Of a stretch of DNA of 64,000 nucleotides, positions 1-64,000 are shown piece by piece. The DNA is from a bacterium (GTDB taxonomy: Bacteria > Sysuimicrobiota > Sysuimicrobiia > Sysuimicrobiales > Kaftiobacteriaceae). Under the pieces are notes generated by a model, which had not been told where the DNA came from, did no database searches, and saw nothing but the letters and a program-made list of their open reading frames with translations. Position 1 is the stretch's first letter, and the number at the start of each line of letters is the position of its first letter. The stretch is taken from positions 31,740 to 95,739 of the forward strand of contig JBIOWP010000105.1 in assembly GCA_044868695.1 (NCBI GenBank). The letters run 5' to 3'. Made by a program: the position numbers and the translations under genes.

Positions 1-542
1 CGCAGGGCCGCGCGGTGGACTTCAAGAACGCGGTCATCATCATGACCAGCAACGTCGGCGCGCCGCTGTTGGAGAAGGAAGTGGCCATCGGCTTCAAGCC
101 GACGCGCGATCAGCAGGCGGCGGTGGACAGCGCCTACGTCCGGATGAAGGACCACATTACCGAGGAATTGCGCCGCACGTTCCGGCCGGAATTCCTGAAC
201 CGCATTGACGAGGTCATCATTTTCCGGCCGCTCAGCGGCGAGCAGCTCAAGCTGATCGTGAGCATTCTGATCGCGCGCGTCCAGCGGGAGCTGCGGGGCC
301 AGAGCATGGAGCTGGAACTAACCGACTCGGCGAAGGACCTCCTCGCCAAGGAGGGGTTCGATCCCACCTTCGGCGCGCGGCCGCTGCGGCGCACGATCCA
401 GCGCCTGATCGAGGACCAGCTCTCCGACGAGCTCCTGCGCGGCAACTTCAGCGCGGGCGACACCGTCGTCGTCGACGCGCGCGAGGACCGGATCGTGTTT
501 GAGCGCAAGCGGCAGCCCGAACCGGCGCTGAAAGGCGACTGA
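1..542 (+). CDS. clpC: ATP-dependent Clp protease ATPase subunit, C-terminal part (5' truncated by window)
   Basis: VDFKNAVIIMTSNVG, FRPEFLNRIDE and GARPLRRTIQ motifs of the AAA2/ClpB_D2 region; upstream of radA as in the ctsR-mcsAB-clpC-radA operon. Confidence 0.93.
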   Translation, partial: QGRAVDFKNAVIIMTSNVGAPLLEKEVAIGFKPTRDQQAAVDSAYVRMKDHITEELRRTFRPEFLNRIDEVIIFRPLSGEQLKLIVSILIARVQRELRGQSMELELTDSAKDLLAKEGFDPTFGARPLRRTIQRLIEDQLSDELLRGNFSAGDTVVVDAREDRIVFERKRQPEPALKGD

Positions 543-544
543 CT

Positions 545-673
545 GAGGGAACGAGGGGACAAGGGAACGAGGGAAATTCGAGGAATGTGGGTTTCGCAAC
601 GGAGGGCCCGGCACACACCGGGCCCTTTTCACTGCGATCCATTGTTCCCTAGTTCCCTCATTCCCTAGTTCCC
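545..673. repeat. Inverted pair of octamer tandem arrays flanking the clpC terminator
   Basis: gagggaac/gaggggac/aagggaac/gagggaa at 545-575 and ttccctag/ttccctca/ttccctag/ttccc at 645-673. Confidence 0.75.
603..630 (+). terminator. Rho-independent terminator-like hairpin after clpC
   Basis: agggcccgg-cacaca-ccgggccct followed by a short T run. Confidence 0.65.
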
Positions 674-692
674 GGACGCAGGAGGTTTCGGC

Positions 693-2042
693 GTGGCGAA
701 GGGGCGTCTTCAGTACGTCTGCCAGTCCTGCGGGTACACCTCGGCGAAGTGGCTGGGACGGTGCCCGTCGTGTGAGGCGTGGAATTCGTTCGTCGAAGAG
801 GCGCCTGCCGAGACGCGCCTCCCGACGTCCGCGGGGCCGCCCGCCGCGCCCGTGGCCATTACCGACGTGGTCGCCGCCTCCGAGCCCCGCATGGCGACCG
901 GACTGCGTGAGCTCGATCGCGTCCTGGGGGGCGGGCTCGTGCCGGGGTCGCTGGTCCTGATCGGCGGAGATCCGGGAATCGGGAAGTCCACCCTGCTGAC
1001 GATGGCCTGCCGGCACCTGGCCGAACAGGGCCGGCCGGTCCTCTATATCAGCGGCGAGGAATCCATCACACAAATCAAGCTGAGAGCGGACCGGCTCGGG
1101 GTCGCGTCGCCGCACCTGCTCCTGCTGGCCGAGAACAGCCTGGATGCCATTCTGGGTGCCTGCGAGCGCGCGAAGCCGCACGTGGTCATCGTTGACTCCA
1201 TCCAGACGGTCTACAAGGCCGACCTGGCGTCTGCGCCGGGCAGCGTCGGCCAGGTGCGGGAGTGCACGGCCGACCTGATGCGGCTGGCCAAAGGGCAGAA
1301 CGTGACCGTGCTCATCGTGGGGCACGTGACCAAAGAAGGTCAGCTGGCCGGCCCGCGGGTGCTGGAGCACATCGTGGACACCGTGCTCTACTTCGAAGGG
1401 GACCGGCATCACGCGTACCGCATCGTCCGCGCGACGAAGAACCGGTTCGGCTCGACCAACGAGATCGGCGTGTTTGAGATGCGCGCGGACGGCCTGCGCG
1501 AGGTGCCCAATCCCTCGGCGGCGTTCCTGTCCGAACGGGCCGCGGAGGCGCCGGGCTCGGTGGTGGTCTGCGCCGTAGAGGGCACGCGGCCGCTGCTCGT
1601 TGAAGTGCAGGCCCTGGTCACGCCGACCGTCTTTGGGATGCCGCGGCGCACCGCGGCGGGAGTGGATTACAACCGCATGGTAGTGCTGCTCGCGGTGCTG
1701 GAAAAGCGCGCCGGACTGCACCTATCCAGCCACGACGTGTACGTCAGCGTGGCCGGCGGGGTAACCGTGGACGAGCCCGCTGTCGACCTGGGCGCGGCCG
1801 CCGCTGTGGCCAGCAGCCTCCGCGACCGTCCTGCCGATGCCGCCGCGGTGGCGGTCGGCGAAGTCGGGCTGGCGGGGGAGATCCGGGTGGTGCCGCAGCT
1901 CGACAAGCGGGCCGCCGAAGCGGCGCGGATGGGGTTCCGGCGCTGCATCGTTCCGAAGCCCGCCGCGGAACTGGACGTGCCGGGTATTGAGCTCGTTCCC
2001 GTGGAGCACATTGGGGAAGCCCTGGCCAGGCTCATACCCTGA
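693..2042 (+). CDS. radA: DNA repair protein RadA/Sms
   Basis: N-terminal CQSC..CPSC zinc finger, Walker A GDPGIGKS, KNRFG motif, Lon-like C-terminus; aggagg RBS. Confidence 0.97.
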   Translation: MAKGRLQYVCQSCGYTSAKWLGRCPSCEAWNSFVEEAPAETRLPTSAGPPAAPVAITDVVAASEPRMATGLRELDRVLGGGLVPGSLVLIGGDPGIGKSTLLTMACRHLAEQGRPVLYISGEESITQIKLRADRLGVASPHLLLLAENSLDAILGACERAKPHVVIVDSIQTVYKADLASAPGSVGQVRECTADLMRLAKGQNVTVLIVGHVTKEGQLAGPRVLEHIVDTVLYFEGDRHHAYRIVRATKNRFGSTNEIGVFEMRADGLREVPNPSAAFLSERAAEAPGSVVVCAVEGTRPLLVEVQALVTPTVFGMPRRTAAGVDYNRMVVLLAVLEKRAGLHLSSHDVYVSVAGGVTVDEPAVDLGAAAAVASSLRDRPADAAAVAVGEVGLAGEIRVVPQLDKRAAEAARMGFRRCIVPKPAAELDVPGIELVPVEHIGEALARLIP

Positions 2043-2047
2043 AATTA

Positions 2048-2171
2048 CGGGACCAGGGACCGAGGACCGGTACGAAAACGATGGGACTAAAATAACGGCA
2101 CTCCGTAGCAGAGCACCTTTTGCTTCTTTAGGTTATCTGGTCCCTGGTCCCGGGTCCCCGGTCCCGCAGTT
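2048..2171. repeat. Inverted heptamer arrays (nGGGACC)n ... (nGGTCCC)n between convergent genes
   Basis: cgggacc agggacc gaggacc (2048-2068) and tggtccc tggtccc gggtccc cggtccc (2138-2165). Confidence 0.75.
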
Positions 2172-2172
2172 A

Positions 2173-2568
2173 TCAGGTGAGATTAAACACGCCTAAGGCA
2201 CTGACGCGGGCATGTTCCTTTTCGAGGACCTGTCTGAGGTTTAGATCGAGGAGGCCGCACAGCGCGGCGAGATAGAACAGGGTCGAGCCGATCTCGGTCT
2301 CCACTACCTCGCGGCACTTCTCGCACATCTCTCCCACCAGGTGCGTTGCCATGAACTGTTTGAGTTCCCGCAGGCTGACGTCGGTGGGGAAGGTCTGCTT
2401 GCTGGCATTGACCGAGATGCACCCGCAGCTGGTGACAGACTTCGCGACCGCCCGGTTGATGCGGGCGGTCGCTTCGGTGAGCTTCGTTTGAACGTCAAGG
2501 ATACTGCGATGCCGGAGCAGATATTCGGAGACCGTCGCCTGAAAATGCGCTTCGTCGGTGTGCTTCAT
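2173..2568 (-). CDS. Conserved hypothetical protein, CGC/CxxC, MazG-like C-terminal helix (type found beside radA in Clostridia)
   Basis: LLRHRSILD...KSVTSCGC...CEKCREVVETEIG..LFYLAALC..LDL pattern; RBS-like ggggg upstream. Confidence 0.8.
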   Translation of the reverse strand: MKHTDEAHFQATVSEYLLRHRSILDVQTKLTEATARINRAVAKSVTSCGCISVNASKQTFPTDVSLRELKQFMATHLVGEMCEKCREVVETEIGSTLFYLAALCGLLDLNLRQVLEKEHARVSALGVFNLT

Positions 2569-2727
2569 TCCGCCCCCCTGAGATGCTCCGCACCGCGCGT
2601 GCAGGCTAGGACGCTGTCATTATAGGTGTCGCCGCAAATCATTGTCAAGGAAGGCGCGGTGACAGTTGCACGTCCCCGTATGGGATGGGTTATAGTTAGA
2701 GAAGAACACGGAAGGTGTGACTCTACT

Positions 2728-3801
2728 ATGACGTGGGCGATACGGCTGGCCGGCCTGGTCCTCGGCGCGGTAGTCGGGGGACAGGTGGCCGGTGAACTTC
2801 CAACAACGTCAATCGTCGTCGGGCCGCTCGGAGTGCCGGTCCCGGTGGTGGGAATTGTCATCGGCGGGCTGCTGGGCGCGCTGCCGGCCGTATGGGTCTG
2901 GCGGCGCTTCGAGCGGACGATGGCCTGGGTGCTGGGCCGGCTCGCGCACGTCTCGCTGCGCGACGTGGCCCTGGGGCTGCTGGGTCTGAGCGCCGGCCTG
3001 GTGCTGGCGTTCCTGATCGGCTACCCGCTCTCGCGGATTCCCGGCATCGGGAACTATCTGGCGCTGGCCGCGGCCATTGTGCTGGCCTATCTCGGGTATC
3101 ACCTGGTGATGCAGCGCCGCGATGAGCTCAGCAGTTCGCTGTCGCGGATGGACCGCTCGGCGCGCGGCGGTTCGAAAGGCCGGGGGACCCCCAAGGTGCT
3201 GGACACCAGCGTCATCATCGACGGCCGGATCGCCGACGTCGTCAAGGCCGGGTTCCTGGAAGGACCACTGCTGGTGCCGCGCACGGTGCTGGCCGAACTA
3301 CAGCGCATTGCCGACTCCTCCGATACGCTCCGCCGCAACCGCGGCCGGCGCGGGCTGGACATCCTGCAGCGGCTCCAGCAGGACCTGCAAGCGGTGCAGA
3401 TCGTCGAAGACCCGAAAGACGGCGGCGGCGACGTGGATGGGTCACTGGTCACGATGGCCAAGACCGTCCGCGGATGGATCGTGACCAACGACTTCAACCT
3501 CAACAAGGTCGCCGAGCTGCAGGGGATCCGGGTGCTGAACATCAACGAACTCTCGCAGGCGCTGCGCCCGGTGGTGCTGCCGGGGGAGGAGCTGACCGTC
3601 CAGGTGATCAAGGACGGCAAGGAAGCCGGTCAGGGCGTCGGGTACCTCGACGACGGCACCATGGTCGTCGTCGAGGGAGGCAAGAAACACATCGGCGAAG
3701 CGTCGGAGGTCATCGTCACCAGCGTGCTGCAGACCGTGGCCGGCCGGATGATCTTCGGGCGGCCGAAGGAAGCGCAGGGCGCTCAGTCGGAGCGGCGATG
3801 A
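2728..3801 (+). CDS. yacL: PIN/TRAM domain membrane protein (YacL family)
   Basis: Four N-terminal TM segments, PIN motifs [13 protein letters not shown] and [28 protein letters not shown]; start placed at ATG 2728 after gaaggtg. Confidence 0.92.
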
Positions 3802-4961
3802 CCGCCGCGAACGCGGCAGCGGTCATCGTCGCCGCGGGCCGCGGCGAGCGTCTCCACAGTACCCTCCCCAAAGCGTTCGTTCCCGTCGCCGGGATTCCCA
3901 TACTCTTGCACGCGGTCCGGCGGGTCGTCCAGGCGCCGGTCGTTGACCGTGTGGTCGTTGTCGTCGGCTGGCCCGACGTCGAGCGGACCCGCACGCTGCT
4001 CGCCACGAGCGGCGTCCAGAAGGTTGCCGCCGTCGTCCCCGGTGGGGCCCACCGTCAGGACTCTGTCTCCGCCGGGCTCGCCGAGGTCGGCGATGCGCCG
4101 GTGTCGGTCGTGCACGACGGGGCCCGGCCGCTCGTCACCCCGGCGGTGATTACGGCAGTCGTGGATGCCGCGGTGGAGGCGGGCGCGGCCTCGGCCGGTG
4201 TCCCGGTGCGCGAGACGGTCAAGCAGGTTGAAGGCCGCGACGCCATCACGACACTCGATCGCGACCGGCTGTGGGTCGCACGCACTCCCCAGGCGTTCCG
4301 CACCGACCTGCTGCGGGAGGCGCATCGCCGGGCGAAGGAAGACGGGTTCTCCGGCACCGATGACGCGGTGCTGGTGGAACGTCTCGGCCACCGCGTCCGG
4401 ATGGTGGAGGACTCGCCGCAGAATCTGAAGATCACCGTGCCCGCCGACATCGAGCTGGCTGAGGCGTATCTGGGCCGTGGGGTCGTACGCACCGGCATCG
4501 GGTACGATGCGCACCGGCTGGCGATGGGCCGGCAGCTGCGCCTGGGCGGAGTGGAGATCCCGTTCCCCCGCGGTCTGGCAGGACACTCCGACGCCGACGT
4601 GCTCACCCACGCGGTCATGGATGCGCTGTTGGGCGCCGCCGGGCTGGGTGATATCGGGACGCACTTTTCTCCCTCAGATCCTGCGTACGCGGGGGCCGAC
4701 AGTCTCGAGCTGCTCCGCCGTGTCGGCGCCCTGGTGACCGGCGGAGGCTGGCGTATTGTCCACGTGGACGCCGTCGTCCTGGCCGAAGCCCCGCACCTGG
4801 CGCCCCATGTGGGGGAGATGCGCGTGCGCCTCGCCGCCGTCCTTGGCCTCGAGCCACCGTCTGTGAGCATCAAGGCCACCACCACAGAAGGCCTGGGCGC
4901 GATCGGGCGTGGGGAGGGCATAGCCGCGCAGGCCGTCGCGACCCTGGTCCAAGCCCCCTAG
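3798..4961 (+). CDS. ispDF: Bifunctional MEP cytidylyltransferase / MECDP synthase
   Basis: IspD motifs [26 protein letters not shown] fused in frame to Isp[32 protein letters not shown] overlap with yacL stop. Confidence 0.94.
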
Positions 4962-5281
4962 TGCAGGAGCGCCGCTCCCTTCCCCAACTGCTGTTTGTGG
5001 AGCGCAAGGTGGTGGCCGATCCCATTACCGTGGAGGTGGACCGGCCGGCCGCGGTCCATCCGCGCATGAGCGGATTCTGGCGGGCGGGGGAATTCTACCA
5101 GGTCGTCAAGATCGTTGAGACCCGGCTCGAAGCGGGCGAGGCGTTTTTCCGGACCGTCACCGACCGGGGGTGCGTCGACGTCAGGCGCTACCACCGGGTC
5201 GACGCGCGGACCCTGCGGTCGTCCGTCGCGTGGGAAGTCTGCGCCGAGCTCGACGCGGTCGAAATCCACCGGACACCGTGA
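4961..5281 (+). CDS. Hypothetical protein (106 aa, possibly DUF6504-like small beta domain)
   Basis: Stop/start overlap with ispDF (TAGTG); fills the gap before cysS; F-W-x-G-x2-Y-x-V pattern. Confidence 0.6.
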   Translation: MQERRSLPQLLFVERKVVADPITVEVDRPAAVHPRMSGFWRAGEFYQVVKIVETRLEAGEAFFRTVTDRGCVDVRRYHRVDARTLRSSVAWEVCAELDAVEIHRTP

Positions 5282-5319
5282 ATGACTTCTTTTGATACAC
5301 TCGGGGATGAGGTTCTGGG

Positions 5320-6864
5320 ATGGGACTTCGCCTTCATAACACGCTGACCAGGAAGGTTGAAGCGTTCACTCCGCAGACCCCCGGGGTCGTACGGCTCTAC
5401 GTCTGCGGGCCCAATCTCTACGGGCCGGCTCACGTCGGGCATGGATTCAGCTACGCGTTCTTCGACGTCCTGCGCCGCTATCTGGAGTACCGGGGTCTTC
5501 GCGTCATCCACGTGCAGAACTTTACCGACATCGAGGATCGGATCATCGAGCGGGCCGTCCAAGAGGGCCGCGGCATCCCCGAGATCGCCCAGGAGAATAT
5601 CGACCGGTTCCTCCGGGAGATGGACGCCCTCGGCATCCGCCGGGCCGACCACTACCCGCGCGCGTCGGAGATGATCCTCAAGATCGTCGAGATCGTGCAG
5701 GGACTTATCGCGAAGGGATCTGCCTACCGCGTGAACGGGGACGTGTACTTCCGCGTCGCGTCGTTTCCGAGGTATCTGCGGCTGTCCGGGCGCACCTTGG
5801 AGGAGATGCAGGCGGGGGCGCGCATCGAGCCCGATCCGCGCAAACAGCACCCGATGGACTTCGCCCTCTGGAAGGCGGCCCGGCCCGGCGAACCGAACTG
5901 GCCCAGCCCCTGGGGTCCCGGCCGGCCGGGCTGGCACGTCGAATGTACCGCGATGAACCTGCAGTATCTCGGTCTCCCGGTCGACATTCACGGCGGGGGC
6001 GAGGACCTTGTGTTTCCGCATCACGAAAACGAGATCGCCCAGTCGGAAAGCTACACCGGACAGACGCCCTTCGTGCGCTACTGGCTGCACAATGCGTTGA
6101 TGAAGCCGCCGGTCGGCGACGAGATGCACCGGCACCTCGGGAACTTCGTGTCCCTGAACGAGGCACTGGCGCGCTACGAACCCGACGCCATCCGCCTGTT
6201 CTACCTCAGCGCGCACTACCGGACGCCGCTGCGGTGGACCGGCGAGGCCGTACGCGCGTCCGCCCGAGGTCTCGAGCGGCTGCGCACGGCCCTCGTCAAC
6301 GCGGGGGAGGGGGCTGCCGGGGTCACCGACGGAGGGGACGGCGGGCTGGAAGATGCCGCGCGCTGGGCGCGGGAGTCCTTTGAGCAGGCCATGGACGACG
6401 ACGTCAATACGCCGCAGGCGCTGGCCGCACTCTTCACGCTAGCCGGGGAGATCAACAGGGCTGCCGACCCGGGGTCCAAAGGGGCGGGGCGGGGCCGTGC
6501 CGGGCTGCAGCTCGCGGTGGCAACCCTGCGGGATCTGGCCGGCGTGCTGGGGCTTTCGCTGCGGCCGCAGGGTCTGACCCCCGGACTGCTCGCCGGCCTG
6601 CAGACGGTGCTGGCCGAGGTCCGCGGAGAAGCCGCCGACCTCTTTCCGGATACGGCCGGCGCCCAGGACCCTGAGGTTCTCATCCGCGTCCTCCTTGCGG
6701 GGCGGGAACGCGCGCGCGCGCGCCGCGCCTACGCCATCGCCGATCGCGTGCGGGCCCGGCTGGGGGACCTCGGGATTCAGATTGAAGATCTGCCGACCGG
6801 TCCCAGGTGGCGCGTCACGTCGACCGATGGACTCCGGCCCCCTGCCGATGACCAGGGGTCCTGA
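5320..6864 (+). CDS. cysS: Cysteine--tRNA ligase with atypical KMSKS loop
   Basis: YVCGP, HVGH, DFALWK, WPSPWGPGRPGWHVEC, DIHGGGEDLVFPHHENE, MDDD.NTP, C-terminal AD.VR..L...GI.IED....RWR. Confidence 0.92.
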   Translation: MGLRLHNTLTRKVEAFTPQTPGVVRLYVCGPNLYGPAHVGHGFSYAFFDVLRRYLEYRGLRVIHVQNFTDIEDRIIERAVQEGRGIPEIAQENIDRFLREMDALGIRRADHYPRASEMILKIVEIVQGLIAKGSAYRVNGDVYFRVASFPRYLRLSGRTLEEMQAGARIEPDPRKQHPMDFALWKAARPGEPNWPSPWGPGRPGWHVECTAMNLQYLGLPVDIHGGGEDLVFPHHENEIAQSESYTGQTPFVRYWLHNALMKPPVGDEMHRHLGNFVSLNEALARYEPDAIRLFYLSAHYRTPLRWTGEAVRASARGLERLRTALVNAGEGAAGVTDGGDGGLEDAARWARESFEQAMDDDVNTPQALAALFTLAGEINRAADPGSKGAGRGRAGLQLAVATLRDLAGVLGLSLRPQGLTPGLLAGLQTVLAEVRGEAADLFPDTAGAQDPEVLIRVLLAGRERARARRAYAIADRVRARLGDLGIQIEDLPTGPRWRVTSTDGLRPPADDQGS

Positions 6865-7648
6865 GCGCGGCGACCGCGGGGCTTCCTCCGACGCGATCCC
6901 CGGACGGCGCGCCGTGCTGGAGGCGCTGCGCGCGCGGCGGCCGCTGCGGAAGGTGCTCATCAGCCGGACGGCGCACGGCGCCAACATCCATGAGATCATT
7001 CAGGAAGCCCGGCAGCACGACGTCGTGGTGCAGTTTGTCGACGACCACCGGTTGGACGATCTGGTCCGCGCGGCGCGACACCAGGGGGTTGTGGCGCTGG
7101 CGTCTGCCAAGCCGACGGTGGCCGTTGACGACATCCTTGCCGCCGCGCGCAGCCGCAATCAGCCTCCTCTCGTCCTGGTCCTCGATGGCGTCGAGGATCC
7201 GGCCAATCTCGGCGCCATTGTTCGCACCGCCGAGGCGGCGGGCGTGCACGGGCTGATCATCCCCAAACACCGCGCCGCCGGGCTGACCTCCACCGTCGCC
7301 AAGGTGGCGGCCGGCGCGCTTGAGTATCTGCCCGTCGCGCAGGTCACCAACGTCACCCGCACGCTGGAGGAGCTCAAGGAGGCCGGCCTGTGGGTGGCCG
7401 GCGCCGACCCGGGCGCCGATGAACTGTATCACGACGCGCGCCTGATGCCCCCGCTCGCCCTGGTGATGGGGAAGGAAGGGAAGGGTCTCAGCCGGTTGGT
7501 GCGCGAGCACTGCGATATCCTGGTGCGCCTCCCGATGCGGGGGCGCGTCGAGTCGCTCAACGTGGCGGTCGCGACGGCCGTGCTCCTGTATGAGGTGGTC
7601 CGGCAGATGGTATCGACACCTCCGGCGGAACCGTCCGAGCGGCACTGA
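6848..7648 (+). CDS. rlmB: 23S rRNA (guanosine-2'-O)-methyltransferase, SpoU family
   Basis: HQGVVA, LDGVEDPANLGAIVRTA, MGKEGKGL, LPMRGRVESLNVAVA. Confidence 0.93.
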   Translation: MTRGPERGDRGASSDAIPGRRAVLEALRARRPLRKVLISRTAHGANIHEIIQEARQHDVVVQFVDDHRLDDLVRAARHQGVVALASAKPTVAVDDILAAARSRNQPPLVLVLDGVEDPANLGAIVRTAEAAGVHGLIIPKHRAAGLTSTVAKVAAGALEYLPVAQVTNVTRTLEELKEAGLWVAGADPGADELYHDARLMPPLALVMGKEGKGLSRLVREHCDILVRLPMRGRVESLNVAVATAVLLYEVVRQMVSTPPAEPSERH

Positions 7649-7683
7649 CCCCAGCCGGCCCGGGTTCCAAGCGCACCTTTTCC

Positions 7684-7712
7684 TTGACGCGTACAGAGGT
7701 GGTTCGTATAAT
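7684..7712 (+). promoter_or_regulatory. Near-consensus sigma-A promoter of sigH
   Basis: TTGACG-17 nt-TATAAT, 42 nt upstream of the GTG start that has a ggagg RBS. Confidence 0.85.
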
Positions 7713-7754
7713 GAGCATCGAATCTCATTCCTCTTTTCTCCGCGGAGGCGAAGA

Positions 7755-8393
7755 GTGGCTCTAGCGCGACGGGACGCACCGACGTACGCTGAAATGGGAG
7801 ATGAAGACCTCGTCGCCTCGGCAAAATCAGGCGACGATCACGCAAGCGAATACCTCATCAACAAGTACCGCAACTTCGTCCGCGTCAAGGCCAAGGCCTA
7901 CTTCCTCATCGGAGCCGACCGGGAAGATATCATCCAGGAGGGCATGATCGGCCTGTACAAGGCAATCCGCGATTTCCGGGCCGACAAACTCTCCTCGTTC
8001 CGCGCGTTCGCCGAGCTGTGCATCACCCGCCAGATCATCACCGCGATCAAGACCGCGACGCGCCAGAAGCATATCCCATTGAACTCCTACATCTCGTTGA
8101 ACAAGCCGATCTACGACGAGGACTCCGACCGCACCCTGCTGGACGTGATCAGCAGCATCAAGGTCAGCGACCCGGAGGAACTCGTCATCAATCAGGAAGC
8201 TTCCGCGACGATGCGGGAGCGTATCCGCAAGAATCTCAGCGAGCTGGAGTGCAAGGTCCTGACGGCCTACCTGGAGGGTAAGTCCTACCAGGAAATGGCC
8301 AATGAGCTCAACCGTCATGTGAAGTCCATCGACAACGCCCTCCAGCGCGTGAAGCGCAAGCTGGAACGCAACCTGGAAGGTGAGGAAGACTAG
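7755..8393 (+). CDS. sigH: RNA polymerase sigma factor SigH (Spo0H family)
   Basis: YFLIGADREDIIQEGMIGLYKAIRDF, SFRAFAELCITRQIITAIKTATRQKHIPLNSY, KSIDNALQRVKRKL; conserved position after rlmB. Confidence 0.96.
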   Translation: MALARRDAPTYAEMGDEDLVASAKSGDDHASEYLINKYRNFVRVKAKAYFLIGADREDIIQEGMIGLYKAIRDFRADKLSSFRAFAELCITRQIITAIKTATRQKHIPLNSYISLNKPIYDEDSDRTLLDVISSIKVSDPEELVINQEASATMRERIRKNLSELECKVLTAYLEGKSYQEMANELNRHVKSIDNALQRVKRKLERNLEGEED

Positions 8394-8419
8394 GCGATCG
8401 CGACCGCGGATCGTGTCTT

Positions 8420-8450
8420 AAGGGGATGAGGCAGGGCCTCATCCCCTTTC
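8420..8450 (+). terminator. Hairpin terminator after sigH
   Basis: aaggggatgaggc-agg-gcctcatcccctt 13-bp stem followed by a short T tract. Confidence 0.75.
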
Positions 8451-8466
8451 TGCTTGGAGGCGCGTC

Positions 8467-8607
8467 GTGCTCCGAATCCTATGCCCCGCGTGCCGGCTCG
8501 CGTTCATGCAGCTGGCCTCTGCTGAGGACGAACAGGTGATCTGTCCACGGTGCGGGACCCGATTTCAACCCGATGAGGAGGAGCTGGTGGATCCGGAGGA
8601 TGAGTGA
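8467..8607 (+). CDS. Small zinc-ribbon protein with acidic tail (46 aa, absent from ORF track)
   Basis: Hand translation MLRILCPACRLAFMQLASAEDEQVICPRCGTRFQPDEEELVDPEDE; ggagg at 8456-8460, 6 nt before GTG. Confidence 0.75.
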   Translation: MLRILCPACRLAFMQLASAEDEQVICPRCGTRFQPDEEELVDPEDE

Positions 8608-8640
8608 GAGGGACTGGGTGTCGGGGGTTAGGTGTCAGAG

Positions 8641-9351
8641 ATGACCGCAGACCCGGTCCCATCGGGTCGCGAGGTGATCGAACGCGTCACGACAGCGACA
8701 GGGGAATGGCAACTGCAGCGCCGCGAGGGGCACTTCGAGGTCATCTGCAACGGCATCTTCTTGATGGCGTCGTACAACCAGTCGTCCAACCGGCAGCTGG
8801 CGACCCTGGCGCTGGGCGGGGTGAGGGGGGAGGGCCTGCGGGTGCTGATCGGCGGACTGGGGATCGGGTACACTGCCCAGGCCGCGCTGGAAGATCCCCG
8901 GGTCAGGCGGCTGGAGATCGTGGAGATCGAGCCAGCCGTCGTGGCCTGGCACCGGGCCCACTTTTCAGGGCTGTGCGGGCGGCCCCTGGCCGACCCCCGG
9001 ACCGTCCTCGTGGAGGGCGACTTGAACGACGTGCCCTTGAGCCCCGGCTCCTACGACGCCATCCTGCTGGATACTGACAATGGGCCGGGGTGGCTGGCCA
9101 GACCGGACAACCGCCGCCTGTACACGCCCGCCGGTGTCGAGCGTATCATCCAGTCGCTGACCCCCCAGGGGATCGTCGGGTATTGGTCCGCCCACCAGGC
9201 CGAGGAGTTTTCGGCCTCACTCCGGTTGCCGGAGCGGGTCGTCCGCGAAATCGAGGTGCCGGAGGCGATTACGCCGGACCGCCGGGGAAACGCCTGGGTG
9301 TACCTGGTGCAGCGTGCGGAGGGGCCTGCTAGCCGCCTATCTGGATCATGA
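8641..9351 (+). CDS. Spermidine synthase-like SAM-dependent transferase
   Basis: VLIGGLGIGYT, EIE, DAILLDTDNGP motifs. Confidence 0.82.
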   Translation: MTADPVPSGREVIERVTTATGEWQLQRREGHFEVICNGIFLMASYNQSSNRQLATLALGGVRGEGLRVLIGGLGIGYTAQAALEDPRVRRLEIVEIEPAVVAWHRAHFSGLCGRPLADPRTVLVEGDLNDVPLSPGSYDAILLDTDNGPGWLARPDNRRLYTPAGVERIIQSLTPQGIVGYWSAHQAEEFSASLRLPERVVREIEVPEAITPDRRGNAWVYLVQRAEGPASRLSGS

Positions 9352-10306
9352 CGCGGGCCTGGGGGAACATCTTCTCGGCCAGCGCGTGCCCGAACGGCCG
9401 GCGGTACGCGGCGGCGTGGAAGATTTCCCTGACTTCCTCGTAGGACGCACCCGCCCGCAGGGGGGTTAGGAGATCCGCCTCGTCATCTCGCAGCAGGCAC
9501 AGTCGAAGCCGGCCATCGGCCGTCAAGCGCAGGCGGCCGCACTTTGCGCAGAACGGTTGGCTGACCGGGCTGATGAAGCCGAGCGTTCCAGCCGCGCCGG
9601 GCAGATGGTAGGTGCGGGCCGGATCGTCGCCGGAGAGGTTGACGGGCTGCAGCTGCCCGATGGCTCCCTCGATCCGCCCGATCGTCTCTTCGGACTTCAC
9701 CACTCCTGCCTCGGCGAAATCTCCAACACTTCCGAACGGCATCATCTCGATGAACCGGACTTCCCAGGGATGCTGCAGCGTCAATGCCGCCAGGGGGACG
9801 ACGTCTTCCTCGTTGAAGCCGCGGACCACGACGCTGTTGAGCTTGATCGGCTCCAGGCCGGCCCGTTCGGCCGCCGCGATCCCGCCCAGCACCTTGTCCA
9901 CGCGGCCCCCTCGGGTGATGCGAAAGAACTTCTGGGGGTCCATCGTATCCAGGCTGATGTTGACGCGGCGCAGGCCGGCCTCCGCCAGCGGCGCTGCCAG
10001 GTACTCCAGCAGCAGGCCGTTGGTCGTCATGGCCACGTCCTCGATGCCGGAGATGGCGGCAATCCGGCGGACCAGGTCCACGACGCCGGGCCGCACCGTC
10101 GGCTCGCCGCCGGTGAGCCGCACCCGCGTCACCCCGAGCTCCGCGGCCACTTTGACCAGCAGCACGAGTTCGCCGTCGGACAGAAGGTCTTCCGGCGGCC
10201 GGAAGTCGATCCCGTCGGCCGGCATGCAGTAGACGCACCGCAGGTTGCAGCGGTCCGTCAGGGAGATGCGCAGGTCCTTCAGTTCCCGCCCGTACTGGTC
10301 CTTCAT
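9329..10306 (-). CDS. moaA: GTP 3',8-cyclase (molybdenum cofactor biosynthesis)
   Basis: LRISLTDRCNLRCVYCMP, RLTGGEP, FCAKCGRLRLTADG..RLCL, C-terminal IGG; ggagg RBS and TGgTATAAT upstream. Confidence 0.96.
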   Translation of the reverse strand: MKDQYGRELKDLRISLTDRCNLRCVYCMPADGIDFRPPEDLLSDGELVLLVKVAAELGVTRVRLTGGEPTVRPGVVDLVRRIAAISGIEDVAMTTNGLLLEYLAAPLAEAGLRRVNISLDTMDPQKFFRITRGGRVDKVLGGIAAAERAGLEPIKLNSVVVRGFNEEDVVPLAALTLQHPWEVRFIEMMPFGSVGDFAEAGVVKSEETIGRIEGAIGQLQPVNLSGDDPARTYHLPGAAGTLGFISPVSQPFCAKCGRLRLTADGRLRLCLLRDDEADLLTPLRAGASYEEVREIFHAAAYRRPFGHALAEKMFPQARVMIQIGG

Positions 10307-10337
10307 GCGTCCTCCAGCGATGCCACGATTATACCAT

Positions 10338-10412
10338 CCGGTCATACATGGGGTCTGACCCTATTGAAGACTCCCGCCGGTCACACATAGGGTCTGACCA
10401 TATTGAAGACTC
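10338..10412. repeat. Two 36-bp direct repeats (39-bp period) with a GGTC-T-GACC palindromic core, between divergent moaA and maoC
   Basis: ccggtcatacatggggtctgaccctattgaagactc and ccggtcacacatagggtctgaccatattgaagactc, 3 mismatches. Confidence 0.85.
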
Positions 10413-10433
10413 GCACCCGAGGGGGATGAGCAC

Positions 10434-10850
10434 GTGGAGTTCAAAGCCGGGCAGCGCGCGTCGATTTCGAAGACCATTACCGAGGCGGACGTCTATGGGT
10501 TTGCCGGAATTACCGGGGACTTCAATCCGTTGCACGTAGATGCGGAATATGCGCACCGCAGCCGGTTTGGCGAGCGCATCGCCCACGGCATGTTGACGGC
10601 CGGGCTGGTCTCCACTGTTCTGGGGATGCGTCTGCCGGGGCCGGGAGCGGTGTACCTCAGCCAGTCCCTTAAGTTCCTGAAACCCGTCAAGTTCGGGGAT
10701 ACCGTCACGGCCGCGGCGGAGGTCGCGGCCTACCGGCAAGACAAGCGGGTCCTGACGCTCCGCACTTCCTGCACGAACCAGGACGGGGAGACGGTCGCTG
10801 AGGGGGAATCGGTGCTGCTGGTGGACGCCCCGGCGATGCCAGGTAGATGA
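10434..10850 (+). CDS. MaoC/PhaJ-family (R)-enoyl-CoA hydratase
   Basis: FAGITGDFNPLHVD...FGERIAHGML, PGPG..YLSQ..KF..PV..GD hydratase-2 motif. Confidence 0.9.
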   Translation: MEFKAGQRASISKTITEADVYGFAGITGDFNPLHVDAEYAHRSRFGERIAHGMLTAGLVSTVLGMRLPGPGAVYLSQSLKFLKPVKFGDTVTAAAEVAAYRQDKRVLTLRTSCTNQDGETVAEGESVLLVDAPAMPGR

Positions 10851-10874
10851 CATATCCTTAACTTACTGAGGGGG

Positions 10875-10902
10875 TTGCACCGGCGAGCAGGATCAGTACA
10901 AT
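10875..10902 (+). promoter_or_regulatory. Possible sigma-A promoter
   Basis: TTGCAC-16 nt-TACAAT. Confidence 0.5.
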
Positions 10903-10934
10903 ATACGCTGACGGCACCGGGGGTGCCGGTTCGG

Positions 10935-10948
10935 CGAACTGCAGTTCG
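10935..10948. promoter_or_regulatory. Gram-positive-type LexA (SOS/Cheo) box candidate
   Basis: CGAAC-TGCA-GTTCG matches CGAAC-N4-GTTCG; lies between the promoter and the start codon. Confidence 0.6.
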
Positions 10949-10990
10949 TATCTTGTGTGGGCCCACATTACACAAGAGGCGGTGAAGCGA

Positions 10991-11227
10991 GTGGGAAGAA
11001 CAGCGACGGCACGCGCAACGGCCCGGACGGCACGCTCGGCGTCCCGCCGGTCCCGCACCCGCACGAGGTTGGAGCGCTGCGCGCACGGCCTCCTGCGGGG
11101 CACCTGCGCCATCTGCCTGCAGATGGAAGAAACGATTGACGACTTGCACGCCGGACGGCTGGCGCCCGAAGAGCGACCCGGCCGTTTGCGCGGCGGCGAC
11201 GACGCCGAAGAGGCCGAGGAGGAGTAG
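10991..11227 (+). CDS. Small hypothetical protein: basic N-terminus, CxH-x6-CxxC motif, acidic tail
   Basis: ERCAHGLLRGTCAICLQ; promoter upstream; start uncertain (10982 or 10991). Confidence 0.6.
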   Translation: MGRTATARATARTARSASRRSRTRTRLERCAHGLLRGTCAICLQMEETIDDLHAGRLAPEERPGRLRGGDDAEEAEEE

Positions 11228-11236
11228 CCGCGCGGA

Positions 11237-11575
11237 ATGGCCAGGCTGTGGCGGGCAGCGGTAGCACTATTCCAGGGGGTCGGCCGCGGAGTACGGCGCG
11301 TTCTCGACGTCAAAGTCGGCTTTGAGCGCAAGGAAGACCCGTTAAGGACTCTATACCACCAGCCCCTGCCGCCGCGCCTCGCGATGAACTGGTGGGGGCT
11401 GGTGTTCGGGCCCTTCTGGTACCTCGCCAAGGGGCTGTGGGTGCATGCCTCGATCCTTCTGACGATGGCCCTCCTCAGCGGGGGCATCTTGATTCCCTTC
11501 ATCTGGCTGTATGCGGGGCTGAAGGCGGACGAAGACCTGCTGGACGCGCGCATCATGTGGAAGAGCTACTACTAG
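11237..11575 (+). CDS. DUF2628-like membrane protein
   Basis: NWWGLVFGPFWYLAKGLW motif followed by TM segments. Confidence 0.72.
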   Translation: MARLWRAAVALFQGVGRGVRRVLDVKVGFERKEDPLRTLYHQPLPPRLAMNWWGLVFGPFWYLAKGLWVHASILLTMALLSGGILIPFIWLYAGLKADEDLLDARIMWKSYY

Positions 11576-11682
11576 CAAGCCAAGTGCAGGAGTAGGGATC
11601 AGGGATCAGCTAGACCCTGGTCCCTTGTATTTCTAATCCATAATCCCTGCCCCTAATCCCGTAGTATAATTCGCTCCGGCGG

Positions 11683-11758
11683 GCCGCTGTAGCTCAACTG
11701 GCAGAGCGCCTGATTTGTAATCAGGAGGTTAGGGGTTCGACTCCCCTCGGCGGCTCCA
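11683..11758 (+). tRNA. tRNA-Thr(TGT)
   Basis: 76-nt cloverleaf: acceptor gccgctg/cggcggc, anticodon arm cctga-tttgtaa-tcagg, GGTTCGA T-loop, encoded CCA; TATAAT at 11665-11670. Confidence 0.97.
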
Positions 11759-11811
11759 AGAGGAAGCCGGTCGGTTTGACTTCATTGATTCCTCATAGGG
11801 AGGGGATCGCG

Positions 11812-12189
11812 ATGCCGAAGGATCTCACGGTCAGCCTGGAGGACCGCCCGGGCCAGCTGGCGATGCTGGGCGAGGCACTGGGGAAGGCGAAGGTCAACCT
11901 CATGGGTGGGTGCGCCTTCACGTCCGCGGGGCGGGGCACGATCCACCTGCTCGTCGAGGACAAGGCGGTCGACGCGGCCAAGCGGGCGCTGCAGGGAGCG
12001 GGCGCGTGGGTCCAGGGTGAGCGAGATGTTCTCGTCAAGAAGATCGCCGACCGGCCGGGGACGCTTGGAAAGGTCGCGCGCAAGCTGGCCGATGCCGGAG
12101 TGAATGTCGACCTGTTGTACCTGGCCACCGATACCCGCGCCGTCTTCGGCGTGAACGACATGGAGAAGGCCAAGAAGGCGCTGAAGTAG
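11812..12189 (+). CDS. Tandem ACT-domain protein
   Basis: EDRPGQLA..GEALGKAKVNL and ADRPGTLGKVARKLADAGVNV; strong RBS. Confidence 0.88.
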   Translation: MPKDLTVSLEDRPGQLAMLGEALGKAKVNLMGGCAFTSAGRGTIHLLVEDKAVDAAKRALQGAGAWVQGERDVLVKKIADRPGTLGKVARKLADAGVNVDLLYLATDTRAVFGVNDMEKAKKALK

Positions 12190-12194
12190 CGCCC

Positions 12195-12359
12195 ATGCTG
12201 AGAACGCCCTTCACAGCCATGCTGGGGTACGGTCCCCATCCAGCAGGCCGGCATCTGGGCGGGGTCAGGCGTCTCCAGCCGGCGGCCGAGATCGTGCGCG
12301 AGCTCGCTGAGGAAGCAGACACTCTGCTGAGCCGCTGGGGAGACGGTCAGCGCCGGTAG
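12195..12359 (+). pseudogene. Internally deleted nitronate monooxygenase/FabK-family remnant
   Basis: MLRTPFTAMLG then, after a frameshift, TVPIQQAGI (family N-terminus), joined to GGVRRLQPAAEIVRELAEEA..LL (family C-terminus). Confidence 0.6.
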
Positions 12360-12646
12360 AAGACACTCAGGGCATCTGGCCCCAGGAACGCAAAGAGGAC
12401 GATCGCGAGAAAGACCATCGGCGTGACGACCGCGTACACCAGGCTGAGCTTTTCATATCTGAGGTGCATGAAGTAGGCGACGATCAACGCGGCCTTCATC
12501 AATGCCATGATGATCAGGGACCCCACCAGCAGGACCCGGGGGAAGTGAACCAGTACCGCTCCCAGCTCCAGCAGCGTGATGACCAGCAGCCAGAACCAGA
12601 CGACCCCGTAGACCCGATACCCGCCTGGATGAGTCCCTTCTGCCAT
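12347..12646 (-). CDS. Cytochrome c oxidase subunit IV family
   Basis: Y..VWFWLLVITLLE, KAALIVAYFMHLRYE; last gene of the cox operon. Confidence 0.88.
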   Translation of the reverse strand: MAEGTHPGGYRVYGVVWFWLLVITLLELGAVLVHFPRVLLVGSLIIMALMKAALIVAYFMHLRYEKLSLVYAVVTPMVFLAIVLFAFLGPDALSVFYRR

Positions 12647-12658
12647 GGTCCGCGCTCC

Positions 12659-13276
12659 CTAGATCAGATACAGCAGCGTAAAGATGAAGACCCAGACCAG
12701 GTCCACAAAGTGCCAGTAGAGCCCTGCGATCTCCACGCTTTCCGGCTGAATGCCGCCCCGCATCCACCGCACAACGGTTGCGAGGAGGTACAGGACGCCC
12801 GCGGAGACGTGCCCGCCGTGGAACCCGGTCGTGATGAAGAACGTGGCAGAGAACTGGGGAATGCCCCAGGGGTTGCCGAACAGCCGGGCTCCCTCGTGGA
12901 TGAACTTGGACCATTCGTACACCTGGCCGCCGAGGAACATCAGTCCCCCGAGCGCCGTCAGGAGCAAGTAGGGAATGACGCGGCCGCGGTCGCCGCGCTT
13001 GGCGGCCGAAACGGCGACGGCCATCGTCGCGCTGCTGCAGATGAGGACAAACGTCATCGCGCCGACGAGGTAGAGATTGAAGATCTCCGCCTGCACCGGC
13101 CAGCGGCCGAGGGAGATCCGCATCACGCCGTACCCGGCGAGCAGCCCCGCGAATGTCAGGGTGTCGGACACCAGGAAGAGCCACATCATCAGCTTGGGCC
13201 AGCCGACGGCAAACGGCGAGGTGCCGCCGCTCCAGTCTGATGCCATCGTCTGTTCCTGACGCCCGACTTCAGCCAC
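12659..13276 (-). CDS. Cytochrome c oxidase subunit III (paralog 2)
   Basis: KLMMWLFLVSD, FFITTGFHGGHV, GLYWHFVDLVWVFIF. Confidence 0.92.
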   Translation of the reverse strand: MAEVGRQEQTMASDWSGGTSPFAVGWPKLMMWLFLVSDTLTFAGLLAGYGVMRISLGRWPVQAEIFNLYLVGAMTFVLICSSATMAVAVSAAKRGDRGRVIPYLLLTALGGLMFLGGQVYEWSKFIHEGARLFGNPWGIPQFSATFFITTGFHGGHVSAGVLYLLATVVRWMRGGIQPESVEIAGLYWHFVDLVWVFIFTLLYLI

Positions 13277-13297
13277 CGCCGATCCCTCCGAGAACTG

Positions 13298-13936
13298 CTA
13301 CAGCGCGAACAGGATCACAAACAGGTAGATCCACAACCCCGTCAAGAAGTGCCAGTAGGTCGCGACCGGATCGACGACATCGAGCGTTTCTGCCGCCGTC
13401 AGAGCGGCCGCCGCCCGGCGAAGCGCATAGAGCAGCGCGGCGATGCCTCCGGTCAGGTGCAGCCCGTGCGCGGCCGTCAGCAGATAGAAGAACGCGCTGT
13501 GCGGATTTGTGGCCAGGTATACGCCGGCTTCGCTCAGCTGCTTCCAAGCCGCGAGCTGTCCCCCGAGGAAGCCCAGGCCCAGGGCCGTCGTCACGGACAG
13601 GCCCATCCGCAGCGCGTCTACCTGCCCACGCCGGCCGCGGCGCCGCGCCCACTCGATGGCCAGGCTGCTGGCACAGATCACGGCGGTGCTGACCCACAGC
13701 ACGCCCGGAAGCGGGCCGACCCGCCAGTCTGGCTCGCCGCGGCGCGCCAGATAGGTGCTGGTGAATGCCGCAAACAAGATCGTGATCGCGCTGACCAGCA
13801 GCCAAACAGCGATCCGCGCGGAGTTCGTCGCCGGAACCGCGGCATCCCCACCGCCGCCGCCCGGCCCGCCGCTCCCCACATCGCCGGGTCCTCTGGAGGA
13901 GGGGGGTCGCTCGAGTGTGGGAGTTTTCATCGGCAT
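13298..13936 (-). CDS. Cytochrome c oxidase subunit III (paralog 1)
   Basis: FFYLLTAAHGLHL, YWHFLTGLWIYLF. Confidence 0.9.
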   Translation of the reverse strand: MPMKTPTLERPPSSRGPGDVGSGGPGGGGGDAAVPATNSARIAVWLLVSAITILFAAFTSTYLARRGEPDWRVGPLPGVLWVSTAVICASSLAIEWARRRGRRGQVDALRMGLSVTTALGLGFLGGQLAAWKQLSEAGVYLATNPHSAFFYLLTAAHGLHLTGGIAALLYALRRAAAALTAAETLDVVDPVATYWHFLTGLWIYLFVILFAL

Positions 13937-15741
13937 CAGGCGGCCTCAGGAGGTTCCGGTGGTCCATCGCCTCCGGCTACCGGCACCGCGCTCACCGGCA
14001 CCGTCTGCGGCACAAAGTCGTCTGGGGCGCCCGGTACACTGTAGTCATACGGCCAGCGGTGCACCGTCGGCAGAGTCCGGCCCCAGTTGCCGTGAGGCGG
14101 GGGCGAGTCGGCCTGCCACTCGAGCGTGTTGGCGTGCCACGGGTCGCGGGAAGCTTTCGGGCCGCGGAACAGGCTGTACAGGAAGTTGCCGACGAAGATC
14201 ACCTGGGCCAGCCCCAGGCCAAACGCGGCGAGCGAGACAAAGACGTTCAGCCCCTGCAGGCCGCGCAGGAACTCATACATCTGAGGAGAGTAGTACCGCC
14301 GCGGCTCGCCCGCCATTCCCAGGAAGTGCATCGGGAAGAACGTGGCGTAGATGCCGACGAACGTCAGCCAGAAGTGAATCTTGCCCGCCCGTTCGTTCAT
14401 CATCCGGCCGAACATCTTGGGGAACCAGTGGTACAGTCCGGCAAACAGCCCAAAGAGGGCGGCGCTGGCCATGACAAAGTGGAAGTGCGCGACGACGAAA
14501 AAGGTGTCCTGGAAGTAGATGTCGACCGCGGGCGAGCCCAGGAAGATGCCGGTCAGCCCACCGGTGACGAAGAGGGAGACGAAGCCGATCGCAAACAGCA
14601 TCGACGGTACGAAGCGGATCTTCGCCCGCCACAGCGTGGCGATCCAGTTGAACGTCTTGACCGCCGAGGGGATGGCGATCGCCAGCGTCGTGACCATGAA
14701 GGCGGTGCCGACCAGCGGGTGCATCCCGCTCACAAACATGTGGTGGCCCCACACGACGAAACTCAGGAACGCGATCGCGCAGATGGACACCACCATCGCT
14801 TTGTAGCCGAAGATCGGCTTCCGGCCGTGGACGCTGAGGACCTCCGATACGATCCCCATCGGCGGGAGGATCAGGACGTAGACTTCGGGGTGGCCCAGGA
14901 ACCAGAACAGATGCTGCCAGAGGAGCGGGTTGCCGCCCTGATGCGTCACCAGCTGGCCGCCGACCACCAGCCCCGAGGGGACGAAGAAGCTGGTCCCCAG
15001 GTGACGGTCGAACAGCAGCATGATGACCGCCGCAAACAGCACCGGGAAGGACAACAGCATCAGGATGGCGGTGACGAACTGGGCCCAGGTCACCAGCGGC
15101 AGCCGACTCATCGACATGCCCCGCGTGCGCAGCTGCAGGACGGTCGTGATGTAGTTCAGCGACCCCAGCAGGAATGAGACGATGAGGATGGCCAGGCTGA
15201 TCAGCCACAACGTTTGGCCCAGCTTCGAGCCCGGGGCGGCGTCTCGCAGGGCGGAGAGCGGAGGATAGGCCGTCCAGCCTGCGTTAGGGGCGCCTCCGTC
15301 TACGAAGAACGCTGCCAGTAGTACGATGATGGCCGGCGGGTACAGCCAGTACGACACCATGTTCATGAACGGGAAGGCCATGTCGCGCGCGCCGATGGTC
15401 AGCGGGATCAGGAAGTTGCCGAAGCCGCCCGACAGCGCCGTGGTCAGCACGAAGAAGATCATGATCGAACCGTGCATTGTCACCACAGCCAGGTAGAAGT
15501 CCGGCTTCATCAGCCCGTTGACGAATCCCCCGGGGAAGAGGAGGCCGGCCAGCGGCCACTTCGCTCCGGGCCAGCCCAGTTGGAGGCGGATCAGCATCGC
15601 GAGGACGCCGCCGATCAGGGCCATCACCAGCGAGGTCATCATGTACTGGATGCCGATGATCTTGTGGTCCTGGCTGAAGATGTAGCGCCGGACGAAGCTC
15701 AGGTGGTGTTCCTCGTGGGCCGTCTCGTGCCCGACCGCCAT
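13936..15741 (-). CDS. ctaD: Heme-copper oxidase subunit I, A1 type
   Basis: DHKIIG, TMHG, ARDMAFP, GWTAYPPLS, FWFLGHPEVY, WGHHMF, VVAHFH. Confidence 0.96.
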   Translation of the reverse strand: MAVGHETAHEEHHLSFVRRYIFSQDHKIIGIQYMMTSLVMALIGGVLAMLIRLQLGWPGAKWPLAGLLFPGGFVNGLMKPDFYLAVVTMHGSIMIFFVLTTALSGGFGNFLIPLTIGARDMAFPFMNMVSYWLYPPAIIVLLAAFFVDGGAPNAGWTAYPPLSALRDAAPGSKLGQTLWLISLAILIVSFLLGSLNYITTVLQLRTRGMSMSRLPLVTWAQFVTAILMLLSFPVLFAAVIMLLFDRHLGTSFFVPSGLVVGGQLVTHQGGNPLLWQHLFWFLGHPEVYVLILPPMGIVSEVLSVHGRKPIFGYKAMVVSICAIAFLSFVVWGHHMFVSGMHPLVGTAFMVTTLAIAIPSAVKTFNWIATLWRAKIRFVPSMLFAIGFVSLFVTGGLTGIFLGSPAVDIYFQDTFFVVAHFHFVMASAALFGLFAGLYHWFPKMFGRMMNERAGKIHFWLTFVGIYATFFPMHFLGMAGEPRRYYSPQMYEFLRGLQGLNVFVSLAAFGLGLAQVIFVGNFLYSLFRGPKASRDPWHANTLEWQADSPPPHGNWGRTLPTVHRWPYDYSVPGAPDDFVPQTVPVSAVPVAGGDGPPEPPEAA

Positions 15742-15756
15742 CGTGAGATGCGCCTC

Positions 15757-16590
15757 CTAGCGCGCCTGTTGCGCCAGCCAGGCCTGGACGGCCTGCTGGG
15801 ACTCCACCGTGATCTGACCGCGCATGATGTAGTGGCCGACCCCGCACAGCTCCGCGCAGGCGATTTCGTACTTGCCCTCCCGGGTCGGCGTGAACCACAA
15901 TTCGATCGTCATCCCCGGCACCGCATCCTGCTTCACGCGGAACGCCGGGATGAAGAAACTATGCAGAACATCCTTCGAGCGCAGCCGCACGCGGACGGGA
16001 CGGTTCACCGCCAGATGGAGATCTCCACCCCGGACGACGATGTCATCCGCGCCGGCCGAATCCGCCCGATCCAGGCCCATCGGGTTGTCTCTGACGTTGA
16101 TCCGCGCCGGGTCGGTCCGGCCGAAGACTCCGTCGGGCCCGGGATAGCGAAAGAGCCAGCCGAACTGTTCGGCCCGTACGTCAACGACCATCGCGTCCGC
16201 CGGCGCGGGGCTGTGCACACGTCCCCATACGACGGCACCCATCGAGATCAGGGTCACCAGCACGGCCGCCGGGACCAGCGTGTAGGTGAGCTCGAGCGTC
16301 CGGTCGTCATGCCAGTACGACGCCCGGCCCGTGCCGCGATCCGCGTACAGCCATACGAACGCCGCCATGAGTACGTGCACCAGAACAAAGACGATGCCGG
16401 TGACGACCAGCGTGGTGTAGATGAGGCGGTCAACGTCTACGCCGTGGGCGGAAGCGACGGGCAGCAGCCACCAGCGCCCGCGGGCCAGCAGCGTCATGCC
16501 GACGCCGCCCAGCACGACCATGACAACAAGGAGCGAGGCGAGCTGCCGACCGGTGCGGCGCTCGCCGGCAGAGCCTGGGACTTCCGCCAT
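15757..16590 (-). CDS. ctaC: Cytochrome c oxidase subunit II (CuA, no fused cytochrome c)
   Basis: DVLHSF, KQDAVPG, CAELCGVGHYIM CuA motif. Confidence 0.94.
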   Translation of the reverse strand: MAEVPGSAGERRTGRQLASLLVVMVVLGGVGMTLLARGRWWLLPVASAHGVDVDRLIYTTLVVTGIVFVLVHVLMAAFVWLYADRGTGRASYWHDDRTLELTYTLVPAAVLVTLISMGAVVWGRVHSPAPADAMVVDVRAEQFGWLFRYPGPDGVFGRTDPARINVRDNPMGLDRADSAGADDIVVRGGDLHLAVNRPVRVRLRSKDVLHSFFIPAFRVKQDAVPGMTIELWFTPTREGKYEIACAELCGVGHYIMRGQITVESQQAVQAWLAQQAR

Positions 16591-16681
16591 CTGGGTGACG
16601 TCCTCAGAAACTGACGTGCAGTTGCACTACATTACGCTGGCATACTTTGCCTTCTCGGGGGTCAACTCCTTGTCGAGCGGA

Positions 16682-17017
16682 CTACTCAGCGAATGCCTCA
16701 AACACCGGGGGGAACGTCAACAGGAATCCCAGCGCGATGAGGACGAGCGCCCACGTGAACGCGCGTCCGAAGTTGATCGGTTTGTTTTTCCACGCCGAAT
16801 GCAGGCCGCCCCAGGCTACCAGCCAGGTGAGCACGCCGACTCCTGTCTTCCCGGAGAGCGCCCCCACGGCGTTCTTCCAGGCTAGCGCGCTGCTCACGCC
16901 TGCCGATGCCGACGCCAGCGTCGTCATCAGACCGATCGTAAAAACGCCAATGCCTGCCGCGATCACCGCCGCCGCTCCTGCTCCCGAAGCCCTCCGTACC
17001 GGTGAGCTCGCCATCAT
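16682..17017 (-). CDS. Hypothetical membrane protein (3 TM)
   Basis: Hydrophobic helices, GALSGKT..WL..W and LLTFPP; aggaggg RBS; follows the 17029-17541 gene. Confidence 0.75.
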   Translation of the reverse strand: MMASSPVRRASGAGAAAVIAAGIGVFTIGLMTTLASASAGVSSALAWKNAVGALSGKTGVGVLTWLVAWGGLHSAWKNKPINFGRAFTWALVLIALGFLLTFPPVFEAFAE

Positions 17018-17028
17018 GTGTGCCCTCC

Positions 17029-17541
17029 TTATCGGATCGGCGCGACTTTGTTCAGGAATGCGCCAAACAGCCCGGCGATGCCGGCCGCGACGAAGGCCAG
17101 GGTGAACAGCCAGAGCGCCGCCTTCCGGAGACGGGAATCATCCGCCAGTTGGGTGCCGTAGTAGGCGACGAGAAACGCCACCGACGTTGCGAGGATCGGC
17201 GCAAACCATCCGATATGTTCCTTCCACTCCATCCCGAACGTGTGCCACTTCGCCGTCGCCGGATTGGCTAGGAGAAGAGCACGGGGGCTGGTCGGGATTC
17301 TTGCCCGATACCAGGGATAGACGACGTACGTGCCGGTCAACACCGTGACCCACGCCACCACCGCCATCACCCATGTCCCGGCGAGCAGCCTCCGCAGCCG
17401 TTCCTTGATCCCCGCTACCGTCACCAGCTCCGGTCGCAGACTGTAGAGCCCGGCCAGACCGCCGGCGAACGCCAGAAGGAACAGGGAGCCAAAGATGAGA
17501 CCGTGCAGTACCGTCCAGAGTTCTCGGACCGTCACGCTCAT
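17029..17541 (-). CDS. Hypothetical 4-TM membrane protein with conserved-looking His residues
   Basis: LHG, YPWYRA, WHTFGMEWKEH, NKVAP; aggaggg RBS. Confidence 0.78.
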   Translation of the reverse strand: MSVTVRELWTVLHGLIFGSLFLLAFAGGLAGLYSLRPELVTVAGIKERLRRLLAGTWVMAVVAWVTVLTGTYVVYPWYRARIPTSPRALLLANPATAKWHTFGMEWKEHIGWFAPILATSVAFLVAYYGTQLADDSRLRKAALWLFTLAFVAAGIAGLFGAFLNKVAPIR

Positions 17542-17617
17542 GCGTGTCCCTCCTTCCTGAAGAGGCAGTTCCGGAGGAGGGTATCAAACCCTCCCCCGGA
17601 GGTGATGCGGGCTCGAT

Positions 17618-18211
17618 TTAGGCTGCGACGGCCGGCTGTCTGGGCTGCCCAAAGATCCTGCCGGGCCTCCACGGGGTCCCCAGAGCCGGGAGCAGCACAC
17701 GATCCAGGCCGTAGTAGCCGGCGACCTTCCAGGCGAGAATCAGGACGATGGCGATCAGGAACAACATTGGATTGGTGGACGCCGAGCCGGCCATCATGAA
17801 GTTCCAGTTCATCGCACCGCCGAAGAAGGCCGCGATGCCGACGAACGCGCCCAGCACCAGCGCGATCCCGATCAGCAGCTCGCCGTAGGCCACCAGCTTG
17901 GCGAACCAAGTGTAGGCTCCGATGTCCAGCATGTACTGCAGGAAGGTGCGGTACCAGTCGAACGAGATCGCCGGCCGCGCGGGCGGCTGCGGGATGGCGA
18001 CGGCGCGTTCCCAGTAGACTTTGAGAGCGGCACCGGTGCCGGTCCAGGCCTCGATGCCGACCTTGTGGCGGGCGGCCTCGATCCACTGCCAGCCCAGCCA
18101 CACCCGGATGATCGCCCACAGCCAGGCGTAACGGGTCGTATTGAATAGGATCCGAGTAAACCCAGGATCCTCGAAGTATGTGACATCCTTCCCTGGTGCT
18201 GCCACGGCCAT
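17618..18211 (-). CDS. DoxX / TQO small-subunit DoxD-like membrane protein
   Basis: RVWLGWQWIEAA..K, WYRTFL, VAYGELLIG.ALVLG, MNWNFMMAGSASTNP, AGYYGLDR. Confidence 0.88.
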   Translation of the reverse strand: MAVAAPGKDVTYFEDPGFTRILFNTTRYAWLWAIIRVWLGWQWIEAARHKVGIEAWTGTGAALKVYWERAVAIPQPPARPAISFDWYRTFLQYMLDIGAYTWFAKLVAYGELLIGIALVLGAFVGIAAFFGGAMNWNFMMAGSASTNPMLFLIAIVLILAWKVAGYYGLDRVLLPALGTPWRPGRIFGQPRQPAVAA

Positions 18212-18280
18212 TCCCTCCCTTGGAGTCAGGCGGGTCAGCGCTCGCGCTGTGGGCCTGTTTCTACGAGTGCGCCCACCCTT

Positions 18281-18326
18281 AGGATAGGGGACGGCTTCGA
18301 GGGCAGGTATCGGGCGGGGAGGGGAT
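18281..18326 (-). promoter_or_regulatory. Palindrome-associated promoter of the doxX operon
   Basis: Minus strand ATCCCC-N6-CCCGAT, 22 nt, TATCCT. Confidence 0.55.
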
Positions 18327-18399
18327 TTCGGGATCAGGTCTAGGCCGTTGTCCCTTCGGGCACGGAACGTGACGCCGGCAAGAATTCCAGGGGTGGCGG

Positions 18400-19134
18400 A
18401 TGCGGGTCGGGCCGATCATGTCCAAAGGGCTGGTTGCGGTATTGCTGCTGGGGCCATGCGTCCCGCAGATCGATCCCCGCATGTTTTCAGCCCCCCCGGG
18501 CGCCCAGGTGCCGTTCGTCGCCACCGTCCAGGCCGAAGCCAGGCAGAAATCGATCCTGGCATCCTTCGAACGCAAACCGATCCTTCCTTACATGGCCGGA
18601 CCCAAGGTAATGCTCAGCACCGCGTACGTGGCCGCCCTCTCCGTATCCCTCGAGGCCGCCCCCGCGAGCTTCACCCGGCGCGCAGTCAGGGCGTCATCTG
18701 GGTCTGACCCCGGGGAGTATGCCCGAATCCTTCTGCAGCTTGCCATGCGGACCGGGGCCACGCTGGCGACCCCGCCGATTCAGTGGCCCGCCCGCGGAGG
18801 GCTGACCTCTCCGTTTGGGCGGCGATGGCGCCAGCACCACGACGGGATCGACATCGCTGCCCGGGAAGGAGCGCCCATCCACGCCGCCCGGGACGGCCGG
18901 GTGGTCTATGTCGGTTGGAAGGGCGGGTATGGGCTCACCGTCATCCTCGCCCACGGCAACGGGTTGCAGACGCTATACGGGCACGCCTCAGCGACGGTAG
19001 TCAAGCCCGGACAGGTCGTCAAGGCCGGACAGGTCATCGCGCGCGTCGGCAGCACCGGGATCGCGACAGGGTCCCATCTCCACTTCGAATTCCGCGTCAA
19101 CGGTCGCCCCGTCAATCCCCTGCGCTATCTCTGA
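18400..19134 (+). CDS. M23-family metallopeptidase
   Basis: HDGIDI, GYG..VI..H, TLYGH, ATGSHLHFE, VNP; start uncertain. Confidence 0.85.
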   Translation: MRVGPIMSKGLVAVLLLGPCVPQIDPRMFSAPPGAQVPFVATVQAEARQKSILASFERKPILPYMAGPKVMLSTAYVAALSVSLEAAPASFTRRAVRASSGSDPGEYARILLQLAMRTGATLATPPIQWPARGGLTSPFGRRWRQHHDGIDIAAREGAPIHAARDGRVVYVGWKGGYGLTVILAHGNGLQTLYGHASATVVKPGQVVKAGQVIARVGSTGIATGSHLHFEFRVNGRPVNPLRYL

Positions 19135-19139
19135 CCGGC

Positions 19140-19715
19140 CTACTCCGGAGCCGGATGAGAAAATTGCAGGATGTGTTCTCGCAATTGCATGAAACCCGGG
19201 TCTCCGAGGTACCCGCCTGACACGCGCCCACGGATCACCAGCTCCCCGTCGATGAAGAAAGTTGTGGGGAGTCCGGTCACCTGGTAGTGGGCGATCCGCG
19301 TCTGCTCCGGGTCGAAGACGTTGGGATAGGTAATCCCCAGCGTCTTGAGAAACGCCGCCGCCTCGTCGTAATCGTCTGCCACGTTGATGCCCAGGATCAC
19401 GACGCGCTGATTCCGAAGCTCCCGCCACGCCCGCTCCAGGACCGGCATCTCTTCCCGGCACGGCACGCACCAGGACGCCCAGAAGTTCAGCACAACGACC
19501 TTCCCCCGAAAGTCTGACAGCGAAACCGGTGGGCCGGCAAATGCCCGCAGCCGGAACTCCGGCGCCGGGCGCGGACGCTGTATAAGGGGCGCCTGCCGCA
19601 CCACTGTAGTTGGCGGGGCGGGCCGAGGCAGTTGGACCGCCAGAACCACGATACCCACTACAGCCGCAGCGACAGCACCCCAGAGGATGAGGATCCAGCG
19701 TCGCTTCCCAATCAT
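19140..19715 (-). CDS. TlpA/ResA-family thiol-disulfide oxidoreductase
   Basis: N-terminal TM anchor, VLNFWASWCVPCREE, GLPTTFFID. Confidence 0.92.
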   Translation of the reverse strand: MIGKRRWILILWGAVAAAVVGIVVLAVQLPRPAPPTTVVRQAPLIQRPRPAPEFRLRAFAGPPVSLSDFRGKVVVLNFWASWCVPCREEMPVLERAWRELRNQRVVILGINVADDYDEAAAFLKTLGITYPNVFDPEQTRIAHYQVTGLPTTFFIDGELVIRGRVSGGYLGDPGFMQLREHILQFSHPAPE

Positions 19716-19742
19716 CGCGTTTCCACTATACGCTACCGGAAA

Positions 19743-19788
19743 ATACCGTGCACGCCGGATGGCTGGGGACAGCGGCTCGCCCTATCGT
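19743..19788 (+). promoter_or_regulatory. Palindrome-associated promoter of mntH-usp
   Basis: ATACCG-N6-CCGGAT, 22 nt, TATCGT, then aaggag RBS. Confidence 0.5.
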
Positions 19789-19801
19789 AAAGGAGTCAAC
19801 C

Positions 19802-21115
19802 ATGCCGGAAGACGTGCACCTAAACACACGCGATGCCCATCGCTCCGGGCCCGCGTGGCTCTCGGCCGGGCCGGAGGTGCTGGAAGAACGCAGCCCGCGG
19901 CGGGGAGTGGCGCGACTGCTGCCGTTCCTCGGGCCGGCGTTTGTTGCCAGCGTTGCCTACATTGATCCCGGCAATTTCGCCACCAACATCGCCGCCGGCG
20001 CGCAGTTTGGTTACCTTCTGTTATGGGTCGTGCTGGCCAGCAATCTCACGGCGATGCTCGTGCAGGCCCTGTCCGCTAAGCTGGGAATCGCGACCGGCCG
20101 GAACCTGGCCGAACTGTGCCGCGACCGCTTTCAGCGTCCGGTAGTCTGGGGGATGTGGGTCGCGGGTGAGCTGGTGGCCATGGCCACAGACCTGGCCGAA
20201 TTTCTCGGCGCCGCGCTCGGCCTGACCCTCCTGTTCCATTTCCCGCTGTTTGTCTCAGCTTTGCTCGCCGGCGCCGTCACTCTGCTCATCCTGGCACTGG
20301 AGCGGCGCGGGTTCCGGCCGATCGAAGCCGTCATCACCGGATTTGTCGGTGTCATCGCAGTCTCGTACGTCATTGAGACCATTCTTGATCGACCGGACTG
20401 GCACGCCGTGGCCGTGGGAGCACTGGCGCCACGGTTTGCGGGAACAGAAAGCGTGCTGCTCGCGACCGGGATCCTGGGAGCCACGGTCATGCCCCACGTG
20501 ATCTTCCTCCACTCGGCGTTGATGCAACGTCGCATTGTGCCGCGCACTGAGGCCCAGGCCCACCGTCTCTACCGCTTTGAGGTCACCGACGTCGTGCTGG
20601 CCATGGGGCTGGCCGGAGTGGTAAACGCGGCGATGCTCATCATGGCCGCGTCCACGTTCCACGCGCGTGCGCTGACCCACATCGCCACCATCGACGAGGC
20701 GCACCGGACGCTGGCGCCGCTGCTGGGGCCGGCTTCCAGCACCATCTTTGCCATTGCGCTCCTCGCATCCGGTCTGTCGTCATCCACGGTAGGCACGATG
20801 GCCGGGCAGGTCATCATGCAGGGATTCTTGCACCGGACGATTCCGATCTGGATCCGCCGGCTGGTGACGATGGTGCCGGCCCTGGTCGTCATCGGAGTGG
20901 GATTGGACCCGACGCGGACGCTGGTGACCAGCCAGGTCGTCCTCAGCTTCGGCCTGCCTTTCGCGCTCGTGCCGCTGGTGCACTTCACCGCCCGCCGGGA
21001 TGTGATGGGTGGTCTGGCGAATCACCGCGTGACGACCGTCCTGGCCTCGGGCGTCACCGCCGTGATTATTGCGTTGAACCTAGTCCTGGTCTACCGGATG
21101 CTCACCGGAGGATAA
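19802..21115 (+). CDS. mntH: Nramp divalent metal transporter
   Basis: AYIDPGNFATN, GATVMPH, TMAGQVIMQGF, SQVVLSF. Confidence 0.94.
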   Translation: MPEDVHLNTRDAHRSGPAWLSAGPEVLEERSPRRGVARLLPFLGPAFVASVAYIDPGNFATNIAAGAQFGYLLLWVVLASNLTAMLVQALSAKLGIATGRNLAELCRDRFQRPVVWGMWVAGELVAMATDLAEFLGAALGLTLLFHFPLFVSALLAGAVTLLILALERRGFRPIEAVITGFVGVIAVSYVIETILDRPDWHAVAVGALAPRFAGTESVLLATGILGATVMPHVIFLHSALMQRRIVPRTEAQAHRLYRFEVTDVVLAMGLAGVVNAAMLIMAASTFHARALTHIATIDEAHRTLAPLLGPASSTIFAIALLASGLSSSTVGTMAGQVIMQGFLHRTIPIWIRRLVTMVPALVVIGVGLDPTRTLVTSQVVLSFGLPFALVPLVHFTARRDVMGGLANHRVTTVLASGVTAVIIALNLVLVYRMLTGG

Positions 21116-21117
21116 TC

Positions 21118-22056
21118 GTGTTCCGTCACCTGCTGGTCCCGCTCGATGGCTCGCGTTTGGCCGAGTCGGCACTCCCGGCCGCGGCCGACCTGGCGCGGCG
21201 CCTGGGTGCATCAGTGACCCTGCTGCACGTCCTGGAGCCGGATGCTCCGCCGGCCGTACACGGCGACCGTCATCTCCGGTCACCGGCAGAGGCGGATGGC
21301 TATCTCGCCGGCGCGGTAGACTGGTTGACCGCCCGTCAGGTTTCCGCGGAGGTCGCCCTCAACCAGCAGCAGGGCGATGTGGCCGCGAGCATCGCCCGGA
21401 TCGGGAGCGCCGTGGGGGCCGACTTGATCGCGCTCACGACGCACGGGCGAAGCGGTGTGCGTGGACTCCTGTTTGGCCGTGTGGCGCAGCAGGTACTGCA
21501 GCGGGGGAGGATCCCCGTGCTCTTGATCCGGCCGTCCGCCTCCGGCCGTGACGCCTCGTTTGCATGCCGGCGGATGCTGGTGGCTCTAGACGGCAGCGAC
21601 ACGGCCGAATACGCCCTTGCACCTGCGGCCGCGCTGGCCGCCGCCTGCGGGGCGGAGATCGTGCTGATGCGGGTTGTGCCGACGGTGGAAACCCTCTCTG
21701 GAGATCAGGCAGCCGCGGCGCGGCTGCTCCCCACAACCGCGGCGGCAGTGCTGGAGGTCGAAGCCTCCGAGGCAGCGAGCTACCTGGAACGTCTCGCCGG
21801 CGGAATGCGCCGCGAGGGGAGGACGGTGACTACGGTCATCGGCCGGGGGGACCCGGTCCGGGTCCTGGTCGACGCCGCAGAACGCCGCGAGATTGACCTG
21901 CTGATCGTGGCAACGCACGGACGATCCGGCGTCAGCGCCGTTTGGGCCGGTAGTATCGCCTCGCGCCTGGTAGAAACAGGTAGGACACCGGTCCTGCTAA
22001 TCCGGATTCCGCGCGCGGTCGGGTCCACGCCCGATACGATTCATCTACCCGCCTGA
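21118..22056 (+). CDS. Universal stress protein (two USP domains)
   Basis: LVPLDGS...THGRSG..G.VA..V...PVL present twice. Confidence 0.92.
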   Translation: MFRHLLVPLDGSRLAESALPAAADLARRLGASVTLLHVLEPDAPPAVHGDRHLRSPAEADGYLAGAVDWLTARQVSAEVALNQQQGDVAASIARIGSAVGADLIALTTHGRSGVRGLLFGRVAQQVLQRGRIPVLLIRPSASGRDASFACRRMLVALDGSDTAEYALAPAAALAAACGAEIVLMRVVPTVETLSGDQAAAARLLPTTAAAVLEVEASEAASYLERLAGGMRREGRTVTTVIGRGDPVRVLVDAAERREIDLLIVATHGRSGVSAVWAGSIASRLVETGRTPVLLIRIPRAVGSTPDTIHLPA

Positions 22057-22204
22057 TGCTGGCCCACAGCTCTGGCAATGGGACCGGTAACAAATAGAAG
22101 GAGGAGCACCGGATCTACCGGAGAGAAGTTCGGGAAGGCACGATGTCCTCCGCAGCGGATCGAGTCCTCCTGTCTCACACTGCGCGAATCCGCGGAAGGC
22201 GGGC

Positions 22205-22222
22205 ATCGGTTCGATGCCCGAT
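22205..22222. promoter_or_regulatory. Orphan copy of the ATCGGn-N6-nCCGAT palindrome, overlapping a 9-bp hairpin between convergent usp genes
   Basis: ATCGGT-TCGATG-CCCGAT; hairpin cgggcatcg-gtt-cgatgcccg at 22200-22220. Confidence 0.4.
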
Positions 22223-22254
22223 TCGATTGGGGCGGATGGAAGGCCTACGGGGTT

Positions 22255-22728
22255 CTAGGTGTCGCTCTGTCTGACCGTCAGCACGGGGATGCGGCTATGG
22301 CGGACGACGTACTCTGCGACGCTGCCGAAGAAGATGGCGGCCAGACCTGTGCGGCCATGCGTGCCCATCACGATGAGGTCGGTGCCGCCTTCCTTCGCCA
22401 CGTCGAGGATCGTCGTGCGCGGGGTGCCTTCGCGAATCATGGTTTTCGCCTGCGGGTGGCGCGCTGCGAGCTTAGCTATCCCCTCGTGTGCTTCGGCGCG
22501 CAGGGCGTCCACCAGCTGTCCAAACGCGGTCGCCGCAGCCATGCCCGTGGGCAGGCTGGCGGCACCGGCCAGCCCGAGGTCGACCACGTGCAGGATCACG
22601 ATCTCGGCGCCGTATGCGTCGCGCAGGCTCACCGCCCACCTCAGCGCCGATTCCGCGCTGGGGGAGAAGTCTGTGGGAGCCAGGATCCGCTTTACCCGCG
22701 GAAGAGTTTCACGCTGTGCTGCACTCAT
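22255..22728 (-). CDS. Universal stress protein
   Basis: RILAPTDFS, DLIVMGTHGRTGL...FGSVAEYVVRHS..PVL. Confidence 0.93.
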   Translation of the reverse strand: MSAAQRETLPRVKRILAPTDFSPSAESALRWAVSLRDAYGAEIVILHVVDLGLAGAASLPTGMAAATAFGQLVDALRAEAHEGIAKLAARHPQAKTMIREGTPRTTILDVAKEGGTDLIVMGTHGRTGLAAIFFGSVAEYVVRHSRIPVLTVRQSDT

Positions 22729-22732
22729 TTCC

Positions 22733-23899
22733 TCACCTCGCCTCCGGCGTAGGAACTCTGCGGTTCCGGGTTGCCCGCCACAGGGCCAGCCAGATGGCCC
22801 CGAGACCCGAGAGGACGGCCAGCAGCCGGAACACCCACCCGACAAATGGAAGTGCGTACAGGATCACCAACGCGGTTATGCCCGCGACGAGAGCCCAGGA
22901 GGTGGAGGTCGTGGCCCCACGGCGGATCGCACCCAAGACGCGTTCCCCCAGCCAGGTGGCGGCGAAGAGCTGTCCGGGATACAGCGTCAGCAACCACAGG
23001 AGGGTCACCGCCGCTGCGAGGGGGATGCCAACTACAGAGATCAACAGCGCGAGAATGGCGACAGGCGCGGCGACGAGGACCAGGAACCCTGCCAGCAGAC
23101 TCGCCCCGAACCGGGCGCGGATCTCGCCGACGACGTTTCTCGGCACCGCCGGCAGCAGCGCGAACCCGACCAGCCCCAATGTGAGCAGCCACACCCATTC
23201 CCCCGCGCGCCAGACCCAGCTGACACGTCCCCGCCACGGCGCGACGCTCCGCGCGCGCGGCCGCGCCATCGAAGGAACACGCTCCACCCCGCCGGAGACC
23301 TGGGCTCCGGCCTGAATCTCCGCCGCCCGATCCCCAGCGTAGCGGAGGCGTCCCGCAATGCGCGCCGTGGGGAGGACCACCAGTTGGTCCGCCTGCACCT
23401 CAACGGATCCCTGGATGGTGCCTCCGATAACGACGCTGCCCCCGCCGACGTACACGTCCCGTCCAACCGCGCCCCCAATCCTGACGTTGCCGGCCCCAAC
23501 CACGAGATCGCGACCGATCCGGGCGGCCTCGGCAACCGTCACGGTCCCCCCGGCCAGCACCGCGTCGGTGCCTGCCGCGCTGTCGACCCGTACGGTTCCA
23601 CCGGCCGCACGGATGCTGCGGCCGACGCGGCCGCCGACTTCGACGTTCCCTCCGGCAGCCAGGACGGCCCCGCTGACTTGGCCGCTGAGGACCACCGTGC
23701 CTCCCGCCGCGGAGACGTCGCCGTCGACGGCACCTGTCACCGTGACCGTGCCTCCCGCGATGTAGAGGTCGTCCTGAATCGTCTCAGAGAATGTGACCGT
23801 TTCTCCGGCCCGCGGGACGAATGCGGAGACGGGCCACGGCAGCGAGAAGAGAAGAACCAGTGCGACGATGCCAGCCTTGCGCATGCGGACGTTCATCAT
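22733..23899 (-). CDS. Exported beta-solenoid (bactofilin-like repeat) protein with C-terminal TM helices
   Basis: Signal peptide, repeated GD.yvAGG.V.v.G.V units, five C-terminal hydrophobic segments. Confidence 0.8.
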   Translation of the reverse strand: MMNVRMRKAGIVALVLLFSLPWPVSAFVPRAGETVTFSETIQDDLYIAGGTVTVTGAVDGDVSAAGGTVVLSGQVSGAVLAAGGNVEVGGRVGRSIRAAGGTVRVDSAAGTDAVLAGGTVTVAEAARIGRDLVVGAGNVRIGGAVGRDVYVGGGSVVIGGTIQGSVEVQADQLVVLPTARIAGRLRYAGDRAAEIQAGAQVSGGVERVPSMARPRARSVAPWRGRVSWVWRAGEWVWLLTLGLVGFALLPAVPRNVVGEIRARFGASLLAGFLVLVAAPVAILALLISVVGIPLAAAVTLLWLLTLYPGQLFAATWLGERVLGAIRRGATTSTSWALVAGITALVILYALPFVGWVFRLLAVLSGLGAIWLALWRATRNRRVPTPEAR

Positions 23900-23904
23900 T
23901 TAGA

Positions 23905-24786
23905 TCATCCTCTCGCGGCGATTCGAAACCACGTGTGGCGGCGGCCGCGGACCGCTATGGATAGCGCCTGGATGTTCTCGGGAACGGCGACGCCCGCGTA
24001 CCCCGCGTCGCCGATGTGGTGCACGTCGGCTCCGGCCTGCTTGCTCCACAACGCGATCTGCTCGACCACCCGCTTACTCGCGCCTTCCTGCGACGTCCCA
24101 ATGGCCGACACCACGAGCAGGCCGATCCCGTGCGCCGTTTCCGACAGCGCGGCCGCCACGTCGACCGTCATGCCAGGGACGGTGCCCGGTGCAGGGATCA
24201 ACACCCCGTGCACGCCTCCGCCGGCGAGTGCCGTCAGGTCCTCTGTCGAAAGGGGCGGCTCCGCCACGCCCGCGGCGTGCATCTTTCCGGCAAAGACCAG
24301 GACATCGTCCGCGGTGGCCCGAGCGACGTCCAGCGCCCGCGCCACTAGGGTCGCCTGCTGCGCCCCGGTGTGCGGATTCGCGGTGACGACGATGAACCGC
24401 GCCCCCAAATCCCTCGCACGTTTCGCGTTATCCGCCGTAGCCAGCCGCCCCTGCGCGACCGTGGATGGAGCCGCGTCAAGAGGTTCCAGGTTGCAGCCGA
24501 CCGGCCGGCCGAGTACCCTCGCCAGGTCCTCCAGCGTCCCCGGCGCGCCGCTCACCGCCGGCGCGTTGACATCGTACATGTTCAGCAGGAGCAGATCCGC
24601 CCCAGCGCCGGCGGCCAGGGCTGCGTTGGAGAGACCCGGGATGAGCGGTGACGCGCCGGCGATCACCTCAGCCATCACCGTCCGCCCCTCGCTGCTCCGG
24701 ATGCTGTCGAGGAGCCCGCGGCTGCGCAGTTGGGCCAGTTGCTCCGGTGTCGCGTCAAGCAGGCGCCTCAGGGGCGGTCCACCCAT
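23905..24786 (-). CDS. PTS-associated uncharacterised probable TIM-barrel enzyme
   Basis: SIRSSEGR, GADLLLLN, GKMH, PAPGTVPG, IGTSQEGA, HIGDAG, PENI, RGRRHT; overlaps the EIIA gene. Confidence 0.75.
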   Translation of the reverse strand: MGGPPLRRLLDATPEQLAQLRSRGLLDSIRSSEGRTVMAEVIAGASPLIPGLSNAALAAGAGADLLLLNMYDVNAPAVSGAPGTLEDLARVLGRPVGCNLEPLDAAPSTVAQGRLATADNAKRARDLGARFIVVTANPHTGAQQATLVARALDVARATADDVLVFAGKMHAAGVAEPPLSTEDLTALAGGGVHGVLIPAPGTVPGMTVDVAAALSETAHGIGLLVVSAIGTSQEGASKRVVEQIALWSKQAGADVHHIGDAGYAGVAVPENIQALSIAVRGRRHTWFRIAARG

Positions 24787-25235
24787 CCCAGTACCTCGCC
24801 GGCCTGCACTCGTGATGCTTCGACGAACGTCAACCCTGCGCCCTTCGGAACAGCAGGAACGACGATTGGCGAGATGAGGCGGTACCCTTCGCGCCGGATG
24901 ACCTCGCGGTCAAACCGGATGACGATCTCGCCGGCCGACACCTGGTCCCCGCGCGTGCGCACGATCGAAAACCCGCGTCCCTTGAGACGGACAGTATCGA
25001 GCCCAAGATGGACCAGGATCTCCAGGCCGTCGCTCGTCTGCACGGCGAAGGCATGCCCCGCGCTGTGCAGGACGGCGAGCACCCCATCGACCGGCGCCAC
25101 TGCCGTGTCACCGTCGGGCTCGATCGCGACCCCGGGTCCCATCATCCCGCCGCTGAACACGGGATCCGGGACGGCGGTGAGCGAGAGTAGCTGCCCGGAC
25201 AGCGGGGCGAGGATCGGGCGCCGGCCGGCGGTCAC
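24768..25235 (-). CDS. PTS glucose-family EIIA component
   Basis: VPDPVFSGGMMGPGVAI, HAF, EILVHLGLDTV.L.G.GF. Confidence 0.92.
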   Translation of the reverse strand: MTAGRRPILAPLSGQLLSLTAVPDPVFSGGMMGPGVAIEPDGDTAVAPVDGVLAVLHSAGHAFAVQTSDGLEILVHLGLDTVRLKGRGFSIVRTRGDQVSAGEIVIRFDREVIRREGYRLISPIVVPAVPKGAGLTFVEASRVQAGEVLGWVDRP

Positions 25236-25474
25236 GCGGGCTTCAGGATCTTGTGAATCTCCTGCGCGATCAACTCGGCGTGCGTTCCGACGACGACCTG
25301 GATACCGGTCCCGATCTTCAAGACGCCGATGGCGCCGGCAGCCCGCAGGCGGGGCTCATTCACTTTCGCGGGATCCACCACGGTGACGCGAAGCCGCGTC
25401 ACGCACCCGTCCAATTCTTTAATATTCTGCGGGCCGCCGAGCGCCTCGATGATCAGCTGCGCCTTCTGCTGCAC
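25232..25474 (-). CDS. PTS glucose-family EIIB component
   Basis: ALGGPQNI..LDGCVTRLRV, IQVVVG. Confidence 0.92.
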   Translation of the reverse strand: MQQKAQLIIEALGGPQNIKELDGCVTRLRVTVVDPAKVNEPRLRAAGAIGVLKIGTGIQVVVGTHAELIAQEIHKILKPA

Positions 25475-25492
25475 GCCGCCCCTCCTGCCGGA

Positions 25493-26617
25493 TCAGCGGC
25501 CTTCGGTCATGGGTTCGCGTCCGGGCGTCGGCAGGTTCTGCCGGACGATGAGCCACCGGAACAGGAAGTAGTACACCGCGCCAAAGACCGCTCCGACGGG
25601 AATCAGCAGCAACGGCTTTGTGGCAATGCCGTAGTTGAGGAGGTAATCGATGAAACCGGCCGAGAAGCCGAACCCGTGCCGGATTCCCATCGCCACCGTT
25701 ACATACGCGGACACGCCGGCCAGCACCGCGTGCAGCACGTACAGCACAGGCGCCAGGAACATGAAGGCGAACTCCACCGGCTCGGTGATGCCGGTGACAA
25801 ATGAGGTCAGGGCGGCGCTCCACAGGACGCCGGCGGCCACTTTGCGGCCGGGGCCTTTGGCCGTTTGCCACATCGCCAGACAGACCGCGGGAAGCCCAAA
25901 CATCATGACCGGATAGAACCCCGTCATGAAGATGCCGGCCGATTTGTCGCCGGCAAAGAAGCGATTGAGATCGCCCAGGACCTCCTTGCCGGTGCTGGGA
26001 TCGACGAAGGCCGTGGGGCCGGACAGCTGGAACCACACCAGCGCGTTGATCACGTGATGCAGGCCAAACGGGATGAGCAGCCGGTTGAGAAACGCGTGGA
26101 CGGCCGCGCCCATCGGCCCTGCGCCCACCGCCCACCGTCCGGCGGCTCCAATGACCCCCTGAATGGGAGGCCAGATGAAGCCGAAGACCAGACCGAAGGC
26201 CACCGCCACGAACGCGGTCACGATGGGGACAAACCGGCGGCCGCCGAAGAACGCCAGCCACTCCGGCAGGACGATCGAGTGGTATCTCCCGTACAGGTAG
26301 GCGGCCGTCAGGCCCATGAGAATGCCAGACAGCACGCCCATGTTGATGTCCTTGTTGATGTCGGCCAGGACGGCGGTCATGACCCAGTAGCCCACGGCAC
26401 CGGCCATGCCGGCCACCCCGATATCACCGGTGAATCCGATTGCCACGCCGATGGCGAAGAGCAATGGAAGATTGCCGAAGATTGCGCCACCGGCGTCGGC
26501 CAGCCACTTGACGTTGAGCAGGTCAGGCTGGCCAAACCGCAGGAGGATGGCCGCGGCGGGCATGACCGCGATGGGCACCATCAGCGAGCGTCCGATCTTT
26601 TGAAGCGTGGCGAACAT
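25493..26617 (-). CDS. PTS N-acetylglucosamine-like EIIC component
   Basis: LQKIGRSLM.PIAVMPAA, FFGGRRFVPI, FGLHH, GDLNRFFAGD, GITEPVEF, FSAGFID, TPGRE. Confidence 0.92.
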   Translation of the reverse strand: MFATLQKIGRSLMVPIAVMPAAAILLRFGQPDLLNVKWLADAGGAIFGNLPLLFAIGVAIGFTGDIGVAGMAGAVGYWVMTAVLADINKDINMGVLSGILMGLTAAYLYGRYHSIVLPEWLAFFGGRRFVPIVTAFVAVAFGLVFGFIWPPIQGVIGAAGRWAVGAGPMGAAVHAFLNRLLIPFGLHHVINALVWFQLSGPTAFVDPSTGKEVLGDLNRFFAGDKSAGIFMTGFYPVMMFGLPAVCLAMWQTAKGPGRKVAAGVLWSAALTSFVTGITEPVEFAFMFLAPVLYVLHAVLAGVSAYVTVAMGIRHGFGFSAGFIDYLLNYGIATKPLLLIPVGAVFGAVYYFLFRWLIVRQNLPTPGREPMTEGR

Positions 26618-26669
26618 CGCATCGCCTCCTCATGAAGGAGTATCATCTCCCAACCTCTTCGCGCGGTCC

Positions 26670-27953
26670 TCACCTCCTTCCGGGATATGGAATGATCTGG
26701 GGCCGGCGGACGAGCTGCGCGAGCGTTGCACGCGCCGCCGCCGCGGTCAACGGCAAGAGGAGCGGATCGAGGGGCCGGGACAGCCGCATGATGAACGGCA
26801 GGTCGTTCAGCAGCGCGCGAAGCCGCACCGGGGCTCCACGGAGGCGGGCGACGCGGGAGAAGCCACGGTATGGCGCGCCGGCATCGTCTCCGATGAATAC
26901 CAGCGCCGCCTGGTCGCTGCCGGCCCGCTGCTCCTGCTGCGTGCGCCCCACGACTAAGGTCGTTTCCCTGGCGCCCGCAAAACCCCCTGCACGCTCGATT
27001 ACCTGCAATGCGACGGTTAGAATTCCTGCACTACCTGCGGGGGTCGCTCCATCGCCAACGACCACCCGTATGCTCCCCGGCGGCGTCATCCCGTCAGGGC
27101 GGTCGGGAGGGAGGGTGAATCCGGTACCGCGCCGCCGCACTGCCTCCAGCGTCATGGTGCCCTGAAAGCTCAGCGCGTCGACGGCCGCCGGCCCCTGGCC
27201 GCGGCGTGCGCCCGCGTGCAGATACAGGAGCTGTTCTGAAGGAACCCCCACGGCCTCGGCCGCGGCGCGATCCACTGCGAAGACGTTCGCTCCGGCAAAG
27301 ATCACTCCCATAGGTTTCGGACGACAGGTCAGCTCATTGCCATCATGGCCGGCCTCGATTGCATCCACCAGGATGAGATGGGGTGGGGCGACTTCCATCA
27401 CGTCTGCGACGCGTTCGGCGCTCCTTTCAGCCGTGTCTGCGCGTTGTTGCTCGGGGAGCACGGACAGCAGCGTCCGGCCGCCGAGGTTGAGCCGCGGGAA
27501 CACGGCCGGCTTCAGGCGGGTGACCACGATCCGGACGGCGGCGTCGAGATACGCGACGGGGAGATGCAGTGTGGCGCCGGATGACGGCACTGTCACCGCA
27601 TAATAGTTCGTGTCCTCGAGAGGGAGTAGCCGCGCGCCCGACCTTGCCACCGCCCCATATCCCGCCCGCCGCAGCGTGAAGCGGGTCGGAAAGCCGGGCA
27701 GGCTGCGTGCGGCCACGGTCAGCTCTCGAGAAGGAAGCGTCGCGAGGAGACCCTGGAGGAAACGCGGATCGACGCTGGCGAGCGGCGCGAGGCGGGAGTC
27801 AGCGAAGGGCGCGTCCACCAAGACGCAGACCGCGTTTGCCGCGCGTCCGATCGAATCGCGGACGACGGGCTGCAACACGGCGGCGATCCGCTGCACGTCA
27901 TAGGTGTCACAGGCCGCGATCCAGACCGGCTGCACGCCCAACTGCTTCGACAT
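26670..27953 (-). CDS. Divergent DUF362-like protein
   Basis: ACDTYD start, P.LILVDAIEA, G.IFAG.N.FAVD..AA..VG layout; the usual KPN/KTH motifs look degenerate. Confidence 0.55.
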   Translation of the reverse strand: MSKQLGVQPVWIAACDTYDVQRIAAVLQPVVRDSIGRAANAVCVLVDAPFADSRLAPLASVDPRFLQGLLATLPSRELTVAARSLPGFPTRFTLRRAGYGAVARSGARLLPLEDTNYYAVTVPSSGATLHLPVAYLDAAVRIVVTRLKPAVFPRLNLGGRTLLSVLPEQQRADTAERSAERVADVMEVAPPHLILVDAIEAGHDGNELTCRPKPMGVIFAGANVFAVDRAAAEAVGVPSEQLLYLHAGARRGQGPAAVDALSFQGTMTLEAVRRRGTGFTLPPDRPDGMTPPGSIRVVVGDGATPAGSAGILTVALQVIERAGGFAGARETTLVVGRTQQEQRAGSDQAALVFIGDDAGAPYRGFSRVARLRGAPVRLRALLNDLPFIMRLSRPLDPLLLPLTAAAARATLAQLVRRPQIIPYPGRR

Positions 27954-28059
27954 CGCGACCTACGTGCCCGCTGAGCGGTCTGGAGGACCTCCAGCAACGG
28001 GCACAGCAGCCGGTTGGCAAGCTGGATTCAGTATGTCAGGCGGCCAACCGACGCGGGAA

Positions 28060-28105
28060 TTCCGGTCTAGAACCGATGGTTGACCCTGGTAAGGGGGCGT
28101 ATCTT
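28060..28105 (+). promoter_or_regulatory. Palindrome-associated promoter of usp-deoC-baeRF
   Basis: TTCCGG-N6-ACCGAT, 22 nt, TATCTT. Confidence 0.5.
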
Positions 28106-28139
28106 GGGAATCGAAGGGGTTCACAATGGGAGGAAACCG

Positions 28140-28610
28140 ATGAGAGACCAGACGACGCGACGGGTGTTGGTGGCAACTGATCTTTCCGACCAATCACCCG
28201 CGCTGATAGCCGCGGGAGCGGATGCCGCCCAGAAACTTGGCGCGGAGGTGATTGTTCTGCACGTGTTCGATCCGGAAACCTACGAGAGGATTTTCGGTGA
28301 GACCGGAATGCCGGTTGACCAGTACACCGGCTACCTTCGGGCAGAGCTGCAGGATCAGCTCAAGGCCGCAGGGGTGGGAACCGCGCGGCTGGAGATCATC
28401 GAGGGCCGCTCTATCGCATTGGCCATCCTCTCCACCGCAGCCCGCATGCGTGCCGACCTCATTGTGATCGGGATGCGCAGGGGGAAGGGGCTGGGCCGGA
28501 CGCTGGGAGGCGGGATAGCCGAGGAGGTGCTCCGCCGCGCCCGCACGGGCGTCCTCGTCATGCCCCGAGCCGCGCTGGACGTGATGGAGCCGGTCGCGGT
28601 GGCGTCCTGA
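28140..28610 (+). CDS. Universal stress protein
   Basis: RVLVATDLS, VLHV, ADLIVIG..G..L...GGIAEEVLRRA...VLV; ggagg RBS. Confidence 0.88.
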   Translation: MRDQTTRRVLVATDLSDQSPALIAAGADAAQKLGAEVIVLHVFDPETYERIFGETGMPVDQYTGYLRAELQDQLKAAGVGTARLEIIEGRSIALAILSTAARMRADLIVIGMRRGKGLGRTLGGGIAEEVLRRARTGVLVMPRAALDVMEPVAVAS

Positions 28611-28659
28611 GAGGGAAGCGGGTGCTGGGAGCTGACGTTGTTAAGGGTGGGAGGGGTCA

Positions 28660-29328
28660 GTGAGGATAACAGAGCTGGCAGGACATCTTGAGCATGCTGT
28701 GTTGAGCCCGCAGGCGAGTGTGACCGATGTCGAAGAAGGGGCGCGCATCGCGCTGCGCTGGGGGGTCCGGGCGCTGGTGGTCAAACCCTGTCATCTGCAG
28801 GTGGCCGTACGCCTGCTGGCCGGCAGCGGCGTGAAGGTCGTGACGGTCATCGGATTCCCTCATGGAGGGCAAACGACGGAGACCAAGGTGCTTGAGACGC
28901 GGCAGGCCGTTGCGGGGGGCGCGGAGGAAGTCGACATGGTGATCAACCTCGGCGCGCTGCGGCAGGGACAGACGGCGGCGGTGTTCTATGAGATCCGGGC
29001 CGTTGTGGAAGCTGCGGCCGGACGGCCGGTCAAAGTGATTCTTGAGAACGCCTACCTCACCGACACGCAGAAGCGGCTGGCCTGCCGGCTCGCGGCACAC
29101 GCCGGCGCTGCCTACGTGAAGACGAGCACCGGATTTGCACCCCGCGGGGCGACGGCGGCGGACGTCGCGCTCATGCGGCGCACCGGTCGCCGCGCGGTGG
29201 GCGTGAAAGCAGCTGGCGGCATCCGGACGTACGCGGACGCCATCGCGCTGCTTCAGGCCGGCGCCGACCTGCTGGGTACCAGCGCCACCGACGCGATCCT
29301 CAGTGAGGCCGTTGGTGAGGCCGCCTGA
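28660..29328 (+). CDS. deoC: Deoxyribose-phosphate aldolase
   Basis: TVIGFPHG, GAEEVDMVIN, VKVILE, YVKTSTGF, VKAAGGIR, LGTS. Confidence 0.94.
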   Translation: MRITELAGHLEHAVLSPQASVTDVEEGARIALRWGVRALVVKPCHLQVAVRLLAGSGVKVVTVIGFPHGGQTTETKVLETRQAVAGGAEEVDMVINLGALRQGQTAAVFYEIRAVVEAAAGRPVKVILENAYLTDTQKRLACRLAAHAGAAYVKTSTGFAPRGATAADVALMRRTGRRAVGVKAAGGIRTYADAIALLQAGADLLGTSATDAILSEAVGEAA

Positions 29329-29335
29329 TAACTGA

Positions 29336-29375
29336 AACTGCGGGACCAGGGATCGGGGACCCGGGACCAGAGACC
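29336..29375. repeat. Heptamer array (nGGGACC)n, same family as 2048-2171
   Basis: aactg-cgggacc agggatc ggggacc cgggacc agagacc; the flank matches the reverse complement of 2152-2171. Confidence 0.75.
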
Positions 29376-29396
29376 GCACAACGGCCGAGGAGGCGC

Positions 29397-30509
29397 ATGG
29401 TCGACATACGTGAAATCGACGAACTCGCGAAGTCCGGCCGGCAGGACGTCCTCTCCGTATCGCTGGACGTCGATCTGACCAAGCCTGACCACCAGCGGGC
29501 CAACCCCGCCTACCGGATCTGGCTGCGCGGGGCGCTCATGGACATTCTCGAGCAGGTGTCCAGAGAGCGCCGCGCCGACGTGGGTGAGTTGATCGATCGG
29601 ATTCTGACCAGAGTCGACGATCACCGCCACGGACGCGGCCTTGCGATTTTCGCAGCACCGGATCTCTGGCGCGAATACGTCCTGCCCGTTCCGCTGCCCA
29701 ACCGGGTTCATTATGGGCAGCCGGATCTCTTTCCGCTGCTGTGGGCGCTGGACGAGTACGAACCCTACGCCGTTCTTGCGGTTGACCGCGGGCAGGCACG
29801 GCTTCTCGTCATGCATCTGGGACAGACGGATGTGGTCGACCAGGATGTGCTGGTTCTGGAGACCGGCGACTGGCGCAAGACTTCGGGCCGGTCCCCAACC
29901 TACACAAAGCGGACGGGAACTGGGGCAACCCGCGGCGCTCAGCGAGACGTCTTCGATGCCCGAGTAGACGAGCAGGAACGCCGCTTTTGGCGCAGCGCTG
30001 CGGCGACGGCCCGCCGGACCATGCAGGACCTGGGGATCAGCCGCCTGATCATCGCAGGCCCGCCTGAGACCACCGCGGCTGTTGCCGGCCTCCTCGAGCA
30101 CGCTGGTCCGGTCCAGGTCGTGGCGGTGGTACCCGCGCCGCCATCGGCCAGTATCCCCCAGCTTAGAGAGCTGACGCTTCAGGCGGCGCTGGCAGAGGAG
30201 CACCGACGCGAGCAAAGTCTTGTGGCGGCGCTGATGGAGCGGCTGGGAAGCCCGGCGGGAGCAGTTGTGGGTCTGACGGCCACGCTCGAGGCGCTGACGA
30301 GAGGGCAGGCGCAGGTGGTGATCGTGGATCCCGGTCACCAGGCAGTCCGCGCGCAGATACTCTCAGAGCTGCCGCTGCTGGCCCGCCGGCATGGCGCCGC
30401 GCTAGAGATGGTCAGTGGCGAGGCAGCACGGCGGCTTGCGCCCCACGAAGGCGTCGGGGCCATCCTTCGGTACACCACAACAGCAGAACCAGCGGGGAGT
30501 AGGAACTAG
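29397..30509 (+). CDS. Bacterial aeRF1-like (baeRF/Balon-type) protein
   Basis: VLSVSLDVD, GRGLAIFA, LPVPLPNRV..G.P.L.PL, AVDR..ARL, LIIAGP, AVVGL.ATLEAL..G, GA.LE.V, GVGAILRY. Confidence 0.8.
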   Translation: MVDIREIDELAKSGRQDVLSVSLDVDLTKPDHQRANPAYRIWLRGALMDILEQVSRERRADVGELIDRILTRVDDHRHGRGLAIFAAPDLWREYVLPVPLPNRVHYGQPDLFPLLWALDEYEPYAVLAVDRGQARLLVMHLGQTDVVDQDVLVLETGDWRKTSGRSPTYTKRTGTGATRGAQRDVFDARVDEQERRFWRSAAATARRTMQDLGISRLIIAGPPETTAAVAGLLEHAGPVQVVAVVPAPPSASIPQLRELTLQAALAEEHRREQSLVAALMERLGSPAGAVVGLTATLEALTRGQAQVVIVDPGHQAVRAQILSELPLLARRHGAALEMVSGEAARRLAPHEGVGAILRYTTTAEPAGSRN

Positions 30510-30550
30510 AACCAACGCCGCCGCATCGAACACACCGTGGGGAGATCGTG

Positions 30551-31540
30551 ATGCTCCGGCTGGGACTTGCGGGCGACGTGATGCTGGGCCGGCTGGTGGA
30601 TCGGTATGTGCTGGCCGATCCGGCGCGTGGTCCGGGATTTGTCTGGGGCGACACGCTGTCGCTCTGGGCTCAGATGGACCTGCGGATGGTGAACCTGGAA
30701 TGCGTGATCGCCGCCACGGGGGAGCCCTGGATCCCCAAAGCATTCCAGTTCCGCGCACGCCCCGGCGCGGTGGACGTCCTGCGCTCAGCCGGGATCCATC
30801 TGGTCAGCGTGGCAAACAACCACGTTCTCGACTACGGTTACGATGCGCTGCGGGCGTGTCTATCGTTGCTGGGGCACACCTCGATCCGATCCGCCGGCGC
30901 AGGACTGACTCTGCACGAGGCCGCGGCTCCGACCACGGTGTCCGTGGATCGGTGCTCGGTGGCGGTCATCGGCCTCGCCGACGGCGAGCCGGAATGGGAA
31001 GCGGCGCCTGACCGGCCAGGGATCAACTATGTGCGCTGCGATCACACCGGACTGCACGCGCCGTACCGGCAACGGGTGGAGGATGCGCTGGCCCGCGCCC
31101 GCGATGCGGCCCCGTTCGTGATCGTCAGCGCCCACGTGGGGCCGAACTGGGGACCGCCGACTCCTCACATGCGGGCCCTGGCGCATGAAGTCATCGACCT
31201 GGGCGCCGACCTCTACTGGGGGCATTCCAACCATACGGTGCAGGGCATCGAGATCTATCGGGGCCGACCGATCCTGTACGCGTCTGGAGACTTCGTCGAC
31301 GACTATGCGGTGGACCCGCAGCGGCGCAACGATCTGTCGTGTTTCTTTGACCTCGCCGTCGACACCGGCCGGGTGACGTGCATCCGGCTGCACCCCGTGC
31401 GGATCGCCCGATGCCAGGTCAACCTCGCCGCCGGGGAGGACCTGCGCTGGCTGCACGGCTGGCTTCGCGAGCGCATGGCCGAGTGCGGAACGACGCTCGG
31501 GTTCGACGGCGGTGTCGGCGTTGTCAACATCGCCGATTGA
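30551..31540 (+). CDS. CapA/PgsA-family metallophosphoesterase
   Basis: GDVMLGR, NLE, ANNHVLDYG, H.G, GHSNH, YASGDF. Confidence 0.88.
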   Translation: MLRLGLAGDVMLGRLVDRYVLADPARGPGFVWGDTLSLWAQMDLRMVNLECVIAATGEPWIPKAFQFRARPGAVDVLRSAGIHLVSVANNHVLDYGYDALRACLSLLGHTSIRSAGAGLTLHEAAAPTTVSVDRCSVAVIGLADGEPEWEAAPDRPGINYVRCDHTGLHAPYRQRVEDALARARDAAPFVIVSAHVGPNWGPPTPHMRALAHEVIDLGADLYWGHSNHTVQGIEIYRGRPILYASGDFVDDYAVDPQRRNDLSCFFDLAVDTGRVTCIRLHPVRIARCQVNLAAGEDLRWLHGWLRERMAECGTTLGFDGGVGVVNIAD

Positions 31541-31561
31541 AGTGTCCTGGGGAGGGGCGCT

Positions 31562-31957
31562 ATGAAGAAGAGTGGGATTTTGAACGCCGAATTGATGCGC
31601 GTGATCGCGTCCATGGGGCACACCGATTTGTTGGTAATCGCCGACAGCGGCCTCCCGATTCCCCCGTCCGTTCCCAGGATTGACCTGGCGCTCACCGCCG
31701 GTGTCCCGTCGTTCATGCAGGCGCTGCAGGCGGTGCTTGCCGAGTTGCAGGTGGAGGCCGCGACCATCGCCCAGGAGATGCGCCAGCGCAGCCCGAGTTT
31801 CTTTCAGGCGGTGCAGCAGGCGCTGGGAGCGATTCCGGTGACGCAGGTGTCCCACGAGCAGTTGAAGACGATGCTCCCGCGGGTCCGGGCCGTCGTCCGC
31901 ACCGGCGAACAAACGCCGTACGCCAACATCATCGTGCAGAGCGGTGTGACCTTTTGA
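31562..31957 (+). CDS. rbsD: D-ribose pyranase
   Basis: MKKSGILN, MGHTD...IADSGLPIP, VRTGE.TPYANII..GV.F. Confidence 0.95.
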   Translation: MKKSGILNAELMRVIASMGHTDLLVIADSGLPIPPSVPRIDLALTAGVPSFMQALQAVLAELQVEAATIAQEMRQRSPSFFQAVQQALGAIPVTQVSHEQLKTMLPRVRAVVRTGEQTPYANIIVQSGVTF

Positions 31958-31979
31958 ACAACGCGAACCGGAATCGTCC

Positions 31980-33476
31980 ATGAACGTTCCTCTCCTGGAG
32001 ATGACACGTATCACCAAGTCCTTCCCCGGTGTACGCGCGCTGCATGAGGTCTCCCTGGACGTGCGGGCCGGCGAGGTCCACGCGCTGGTGGGGGAGAATG
32101 GGGCCGGCAAGTCCACCCTCATGCGCATCCTCGGCGGCGTCTACCAGCGCGACGCCGGCGAGATTCTGTTGCGCGGGCGGTCGGTGGAGATTCGTTCGCC
32201 GCTGGAAGCCCGGACGCATGGGATCAGCATCATCCACCAGGAGCTCAATCAGGTTCCCACCCTGTCGGTGTCCGAGAACATCTTCTTGGGACGCGAGCCG
32301 CAGCGGGTCTTTGGACTGGTGGACCGGGAGGGGATGCACGCGCGCGCGGGCCGCCTGCTGCAGGACCTGGGGCTGCCGATCGACCCCCGGCGGCGCCTCG
32401 GCACGCTGGCCGTGGCGGAGCAGCAACTGGTCGAAATCGCGAAGGCCCTGTCCGTCGAGGCCGAGCTGGTGATCATGGACGAACCGACGGCAGCGCTGAC
32501 CGTTGAGGAAACCCATCGGCTGTTCCAGTTCATCCGAGACCTGCGGGCGAGGAATGTGGGGGTGATCTATATCACCCACCGGCTCGAGGAAATCTTCACC
32601 ATCGCGGACCGGGTCACCGTCCTCCGCGATGGCCAGCTCGCCGGGACGTATGCCGTCTCGGCGCTCACAATGGATGAGCTCATCCGGCTCATGGTGGGGC
32701 GCCGCCTCACCGAGAAGTTTCCCAAGGAGGCGGTGCCGCAGGGAGCGCCGGTGCTGGAGGTGCGGGGCCTGACGGCGCGGGGGTATTTTGACGACGTCAC
32801 TTTCGTCGTCCATCACGGGGAGATTCTCGGCATCGCCGGATTGATCGGCTCCGGAAAGACCGAAGTGGCGCATGCGGTGTTTGGCGCGATCCCGCGCGAT
32901 CGCGGCGACATCTCCCTGGACGGGCAGCGGGTGGAGATCCGCTCGCCGGCCGACGCTATCGCCCACGGCATCGGCCTGGTGACCGAGGATCGCAAGCGGC
33001 TGGGGCTGGTGCTGCAGATGAGCGTGCGGGCCAACATCACGCTGCCGATGGTCCGGGCGCTGGGACGCGCGCTGCTCATCCGCCGGTCCGAGGAGTCGGA
33101 CCTCGTCGCCTCGGCCATTCGCGAACTCGACATGGCGGTGACGTCGCCGGAACAGCTCGTCCGCAGCCTCAGCGGGGGCACCCAGCAGAAGGTGGTCGTG
33201 GCTAAGTGGCTGGAAACGCATGCGCGTGTGCTGCTGCTGGCCGAGCCGACGCGGGGGATCGACGTAGGCGCCAAAGTCGAGATGTACCGGCTGATGATGG
33301 TCCTGGCCCGGCGCGGGGTTGGCATTGTCATGATCTCCTCCGAGATGCCGGAAATTCTTGGCATGAGCGACCGCATCCTGGTCATGCACGAAGGGCGGAT
33401 TACGGCCGAGTTTCCGCGGGAGTCCGCCACCCAGGAAGCGATTCTGGCCTCGGCGACCGGAAGGGTACACCGGTGA
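31980..33476 (+). CDS. rbsA: Ribose ABC transporter ATP-binding protein (two NBDs)
   Basis: GENGAGKST, MDEPT, EDRKRLGL, LSGGTQQKV, EPTRGIDVGAK. Confidence 0.92.
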   Translation: MNVPLLEMTRITKSFPGVRALHEVSLDVRAGEVHALVGENGAGKSTLMRILGGVYQRDAGEILLRGRSVEIRSPLEARTHGISIIHQELNQVPTLSVSENIFLGREPQRVFGLVDREGMHARAGRLLQDLGLPIDPRRRLGTLAVAEQQLVEIAKALSVEAELVIMDEPTAALTVEETHRLFQFIRDLRARNVGVIYITHRLEEIFTIADRVTVLRDGQLAGTYAVSALTMDELIRLMVGRRLTEKFPKEAVPQGAPVLEVRGLTARGYFDDVTFVVHHGEILGIAGLIGSGKTEVAHAVFGAIPRDRGDISLDGQRVEIRSPADAIAHGIGLVTEDRKRLGLVLQMSVRANITLPMVRALGRALLIRRSEESDLVASAIRELDMAVTSPEQLVRSLSGGTQQKVVVAKWLETHARVLLLAEPTRGIDVGAKVEMYRLMMVLARRGVGIVMISSEMPEILGMSDRILVMHEGRITAEFPRESATQEAILASATGRVHR

Positions 33477-34423
33477 TGGCGCAGGCGCGCCTCCAGCTCG
33501 GCGCCGCCGCCACGCTGGTGCGCCGGTTCGGCATCGTCATCGCGTTTGCGGTGCTCATGGCGATCCTCTCGCTGCTGTCGCCGTCCTTTCTGACCGTCTC
33601 CAATCTCCTCAACATCGCGCGGCAGGTCTCGATCAACGCCATCCTGGCCGCTGGGATGACCTTCGTGATTCTCACCGCGGGCATCGATCTCAGCGTCGGG
33701 TCGGTGCTCGCCTGCTCCGGAGCCGTCATGGCCGGACTCCTCGCCGGCGGGACACCGCTGGTGGCGGGTATCGGCGCAGGCCTGATCCTGGGCACGCTGC
33801 TGGGGTTGGTCAACGGCGCCGTCGTGACCAGGGGGAAAGTTCAGCCGTTCATCGCTACGCTCGCGATGCTGACCATCGCTCGGGGAGCCACGCTGGTCTA
33901 TACAGACGGGCGCCCGATTACCGGCCTCCCCGACGCCTTCGTCTGGCTGGGGGCCGGGGACGTCGGCCGGATCCCCGTTCCCGTCATCATCATGGCAGTG
34001 GTGTTTCTGGTCGCTCACTTGATCCTCTCCCGCACGGTGCTGGGGCGATACGTGTACGCGATCGGCGGCAATGAGGAAGCCGCCAGGCTGTCGGGGGTCA
34101 ATGTGATCCGGGTCAAGACCCTCGTGTACGCGATCAGCGGGCTGCTCGCGGCGGTCAGCGGCGTGGTCCTCACCGCCCGGCTGAACTCCGCCCAGCCCAC
34201 CGCCGGCTCTGGGTATGAACTCGATGCCATCGCCGCGGTAGTGTTGGGCGGCACGACGCTGGCCGGCGGCGAAGGCAGCATCGGCGGCACGCTGCTGGGC
34301 GCCTTCATCATCGGAGTGATCAACAATGGTCTCAATCTCCTCAACGTCAACCCGTTCTACCAGCAGGTGGTCAAGGGAGCGGTCATTCTGCTGGCGGTGC
34401 TGCTGGATCGCCGTCTGAGGTAG
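33476..34423 (+). CDS. rbsC: Ribose ABC transporter permease
   Basis: GMTFVILTAGIDLSVGS, PFIATL, YAIGGNEEAARLSG, YELDAIAAVVLGGT. Confidence 0.92.
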   Translation: MAQARLQLGAAATLVRRFGIVIAFAVLMAILSLLSPSFLTVSNLLNIARQVSINAILAAGMTFVILTAGIDLSVGSVLACSGAVMAGLLAGGTPLVAGIGAGLILGTLLGLVNGAVVTRGKVQPFIATLAMLTIARGATLVYTDGRPITGLPDAFVWLGAGDVGRIPVPVIIMAVVFLVAHLILSRTVLGRYVYAIGGNEEAARLSGVNVIRVKTLVYAISGLLAAVSGVVLTARLNSAQPTAGSGYELDAIAAVVLGGTTLAGGEGSIGGTLLGAFIIGVINNGLNLLNVNPFYQQVVKGAVILLAVLLDRRLR

Positions 34424-34483
34424 GCCTGGCACGGCATCGGCAGGAGGCTCGCCGGCCGGGGAGAAGCACGACAGCGCCGCCGA

Positions 34484-34529
34484 ATCGGGCCGCGGCCCGA
34501 TTGTTCCTCTATGGAACCCTCCGTAGGCT
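34484..34529 (+). promoter_or_regulatory. Palindrome-associated internal promoter of rbsB-rbsK
   Basis: Perfect ATCGGG-CCGCGG-CCCGAT, 22 nt, TAGGCT. Confidence 0.65.
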
Positions 34530-34564
34530 GAAAGACGCTGGATACCTTGAAGGAGGGAGAATGT

Positions 34565-35461
34565 ATGCGAAGAGGAGTGTTGGTGGTTGCAGTGCTGCTC
34601 GTGCTGACGGTTCTGCCGCTGTACGCGGCTGCCCCGCCGACGGTAGGCCTGTCGATTTCGACCCTGAACAACCCGTTCTTCGTCGACCTGCGCGACGGGG
34701 CACAGGCGGCGGCCAGGAAAGCGAACGTCACGCTCATCGTCCTGGACGCGCAGAACGACTCGGCGCGCGAAGCGAGCCAGATTGAAGATCTCATTCAGAA
34801 GAAGGCGACCGTGATCGCGATCAACCCTACCGACAGTGACGCGATCGTCCCGACCATCAAGAAGATCAACACCGCGAAGATTCCAGTCATCACTGTCGAC
34901 CGTGGTGCGAACGGCGGAGACGTCGCGGCGCACATCGCATCAGACAACGTCGCGGGCGGCATGATGGCCGCGGAGTACGTCGGCAAGCGGCTGAACGGCA
35001 AAGGCAGCGTCGTGATGCTGGAAGGGATCGCCGGGACGTCCGCGGCACGGGACCGCGGCAAAGGCTTCCGCGACGGACTCAAGAAGTTCCCCGGCATCAT
35101 GCTGGTCGCGGTGCAGACGGCGGATTTTGACCGCGCCAAGGGCCTGACCGTCATGGAAAATATCCTGCAGGCGCAGAAGAAAGTCGATGCCGTGTTTGCG
35201 CAGAACGACGAGATGGCCCTGGGCGCGATCCAGGCCATCCAGGCAGCCAAGCGGCAGCAGGAGACGTTCGTGGTCGGCTTCGACGCGATCGCGGACGCGC
35301 TGGCGGCGGTCAAGAACGGCACGATGGCGGCGACCATCGCGCAGCAGCCCAAGGAGATGGGCCGGCTCGCGGTAGAAGCGGCCGTGAAGATTACGAAGAA
35401 ACAGGCGGTGCCGAAGTTTACACCGGTCCCGCTGAAGCTGGTGACGAAGCAAACGATGTGA
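34565..35461 (+). CDS. rbsB: Ribose ABC transporter substrate-binding protein
   Basis: Signal peptide, STLNNPFFV, NPTDSDA, HIASDNVAGG, ADFDRAKG, FAQNDEMALGA. Confidence 0.93.
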   Translation: MRRGVLVVAVLLVLTVLPLYAAAPPTVGLSISTLNNPFFVDLRDGAQAAARKANVTLIVLDAQNDSAREASQIEDLIQKKATVIAINPTDSDAIVPTIKKINTAKIPVITVDRGANGGDVAAHIASDNVAGGMMAAEYVGKRLNGKGSVVMLEGIAGTSAARDRGKGFRDGLKKFPGIMLVAVQTADFDRAKGLTVMENILQAQKKVDAVFAQNDEMALGAIQAIQAAKRQQETFVVGFDAIADALAAVKNGTMAATIAQQPKEMGRLAVEAAVKITKKQAVPKFTPVPLKLVTKQTM

Positions 35462-35531
35462 CCGTGGAGTCGCTTGCGTCCCCGCATGGGGTCCTCCTGT
35501 GCGGGGACGTTTCGTCTTTGTGAGGTGGGTC

Positions 35532-36473
35532 ATGCCGCGGGTGGCAGTGGTCGGAAGCCTCAACATGGACCTGGTCGTCAGGGCGCCCAAACTTCCTGAG
35601 CCGGGGGAGACGGTGCTGGGCGGAACGTTTGCGACGTTTCCGGGCGGGAAGGGCGCCAACCAAGCGGTCGCCGGGGCGCGGCTCGGGGCATCGGTGGCGA
35701 TGGTGGGGAGGATCGGCGATGATGCGTTCGGGCGGCAACTGCGTGACGGACTGGCCAGGGAGGGCATCGACCTGTCGCACCTGCGGACGGATGCGAGCGC
35801 CGCCACGGGTGTGGCCCTGATCACCGTCGACGCGGCGGGCCGCAACACCGTGATGGTGGCATCCGGCGCCAACATGCGTCTGACGACTGGGGACGTGGAC
35901 GCGGCCCGCGAGCTCCTCGCCTCGAGCGAGGTGCTCCTGCTGCAACTGGAGGTGCCCGTCGATGTCGTGGTGCACGCCGCGAGGATGGCTGCCGCATTCG
36001 GCTGCCGTGTGGTCCTCGATCCTGCGCCCGCGCCCTCGCAGCCATTGCCGGACGAGCTCTATCGCGCCGTCGCCGTGCTCAATCCCAACGAAGTTGAGGC
36101 CAAGGCGCTCACCGGAGTCGCCGTCTCGAGTGACGCCGAGGCGCGCCTCGCGGCAGAGACGCTGCTGGCGCGGGGCTGTGGAGCCGCGGTGATCAAGCTC
36201 GGGGAGCGGGGGGCGTACCTGGCTGGCGGCGGCCGGCACGAGGCCGTACCGGCGCCGCGCGTGCGGGCCGTCGATACGACGGCCGCGGGCGACGCCTTTG
36301 CGGCCGCGATGGGCGTCGCACTGGCAGAGGGGCAAGATCTTCCTGCCGCGGTCCGGTTTGCCAACGCGGTCGGCGCGTTTTCAGTTACCCGCATGGGCGC
36401 TCAGCCGTCGATGCCGACACGCGAGGAATTGCACGAGTTTGCGCGTCTGCAGGGGTTGGAGATCGGCGGATAG
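35532..36473 (+). CDS. rbsK: Ribokinase
   Basis: GSLNMDLV, PGGKGANQAVA, PNEVEA, DTTAAGDAF, GAQPSMP. Confidence 0.95.
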   Translation: MPRVAVVGSLNMDLVVRAPKLPEPGETVLGGTFATFPGGKGANQAVAGARLGASVAMVGRIGDDAFGRQLRDGLAREGIDLSHLRTDASAATGVALITVDAAGRNTVMVASGANMRLTTGDVDAARELLASSEVLLLQLEVPVDVVVHAARMAAAFGCRVVLDPAPAPSQPLPDELYRAVAVLNPNEVEAKALTGVAVSSDAEARLAAETLLARGCGAAVIKLGERGAYLAGGGRHEAVPAPRVRAVDTTAAGDAFAAAMGVALAEGQDLPAAVRFANAVGAFSVTRMGAQPSMPTREELHEFARLQGLEIGG

Positions 36474-36533
36474 TAAGGGGCGCGGCATACCTTGTGGACG
36501 GGGGGTATACTGCCAGGTAGGAAGGGAGAACGC

Positions 36534-38501
36534 ATGCCGTCGACCAGCGAGACCGGGGCGGGTGTGCGCCAGGTTGCCACCCGCCTCGCCGTTCCTGAAC
36601 GCCGCCCCAACCCGGCATCGGACCGACTGCGGCACCTGCTGCCCGGCGCCCAGCCCCTGCTGTGCGCCGTGCTCCTGGCTGCGGGAGGGGTCACGGACCG
36701 GATCGCGGGGCACGCACCCGCCATGCCGGTGTATCTCCTTGCCTACCTGGCAGGTGGCGCAGGCAGCGCCGCGTCGGCCTGGGCGTCCCTGCTGCGGCGG
36801 CGCATCGACGTAAATCTGTTGATGCTGCTCGCCGCGGCGGGCGCCGCGCTCCTCGGAGAGTGGTGGGAAGGCGGTGTCCTGCTGCTGCTTTTCTCGCTCA
36901 GCAACGCCCTGGAATACTACGCCATGCACAGGACACGGCGGGCGATCGGCGCCCTGATGACATTACGTCCCCAGGAAGCGACGGTCCGGCGGGACGGTCA
37001 TGAGGTGGTCGTGCCGGTCGACGACCTGCGTGTCGGCGAGGTGATGATCGTCGGCCCCTCCGACCGGCTGCCCGCGGACGGCCGGGTCGTGCGGGGACTC
37101 TCGAGCATCGACCAGTCGCCGATTACCGGCGAATCTGTCCCCGTCGATGTCTCGCCGGGTTCAACCGTCTTTGCGGGAACCATCAACCAGCGCGGCAGCC
37201 TGGAGATTGAAGTCACGAAGTCGGCGGAGGACACCACGCTGGCCAGGATCATCGCGCTCGTGGAAGAAGCCCAGGCGGCCCAGCCGCCTGCCCAGCGGAT
37301 GATCGACCGATTCGGGCAGTTGTACGCCGTCGGGGTGATCGCCGCCGCCGCCGGCACGTACGCGGTGCTGCGGGCTCTCGCCGCGCCCGGCGACGTGGCG
37401 TTCTACCGGGCCATCACGCTCCTGGTGGTGGCGTCACCGTGCGCCGTGGTGATCGCGACACCGGCGGCCGTCCTATCGGCGATCGCCGCGGGGGCGCGCC
37501 AAGGGGTCTTGTTCAAGGGCGGCGTCCATCTGGAGCAACTCGCGGCGGTCAGAACGGTGGTTTTCGACAAGACGGGGACCCTGACGGCGGGTAAGCCGAT
37601 TGTCACCGACGTGATCCCAGTCGTCGGGGACTCGCGCGAAATCCTTCAGCTCGCCGGCGCCCTGGAGCAGCGGTCCGAGCACGCGCTCGCCGAAGCGGTC
37701 GTCCAGGCGTGCCGAAGCCGGGGGATCGGCCTGTTATCCCCGGAGACCTTCGAGGCTGTGACCGGGCGTGGAGTGCGCGGGCGCGTCGGGCGGCAGACGG
37801 TGCGCGTCGGCAGCGAGCAGTTCATGACCGACGAAAGCATCTCGATGTCCAATGGGACGCGCGCTCATGTGGCCCTGCTGCGCCACGAGGGCAAGACGCC
37901 GATCCTCGTCGCGACCGATGAGGTGATTGGCATCCTGGCTGTTGCCGACACGGTCCGACCTCAGGCGAACACCGCGATCCGGGCGCTGCGGGCGCAGGGC
38001 ATCGACCGGATCGCCGTCCTCACGGGAGATCACCGGGAGGTGGCCGACGCCATCGCAGGCGGCCTCGAGATCGACGACGTGCGCGCGGGCCTGCTGCCGG
38101 ACGAGAAGGCGTCCGCGGTCCGCGAGTTGACCGCACAGGGCCCGACCGCGATGGTCGGGGACGGCATCAATGACGCGCCGGCACTGGCGACCGCGAGCGT
38201 CGGGATTGCGATGGGCGCTGCGGGCACCGATGCCGCGATGGAGACGGCGGATGTCGTGCTTATGGGCGACGATCTCACGCGCCTCCCGTACGCCATCGCA
38301 CTGTCCCGGCGAACCCGGCGCGTGGTTCTGCAAAGCCTCAGCTTCGCCGCGCTTGTGATTGCCGTGCTCATCACCGCGTCGCTGGGATTCGGCCTGCGGC
38401 TCGCCTTCGGGGTGGTGGGGCACGAGGGCAGCACGGTCGTCGTCGTGCTCAACGGGCTCAGGCTGCTCCGGTTCAGCAGGCGGTCTGCGGGAGTGGACTA
38501 G
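36534..38501 (+). CDS. Heavy-metal P1B-type ATPase, P1B-4 signature
   Basis: TGES, SPC in the TM helix, DKTGTLT, SEH.LA, GDGIND, HEGST in the last TM. Confidence 0.92.
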   Translation: MPSTSETGAGVRQVATRLAVPERRPNPASDRLRHLLPGAQPLLCAVLLAAGGVTDRIAGHAPAMPVYLLAYLAGGAGSAASAWASLLRRRIDVNLLMLLAAAGAALLGEWWEGGVLLLLFSLSNALEYYAMHRTRRAIGALMTLRPQEATVRRDGHEVVVPVDDLRVGEVMIVGPSDRLPADGRVVRGLSSIDQSPITGESVPVDVSPGSTVFAGTINQRGSLEIEVTKSAEDTTLARIIALVEEAQAAQPPAQRMIDRFGQLYAVGVIAAAAGTYAVLRALAAPGDVAFYRAITLLVVASPCAVVIATPAAVLSAIAAGARQGVLFKGGVHLEQLAAVRTVVFDKTGTLTAGKPIVTDVIPVVGDSREILQLAGALEQRSEHALAEAVVQACRSRGIGLLSPETFEAVTGRGVRGRVGRQTVRVGSEQFMTDESISMSNGTRAHVALLRHEGKTPILVATDEVIGILAVADTVRPQANTAIRALRAQGIDRIAVLTGDHREVADAIAGGLEIDDVRAGLLPDEKASAVRELTAQGPTAMVGDGINDAPALATASVGIAMGAAGTDAAMETADVVLMGDDLTRLPYAIALSRRTRRVVLQSLSFAALVIAVLITASLGFGLRLAFGVVGHEGSTVVVVLNGLRLLRFSRRSAGVD

Positions 38502-38782
38502 CGGGTCTTCTTGCGGGCCAGGATCTTCTCAGCCAGTGCCGTCAGCCAGGCGTTCTCCCGCAGCGCGGAGCGGTGGAGACGGCGGTCACGCGCGGCGCCC
38601 TCGCGGATCGAGGCGAGGGTCCGGTGGTGCTGGCGGGCTTCCTGGCGGAGCCGGGAGCGCGTAACCCGTCCCGACTGCCGCTCACGGTGCAGGGCAAGCT
38701 TATGCTCGTCACCGGCGTGCACCGCACTGTGTTCCCCGAGCATCACGCTGCTGTACCAGAGCCGTCTGGCCATCTGCCTCAC
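38498..38782 (-). CDS. Small basic His/Arg-rich hypothetical protein
   Basis: 94-aa ORF filling the gap, with palindrome-type promoter upstream; start 38782 (GTG) or 38773 (ATG). Confidence 0.5.
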   Translation of the reverse strand: MRQMARRLWYSSVMLGEHSAVHAGDEHKLALHRERQSGRVTRSRLRQEARQHHRTLASIREGAARDRRLHRSALRENAWLTALAEKILARKKTR

Positions 38783-38790
38783 CCCAGGCC

Positions 38791-38860
38791 AGCGTAGGCT
38801 CCAAGCGTTATTGGCGCCTATCAGGCGGCGAGCCGATTCGGCATAGGGTCCGGACCCGAT
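38791..38860 (-). promoter_or_regulatory. Two tandem palindromic sites plus -10 element
   Basis: ATCAGG-N6-GCCGAT (38820-38837) and ATAGGG-N6-CCCGAT (38843-38860); minus-strand TACGCT 23 nt downstream. Confidence 0.6.
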
Positions 38861-38910
38861 GGGGCGGTCTGATAGGACGCCCTCCCCGCCGGGCCGAAGA
38901 GAGCAGCGGT

Positions 38911-41091
38911 ATGGACCCCCGTGCTGCGCGTGACCTGTCGAGCATTCTTGCGCCCCGCAGCGTGGCGGTCATCGGCGCGTCGCGCGATGCCGGCAAGGTC
39001 GGTCACGCCATCTTTCGCAATGTCCTCGAGGACTTCCAGGGCGTCGTCTACCCGGTGAACCCTAGCGCCCAGGCGATCCGCGGCGTCCGCGCGTATCCCT
39101 CGGTGCTGGAGGTTGCCGATCCTGTCGATCTCGCTATCATCATTGTGCCGGCTCCGCGCGTTGCGGCCGTGCTGGATGAGTGTGGGAGCAAGGGCGTCCG
39201 CGGGGTGGTGGTCATCTCCGCGGGATTCCGCGAGAGCGGCGAGGAGGGCCGCCGCCGCGAGGAAGAGGTCAAGGCGGCGGTCCGGCGCCACGGGTTTGTC
39301 CTTGTCGGCCCGAACTGCCTGGGTGTCCTGAACACCGATCCTGCCGTGCGGCTCAACGCCACGTTCGCGCGCGCGATGCCCGCGCCCGGCAACATTGCGT
39401 TCCTCTCTCAGAGCGGCGCGCTGACCACCGCGGTGCTGGACTACGCGAGAGCGAAGGGAATCGGGTTCTCCAAACTGGTGAGCTTAGGCAACAAGGCCGA
39501 TGTCAGCGAGCTGGACCTACTGGCTGCGCTGCGCGACGATCCCCGGACGGATGTCATCCTGCTGTATCTGGAGGAACTCACGGACGGCCGCCGCTTCATC
39601 TCGCTCTGCCGGGAGATCACCGGCGAGATCGAGGATCCCAAGCCGATCCTGGCGGTGAAGTCCGGCCGGACGACGGCCGGCGCGCGCGCGGTATCATCGC
39701 ACACGGGGTCGCTCGCCGGCAGTGACGAGGTGTACGACGCCGTGTTTCTGCAGAGCGGCGTCCTGCGCGTTGACACCGTGGAAGAGCTGTTTCACTACGC
39801 GATTGCGTTCGCCAACCAGCCTCTCCCGTCGGGCCGCAGGGTCGCGGTGGTGACCAACGCCGGGGGACCAGGCATCATGGCCGCAGACGCCGCGGTCCGC
39901 CACGGGCTGGTACTGACCACGCTGGCGGAGGGGACACAGCAGGCGCTGCGTCTGGCGCTGCCGGCCGAAGCGGCCGTCGACAACCCCGTCGATTTGGTCG
40001 GAGACGCTCAGGCGGACCGGTACCAGACCGCGGTACGTGCCGTCATGCGCGATCCGGGCACGGACGGCGTGCTCGTCTTGCTGACCCCGCAGGCGGTCAC
40101 CGACATCGAGCAGATTGCCCGGGTCGTGGCGTCCGAGGCACGCGGCGCATCCAAGCCGCTGCTGTCGTCCTTCATGGGCATCGTCGATGTCTCCGGAGGC
40201 GTGCGGATCCTCGAGGAGGCGCACATCCCGCACTACGGATTTCCGGAGGATGCGGTGCGCGCGTTTGCAGCGATGACCCAGTACGCGGAGTGGGTGCGCC
40301 GGCCCCGGACCGAGGTGCGGACCTTCCCGGTGGACCGGTCGCAGGTCACCGCGCTGCTGGCGCAGGCCGCGCGCGGCCCATTTGTGCGGGAGACCCTGGC
40401 GTTCCAACTGCTCGAAGCGTACGGCTTCCCGCTCGCGCCGTGGGCGGAAGCGTCCTCGGCAGAGGACGCGGTCATCCGCGCGTCGGCGATCGGCTTCCCT
40501 GTGGCCATGAAAGTGCTGTCGCCGGAGATCGTGCACAAAGTGGACATCGGCGGGATCCGGCTGCAGCTCACGGCGCCCAGTGAGGTCCGCGCCGCCTATG
40601 AGGAGATGATGGCGGAGATTGCGCGCCGGCAGCCCGGCGCGGTGGTCGAAGGAGTCATCGTCCAGAAGATGGCGTCGGGTGTGGAAACGATCCTGGGCGT
40701 GAACCGCGATCCCCAGTTCGGGCCGATCATCATGTTCGGATTGGGCGGCATCTACGTCGAGGTGTTCAAAGACGTCACCTTCCGGCTGGCGCCGATCCGA
40801 GAGCTGAGCGCGCGGCGGATGGTGGAATCCATCAAGGCGGGGCAGATCCTGCGCGGCGTGCGCGGCCAGCTGGCGGCCGATGTCGACGCGCTGGTGGAGT
40901 GCATCGAGCGCCTGTCACAGCTGGCGGCGGAGATCCCGGAGATCGCCGAACTTGACATCAACCCGTTGATGGTGCTGCCTGCCGGGCAGGGTGCGGCGGT
41001 GGCTGACGCGCGGCTGCGGCTGCTGGACACACAGGAGACCGGGGGTCGGGAATCGGGGGCCGGCGAAAGGGCCGATACCCCCGACCCCTAA
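38911..41091 (+). CDS. Acyl-CoA synthetase (ADP-forming), fused alpha/beta
   Basis: SVAVIGAS, GPNCLG, SQSGA, SLGNKAD, catalytic SHTGSLAG, NAGGPG, NPVD, C-terminal ATP-grasp; no GNAT domain. Confidence 0.92.
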   Translation: MDPRAARDLSSILAPRSVAVIGASRDAGKVGHAIFRNVLEDFQGVVYPVNPSAQAIRGVRAYPSVLEVADPVDLAIIIVPAPRVAAVLDECGSKGVRGVVVISAGFRESGEEGRRREEEVKAAVRRHGFVLVGPNCLGVLNTDPAVRLNATFARAMPAPGNIAFLSQSGALTTAVLDYARAKGIGFSKLVSLGNKADVSELDLLAALRDDPRTDVILLYLEELTDGRRFISLCREITGEIEDPKPILAVKSGRTTAGARAVSSHTGSLAGSDEVYDAVFLQSGVLRVDTVEELFHYAIAFANQPLPSGRRVAVVTNAGGPGIMAADAAVRHGLVLTTLAEGTQQALRLALPAEAAVDNPVDLVGDAQADRYQTAVRAVMRDPGTDGVLVLLTPQAVTDIEQIARVVASEARGASKPLLSSFMGIVDVSGGVRILEEAHIPHYGFPEDAVRAFAAMTQYAEWVRRPRTEVRTFPVDRSQVTALLAQAARGPFVRETLAFQLLEAYGFPLAPWAEASSAEDAVIRASAIGFPVAMKVLSPEIVHKVDIGGIRLQLTAPSEVRAAYEEMMAEIARRQPGAVVEGVIVQKMASGVETILGVNRDPQFGPIIMFGLGGIYVEVFKDVTFRLAPIRELSARRMVESIKAGQILRGVRGQLAADVDALVECIERLSQLAAEIPEIAELDINPLMVLPAGQGAAVADARLRLLDTQETGGRESGAGERADTPDP

Positions 41092-41113
41092 CCCCCGACC
41101 CCGGACCCCCGAC
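41041..41113. repeat. Inverted heptamer arrays (GGGGGTC / CCCCCGA) spanning the ligase stop codon
   Basis: gggggtc gggaatc gggggcc ... cccccga cccctaa cccccga ccccgga cccccga. Confidence 0.65.
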
Positions 41114-41134
41114 TCAGTACATGGAGGTGAGGAG

Positions 41135-41530
41135 ATGTTTCTCGACGATCTGCAGAAACGCTTCGCGGAGATGCAGGGCAAGGCGAACTGGAAGACCGTT
41201 TTTGGCGACGTGATCGAGGTCAACGGCCGGCGGCTGATTCCGGTCGCCTCCGTCCAGTACGGATTCGGGATGGGGGGCGGCCAGGGCACCTCGCCGCGCA
41301 CCGGTTCCCGCGCCAAATCGTCATCGAAGGACGACACCGCCTCGCTCGGGAGCGGCGGGGGCGGGGGAGGCGGCGTCCGCATCGAGCCGATTGCCCTCAT
41401 CGATGTCACAGACGGCCGGCTCAAAGTGGAACCGATCATCAACGTGACCAGAGTGGCCGTGATTGCGCTACTGGTTGCCGGGTGGTCGATGTTCTGGCTG
41501 CTCAGGGCAAGGCAGGCCGCGCCGCGGTAG
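41135..41530 (+). CDS. GerW/YtfJ-family protein
   Basis: KTVFGD.IE..GR.LIPVA.V.YGFG.GGG, GGGGGGGV.IEPIA; ggaggtga RBS. Confidence 0.82.
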   Translation: MFLDDLQKRFAEMQGKANWKTVFGDVIEVNGRRLIPVASVQYGFGMGGGQGTSPRTGSRAKSSSKDDTASLGSGGGGGGGVRIEPIALIDVTDGRLKVEPIINVTRVAVIALLVAGWSMFWLLRARQAAPR

Positions 41531-41604
41531 GGGTCGCGCCGAGGAGTCGCGTGCGGTGCTGTCGAAGCGCTCTGCCCGAGTTCATCACGAGGAGGTGACC
41601 CGCG

Positions 41605-42894
41605 TTGCGTGAGGTGTTGACCTGGATCGCCAACAACCTGTTCAACCAGGTGGCGATCCTCATCGGTCTCATCGTCCTGCTGGGCTATGCCGTTCAGGGC
41701 AAGCGGGCGGAAGATGTGGTGGCCGGCGCGTTGAGGGCCACCATCGGCGTCCTGATTCTCTTCATCGGCATTGACGTGTTTGTCGGAGGCCTGCTCTCCT
41801 TCCAGACGGTGGTCAGCAGCGCTTTTCACCTCAAGCCTCCGCAGGCGACGAAGACCCTGGGTGACTTTCTCGGCACCCACGGGGGATCGATCGCCCTCAT
41901 CATCGCGACGGGCTTCCTGATCCACGTGCTGCTCGTGCGGATTGTGCCGTTCTTCCGGTATGTCTACCTGACGGGCCACCTGATGTTCTGGATCAGTGTC
42001 GTCGTCGCCGCCGTCCTGGTGGAGGCGTTCCCGCAGATCAGCCAGGGCCGGCTGTGGCTGTGGGGGAGCATCATCGTGGCGCTGTACTGGTCTATCCAGC
42101 CGATGTACATGGCCAAGTTCATGCGCAAGGTTATCGGGTCGGACGACTACGGCTTCGGGCACACTTCGTCGGCGGGGTGCTACCTGGCCGCGCGGCTGGC
42201 CCCGTATGTCGGCAGCAAGGAGAAGTATGATACGGAGCGCCTCCAGCTTCCCAAGCGGCTGGCGTTCTTCAAAGACGTGAACGCGAGCACCGCCCTCATC
42301 ATCGCCGTGATCATGCTGCTGGCGATGGCGTTCGCGGACAAGCCCCTCGTGGCTGAGCAGGCGAAGAAGTTCAGCGCAACCATCGATCCCTGGGTCTGGG
42401 GGCTCCTGGTGGCCCTGAGGTTTGCCGCGGGTATCGCGATCCTGCTGTTCGGCGTGCGGATGTTCCTGGCCGAGATCGTGCCCGCGTTCAAGGGCATCAG
42501 CGACCGGATCATTCCCGGCAGCAAACCGGCGCTCGATGTGCCCACGGTCTTTCCGGCCGCCCCGACCGCCGTCATGATCGGATTCGTCAGCAGTACCGTC
42601 ACATTCTTGATCCTGATGGTGATTTTCGGCGGGGCCGGCTGGTTCACGCTGGTGCCGCCGATGATCATGTTGTTCTTCCCAGGCGGCGGCGCGGGCGTCT
42701 TCGGCAATGCCTTTGGCGGCTGGCGCGGTGCGGTGCTCGGGGGGATCATTAACGGACTGTTCCTGGCCATCGGCCAGGCCACGGCGTGGGGCATGCTCTC
42801 CCGGACGGCGCCCGAGCTGGCGACGCTCGGCGATCCGGACTGGTACATCATCATCTGGGTTCTGCGGCTGATCCTGTCGCCGTTTGCCTCGTAG
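41605..42894 (+). CDS. PTS ascorbate-family (UlaA/SgaT) EIIC component
   Basis: YLTGH, FGHTSS, GVRMFLAEIVPAFKGIS..IIPG.KPALD.P.VF..AP.AV..GF, FF.GG.AGVFGNA.GG.RGA. Confidence 0.92.
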   Translation: MREVLTWIANNLFNQVAILIGLIVLLGYAVQGKRAEDVVAGALRATIGVLILFIGIDVFVGGLLSFQTVVSSAFHLKPPQATKTLGDFLGTHGGSIALIIATGFLIHVLLVRIVPFFRYVYLTGHLMFWISVVVAAVLVEAFPQISQGRLWLWGSIIVALYWSIQPMYMAKFMRKVIGSDDYGFGHTSSAGCYLAARLAPYVGSKEKYDTERLQLPKRLAFFKDVNASTALIIAVIMLLAMAFADKPLVAEQAKKFSATIDPWVWGLLVALRFAAGIAILLFGVRMFLAEIVPAFKGISDRIIPGSKPALDVPTVFPAAPTAVMIGFVSSTVTFLILMVIFGGAGWFTLVPPMIMLFFPGGGAGVFGNAFGGWRGAVLGGIINGLFLAIGQATAWGMLSRTAPELATLGDPDWYIIIWVLRLILSPFAS

Positions 42895-42905
42895 CGAGAC
42901 AACAG

Positions 42906-43205
42906 GTGGCGCCGCGGGAACTCAAAATCCTCACTGTCTGCGGTGTGGGGATGGGCAGCAGCCTCATCCTCAAGATGACCGCGGAGAAGGCGCTGGCCGA
43001 GCTGGGGGTGGAGGCCCGCGTCGAGCACGCGGACCTCTCCTCGGCCCGCGGGATGGGGGCGGACATCATTCTGGCGCAGGGCCTGCACACGGCCGAACTC
43101 GCCGGCGCAGCGCCGGTCGTGATCGAAGTGAGCAACTTCCTGGACACCGGCGCGCTGAAAGCATTACTGGCCCGCCATCTGAAAGAGAAGGGGTGGACAG
43201 CCTAG
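42906..43205 (+). CDS. PTS EIIB component (UlaB-like)
   Basis: KILTVCGVGMGSSLIL; start approximate. Confidence 0.9.
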   Translation: MAPRELKILTVCGVGMGSSLILKMTAEKALAELGVEARVEHADLSSARGMGADIILAQGLHTAELAGAAPVVIEVSNFLDTGALKALLARHLKEKGWTA

Positions 43206-43921
43206 CGCCGCCCGGCGAGTGGATGCGCGAGCACCTCCGCCGGGTGGAAGACGCCAACCGCGGGTCCCTCGACGCCGTCGCCCGCAAGGTGCTGGGGGTG
43301 CTCCGCGCCGACGGCCTGGTCTACGCGGCAGGGACCGGCCATTCGATCGCGCTTCTCTTGGAGACGTTCTATCGCGCCGGGGGTCTGGCGTGCGTCTACC
43401 CGGTCTTCCACCCGGCCCTGCTGCCGCTGGCCGGCGCCGGGGCCAGCACGGCGCTCGAGCGCGTGCCCGGGCTGGGGACGCTGCTCGTCCGGCGGGCGGC
43501 GCCGGCTGCGTCTGATCTCGCTGTGGTGTTTTCGAATTCCGGAGTCAATCCCGTGCCGGTGGAGATGGCCGAGGAGTTTCACGCGGCAGGGACCCCGGTC
43601 GCCGGTGTCGTGTCGCGCGACCACATGCAGCACGCGCCCGCCCGCCATCCCCGCAAGCTGGACGCCGTCGCCGATCACCTGCTGGATACGCTCGTTCCCT
43701 ACGGCGATGCGGTATACCGCGGGCATGTGGGGAGCGGCACGATGCCGCTGTCGTCGCTCGTCGGTGTGTTTCTCTGGAACCTACTGCTTGCGCGCCTGGC
43801 CGACCTCGCCGCCTCGGACGGGGTCGTGCTGCCGGTGTGGACGAGCGCCAACGTGGAGGGCGGCGAGGGGCGCAACCGTGAGCTATTGGATCGGTACCGC
43901 CGCCGGGTTCCGTTTCTGTAG
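43193..43921 (+). CDS. SIS-domain sugar isomerase-like protein
   Basis: GTGHS, ETFYRAGGLA, LER..G, FSNSGVNPVPVEMA, PYGDA, PVWTSANV.GG; start 43193 or 43223. Confidence 0.85.
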   Translation: MDSLAPPGEWMREHLRRVEDANRGSLDAVARKVLGVLRADGLVYAAGTGHSIALLLETFYRAGGLACVYPVFHPALLPLAGAGASTALERVPGLGTLLVRRAAPAASDLAVVFSNSGVNPVPVEMAEEFHAAGTPVAGVVSRDHMQHAPARHPRKLDAVADHLLDTLVPYGDAVYRGHVGSGTMPLSSLVGVFLWNLLLARLADLAASDGVVLPVWTSANVEGGEGRNRELLDRYRRRVPFL

Positions 43922-43928
43922 CCGGGAC

Positions 43929-45080
43929 ATGAGTGCCGATCGACCGCAGGTGCTCACCGCCGGACGGGTCATCACTCCCGCCGGTGATCTCACGCCCGGG
44001 ACCGTGGAGATTCATGGCGACCGGATCGCCGCGGTTCGCGCGGGCGCGGCGGCAGGCGCCGACGTCACGGCGCCGGACGGGGTGCTGGCGCCGGGGTTCA
44101 TCGACCTGCAGGTCAACGGCGCCGCCGGGGTGGATTTTCTCGCGTGCCGGGGCGAGGCAGACCTGATCCGCGTGCGCCGCTACCTGGCGGCCACCGGAGT
44201 CACGGCCTTCCTCCCGACCCTGATCACCTCACCGCTGCCGCGCGTGCGCGACGCCCTCCGGCTGTGGCAGCGGCTCGCCGCCGTCCCCGGCGCGCCGCGC
44301 GTCCTTGGGGTGCACCTGGAAGGGCCCTATCTGAACCCGCGCTTCAAGGGGGCGCACCCGCCCCGGTACTTGAGAGCGCCGGATGCGGAGGAAGCGGCGC
44401 GGCTGCTCGATGCCCCGCCGGGGTTGGTCCGCCTGATGACGCTGGCCCCGGAGCTCCCCGGAGCCCCGGACGTGATCCGGGTCCTTCGGGACCGTGGATG
44501 CGTCGTGGCCGCCGGGCACACGGCGGCTAGCTACGAGAAGGCGCAGGCCGCATTTTCGATCGGGGTGACGCTGGTCACACACCTGTTCAACGCGATGCAC
44601 CCCCTGCACCACCGCGATCCCGGCATCGTGGTCGCGGCGCTGGAGCATCCGGCGACCACCGTGAGCCTGATCGCCGACCTCCGTCACGTACACGCGGCCG
44701 TGCTCCGGCTGGCGGTGAACGCGAAAGGGCCGGCGCGCGCGGCGCTGATTACTGATGCCATCGCCGCCGCCGGCGCCCTCCGCCGCGTCACGCACCTGGG
44801 GACCCGTACCGTGCGGGTGACGGACCTGCCGCGCCTGGCCGATGGGACGATCGCCGGCAGCGTGCTGGCGATGGACGAGGCGGTCCGCCACGTCGTCTCG
44901 CTGGGAGTCCCCGTGCGCGATGCAGTGCTGATGGCATCGCACACCCCGGCCCACGTCATGGGCCGCGACGACCTCGGCCGGATCACCGCGGGCGGGGCGG
45001 CTGATCTTGTCCTCCTCAGCAGGGAGATGCGTGTGACCGCGGTGTACGCCGGCGGTGAACGCATCTACGGAGAAGGCTGA
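43929..45080 (+). CDS. nagA: N-acetylglucosamine-6-phosphate deacetylase
   Basis: PGFIDLQVNG, PTLITS, GVHLEGPYL, KGAH, TLAPE, GHT, THLFNAM, ITDA, IAGS. Confidence 0.92.
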   Translation: MSADRPQVLTAGRVITPAGDLTPGTVEIHGDRIAAVRAGAAAGADVTAPDGVLAPGFIDLQVNGAAGVDFLACRGEADLIRVRRYLAATGVTAFLPTLITSPLPRVRDALRLWQRLAAVPGAPRVLGVHLEGPYLNPRFKGAHPPRYLRAPDAEEAARLLDAPPGLVRLMTLAPELPGAPDVIRVLRDRGCVVAAGHTAASYEKAQAAFSIGVTLVTHLFNAMHPLHHRDPGIVVAALEHPATTVSLIADLRHVHAAVLRLAVNAKGPARAALITDAIAAAGALRRVTHLGTRTVRVTDLPRLADGTIAGSVLAMDEAVRHVVSLGVPVRDAVLMASHTPAHVMGRDDLGRITAGGAADLVLLSREMRVTAVYAGGERIYGEG

Positions 45081-46135
45081 TGCGCAGCGGCCGGTTTGGG
45101 CGGTGGATGCTTCAGGAAATCGCCGAGCAGCCCGCGGTGCTCGCCCGGGTGTGCCGGGAGGAGGCGGCGGCTGTGGCGAGGGTTGCGCGCCGGCTCCGTG
45201 CGCGTCAACTGCCCACCGTAGTGCTGGCCGCGCGGGGCACCTCAGATAATGCGGCCCTGTACGGCCGCTACTTGATCGAAACGCAGCTGCGGACGCCGGT
45301 CTCACTGGCTGCGCCATCGGTGGTGACGCTCTACCGCGCACGGCTGAGGCTTCGCGGCGCGGTGGTGATCGGGCTGTCGCAATCCGGACGCTCACCGGAC
45401 ATTGTGCGCTTTATTGAGGCCGCGCGCCGCGCCGGCGCACTCACCATCGCCATCACCAACCACCCAGGGTCGCCGCTGGCGCGGACGGCCCACGAGGTGC
45501 TGCAGCTGCACGCCGGTCGCGAGCGCAGTGTCGCGGCGACCAAGACCTACACGGCGCAGCTGGCCGTGCTCAGCCTGCTGGTGGCGCATATCGCCGGGGA
45601 CCGGCGGCTGATCGGTGCGCACGACGCGCTTCCCGATACCGCGGCGGCGGCGCTCGCCACGGAACCGGCGGTCGCCCACGCGGCCGACCTGCTGTACCGG
45701 TCCGATGAGTGCCTGGTGACGTCCCGCGGCTACAACTTCGCGACCGCCCTTGAAGCGGCGCTCAAACTCAAAGAAGGCAGCCGGTTGGTGGCCGAAGCGC
45801 TGTCGTCAGCCGACCTGCTGCACGGACCGATCGCGGTGGTGAAGCGAGGATTTCCAGTGATCGCCGTCGCGCCGCCGGGCCGCACGCTGGGCCACCTGAC
45901 CGGCGTGCTCAGGAGGTTGACGCGCCGGCGCGCCCGCACGGTCGTCCTCTCATCCGCGGCGGCGGCCCTGCGCCAGGCGGTCGTTCCGGTGCACTTACCG
46001 CCGGTGGGGGAGGAGGCATTGACCCCCCACGTGTATATCATTCCGCTGCAGCTGCTGGCTGCTCACGTGGCGGCCCGACGCGGTCTCGATCCCGATCATC
46101 CCCGCGGTCTGCGGAAGGTGACGTATGTCCTGTAG
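45080..46135 (+). CDS. SIS-domain glucosamine-6-phosphate deaminase (GlmS isomerase-like, no glutaminase domain)
   Basis: EIAEQP, ARGTSDNA, SQSG.SPD, E.SVAATKTY, EAALKLKE, HGPIA, DPDHPRGLRKVT. Confidence 0.88.
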   Translation: MRSGRFGRWMLQEIAEQPAVLARVCREEAAAVARVARRLRARQLPTVVLAARGTSDNAALYGRYLIETQLRTPVSLAAPSVVTLYRARLRLRGAVVIGLSQSGRSPDIVRFIEAARRAGALTIAITNHPGSPLARTAHEVLQLHAGRERSVAATKTYTAQLAVLSLLVAHIAGDRRLIGAHDALPDTAAAALATEPAVAHAADLLYRSDECLVTSRGYNFATALEAALKLKEGSRLVAEALSSADLLHGPIAVVKRGFPVIAVAPPGRTLGHLTGVLRRLTRRRARTVVLSSAAAALRQAVVPVHLPPVGEEALTPHVYIIPLQLLAAHVAARRGLDPDHPRGLRKVTYVL

Positions 46136-46155
46136 TGGCCACTCGCCGGACCGGA

Positions 46156-47760
46156 TTAGCGGGCGTGGGAGGCCACGAGCGCCGTTTCGACCGCGAATAG
46201 CTCGTTCGTCCGCACGAAACTGACCAGCAGCAGGCGCAGGTAGGGGGTCGCCAGCTGGCTGCGGTGTGCGCCGATCGCCGCACGTTTGGCGCGCTCGGCA
46301 TCTTCCGACAGCTCGAACCGCATCCACGTCCAGTGCTGCGGGAGCGCAGTGGCGGGCGGAGGCAGCAGCGGGTCGGCGGGCGCCGACCGCAGCGGTCGGG
46401 GGAAACCCGGTGCGTGGACCAGGAACGTGTACACCGGGATCTGCCCTCGCACGACGTGGACCAGGTCAAACACGGCAATATGATCGCCGTGCCGGTCGAG
46501 GGGGCTGTGGGTGATGATGACGGTGGGCTGCACGCGAGCGACGAGAGAGCGCGTCAGGTCCACCAGCGCGGCGCGTGTGTACGGAGCGCCCCGGTCAACC
46601 ACACCCGGGTAGTCCGCGGTTCTCATCCCCGTGAACTGGGACACCACCGGTTGGATGGGATTGTGCATCACCGCGGACAGCTGGCGATCCGGAAACCCGA
46701 GGAATGACACGGCGCCGGGTTCCAAGCCGAGCCGCTGGAGCGCGGTCACCGTTTCCTGCTGGCGCAGCCGGCCTTCGCGGATGAAGGCGCCCGCGCGCGG
46801 CGGCACGCGCCGCCCGACCAGCGCGGCCGCGACGCGGTTGCTGTCGCCGTTGGTGACGACCAGCACGTTCACCGGAATGCCCGCGCTGTGTGCCGTGGCG
46901 ATGAGACCGCCGGCGCCGATGACCTCATCGTCGGGGTGCGCCACGACGACCAGCAGGCGGTCGTACGGTCCAAGCGGCGGCAACTCAGGGAGGTGCAGCG
47001 CCGCGGCCTGGGAGGGATGCGCGAAGAACAGCGGCCGCGTAATCACGAGCAGCACGAGAAGGGCTACCAGCAGTGCGTCCATCGGGGTGCGCCTCCGTCT
47101 AAGGGGCGGCCTCAGGGGCGGCCGGGAGAGCCTGCGCGGGTGCGCCGCCCGCGTCTGGCGGACGAGGTCGGATGAGGCGCGCAACTGCAGCGAGAGTCCC
47201 CGCACCATGCCGTACTTCCGGTGTTTGCGCCGGTGAGAGACGCCGGTCCATTCAACCTGGCATGTGGAGGCGCCGCGGGTCTTCGCCAGCCGGTCGAGCA
47301 CCATTTCGAACCCGAACCCGGCGCGCTCCAATTCAGGGTCCGCCGCCAGCAGCGCCCGCCGGACGGCGCGCTGCCCGGACAGCGGCGACAGCACCTCATG
47401 CCAGTAGTCGTCCGTGAAGACCGCGACGGCCATCTGAGCCTCTCCAGCCAGCACCGGCTGCGCCAGCTCCCCGACGTGGTCAGGCGTCAGATGGCAGAGA
47501 TCAGCGTCCAGCAGGAGGACGACGTCGCCCCGCGCGGCTCGGACTCCCGCCACCACGGCCGCCCCTTTGCCCAGGTTGCGCGGCAGCCGCAGCACGCGGT
47601 CGGCGCCCGCTTCGGCGGCCCGAGCCGCCGTCGCGTCGGTACTGCCGTCGGAGACCACGATGACCTCGTCGACGGTGGCGCACGCCCGGGCGGCGCGCAC
47701 GACATCGGCAACCGTCGCGGCTTCATTGTACGCAGGGATGACGCAGGAAACCCTCACCAT
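46156..47760 (-). CDS. Fusion: GT2 glycosyltransferase - TM helix - PIG-L/LmbE deacetylase
   Basis: IPAYNE, DGSTD, GKG, LDADL, LSGQRA; then RRRR and a TM helix; then AHPDDE, TNGD, R..E, LGFPD, HGDH, HRSQL. Confidence 0.85.
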   Translation of the reverse strand: MVRVSCVIPAYNEAATVADVVRAARACATVDEVIVVSDGSTDATAARAAEAGADRVLRLPRNLGKGAAVVAGVRAARGDVVLLLDADLCHLTPDHVGELAQPVLAGEAQMAVAVFTDDYWHEVLSPLSGQRAVRRALLAADPELERAGFGFEMVLDRLAKTRGASTCQVEWTGVSHRRKHRKYGMVRGLSLQLRASSDLVRQTRAAHPRRLSRPPLRPPLRRRRTPMDALLVALLVLLVITRPLFFAHPSQAAALHLPELPPLGPYDRLLVVVAHPDDEVIGAGGLIATAHSAGIPVNVLVVTNGDSNRVAAALVGRRVPPRAGAFIREGRLRQQETVTALQRLGLEPGAVSFLGFPDRQLSAVMHNPIQPVVSQFTGMRTADYPGVVDRGAPYTRAALVDLTRSLVARVQPTVIITHSPLDRHGDHIAVFDLVHVVRGQIPVYTFLVHAPGFPRPLRSAPADPLLPPPATALPQHWTWMRFELSEDAERAKRAAIGAHRSQLATPYLRLLLVSFVRTNELFAVETALVASHAR

Positions 47761-47850
47761 GATAGGCAAGCGCACAACAGTCCGGTCGGGTTCCCCCGGC
47801 CAACCGTCGACGTGGGAGCTGTCGCGGTGCCTTCATCTTCTCTGAACCGG

Positions 47851-48459
47851 ATGCATCCCCTGCTGCGCAAGGCGGCCGGCGCCATCACGGATCTCGGCTA
47901 TCTGCTGGCCGCCGGAATCCCAGGGCTGCGGGGAGTCTGGCGTGTCTGGGCCGGCGCATGGTACCCGCGGCTTGCCCGCAGCTACCAGTCCGTGGTGGAC
48001 GCCGACCCGGCGTATTTCGTTCCCTTGAACCGGATCTTGCCGGACCTGCCGCAGGCAGCGCGGATCGTGGAGGTCGGGGCCGGGACGGGCGCCGCCACCG
48101 GTATGCTGCGGCGCCGGTTTCCGAACGCCTATCTCGTCGCCGTCGATCTGACTCCACGCATGCTCGCATCGCTGCCCGCGGCCGATGTCCGCGCCGTGGT
48201 CGGTGATGCGTTTGCGCTCCCGGTGCGCGGGGGAATCGCCGATCTGGCATTCGTCCACAACGCGCCGTTCGCGCCCGAGGAATTACTCAGGATTCTCAAG
48301 CCGGGGGGCGCCGCAGTGGTCGTGCTGTCCCGCGCGGGATGGCTGCCGGGGCGCCTGGCACGCGCGCTGGCGTTGAGGCCGTTACATGCGGCGGTGGTGT
48401 TGCACGAACGCCGCGCGGGCGCGGGAGTGGCCTGGGTGCTGACGAAGCGTGATGGCTAG
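47851..48459 (+). CDS. Class I SAM-dependent methyltransferase
   Basis: IVEVGAGTG, AVDL...ML, GDA.ALP, ELLRILKPGG. Confidence 0.8.
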   Translation: MHPLLRKAAGAITDLGYLLAAGIPGLRGVWRVWAGAWYPRLARSYQSVVDADPAYFVPLNRILPDLPQAARIVEVGAGTGAATGMLRRRFPNAYLVAVDLTPRMLASLPAADVRAVVGDAFALPVRGGIADLAFVHNAPFAPEELLRILKPGGAAVVVLSRAGWLPGRLARALALRPLHAAVVLHERRAGAGVAWVLTKRDG

Positions 48460-48463
48460 GACT

Positions 48464-51144
48464 TCATTCGACCCGCCTGACAGCCCCCCGGAGCCATGCC
48501 CCCAACGGGATCGTCCCGGCATCCGCTCGGATCAGCGCTACGGCGACCGCCGGCAGCGCCGCGGTACTCGGATAGATGAGATACCGTGGCGACGAGAGCG
48601 GGTGGAACTTGCGCTTGAACTGATGAAGCCCCTTAAAATTGTAGAATCGGTTCATGTGCTCATAGATGAAGTGCACCGCCCGCTCAACGGCCGGGTCCTC
48701 CGATCGCTCTCCAACACCCGCCAGCGGGCTCAACCCCAGGTTGAAGGTGGCATAGCCTCGGCCCCTGGCCCGCTCCAGTAAAGCGGCAAAGAGGAAATCC
48801 ATCGTGCCCGACTCCGCATCACGCCGGCGGCGCATCAGATCGATGGTCGACTCGTTGCGTTGATATTCAGAGACGATGTTGGCAAACGCCATGACCTGAC
48901 CGTGCGCGTTGCGCACAATCATGACCGGACCATCCCGGAGATACTCCTCGTCAAACCATCCCAAAGAAAAACGCTTCTCCGTCCCTTTGACCATCGTGAG
49001 CCACTCGTCGCTGACTAGCCGCAGTTCGCGCAGCAGGTCATCGGGGAGCGGCGGCAGTTGTACCTCGCTGCGGTACCCGAGCCTGGTCATCCGGTTCACC
49101 GCGCCCCGGAGTTCTTTGTTCGGTCCTCCGGACAACGTAAAGCCGCTCAGGTCCACGATGGCTTCATCCCCGATCCGCAAGACCCGGAAGCCGGCAGCCG
49201 TGTAGGCGTCGAGGAGGTCCGGAAGCGTCTGGTAGAAGGCCGGGACCCAGTCGTTGCCTGCGCAGTGAGTGGCAAACGCGGCGATGGCGGCAGATAGATC
49301 GGCGGCCGGTCCAATGGGATCGCCCAGCGCCACGGCGACCCGTCCTCTGACGGCATAGGCGACCATGGATCCGCGCGGGCTGAAGTAGTACGACTTGTCT
49401 TCGAACAGGGTGAAGCGGGCCAGCGACGAGCGACCGTGGGCCTCTACGCTACTCCGAGCCCGCGCCCGTTCTTGAGGTGTGGCCGGGCGACGCACGAGCA
49501 CCGGTCGGCTCAGCATCACCGTGGCATAGCCAATCGTCGCGAGCGCCACCCATAGATGGAGTCGGCGAAATACCGGCCGAATCCAGTCAGAGGCTGAAGC
49601 CCTGGATCCGAGAACTCCGTGAACATGATGACAGTTTGCGCCAGCGCCGCCGTGATGCTGTAGTGAAACTGGAAGTGACGGTCCAGCAGGTAGAAGCCCG
49701 CCGCGCCGTACGCAAGCGTGAATCCGAACGCGCCGAGCAGCGTACGCAGTCCCTGCCCCGCGGACGGAGGATCTGAACCGGCATGAAAGTGAGGCCGCAG
49801 TATCATCAGCAAAGCTGCCAGAGTTGCGGCCAGCATCGCCTCCTCATAATCCAAGCCCTTGATCAGATGAGTGACCGCTGAAATGACAAGGAGCAGGAGG
49901 GTCAGCCACCACGCCACGCGCTTACGCCGCAATAAGTTGCCCGCCAGCGCCAGGAGACCGAACCCGGCCAGCGCGGTGATCAAGCGGGCACCGTGGCGGA
50001 TCCCGATGGGGAACGCCTGTACCAGGATCTCGAGCCGCGCATCCAGCGACGGTGTGATTGCTGATAGCACGTTCATCGCGCCGATCAGCGCGGCGAGCCC
50101 AGCGGCGACATGAACCCCCCAGGCTTCCGGCGAGATGCGTGCAGCGACCTGAAAGGTCTGCACACGACGCAAGAGCACGAATCCCGCGAGGAGCGGCAGC
50201 CAGAAGGTCAGGCCGCGAAACGCGACCGCGATGACGGTCGAGCGTTCGGCGGGCACGCCCAGCGAGGCGAAGACCAGCGCCATCACGCCTTCAACGACGC
50301 CGATCCCTTGCGGCGTGACCGCGACGATCCAGAACAAGATGCCCATCGCATAGCCGGCGACCAGAATGCCCGGACCGACCGGTCCGTGGAAGGCGAGGAA
50401 CAGCAGGTACAGGCTGATCAGGTCCAGCCCGTGAGCGCACAGGGCAATCCCCAGCGCCCGCGCCAGCCGCGGGAGATGGGCCGCGACCATCACCGAGGCT
50501 TCAGCGAATTCGCCAGCGGTTTTCGAGGCCCACGTTTCGGAAAGGAACCCGCGATGGCTCAAGACTGCTGCGACGCGGTTCGCGCTGCGCTGCACCCAGG
50601 CCAGCATCCGCAGCAGCCACTCCCGGCGCCACAGCCCCAGGAGAAGTACCGCGCTCAGGCCACCGATGACGAGGAGCAGGACGGCGGCCCCGGCCACTTC
50701 ATACGGTTTCAGATCGTGATAGGTGAATAGATACGCGAGTCCGGCGAGGAGCACAACCACGAATGCCGTCAGATCGGCGATCAGCGCCAGCAGCACGGCC
50801 GCTGCCGCTCGGCCCGCAGGATAGCCTCGCCGGGCAGCATCGTCGACGAACAGCGCCGCTCCACTGACGCCGCCGGTCGGCGCGGCCACGTTCACTGCCA
50901 GGGAAGCGAACACGGTGGGGAGCAGTTGAGCAAGTGGCAAACGAATGTCTACGGCGGCAAACGCAGCTCGGTAGAGGCCGGCATAGACGAGGTAGTACAC
51001 AGTCTGCAGACCGGCGGCCGCCATTACCCACGCCCACCGGCCCTGCCGGAGCGTCTGCGCCAGGTGCTCAAGTTCCGTGAGGCGGCTGACGACCAGCCAG
51101 ACTCCACCAATCAGCAGCGTTCGGTAGAGCCACTGGCGGGTCAT
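48464..51144 (-). pseudogene. mprF: MprF-type aminoacyl-phosphatidylglycerol flippase/synthase split by a 1-bp frameshift near 49550
   Basis: 5' ORF has flippase TMs (TPQGIGVVE, AFRGLTFW, HLIKGLDYEEA); 3' ORF has the synthase domain (ALGDPIG, GDEAIVDL, EKRFSLG, DLMR, GTMDFLF, FNLGLSPL, YNFKGL..FKRKF.P); one extra G joins them. Confidence 0.82.
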
Positions 51145-51223
51145 GATGCCACGCAGCACCGGAGGGTCTGGAAACCGAAAGTGAACTTCTGGGACCGAGC
51201 AGGAGGCCCTTCTATTGGCCCGG

Positions 51224-52360
51224 TTAGCGATAGACTCCGTTGTGCCCGAGACTGATGAGACCGGGCTGAGGGAAATAGGAGAGCCCATGTGGCCCTGAGC
51301 CCACGGTGATGCGAGTCAGTAGCTGCCCGGTCGCAGTGTCGATGACTGAGACCGAGCGCGCGTACCGGTTGCTGACCCACAGCTCACCGCCGTCGGGCGA
51401 CAGCTGCATCATGTCCGGGCTGCCGCCGACCTGCCACGTCGCGCTGACCTGACGCGTGGCGAAGTCGATGACGCTGACCGTGCCGGCGAGCCGGTTGCTG
51501 ACGTAGAGCGACTGTGCGTCCCTGCTGACCTGCAGCCCGTGGGCACCGCGCCCGGTGGGGATGAACGCCACTTCCTCCATGCGCTCCGGGTCAATCACCG
51601 ACACTCCGTGCCGGGCCTGGTTGGCCACGAAGAACACCGCCCCGTCGGGGGCCAGGCGGACGTCGACGGGGAACCCGCCGACCGATACGGCCCCCACCTC
51701 CGCCCGGTGAGCGAGGTCGACCTTCACGACCATGCCGCTGAACTCCGCGCTCGCGAGCAGGTACGTTCCATCGGCCGAAAAGTCCAGGTGATCCACACCT
51801 GCATGGGAGATCGGGACGCTGCCCAAGGGGGCCCACGTGCGCCGGTCGTAGAAGTCGAGCCGCCACAGGCGCTCGGCAACAACAATGGCTGCGGTACCGT
51901 CGGGCGTGAAGTACAGGTTGTACGGGTCGACAATCCTGAGCGTGTCGGCCGGGAGGGCCGTGCTCGGATCGATCACGGTGAGCGTGTTGGCGCTGGTGTT
52001 GGCAACGTACAGGGCGGAAAAGTCCCACGCGGGAGTGATGTGATGGGGGACGAGGCCTGCGGAGAAGCGCGCGACCACCTCCCGGATCTGTGGGTCAATG
52101 ACGTCCACGGTGCCGTCATTGGTGTTAGGGACGTACACTCGCGCCGCGATGCCGGATGTCTTGCGGCGAAAATAGGGTGCGATCGTAGCGGCGTAGACGT
52201 TGGGCCGGAGGGTGACGGCGGCAATGGCACGGTCCTGCTGAGCCCGCGTCTCGCCGGGTGCCGTCGCAGGCTGACGCGCAACCCGGTCAATCCCGCCCGC
52301 GGCAGCGGCCAGGCCAGACACGATCAGCGCGATAAGCGGAGCCCAGCGCGCGCGGCGCAT
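51224..52360 (-). CDS. Secreted YVTN/YncE-like beta-propeller protein
   Basis: Signal peptide; repeated YVAN....VSVID units; G..PHG. Confidence 0.85.
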   Translation of the reverse strand: MRRARWAPLIALIVSGLAAAAGGIDRVARQPATAPGETRAQQDRAIAAVTLRPNVYAATIAPYFRRKTSGIAARVYVPNTNDGTVDVIDPQIREVVARFSAGLVPHHITPAWDFSALYVANTSANTLTVIDPSTALPADTLRIVDPYNLYFTPDGTAAIVVAERLWRLDFYDRRTWAPLGSVPISHAGVDHLDFSADGTYLLASAEFSGMVVKVDLAHRAEVGAVSVGGFPVDVRLAPDGAVFFVANQARHGVSVIDPERMEEVAFIPTGRGAHGLQVSRDAQSLYVSNRLAGTVSVIDFATRQVSATWQVGGSPDMMQLSPDGGELWVSNRYARSVSVIDTATGQLLTRITVGSGPHGLSYFPQPGLISLGHNGVYR

Positions 52361-52429
52361 GGTTCCTTCCCTCCGGCGTCGTCTACAGACAAGATACCCG
52401 GGCCTGGGCCTACCTAGGACGCCCGAGGT

Positions 52430-53488
52430 TCACGAGACGGCTCGGAGAGATTCGATGAGGTTCGCCAACCACGCCACCAGCCGGTCCCAGAGCCGTGGCG
52501 CAGACGCGATGCCGGTGCGTTCCGCCGCGGCGACCAGGCTCTGCGGCGACACGTCGCCCACGACGGTGATCACGCGACCATCGTGCGCCCAGTGTACCAG
52601 TGTGCGCAGTCCGAATGCGTGGACCCATACGGGGCCGTCTGGAGTGTAGATCACCCGGCTGTCCTGCGGCGGTGAAGCTACCGCGCCGCGGCGCTGGTAG
52701 ACCACCAGAGTAGCTAGGCCGTCCGAGTAGACGCTCTGCAGGACCGGCTCACCACTGCCGGGCAGGTAATCGCCCACCTTGTGAAAACCCGCCGGGAGGG
52801 CGATCCGCAGCGGCACCCCACCAGCGGCGAGTGAAGAGCTGGCGGCCAGGCGGGCCGGCGGCTGCTGGGTCAACCGCAGGTCGGATGGCGGGAGCTGGCG
52901 GCTGCGCCATCCGACGGGCTTGACCTCAAACGAGAGGTAAATCGTCGTCTCACCGATCCCACCCGCGTGACCCTGCCGCTCCGACCGGAGCACGACGCCG
53001 GTCGCATCGTCGACATCGATGCGACGTGAAGGGCGGTCGCCGGCGCGCGGCACCAGATCCACGCGTGTGACCCGGCGACCCAAGAGGCTTTCGGCCGCGG
53101 TATCGATCCGATAGTTCTCCAGCAGCCACGGGAGGTGACTGCCGGTCATGGCATCCCGATCGCCCGGCGGCCGCGTCGCGTGCGTGCCTGTCCGCCGTAG
53201 CGGATCGAAACGGATCTCGTCGGCGTCGCGGCGCCACACCGTCCACCGGCCGGCTGGTCCAACCGCGCGATAGTCCAGCTCGGACCATCCGGCCGGGTCA
53301 TAGGCGATCCTGACTAGGGACGCCGAGACATTGCGCCCGTCCCAGGTGACGATGACCTGCTCGCCAGCATACGCCACGCGCGCCGGTGCACGAGCGGCCT
53401 GCACCAGCGGAGCCGGTGCGTCTTGCGCCAGAACCGGCGCGGCGGCGGCCAGCACGGCGGCCACGACGGCTGCCGCGCTACGGACCAT
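52430..53488 (-). CDS. MucB/RseB-like exported sigma-E regulatory protein
   Basis: Signal peptide, Y.GEQ, LLENY, LGR....V.L.PR, D.ATGVVLR.E, LPAGF, YSDGLATL.VY, VVGDV. Confidence 0.75.
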   Translation of the reverse strand: MVRSAAAVVAAVLAAAAPVLAQDAPAPLVQAARAPARVAYAGEQVIVTWDGRNVSASLVRIAYDPAGWSELDYRAVGPAGRWTVWRRDADEIRFDPLRRTGTHATRPPGDRDAMTGSHLPWLLENYRIDTAAESLLGRRVTRVDLVPRAGDRPSRRIDVDDATGVVLRSERQGHAGGIGETTIYLSFEVKPVGWRSRQLPPSDLRLTQQPPARLAASSSLAAGGVPLRIALPAGFHKVGDYLPGSGEPVLQSVYSDGLATLVVYQRRGAVASPPQDSRVIYTPDGPVWVHAFGLRTLVHWAHDGRVITVVGDVSPQSLVAAAERTGIASAPRLWDRLVAWLANLIESLRAVS

Positions 53489-53939
53489 CGAGGCTCTCTG
53501 CCGGCCGCAGCAGATTGTAGGGAAGAGTGCTGCCCAGGTACGACGCCAGGGCCAGGTCGGCCATTGGGTGCAGGACGGCGAACTCGGCGTGCTGCCGAAA
53601 GTACCTGATGCCGGCCGCGCGGTCGGGCAGCGGCGACGGCAGGAGCCGTATCTGCAGCAGCAGAGCCACCGCGACCGCGACGGCCGCCAGCGCAGCGATC
53701 CACCGCGGCAGGACCGGCCGCCGAGCGGCCGCATCAATCCTGGCCAAAGTGCGCGGAAGCAACGAGGGATGGGGGGTACGGTCCGAAACTGCGTGGAGCA
53801 GATTCCTGACCGCCTGAAGGTCATCCAGAGTCCCCCGGCATTCCGCGCACTCTGCCAGGTGCGCAGCGACCGCGGCCGCCTCCTCCGGGGTGAGGGTCGC
53901 GTCCAGATAGGCGGTGAGCTGGTCGCTGAGGTGCGGCAT
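53478..53939 (-). CDS. Zinc-binding (HxxxCxxC) transmembrane anti-sigma factor
   Basis: LTAYLD..L......VAAHLAECAECR plus one TM; TGATG coupling to the sigma gene. Confidence 0.88.
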   Translation of the reverse strand: MPHLSDQLTAYLDATLTPEEAAAVAAHLAECAECRGTLDDLQAVRNLLHAVSDRTPHPSLLPRTLARIDAAARRPVLPRWIAALAAVAVAVALLLQIRLLPSPLPDRAAGIRYFRQHAEFAVLHPMADLALASYLGSTLPYNLLRPAESLDGP

Positions 53940-54535
53940 CACAGGTCGCCCCGCTTTATGTCGTCCACGTACGGCCGGAGCCACTCCCGCAGCGCGAGTC
54001 GCGCCCGGTGCAGCCGCGAGCGAATTGTGCCCACCGGACAGCGGAGAATCTCCGCCGCGTCCTCGTACGGCATGCCCTGCAGGTCGACCAGGGTGACCAC
54101 GGCCCGCGCGTCCGGCGGCAGTGCCAGCAGCGCCCGCAGCACCGGTCCGTCCAGCGCGCCCGCGGCGATCTCCCCGGGATCCGGCTGGTCCGTCGCGGCC
54201 GTGCCGGCCACCTCGTCGAGCGAAAATACTCGGCTGCGGCGATCGCGGCGGACCCGGTCCACGAACGAGTTGTGCATGATGCGAAAAAACCACCGGTCAA
54301 AGCGCGTCCCGGGCTGAAAGCGATGGAACGCTCGGAACGCTTCCTCCGCGGCCTGCTGCAGCAGGTCCTCGCTGTCGGTGGTGTTGCCCGTCAGGTGGTA
54401 GGCGAAGCGATAGGCATGATCCCAGTGCGTGGCGAGCAGGTCCGCGAACTCCTCGCGGGGGGAGGTCCGGTCTGAGGCCTGTGTGAGCTCACTCACCGGC
54501 AGCGAAGGATCGAGTGTGGCCTGTGCAGCAGCCAT
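53939..54535 (-). CDS. ECF RNA polymerase sigma factor
   Basis: DSEDLLQ..AF, F.RW.FRI..N, L.D.QG..YEDAAEIL.CPVGTIRSRLHRAR. Confidence 0.93.
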   Translation of the reverse strand: MAAAQATLDPSLPVSELTQASDRTSPREEFADLLATHWDHAYRFAYHLTGNTTDSEDLLQQAAEEAFRAFHRFQPGTRFDRWFFRIMHNSFVDRVRRDRRSRVFSLDEVAGTAATDQPDPGEIAAGALDGPVLRALLALPPDARAVVTLVDLQGMPYEDAAEILRCPVGTIRSRLHRARLALREWLRPYVDDIKRGDL

Positions 54536-54543
54536 CGCGAAGA

Positions 54544-54939
54544 CTACTCCATGATGGTGATGCTGCTGGCGCGATATGTCAACGCTTTGCCGCTGCGGGC
54601 GACGGCCCCGACGATGTCGAGCGTCTCGCCGGCCACCAGATCCTTGACCGTCGCCGCTTTGCCGGCCCGGAGGTACTTCGTCCTGGCGGTCTCGACGATG
54701 CGCAGCTTTGCGCCGGTTTTGAGCGCTCCGCCCTTCTCAACCTTGACGATTTCTACTTGCACCCAGCCCTTCCCAACCTGCAGGAGCGTGCCCTGAACCT
54801 GGAACTTGGCTGGAGTCTGCCCGGGTGCCCCCGCAGGTGCCTGGTATGGCGTCGTACTACCGGCCGCGAGCGCCACAGAAGCCACCGCAAGCACAACGAC
54901 GGCGGCCGGCACGAGATACACGATCCGCTTCACGATCAT
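54544..54939 (-). CDS. Secreted small beta-rich protein (DUF5666/OB-like)
   Basis: Signal peptide, TKY.RAGK.ATVKDL.AG..L.I.G; gaggaggg RBS. Confidence 0.7.
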   Translation of the reverse strand: MIVKRIVYLVPAAVVVLAVASVALAAGSTTPYQAPAGAPGQTPAKFQVQGTLLQVGKGWVQVEIVKVEKGGALKTGAKLRIVETARTKYLRAGKAATVKDLVAGETLDIVGAVARSGKALTYRASSITIME

Positions 54940-54967
54940 CCCTCCTCATGTGTCTTCATTCACTCCG

Positions 54968-54996
54968 ATGAGCGATTCGAGTGGTCAGGAAGTTCC
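54968..54996 (-). promoter_or_regulatory. ECF-sigma-type promoter candidate
   Basis: Minus strand GGAACTT-16 nt-GCTCAT, about 30 nt upstream of the first gene of the ECF operon. Confidence 0.5.
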
Positions 54997-55043
54997 AGGA
55001 AGCTGGAGATGAACGGCGCGCGCGCGGGCGGTATACTGAAACC

Positions 55044-57740
55044 GTGAGCAGGTTCGATCCATTGAGTGCTCGGACCACGCTGACCGTCGGGGACCTGACC
55101 GTCACCTATGTGGCGCTGAAGGCGCTCGGGGCGCCGCTGGAGCGTTTGCCGGTGACCGTGAAGATCTTGCTGGAGAACGTCGCCCGGCACGCCGGGACGG
55201 CGCCCTTCTCCTCCGACGACGTCGCTGCCCTGGCGGCGTGGCGGCCGGGTGGAACGCAGCGTCGCGAGGTGCCCTTTCTGCCCTCCCGTGTCCTGCTGCA
55301 GGACTTTACCGGCGTGCCGGTGATCGTGGACCTGGCCGCGATGCGCGACGCGGTGGCCCAGCTGGGCGGCGACCCGCGCCGCGTGAATCCCGTCGTGCCG
55401 GCCGACTTGGTGATCGACCACTCCGTGCAAGTGGACGTGTTCGGGATGGCTGGGGCGTTCGAACGCAACGTCGAGTTTGAATACCGGCGCAACCGGGAGC
55501 GCTACATGCTCCTGCGCTGGGCGCAACAGGCGTTCGACCAGATGCGCGTGGTGCCGCCGGGCACAGGCATCGTGCACCAGGTGAACCTGGAATATCTCGC
55601 GCAGGTGGTCGCCCTGCGTGACGCGGCCGGCGCGCCCGTCGCCCTGCCGGACACCCTGATCGGCACCGATTCTCACACGACGATGGTGAACGGGCTGGGC
55701 GTGCTGGGGTGGGGGGTCGGCGGTATCGAAGCCGAGGCGGTGCTGCTGGGCCAGCCGATGTATCTCACCACGCCGGAGGTCATCGGCTTCCGGATGACGG
55801 GCCGGCTAGGCGAGGGCGTGACGGCCACCGATCTCGTGTTGACGGTGACCCAGTTCCTGCGCGCGGCGGGTGTGGTGGGGAAGTTCGTAGAGTTCTTTGG
55901 CTCCAGCCTGGAAGCGCTGGCGCTGCCCGACCGGGCGACGATTGCCAATATGGCGCCCGAGTACGGCGCCACCACCGCATTGTTCCCCATCGACGGCGAG
56001 ACGCTGCGCTACCTGCGTCTCACCGGGCGGCCCGAGCCGCACGTCCGGCTGGTTGAAGCATATGCGCGAGCGCAGGGGTTGTTCCGGACCGGCGAGGTCG
56101 AGCCCGAGTTTGACCAGGTAATGGTACTGGATCTGTCGACGGTGCAGCCCAGCCTGGCAGGACCGCGGCGGCCGCAGGACCGCGTACCGCTTGGCGAGTC
56201 GAGCCGCAGTTTTCATGCCGCGTTCGCCGACCAGCTCGGCCCGTCGCCCGGGAAAGGCGGTGCCGCGACCGCGGTGGCGGAGCGCCCGCCAATTGCGAGA
56301 GTCGACGTCGGAGGCAGACGGGTGGAGATGACACACGGTGCCGTCGCCATCGCCGCGATCACCAGCTGCACCAATACCAGCAACCCGGACGTCATGATTG
56401 CGGCGGGCCTGCTGGCGAAGAAGGCGGTCGAGCGGGGACTGGCGCGCAACCCCGCGGTCAAGACCAGCCTGGCGCCCGGGTCCGCGGTGGTCACCGCGTA
56501 TCTCGAGCGCGCCGGCCTGACCCCATACCTGGAGGCGCTGGGGTTCCACCTGGTCGGCTACGGCTGCACGACCTGCATCGGCAACAGTGGACCGCTCGCG
56601 CAGCCGGTCGCCGACGCCATCCGCAAACACGATCTGGTCGTCGCAGCGGTGCTGAGCGGCAACCGGAACTTCGACGGACGCATTCACCCGCTGGTGCGGG
56701 CCAGCTACCTGGCGTCCCCGCCGTTGGTCGTCGCCTTTGCGCTGGCCGGGACGGTGGAGATCGATCTGCAGCGCGCTCCCCTGGGCGTGGGGCGCGATGG
56801 ACGGCCCGTGTATCTGAAGGACATCTGGCCGAGCGCGGCTGAGGTGCGCGACGTAGTCTCCCGGGTGGTGTCGCCTGAACTGTTTGCCGCGCGCTACCGC
56901 GACGTCTTTTCGGGAGACGCGACGTGGCGCACTCTGCCGGTATCGGAGGGCGACCGGTATGCCTGGGATCCGGCATCCACCTACGTGCGCCAGCCTCCAT
57001 TCTTCGCAGGCCTAACCGCAGCGCCGACTCCCGTGAACGACATCCGCGGCGCGCGGGTGCTGGCGTGGGTGGGAGACTCGGTCACGACCGACCACATTTC
57101 CCCCGCGGGATCGATTCCGCCAGATATCCCGGCCGGACGGTACCTGATCGATCACGGGACGGCCCCCGCGGACTTCAATACCTACGGTGCGCGGCGCGGC
57201 AATCATGAAGTCATGATGCGCGGGACATTCGCCAACATCCGGCTGCGCAACCGCCTGGCCGGAGGGCGGGAGGGCGGGTGGACGGCGCACGTTCCCTCAG
57301 GCGAAGTGGCGACGATCTACGAGGTCTCAACGCGATACCAGCGGGAGGGCGTTCCGCTCGTCGTCATCGCCGGGAAGGAATACGGCTCCGGCAGTTCCCG
57401 CGACTGGGCGGCGAAAGGACCCCTGCTCCTCGGGGTGCGGGCAGTGCTCGCCGAGAGCTTCGAGCGGATCCACCGCAGCAACCTCGTCGGCATGGGCGTG
57501 CTCCCCCTGCAGTTTCTCCCGGGGGAGACGCCCGAGACGTTAGGGTTGGATGGAACTGAGGCGTATGACATTACCGGCATCGCGTCGCTGGTCCCGAACG
57601 CCCGTCTGACAGTGCAGGCGCGCAAGAACGGGAATCGCAAATCATTCACGATGATTGTGCGAATCGACGTGCCCGTCGAGGTCGAGTACTACAGGCACGG
57701 CGGCATCCTGCCGTACGTGGCGCGACGGCTCGTCTCCTAA
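55044..57740 (+). CDS. acnA: Aconitate hydratase A
   Basis: LQDFTGVP, DHSVQVD, GTDSHT, AITSCTNTSNP, GCTTCIGNSG, TTDHISPAG, GSSRDWAAKG. Confidence 0.97.
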   Translation: MSRFDPLSARTTLTVGDLTVTYVALKALGAPLERLPVTVKILLENVARHAGTAPFSSDDVAALAAWRPGGTQRREVPFLPSRVLLQDFTGVPVIVDLAAMRDAVAQLGGDPRRVNPVVPADLVIDHSVQVDVFGMAGAFERNVEFEYRRNRERYMLLRWAQQAFDQMRVVPPGTGIVHQVNLEYLAQVVALRDAAGAPVALPDTLIGTDSHTTMVNGLGVLGWGVGGIEAEAVLLGQPMYLTTPEVIGFRMTGRLGEGVTATDLVLTVTQFLRAAGVVGKFVEFFGSSLEALALPDRATIANMAPEYGATTALFPIDGETLRYLRLTGRPEPHVRLVEAYARAQGLFRTGEVEPEFDQVMVLDLSTVQPSLAGPRRPQDRVPLGESSRSFHAAFADQLGPSPGKGGAATAVAERPPIARVDVGGRRVEMTHGAVAIAAITSCTNTSNPDVMIAAGLLAKKAVERGLARNPAVKTSLAPGSAVVTAYLERAGLTPYLEALGFHLVGYGCTTCIGNSGPLAQPVADAIRKHDLVVAAVLSGNRNFDGRIHPLVRASYLASPPLVVAFALAGTVEIDLQRAPLGVGRDGRPVYLKDIWPSAAEVRDVVSRVVSPELFAARYRDVFSGDATWRTLPVSEGDRYAWDPASTYVRQPPFFAGLTAAPTPVNDIRGARVLAWVGDSVTTDHISPAGSIPPDIPAGRYLIDHGTAPADFNTYGARRGNHEVMMRGTFANIRLRNRLAGGREGGWTAHVPSGEVATIYEVSTRYQREGVPLVVIAGKEYGSGSSRDWAAKGPLLLGVRAVLAESFERIHRSNLVGMGVLPLQFLPGETPETLGLDGTEAYDITGIASLVPNARLTVQARKNGNRKSFTMIVRIDVPVEVEYYRHGGILPYVARRLVS

Positions 57741-58081
57741 CCCGTCACGCCGCCGTTTGGGCTTGAATCCCCTTCTGACTCCCGCGCCCCCGGGGAAGCT
57801 CCTCGCAGGATTTGGACGGCGCGTCGGCCGGCTTCGACGGCTTCATGCGGCGCCGTCTTCAGGTTCTCTCTGAGGACGGCCAGCGGCTCAGCAGGTTCAG
57901 CCTCCGCCCTCGGCATGAGTAGTGCCAGCGCGACGTACAGCACCACCCCCAGCCCGCTCGCGAACGACAGCAGGATGAAGATGCCCCGGACGATTGCCGG
58001 ATCGATCTGTACGTATTCAGCGATGCCGCCGGCGACTCCAACGAGCAGCCGCTTTCGACTCTTGTGCAGCCTCCGCACCAT
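57737..58081 (-). CDS. PspC-domain membrane protein
   Basis: GVAGGIAEY..IDP.IVR, LY....LLMP; gggagg RBS. Confidence 0.85.
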   Translation of the reverse strand: MVRRLHKSRKRLLVGVAGGIAEYVQIDPAIVRGIFILLSFASGLGVVLYVALALLMPRAEAEPAEPLAVLRENLKTAPHEAVEAGRRAVQILRGASPGARESEGDSSPNGGVTG

Positions 58082-58132
58082 TGGCCATACCTCCCTGTAG
58101 GGCGATCTTCCCCGACTCGCTTCTACACCACC

Positions 58133-58177
58133 AGTGTACGTCAAAGAGTCCCGGGCAAGATCGGCTTTTGACCCGAT
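58133..58177 (-). promoter_or_regulatory. Palindrome-associated promoter of the pspC-like gene
   Basis: Minus strand ATCGGG-TCAAAA-GCCGAT, 21 nt, TACACT. Confidence 0.6.
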
Positions 58178-58210
58178 CTTGATGTGAGAATTGTCCCGAC
58201 TCCTCGCGGC

Positions 58211-58639
58211 CTAGGGGACGAGTCGGAAGACCGGATGCTTGGGCGCCTCGGCGGCGAAAGCGTCCACTGAGGCGTTGTGGCGAACGCCAAAGAATGGTCT
58301 GACCACAGCAACGGATGCCAAGTAGGTCTTCAGCACCGGTGCGCTCCGCTGTGGATCGAGTTCCGTGATTCGGAGCGTCTCTGACCTCAGACCACGCGTG
58401 AGCGTGACGGTCCGCGCCGCACGGGCGTTCTTGACCCAGTTCACCTCACCATAGGGCGCAACCAGATATCGGTCGCCGTTTTCAACGATCCACACCGGTG
58501 TGACGTAGAACCGTCCGGTCCGCCGGCCGCGCACCCGGAGCAGATAATAGTGCGGCGGGGCTACGCCGAGCCTGATGAACAGGTGCATCCACAAATTCGC
58601 CAGCCGGCGGAGTGATGTCAGCCGGTATGTTCGGTCCAT
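58211..58639 (-). CDS. Deazaflavin-dependent nitroreductase-like (DDN, split beta-barrel) protein
   Basis: L.VRGRRTG...TPV, YLVAPYGE.NWVKNARA, HPVFRL. Confidence 0.85.
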   Translation of the reverse strand: MDRTYRLTSLRRLANLWMHLFIRLGVAPPHYYLLRVRGRRTGRFYVTPVWIVENGDRYLVAPYGEVNWVKNARAARTVTLTRGLRSETLRITELDPQRSAPVLKTYLASVAVVRPFFGVRHNASVDAFAAEAPKHPVFRLVP

Positions 58640-58658
58640 GTGGACGCGGTTCAGCGGA

Positions 58659-58826
58659 TCAGGCCATCGATTCCTTCTCGGATGGTTCGGCCGGCGGCTC
58701 GCTCCCCCAGTAGCAGTCGTCGCACAACCGAATACTGATGGCCTGCTGCTCGAGCTCCCGAGTGGCCCGGCGCAGGCCGCAGCGGGAACAGGTGTCGGTC
58801 GGTCTGATCTCCCTCTGTACGCTCAT
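58659..58826 (-). CDS. Small CxxC...CxxC zinc-finger protein (55 aa, absent from ORF track)
   Basis: Hand translation MSVQREIRPTDTCSRCGLRRATRELEQQAISIRLCDDCYWGSEPPAEPSEKESMA; aggagg RBS. Confidence 0.75.
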   Translation of the reverse strand: MSVQREIRPTDTCSRCGLRRATRELEQQAISIRLCDDCYWGSEPPAEPSEKESMA

Positions 58827-58895
58827 TGCGCGCCTCCTCTTAGCGGCAGATGGCCCTGCTTGCCATTATCTTTGCTCCGACCGCCGCGGAGGGCT

Positions 58896-58984
58896 ATCGG
58901 GTCACCCCCCGATTCGCTATCGGGTGACAGTGGCGATGATCGGGTTGCCGCCCGATACCGGGGCCGTGTGAGGATGAATAAGCT
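58896..58984 (+). promoter_or_regulatory. Array of palindromic sites plus -10 element upstream of the SDR gene
   Basis: Perfect ATCGGG-N6-CCCGAT at 58896-58913 and 58939-58956, half-site at 58919, TAAGCT 22 nt after the last site. Confidence 0.72.
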
Positions 58985-59041
58985 AAGGGGTAGCACCACA
59001 TACCAGGGGCGGAACCGGCGACTGCCGGCTGGAGGTGAGTC

Positions 59042-59836
59042 ATGAGTTGGGGGCCGTTTGATCTCACAGGCAAGAACGTGATCGTGACCGGTGGGGCGAT
59101 GGGCATTGGGTTTGGCATCGCGAAGCGCCTGGTCGAAGGCGGCGCGAACGTCCTGATCGCGGACATCGATGACGCAGCTGCGGAGACCGCTGTCGGCAAG
59201 CTGCGGGAGGGCACAGGTAGGGCCATCTCAATGCATGCGGACATGACGCAGCGGGACGCCGGTGAGCGGATGGTGGACCGCTGTGTGGAGGAGTTCGGGT
59301 CCGTTGACATTTTGGTCAATAACGCCGGCATCTTTCCGATCGTGCCCATGCTGCAGATGCCGCCGGAGTTGTTCGAGAAGATCCTGGCTGTCAACCTCAT
59401 AGGGCTGGCTTTCGCCACCAAGGCGGCGGGTGCGCAGATGATCCGCCAGGGGAGGGGAGGCAAGATTATCAACATCGCTTCCGTCGACGCGTTCCGGCCG
59501 TCCATGGTCGGGCTGGCGGCTTACGACGCCAGCAAGGGCGGTGTGATCATGTTTACGAAGAACATGGCCCTGGAACTCGCACCCCACAAGATCACGATCA
59601 ACGCGATCGCGCCTGGGGGCATTACCACTGAGGGGACGGCGAAGCTGGCGGGCAACCGGCCGATGTCCCCCGAGGAGCAGCAGAAAATGATTGACGCCGC
59701 GGTGGCCCGCATCCCTCTCGGGCGCATGGGGGTTCCCGACGACATCGGCAAGGTCGCGGTGTTTCTGGCGTCGCCAGCATCGGACTATATGACGGGAACG
59801 ACGGTGGTGGTGGACGGCGGATTCCTGCTGGCGTAG
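59042..59836 (+). CDS. Short-chain dehydrogenase/reductase
   Basis: TGGAMGIG, NNAG, YDASK, NAIAPG, DGG. Confidence 0.93.
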   Translation: MSWGPFDLTGKNVIVTGGAMGIGFGIAKRLVEGGANVLIADIDDAAAETAVGKLREGTGRAISMHADMTQRDAGERMVDRCVEEFGSVDILVNNAGIFPIVPMLQMPPELFEKILAVNLIGLAFATKAAGAQMIRQGRGGKIINIASVDAFRPSMVGLAAYDASKGGVIMFTKNMALELAPHKITINAIAPGGITTEGTAKLAGNRPMSPEEQQKMIDAAVARIPLGRMGVPDDIGKVAVFLASPASDYMTGTTVVVDGGFLLA

Positions 59837-59845
59837 AAATGCCAG

Positions 59846-60499
59846 GTGAGAACCAAAATGTCACTGCGGTACATCCCGGCCTTGAGATTCCGCTTGCTTA
59901 CCCCGCTGTACGATCCGCTTATGGAGCGGTGGACCGGGGCACGGACCATGCGCCGAGCAGTGATCGAAGCCCTGGATCTCCGTCCCGGCCTCCGGCTGCT
60001 GGAACTGGGATGTGGACCGGGGCGTCTGGCCATTGAGATCAAGCACCGATGGCCCGACATCTCAATTGATGCTCTGGACGTCGACCCGGCCATTCTGGAA
60101 GTCGCCCGCCGCAATGCGGCGAATGCGGGCGTCGCCATTAACTTCCGCGCTGCCGATATCACCGACCCCCGGTTGCCCGGCGTCTATGACCGCGTGTACT
60201 CCACACTTGTGTTCCATCATCTACATCCTGCGGGCAAGCAGCGGGCTCTCGCCGGCCTGCGCCGCATTCTGCGTGATGATGGACGTCTGGTCGTGGCGGA
60301 TTTCGGTCGGCCGCAAGACTGGCTGCAGTGGGCCCTGCTCACGTTTTGGGGATTCTTTGACGGTATCAAGAACACCGCATCCCATCGGGACGGCGGGTTC
60401 GAAGAGCTGCTGCGGAGCGGATTCGCCGAGGTCCGCACCGAGGCGGCATGGCGCACCGCCTTCGGCACGCTGGAGCTCTTTGTCTGCCGACCGAGCTAA
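59846..60499 (+). CDS. Class I SAM-dependent methyltransferase
   Basis: LTPLYD, LLELGCGPG, LDVDP..L..AR, LVFHHL, L.VADFG. Confidence 0.88.
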   Translation: MRTKMSLRYIPALRFRLLTPLYDPLMERWTGARTMRRAVIEALDLRPGLRLLELGCGPGRLAIEIKHRWPDISIDALDVDPAILEVARRNAANAGVAINFRAADITDPRLPGVYDRVYSTLVFHHLHPAGKQRALAGLRRILRDDGRLVVADFGRPQDWLQWALLTFWGFFDGIKNTASHRDGGFEELLRSGFAEVRTEAAWRTAFGTLELFVCRPS

Positions 60500-60578
60500 G
60501 GCCACTACTTCTGCTCTGCCGGCTGCAAGGCGCCATTTGACAAAGAACCGGCCAAGCACGGGCGGGATGGCCACTGGA

Positions 60579-60615
60579 TTGACATCTTGATGCTTCTATC
60601 CTAACATCAAGATGT
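60579..60615 (+). promoter_or_regulatory. vapBC promoter with overlapping autoregulatory inverted repeat
   Basis: TTGACA-17 nt-TAACAT; perfect 11-bp IR acatcttgatg-N12-catcaagatgt. Confidence 0.8.
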
Positions 60616-60859
60616 GCGAACGACTCTGACCCTCGATAATGATGTGGCTGCGGCTGTGAAGGCCGAAGTGCGCCGGTCGGGGCGTCCCCTCAAGCAAATC
60701 GTGAACGACTTGCTGCGGACGGCTCTGCACCTGGGGCGGAAGGGCCAGCGGGTTCCATCGTTCACCGTCCGAGCCAAACCGCTGGGCATGCGGCCGGGCC
60801 TAGACTACGACCGCGTCGGCGAGCTTGTGGAAGAGCTGGAAGGCCCGCTCCACCGATGA
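60614..60859 (+). CDS. vapB: VapB-type ribbon-helix-helix antitoxin
   Basis: MRTTLTLDNDV....VN.LLR..L; ATGA overlap with the PIN gene. Confidence 0.88.
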   Translation: MRTTLTLDNDVAAAVKAEVRRSGRPLKQIVNDLLRTALHLGRKGQRVPSFTVRAKPLGMRPGLDYDRVGELVEELEGPLHR

Positions 60860-61296
60860 TCCTGCTCGACGCGAACCTGCTCCTCTACGCCTACAATTCT
60901 TCGTTTCCTCAGCACAAGCCCGCTCGCGCCTGGCTGCAAAAGGCGCTGTCTTCGCCCGCCCCTGTCGCCTTTCCGTGGGCAACGCTGCTCGCATTCACTC
61001 GCATCGGCACGAACCCGCGTGCGTTCCCTGAGCCGCTGACCCTGGCCGAAGCGACATCTGTCGTGTCCGCGTGGATGGCGCAACCCACGGTGGTGATCGT
61101 GCAGCCGACGGAGCGGCATTGGGAGATCCTGAGGGGGCTGCTGGCATTAACGCAGGCGCGAGGAGCCGAAGTCTCGGACGCGCACCTCGCGGCACTGGCC
61201 ATTGAACATGGTGCAACTCTCTGCACCACGGATCGGGGTTTTGCCAGGTTCCCCGAACTAAAATGGATGGATCCACTGGTTCCCCAAACTACGTGA
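60856..61296 (+). CDS. vapC: VapC PIN-domain toxin
   Basis: MILLDANLLLYA, F.RI.TNPR, DAHLAALAIEHGA.L.TTDRGFARF. Confidence 0.92.
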   Translation: MILLDANLLLYAYNSSFPQHKPARAWLQKALSSPAPVAFPWATLLAFTRIGTNPRAFPEPLTLAEATSVVSAWMAQPTVVIVQPTERHWEILRGLLALTQARGAEVSDAHLAALAIEHGATLCTTDRGFARFPELKWMDPLVPQTT

Positions 61297-61318
61297 CCAA
61301 CGTAGGGGGATGGCGAGA

Positions 61319-61364
61319 ATCGGGTCGTGGCCTGATACTCCCCCTTCCGCTGTTCCCGTACGCT
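61319..61364 (+). promoter_or_regulatory. Palindrome-associated promoter of the Met-rich gene pair
   Basis: ATCGGG-N6-CCTGAT, 22 nt, TACGCT. Confidence 0.65.
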
Positions 61365-61389
61365 GGGAGCAGAGCGTTCTTGAAAGGAG

Positions 61390-62130
61390 ATGATCGCGAT
61401 GTCCTCTCGTTACTTCTTGGCAGGCCTGGGGGTGCTGGCCTTGGCAGCATCGCTGGCCATCCCAGGCCTCGCGCAGCCCGGGATGGGGTCTGGGAGCATG
61501 GACGGGCCCGGCGGGCCAGGGATGATGGGCCCTGGATACGGTGGCAACCCACTCGCCAGCGGGCCGATGAACGTCGACAGCGCGGCGGACCGTGTCAAGG
61601 AAGTGCTGCGGGCGCGCGGCGACAGTGACCTGGTCATCCAAGAAGTGATGGAGTTCTCGAACCACTTCTATGTGCTGGTGAGGGAGCAGAGCACTGGCGT
61701 CGGCGCCTTTGAATTGATCGTGGAGCGCAATGGGTTCACCCATCCTGAGCCGGGTGCGAATATGATGTGGAACACGAAGTACGGGCACATGGCCGGGTCC
61801 GGCGGTATGGGGATGATGGGCGGCATTATGATGGGATACGGGTACGGCAATGTCCCGCCGGCGCGGTCCGGGCAGCCTGGCGCGCCTGCGCAGACGGTTA
61901 CTAGTGAGCGGGCCAGGCAGGTCGCCGCGCAGTACCTGTCCACGGCGCTGCCAGGCACTGCGCCTGACCACGGCACCGCGTTCTACGGCTACTTCACGTT
62001 TGACGTCGAGCGCGACGGTCTGCCGGTAGGGATGCTGAGTGTCAACGCCTACACCGGCCAGGTCTGGTCCCACACCTGGCACGGGACGTTTGTGCAGGAG
62101 AAAGAGTTCCAAATGGGAGGAAAGCCATGA
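61390..62130 (+). CDS. Secreted Met/Gly-rich protein with two PepSY-like domains
   Basis: Signal peptide, GMMG tracts, EVMEFSNHFY, EPGANMMWNTKYGHM, FYGYFT, MLSVNAYTGQVWSHTWHG. Confidence 0.75.
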   Translation: MIAMSSRYFLAGLGVLALAASLAIPGLAQPGMGSGSMDGPGGPGMMGPGYGGNPLASGPMNVDSAADRVKEVLRARGDSDLVIQEVMEFSNHFYVLVREQSTGVGAFELIVERNGFTHPEPGANMMWNTKYGHMAGSGGMGMMGGIMMGYGYGNVPPARSGQPGAPAQTVTSERARQVAAQYLSTALPGTAPDHGTAFYGYFTFDVERDGLPVGMLSVNAYTGQVWSHTWHGTFVQEKEFQMGGKP

Positions 62131-62447
62131 ATTCAAGAGATCTTGGCATCGTAGCCCTCATCATCCTCGGCGTGCTGGTGCTCTTGCCAGTGCTGGGGAT
62201 GGGCATGAGTGGAGGATGGGGCATGATGGGCCCCAGCATGATGGGCGGCCGCGGCATGATGGGATACGGGTTCGGCCTCGGCCCGCTGGCGTTTCTGCTG
62301 CTCGTCGTCGGCGTCGTGCTCGTCGTCCTCGCGTTCACGCGCAGAGATGGCAAGTCGGATGATACACTGCCGATCCTACGGGCCAGACTGGCGCGCGGGG
62401 AGATCACCAAAGAGCAGTTTGAGGAGTTGAAGCAGGTCTTGCACTAG
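62127..62447 (+). CDS. Met-rich membrane protein with C-terminal SHOCT domain
   Basis: Two TMs around GMMG repeats; ILRARLARGEITKEQFEELK. Confidence 0.85.
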   Translation: MNSRDLGIVALIILGVLVLLPVLGMGMSGGWGMMGPSMMGGRGMMGYGFGLGPLAFLLLVVGVVLVVLAFTRRDGKSDDTLPILRARLARGEITKEQFEELKQVLH

Positions 62448-62539
62448 CCGGGGTCGGCATGGAGGGTGACTTCGTCAAGTAGGATCACGGTGCGGGGGGG
62501 TCAGGGTCGGACGGGTGCAGGTGGGCCCGGCCCGTGTCC

Positions 62540-63190
62540 TTAGGCTTCAATCAGCCCTTTGCGGATGGCGTACCGCACCAGTTCCGTCCGATCGTGCAGC
62601 CCGAGCTTCTCCAAGATGTGGGCGCGGTGCGTCTGCACCGTCTTGATGCTAATGTAGAGCTTCTCCGCGATCTGCTGGTTCGAGGTCCCCTGCGCGATGA
62701 GGGTGAGGATTTCTTTCTCCCGCTCGGTCAGCCCGTCGTAGCGTTCGCGGCCCTCGCCGGCCTCGACGCGCTTGAGGTAGTCTTCCACAACCTTTCGCGC
62801 CACAGAGGGGTACAGGAACGCTTCGCCCTTTGCAGCGGCCCGCACGGCCTGGACGAGGTCGTGGGCCGCGGCGCGCTTGAGCACATACCCCGACGCGCCG
62901 GCCCGCAGCAACTGGAAGACGTAGGTTTCGTCTTCGTGCATCGTTAGCGCCAGGACCGCGACCTTCGGATGCTGTTCTTTGACCTTGCGCGTGGCTTCGA
63001 TGCCGCCCATGCCAGGCATGCTGATGTCCATGACCACGACGTCCGGTTTCGCCGACTCTACCAGCTGCAGTGCCTGCCCGCCGTCCTCCGCCTCGCCCAC
63101 GACGTCGATGTCCTTCTCTTTGGCCAGGATCATGCGCACGCCTTCACGGACAATCGCGTGGTCATCGGCGACGACCACCTTAATCTTCAA
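62540..63190 (-). CDS. NarL/NreC-like response regulator (REC + LuxR HTH)
   Basis: ADDHAIVREG, PDVVVMDISMP, LTMH, GASGYVLK, LTEREKEIL, SIKTVQTHRAHILEKL. Confidence 0.94.
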   Translation of the reverse strand: MKIKVVVADDHAIVREGVRMILAKEKDIDVVGEAEDGGQALQLVESAKPDVVVMDISMPGMGGIEATRKVKEQHPKVAVLALTMHEDETYVFQLLRAGASGYVLKRAAAHDLVQAVRAAAKGEAFLYPSVARKVVEDYLKRVEAGEGRERYDGLTEREKEILTLIAQGTSNQQIAEKLYISIKTVQTHRAHILEKLGLHDRTELVRYAIRKGLIEA

Positions 63191-64000
63191 CCGGTACCGC
63201 CTCCACGGGAATCATGACGTCGACCCGTGTGCCGCTGCCGGGCCGCGAGAATACCTTCCACGTACCGCCGAGCAACTCCGCCCGCTCCTGCATCCCCATC
63301 AGCCCCATGCCTCGACCTTCGCGGCTGCGCGGGATAGCCGCGGGGTCGAACCCCTGACCGTCGTCCTGAACGCCAATGGTAATGTGGCCGCCGGACACCG
63401 TCACCTCCACCCGGGCGTGCGAGGCGGTGGCGTGCTTGAGCACGTTGGTGCATGCTTCCTGGACGATGCGGAAGACCGCCGTTTCCATGTGCGCTGGGAG
63501 CCGCTGTTCGAGTCCTGCGATAGAGAGGTCCACACGGAGCCCCTGCGGCTCCACGGCTTCCTTCACGTACCACCGGATGGCCGCGGCCAGCCCCAGGTCG
63601 TCCAGGATGGTCGGCCTGAGGTCATAGATCATCTTTCGAAGTTCGCCCAGGGTGTCTTCGGCGATGCCGCGCAGGCGGCCCAGACGGGTCTGCTCTTCAG
63701 GCGCCGCGGCCCGCTCGGCCACTTCCAGGTTGAGGATAAGGGCTGTGAGCGCCTGGCCGGCTTCATCATGGAGCTCGCGCGCGATCCGGCGGCGCTCGTC
63801 TTCATGCGCGGTGATGAGTTTCCGGAGCAGCTCGCCGCGCAGCAGCTCCTTCGCGCGCACTTCACCATACAGGCGCCCGCGCTCGGCGGCGAGGCCGATC
63901 TGATCGCCGATCGCCGACAGCGTCGCGAGCTCCCTGACGCTCAACGCCCTCCGGCGGGGCAGCACGAGGTTCATCACGCCGATCACGCCGCTCGCGCTGC
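63180..64000 (-). CDS. GAF + HisKA_3 sensor histidine kinase (N-terminus outside window)
   Basis: EDERRRIARELHDEAGQAL, LRPTILDDLGL, FRIVQEA.TNV.KHA, DDGQGF, GLMGMQER. Confidence 0.93.
   Translation of the reverse strand, partial: SASGVIGVMNLVLPRRRALSVRELATLSAIGDQIGLAAERGRLYGEVRAKELLRGELLRKLITAHEDERRRIARELHDEAGQALTALILNLEVAERAAAPEEQTRLGRLRGIAEDTLGELRKMIYDLRPTILDDLGLAAAIRWYVKEAVEPQGLRVDLSIAGLEQRLPAHMETAVFRIVQEACTNVLKHATASHARVEVTVSGGHITIGVQDDGQGFDPAAIPRSREGRGMGLMGMQERAELLGGTWKVFSRPGSGTRVDVMIPVEAVPVED

Follow-up and report, generated by a model that had tools for sequence, protein, structure and literature searches.

The window analysed here, a stretch of 64,000 nts, carries near its right end a regulator and kinase pair on the minus strand. 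RR1 (62540–63190), a NarL-family response regulator with REC and GerE domains, adjoins a HisKA_3 sensor kinase whose C-terminal part (end of a GAF domain, HisKA_3 and HATPase_c; 63180–64000) lies within the window, all as assigned by Pfam. The N-terminal part of the kinase is found on the overlapping contig C13 (18631–19670), giving a protein of 577 aa in total. RR1, with the recognition helix SIKTVQTHRAHI, is the predicted binder of an 18-letter palindrome, hereafter the box, with the refined consensus ATCRGG-N6-CCYGAT. Apart from one tRNA, no RNA family was detected in the window.

A sequence-only reading of this DNA had placed five strict copies of the palindrome at 22205, 34484, 58160, 58896 and 58939, and three one-mismatch copies at 38820, 38843 and 61319. 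All were found at these coordinates, and the occurrence of the box in the window is confirmed as genuine. Allowing up to one mismatch, 14 matches were obtained in the window vs 4.08 ± 1.89 in 100 shuffles, none of which reached 14. Five of the 13 strict copies of the whole genome fall in the window, with about 0.2 expected by chance (p 2e-6), slightly more than the earlier estimate of below 0.1. Rather than being equally frequent in coding DNA, the copies in the window are mainly intergenic, as judged by gene calls from our own codon model: ATCGGG-N6-CCCGAT at ≤1 mismatch occurs at 7 sites in 5,320 intergenic nts of the window vs one in 58,680 coding nts, and in the rest of the genome at 3 sites in 228,320 intergenic nts and 10 in 2.30 Mb of coding DNA. 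A scoring matrix trained on the sites of relatives only recovered, at 14 bits or more, 8 sites from the intergenic DNA of the window (5.3 kb) and 4 from the 228 kb of intergenic DNA in the rest of the genome (p ~1e-13). Across 18 loci taken from relatives, intergenic sites with no more than one mismatch numbered 28 for a spacer of 6 and zero for spacers of 4, 5, 7 and 8.

Most boxes of the window face genes. The box at 18309–18326 (minus strand, 10.3 bits), with TATCCT at 18281–18286, faces doxX, followed by genes for two membrane proteins and haem-copper oxidase subunits II, I, III, III and IV (12347–18211, minus strand, Pfam). These likely constitute a single box-driven unit, presumably co-transcribed, and 7 of 10 doxX homologues in the fetched loci carry a box plus −10. 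Tandem boxes at 28035 and 28060 (28035–28077, plus strand, 25-nt pitch), with TATCTT at 28100–28105, face usp, deoC and a gene for a baeRF10 protein (28080–30509, plus strand, profile matches); the latter is related to Balon-type ribosome hibernation factors, with matches below family cut-offs. The upstream member of this tandem (28035, 9.4 bits) had been overlooked. A perfect box at 34484–34501 (plus strand, 22.9 bits; TAGGCT at 34524–34529) faces rbsB, whose orthologue in genome G011 is also preceded by a box. A second tandem, 38843 and 38820 (38820–38860, minus strand, 23-nt pitch; TACGCT at 38791–38796), faces the 38498–38782 ORF, both homologues of which (2/2) have a box plus −10. The box at 58160–58177 (minus strand, 16.8 bits; TACACT at 58133–58138) faces a PspC-domain gene without homologue among the fetched loci. 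Finally, the box at 61319–61336 (plus strand, 20.3 bits; TACGCT at 61359–61364) faces a Met-rich/SHOCT pair (61399–62447), for which 2 of 3 homologues carry a box plus −10. A further tandem box pair, also overlooked previously, lies directly past the contig end.

Assignment is less clear at other sites. The box proposed for mntH-usp (19743–19760, plus strand) is doubtful, scoring 4.2 bits on the relatives' matrix with a hexamer that abuts the ribosome-binding site; none of three mntH homologues has its own box, and one mntH is the second gene of a box-driven operon. Two strong boxes, both unstranded, lie close to each other without a TAnnnT hexamer: one at 22018–22035 in the 3′ tail of a usp gene (17.1 bits), not noticed before, and one at 22205–22222 between converging usp genes (20.7 bits), which has no clear target and just a non-canonical CAGTGT at offset 22.

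The divergent pair 58896 and 58939 (58896–58956, unstranded) points to a small cysteine-containing gene and to an SDR gene, respectively. The hexamers are AAAGAT at offset 22 for 58896 and TAAGCT at 58979–58984 for 58939; neither of two SDR homologues has a box. A gene was predicted on the other side because box 58896 was without explanation, and an unannotated 55-aa CxxC..CxxC protein is encoded there (58659–58826, minus strand). All six homologues of this small gene then proved to carry a box (13–21 bits) 65–89 nts upstream, so that it is the likely target of box 58896, one missing from the sequence-only reading.

At eight window promoters a TAnnnT hexamer had been proposed to follow the site by 21–23 nts, in the absence of a good −35. 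All eight hexamers were recovered at their offsets, and no promoter matches more than 3 of the 6 −35 bases, which is also the case for 69 of 86 aligned promoters. Of 81 box sides that face a gene, 33 have TAnnnT at a distance of 21–23 nts, compared with a background of 2.2% (310/14,147). With the hexamer numbered −12 to −7, the box occupies −52 to −35 (centre −43.5) in the 86 aligned promoters, a placement that supports the class II-like position, abutting the −35, suggested earlier. Tandem copies show a 22–25-nt pitch. TGGCGA and AC flanks are indeed present at the SDR and Met-rich promoters, but they are unconserved over the 86 aligned promoters and were rejected as a conserved element. We regard the box, with high confidence, as an activator site. 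A regulator bound there would recruit the housekeeping RNA polymerase at promoters without a usable −35, and upstream tandem copies would contribute cooperative binding.

We compared 73 genomes of the phylum, in which relatives are named Ca. Sysuimicrobiota/CSP1-3. The box followed 21–23 nts downstream by TAnnnT gave 562 matches in 65 of the 73 genomes (0–45 per genome) and the reversed pattern 2; in 31 genomes, the true spacing gave 174 matches vs 8 for a shifted spacing. The regulon, previously seen as a feature of one accessory region, is instead phylum-wide. The 56 genomes with the regulator clade have a median of 8.5 matches and the 13 lacking both regulator and kinase have 0–3, counts which are not independent since there are kin among the genomes. 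The correlation also holds inside genera g3, g7, g9 and g16. At most 2 matches were found in 12 of the 56 regulator-bearing genomes, including all 7 of genus g11, where the kinase is retained, the recognition helix is the same and boxes are almost absent. Matches can be physically grouped, with 12 of 16 inside 150 kb in G031; since boxes, targets and regulator are clustered, their joint loss from an assembly or a genome could mimic co-occurrence. A query of a genome collection with the kinase returned 5 loci. Among the matches listed from a metagenome pattern scan, offsets 21/22/23 were represented 20/31/30 times and 35 of 81 lay outside long ORFs; these are mostly chance matches, with a few resembling the phylum.

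The expectation of a NarL/NreC-like binder is supported by the way match counts follow the regulator clade over the 73 genomes and by the source name NreC borne by 15 of 120 close RR1 homologues; RR1 itself reached no NCBIfam equivalog cut-off. All 24 clade members compared have a near-invariant recognition helix, which differs from that of the other NarL proteins of the genome. On the other hand, only 11 of 31 clade regulator genes have a box upstream, vs 217 of 1,120 genes of the same loci (p 0.025). The predicted binder of the box is very probably the RR1 clade. A paralogous regulator beside the kinase, RR2, has the same recognition helix and is situated behind boxes; it likely amplifies the response and may be a binder or co-binder itself. 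Near-identical boxes with correct −10 spacing also occur at a stressosome locus with a different NarL pair in G007, G013 and G011, which have no RR1. The box is thus not unique to the RR1 clade.

For the kinase, a haem-GAF or an FeS-PAS had been envisaged at the N-terminus. Inspection gave no sign of either, and Pfam found no PAS domain, only GAF. Instead, six hydrophobic segments are accompanied by a single GAF of the AirS cysteine type with a CxC-X17-C motif, present in 115 of 120 kinase homologues. Three cysteines and a histidine are invariant in this GAF. The first cysteine of the published AirS motif is replaced by Gly and is absent in 112 of the 115 motif-bearing homologues, the full motif being found in the other 3. 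The kinase is 31% identical (E 6e-22) to a full-motif kinase of Bacillota type; since no gene name is attached to the full-motif homologues, it is the motif that provides the connection with AirS. Structure prediction and fold search gave a GAF fold (pLDDT 86.6) with no close relative bearing a cofactor; DosS/DevS GAFs ranked 28 and 50. Neither fold nor PDB sequence searches returned a solved Fe-S GAF relative, and no DosS GAF was among the PDB sequence matches. It is likely that an Fe-S cluster is bound by the three cysteines together with a fourth ligand, either His or an exchangeable one.

Box-driven genes in relatives include those for USP, CBS, Hsp20 and baeRF10 proteins, pyruvate:ferredoxin oxidoreductase (PFOR), HypF, NosZ, molybdopterin reductases and alanine dehydrogenase; the 3 USP genes of the present genome are all inside the window. 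The USPs and the Balon-like factor support the DosR-like targets proposed earlier. Other targets are aerobic oxidases of the haem-copper type, citrate synthase, malic enzyme, proline dehydrogenase and a multicopper oxidase, together with haem and cytochrome c biogenesis genes. The dormancy and anaerobic genes fit the proposal of a low-oxygen or dormancy regulon, but aerobic respiratory genes are included as well. Because of this mixture low oxygen is a likely signal only, and activation of the regulon when oxygen falls seems on balance probable. Phylum members have been described as facultative anaerobes (PMC11604079). A look-up of public RNA runs gave no entry.

Taking the system as a whole, we lean somewhat towards a model in which the box is the RR1 site and the Fe-S GAF kinase phosphorylates RR1, probably under low oxygen. 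A kinase with an intact putative Fe-S cluster in its GAF would phosphorylate the adjacent RR1; the phosphorylated RR1 dimer would bind the consensus 21–23 nts before −10-like hexamers, and the output would be dormancy and stress proteins with a remodelled respiration and central metabolism. More tentatively, a three-cysteine-plus-histidine Fe-S GAF kinase, either soluble or anchored in the membrane, could be coupled to two NreC-like regulators through positive feedback and act as the phylum's master oxygen switch, combining the roles of FNR and DosR, with the three-cysteine GAF serving also as redox input of SpoIIE/RsbU-type phosphatases (Chloroflexota).

Among other explanations, an origin of the box as chance palindromes in GC-rich DNA might be suspected, since several other spacer lengths have 5–11 copies each across this high-GC genome. 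It is contradicted by the shuffles, the intergenic bias, the spacer and −10 spacing controls and the six small-gene homologues; we rejected it on the spacing and intergenic controls and regard it as extremely improbable. The binder could be another factor (the stressosome-linked NarL pair, CRP/FNR or an island-encoded regulator), RR1 and the kinase being co-clustered passengers, as the variant boxes at the stressosome locus, the near absence of boxes from RR1-bearing g11 and the confounding effect of clustering would allow. Genomes with only the stressosome pair nevertheless have 1–2 pattern matches and no regulon, and clade regulators are directly preceded by boxes in 9 of 24 genomes, making this quite unlikely. 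CRP/FNR in particular was rejected since its presence does not follow box counts: it was not found in four genomes with 7–22 matches, and five copies occur in genomes with 0–1.

Two further readings keep the box and its regulator and change the signal. If the kinase is active with an oxidised cluster, the same components would switch the regulon on upon oxygen arrival or a redox shift. Oxidised [2Fe-2S]2+ AirS is reported in a review to have full kinase activity (PMC8774646), and the haem-copper oxidases, citrate synthase and the other targets named with them above fit as well; against this, PFOR, HypF, NosZ and the molybdopterin reductases are oxygen-sensitive or anaerobic and the USP/CBS/Hsp20/Balon-like set is typical of hypoxia regulons, so that we consider it unlikely. 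A GAF Cys/His site binding copper or another metal, with the regulon as a metal-supply or metal-stress response, is less probable still. Multicopper oxidase, cupredoxins, CueP, a CsoR-like repressor, MntH, VIT1, the Met-rich/SHOCT pair and a P1B ATPase are box-driven or adjacent, but the majority of targets are metabolic or dormancy genes, oxidase and NosZ assembly also needs copper proteins, and the cysteine spacing is that of a demonstrated [2Fe-2S] sensor.

If true, the low-oxygen RR1 model identifies the global regulator of a widespread phylum without cultured members, along with the operator and a list of targets that can be computed. The box would let any genome of the group reveal co-controlled respiratory, carbon and dormancy genes, expose missed small genes and make the model directly testable in metatranscriptomes. 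The main text of PMC11604079 uses neither 'regulator' nor 'two-component', and the literature searched, subscription papers and supplements excluded, gave no description of the box, of YhcY/YhcZ binding, of an NreC consensus or of three-cysteine Fe-S GAF kinases.

The DosR/DevR-DosS/DosT and OsdR-OsdK systems likewise combine a NarL-family regulator with a palindromic GC-rich site, and a clustered USP-rich regulon near the regulator/kinase pair is common to them and to the system described here. DosR/OsdR regulons are clustered with USPs and a heat-shock protein (PMC5069765) and a DosR-type regulon includes a Balon-type factor (PMC10901736). The OsdR/DevR consensus, as given in PMC5069765, is 16 nts long with eight bases between G and C runs, whereas the box has 18 nts, six bases between runs and ATC..GAT ends, and is not the same. 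DevR is just the fifth PDB match to the regulator (E 1.5e-34), and DosS/DosT have haem GAFs where the present kinase has one Cys-rich GAF. To NreBC of staphylococci, the likeness lies in the regulator homologues named NreC; NreBC has a PAS sensor plus the nitrate sensor NreA and controls nitrate genes, in contrast to a GAF, with or without membrane anchor, and a broad regulon here. The NreC site may have the same G-run spacing as the box. Reviews describe NreC-P as binding a GC-rich palindrome and activating under anoxia via an Fe-S kinase, and a reference title gives the NreB sensor as a [4Fe-4S] PAS domain. Judged by its sequence, the sensor of our kinase matches that of neither DosS nor NreB. 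In Staphylococcus aureus, AirS-AirR (YhcSR) has a GAF and HisKA_3 kinase with the CxC-X17-C spacing found here, as do Bacillota GAF kinases of this type. Of the four cysteines of the [2Fe-2S] motif of AirS, published as Cys-X7-Cys-X-Cys-X17-Cys, the present kinase has three at exact spacing and lacks the first, and thus does not carry the full motif; unlike AirS-type kinases, that of this genome also has a six-segment membrane anchor. Its NreC-like partner shares only 45% identity with the regulator that adjoins an AirS-type kinase in Bacillus, and the helices differ. Systems of this kind are familiar, while for the way its parts are combined, for the box and for its range the literature searched gave no match. 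The sensor would be an AirS-type GAF with three cysteines in place of four, its output NreC-like and its regulon similar to that of DosR.

The window is the final 64 kb of contig C105 in a genome of 2.6 Mb (67% GC); genes were called with our own codon model and annotated with Pfam and NCBIfam. Each strict and one-mismatch copy of the palindrome listed by the sequence-only reading was found at its coordinate. Allowing at most one mismatch, the palindrome matches 14 times in the window, compared to 4.08 ± 1.89 in shuffles, and five of the 13 strict copies of the genome lie there for a chance expectation of about 0.2. With the same tolerance, ATCGGG-N6-CCCGAT occurs seven times in the window's intergenic DNA (5,320 nt) and once in its coding DNA, and three times in the 228,320 nt of remaining intergenic DNA. 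A matrix for the box (ATCRGG-N6-CCYGAT) was built from relatives only to keep circularity out (62 intergenic sites, 18 loci). Applied to the window's genome, it retrieved at ≥14 bits eight intergenic sites in the window, two on contig C13 and four in all other intergenic DNA. In these 18 loci, the six-base spacer gave 28 intergenic sites at up to one mismatch, and spacers of 4, 5, 7 or 8 bases gave none. The box is real and conserved, and is a well-supported putative operator of a phylum-wide regulon. A literature search, some primary papers and supplements being outside its reach, found no description of the box or the system.

The eight TAnnnT hexamers proposed as -10 elements are all present at the offsets claimed. 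In relatives, 33 of the 81 sides of the box that face a gene have TAnnnT 21–23 nt away, as do 5 of the 43 remaining sides, with a background of 2.2% at arbitrary upstream positions. Among 31 whole genomes, the pattern (box, 21–23 nt, TAnnnT) gave 174 matches and a 28–30 nt version 8; among 73 phylum genomes it gave 562, spread over 65 genomes, and the reversed pattern 2. In 38 retrieved loci, 111 of 114 matches are intergenic and 108 point at a gene start, counts which are partly circular because 20 of the loci were picked around pattern matches. Alignment of 86 promoters places the box at -52 to -35, with its promoter-side half the more constant; 69 of the 86 share at most three of six bases with a -35 element. 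Close neighbouring boxes follow a 22–25 nt pitch in 30 of 55 pairs. A box at -52 to -35, a poor -35 and a tandem pitch form the arrangement known from activator-dependent promoters in which upstream sites act cooperatively.

Three details of the sequence-only reading did not hold. The TGGCGA and AC flanks said to be shared by two promoters are not conserved. At mntH the hexamer stands at its offset, but the box reaches only 4.2 bits and a ribosome-binding site lies directly 3′ of the hexamer. Site 22205, listed among the strict intergenic copies, points at no clear gene. Between the converging usp genes (22056–22255) stand a pair of strong boxes and purine runs resembling ribosome-binding sites; no convincing ORF was found there, and this stretch may be what is left of a lost gene or a small RNA.

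Candidate targets in the window are doxX with haem-copper oxidase genes, usp-deoC-baeRF10, rbsB, small ORFs, pspC, the SDR gene and the Met-rich pair. The three USP genes of the genome are all inside the window. The baeRF10 protein resembles, below family cut-offs, Balon-type hibernation factors, whose mycobacterial members are described as hypoxia-induced in PMC10901736. At homologues in the retrieved loci, the box is conserved for doxX (7/10), the Met-rich pair (2/3), the 38498 ORF (2/2), baeRF10 (1/1) and rbsB (1/2) and missing for mntH (0/3) and SDR (0/2), with a background of 179/1,120. Box 58896, previously without an explained target, served as a predictive check: it faces an unannotated gene (58659–58826, minus strand) for a 55-aa cysteine-rich protein with two CxxC motifs, and homologues in the retrieved loci have a box 65–89 nt upstream in six of six cases.

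Annotation in relatives covered a selection of first genes and operon genes. Among the products of box-driven units there are USPs, CBS proteins, Hsp20, pyruvate:ferredoxin oxidoreductase, HypF, NosZ, molybdopterin reductases, multihaem cytochromes, alanine dehydrogenase, HemA and Ccm-type export, but also citrate synthase, malic enzyme, oxidases, cupredoxins, CueP and CsoR-like repressors. In four relatives' loci (L046, L050, L055, L057), boxes drive several other two-component systems, a CRP/FNR gene and modules that combine multihaem cytochrome c with cytochrome b, which suggests a regulatory hierarchy.

The likely binder, predicted from sequence, is the NarL-family regulator RR1 (62540–63190, minus strand) or its paralogue RR2 on contig C13. 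RR1 belongs to a tight clade present in 56 of 73 genomes, whose near-invariant recognition helix differs from those of the genome's other NarL proteins; 15 of 120 close homologues bear the source name NreC. Median matches per genome are 8.5 with the clade and 1 in the 17 genomes without it, and the 13 genomes lacking both regulator and kinase have 0–3. The p values of these contrasts (2e-6 and 4e-7) are overstated because of kinship, and the contrast also appears within genera g3, g7, g9 and g16. Presence of CRP/FNR-type proteins does not track the box. As counter-evidence, 12 regulator-bearing genomes have at most two matches, including all seven of genus g11 (L030, L031, L065–L069), which keep regulator, kinase and helix with 0–2 matches each. 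The few boxes of this genus point at genes for a CooC-like ATPase and for a sulfhydrogenase-like subunit. Boxes and regulator lie in clusters (in a near-closed genome, 150 kb hold 12 of the 16 matches), so joint loss is possible. A box stands directly upstream of only 11 of 31 RR1-clade genes, compared to 217 of 1,120 genes (p 0.025).

Near-identical variant boxes, with the distance to the -10 unchanged, occur in an RsbRST-like stressosome/EPS locus having its own kinase and NarL pair (L209, contig C53, 4641–14987; also L206, L207, L208 and L150), likewise in three genomes without the RR1 clade. They support a NarL-type binder generally, without fixing specificity. On contig C137 (L210, 4060–4124), a secreted-protein gene is preceded by a pair of moderate boxes at a distance of 47 nt from each other and by TATGGT at offset 21, and is a possible distant regulon member.

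The end of C105 and contig C13 overlap by 127 identical bases, and the kinase locus therefore continues on C13 (L039, 16790–19670). The kinase N-terminal part, for which a haem-GAF or Fe-S PAS had been suggested, appears from its sequence to carry instead an AirS-like three-cysteine GAF. The 577-aa kinase has six hydrophobic segments, one GAF, HisKA_3 and HATPase_c; many orthologues of about 400 aa lack the membrane part, and the GAF cysteines are invariant. Divergent from it, downstream of two tandem boxes, lie genes for a multicopper oxidase, RR2 (68% identical to RR1, same recognition helix), pfk and aldolase. Among 120 kinase homologues, 112 have CxC-X17-C, three CxC-X19-C and three the full Cys-X7-Cys-X-Cys-X17-Cys, two being fragments; in AirS, the full motif is described as the site of the [2Fe-2S] cluster (PMC4601167). 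The window's GAF matches (31% identity, E 6e-22) a protein that has the full motif and comes from a cluster of mostly Bacillota members; as this protein bears no gene name, the connection to AirS depends on the motif. In a confident GAF-fold model, the third cysteine ends one strand and an invariant histidine starts the next, and we infer that this histidine may be the fourth ligand. Neither the sequence search nor the fold search turned up a solved relative. The three-cysteine GAF is also found in SpoIIE/RsbU-type phosphatases of about 600 aa (P0090–P0115), two of which have GAFs with a Chloroflexota-type source label.

An Fe-S redox input to the predicted regulon is likely. Low oxygen is the best reading of its signal, and a moderately probable one, because of the share of dormancy and anaerobic targets. 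The signal may instead be the arrival of oxygen, as reported for oxidised AirS in PMC8774646, or metal sensing. Members of Ca. Sysuimicrobiota (NCBI name; formerly CSP1-3) are presented in PMC11604079 as probably facultative anaerobes.

The box-rich region has at its left edge a tRNA gene (11683–11755), a possible insertion site. An antitoxin-PIN pair (60579–61296) with a canonical TTGACA-17-TAACAT promoter is inserted within the region. Pfam further identified genes for an ECF sigma factor, zinc-finger anti-sigma and RseB-like protein (52430–54535) and a split MprF-like lysylphosphatidylglycerol synthase (48464–51159).

In targets and in clustering the system works like DosR/OsdR, yet it falls outside that group, whose published consensus (16 nt, PMC5069765) is different. 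It resembles NreC in its output domain and in a GC-rich palindrome, as far as described in PMC8139620 and PMC5694512, but the PAS sensor of NreBC is absent. The GAF family is common with AirS, but the GAF here is without one ligand and the NreC-like partner differs from the AirS regulator type.
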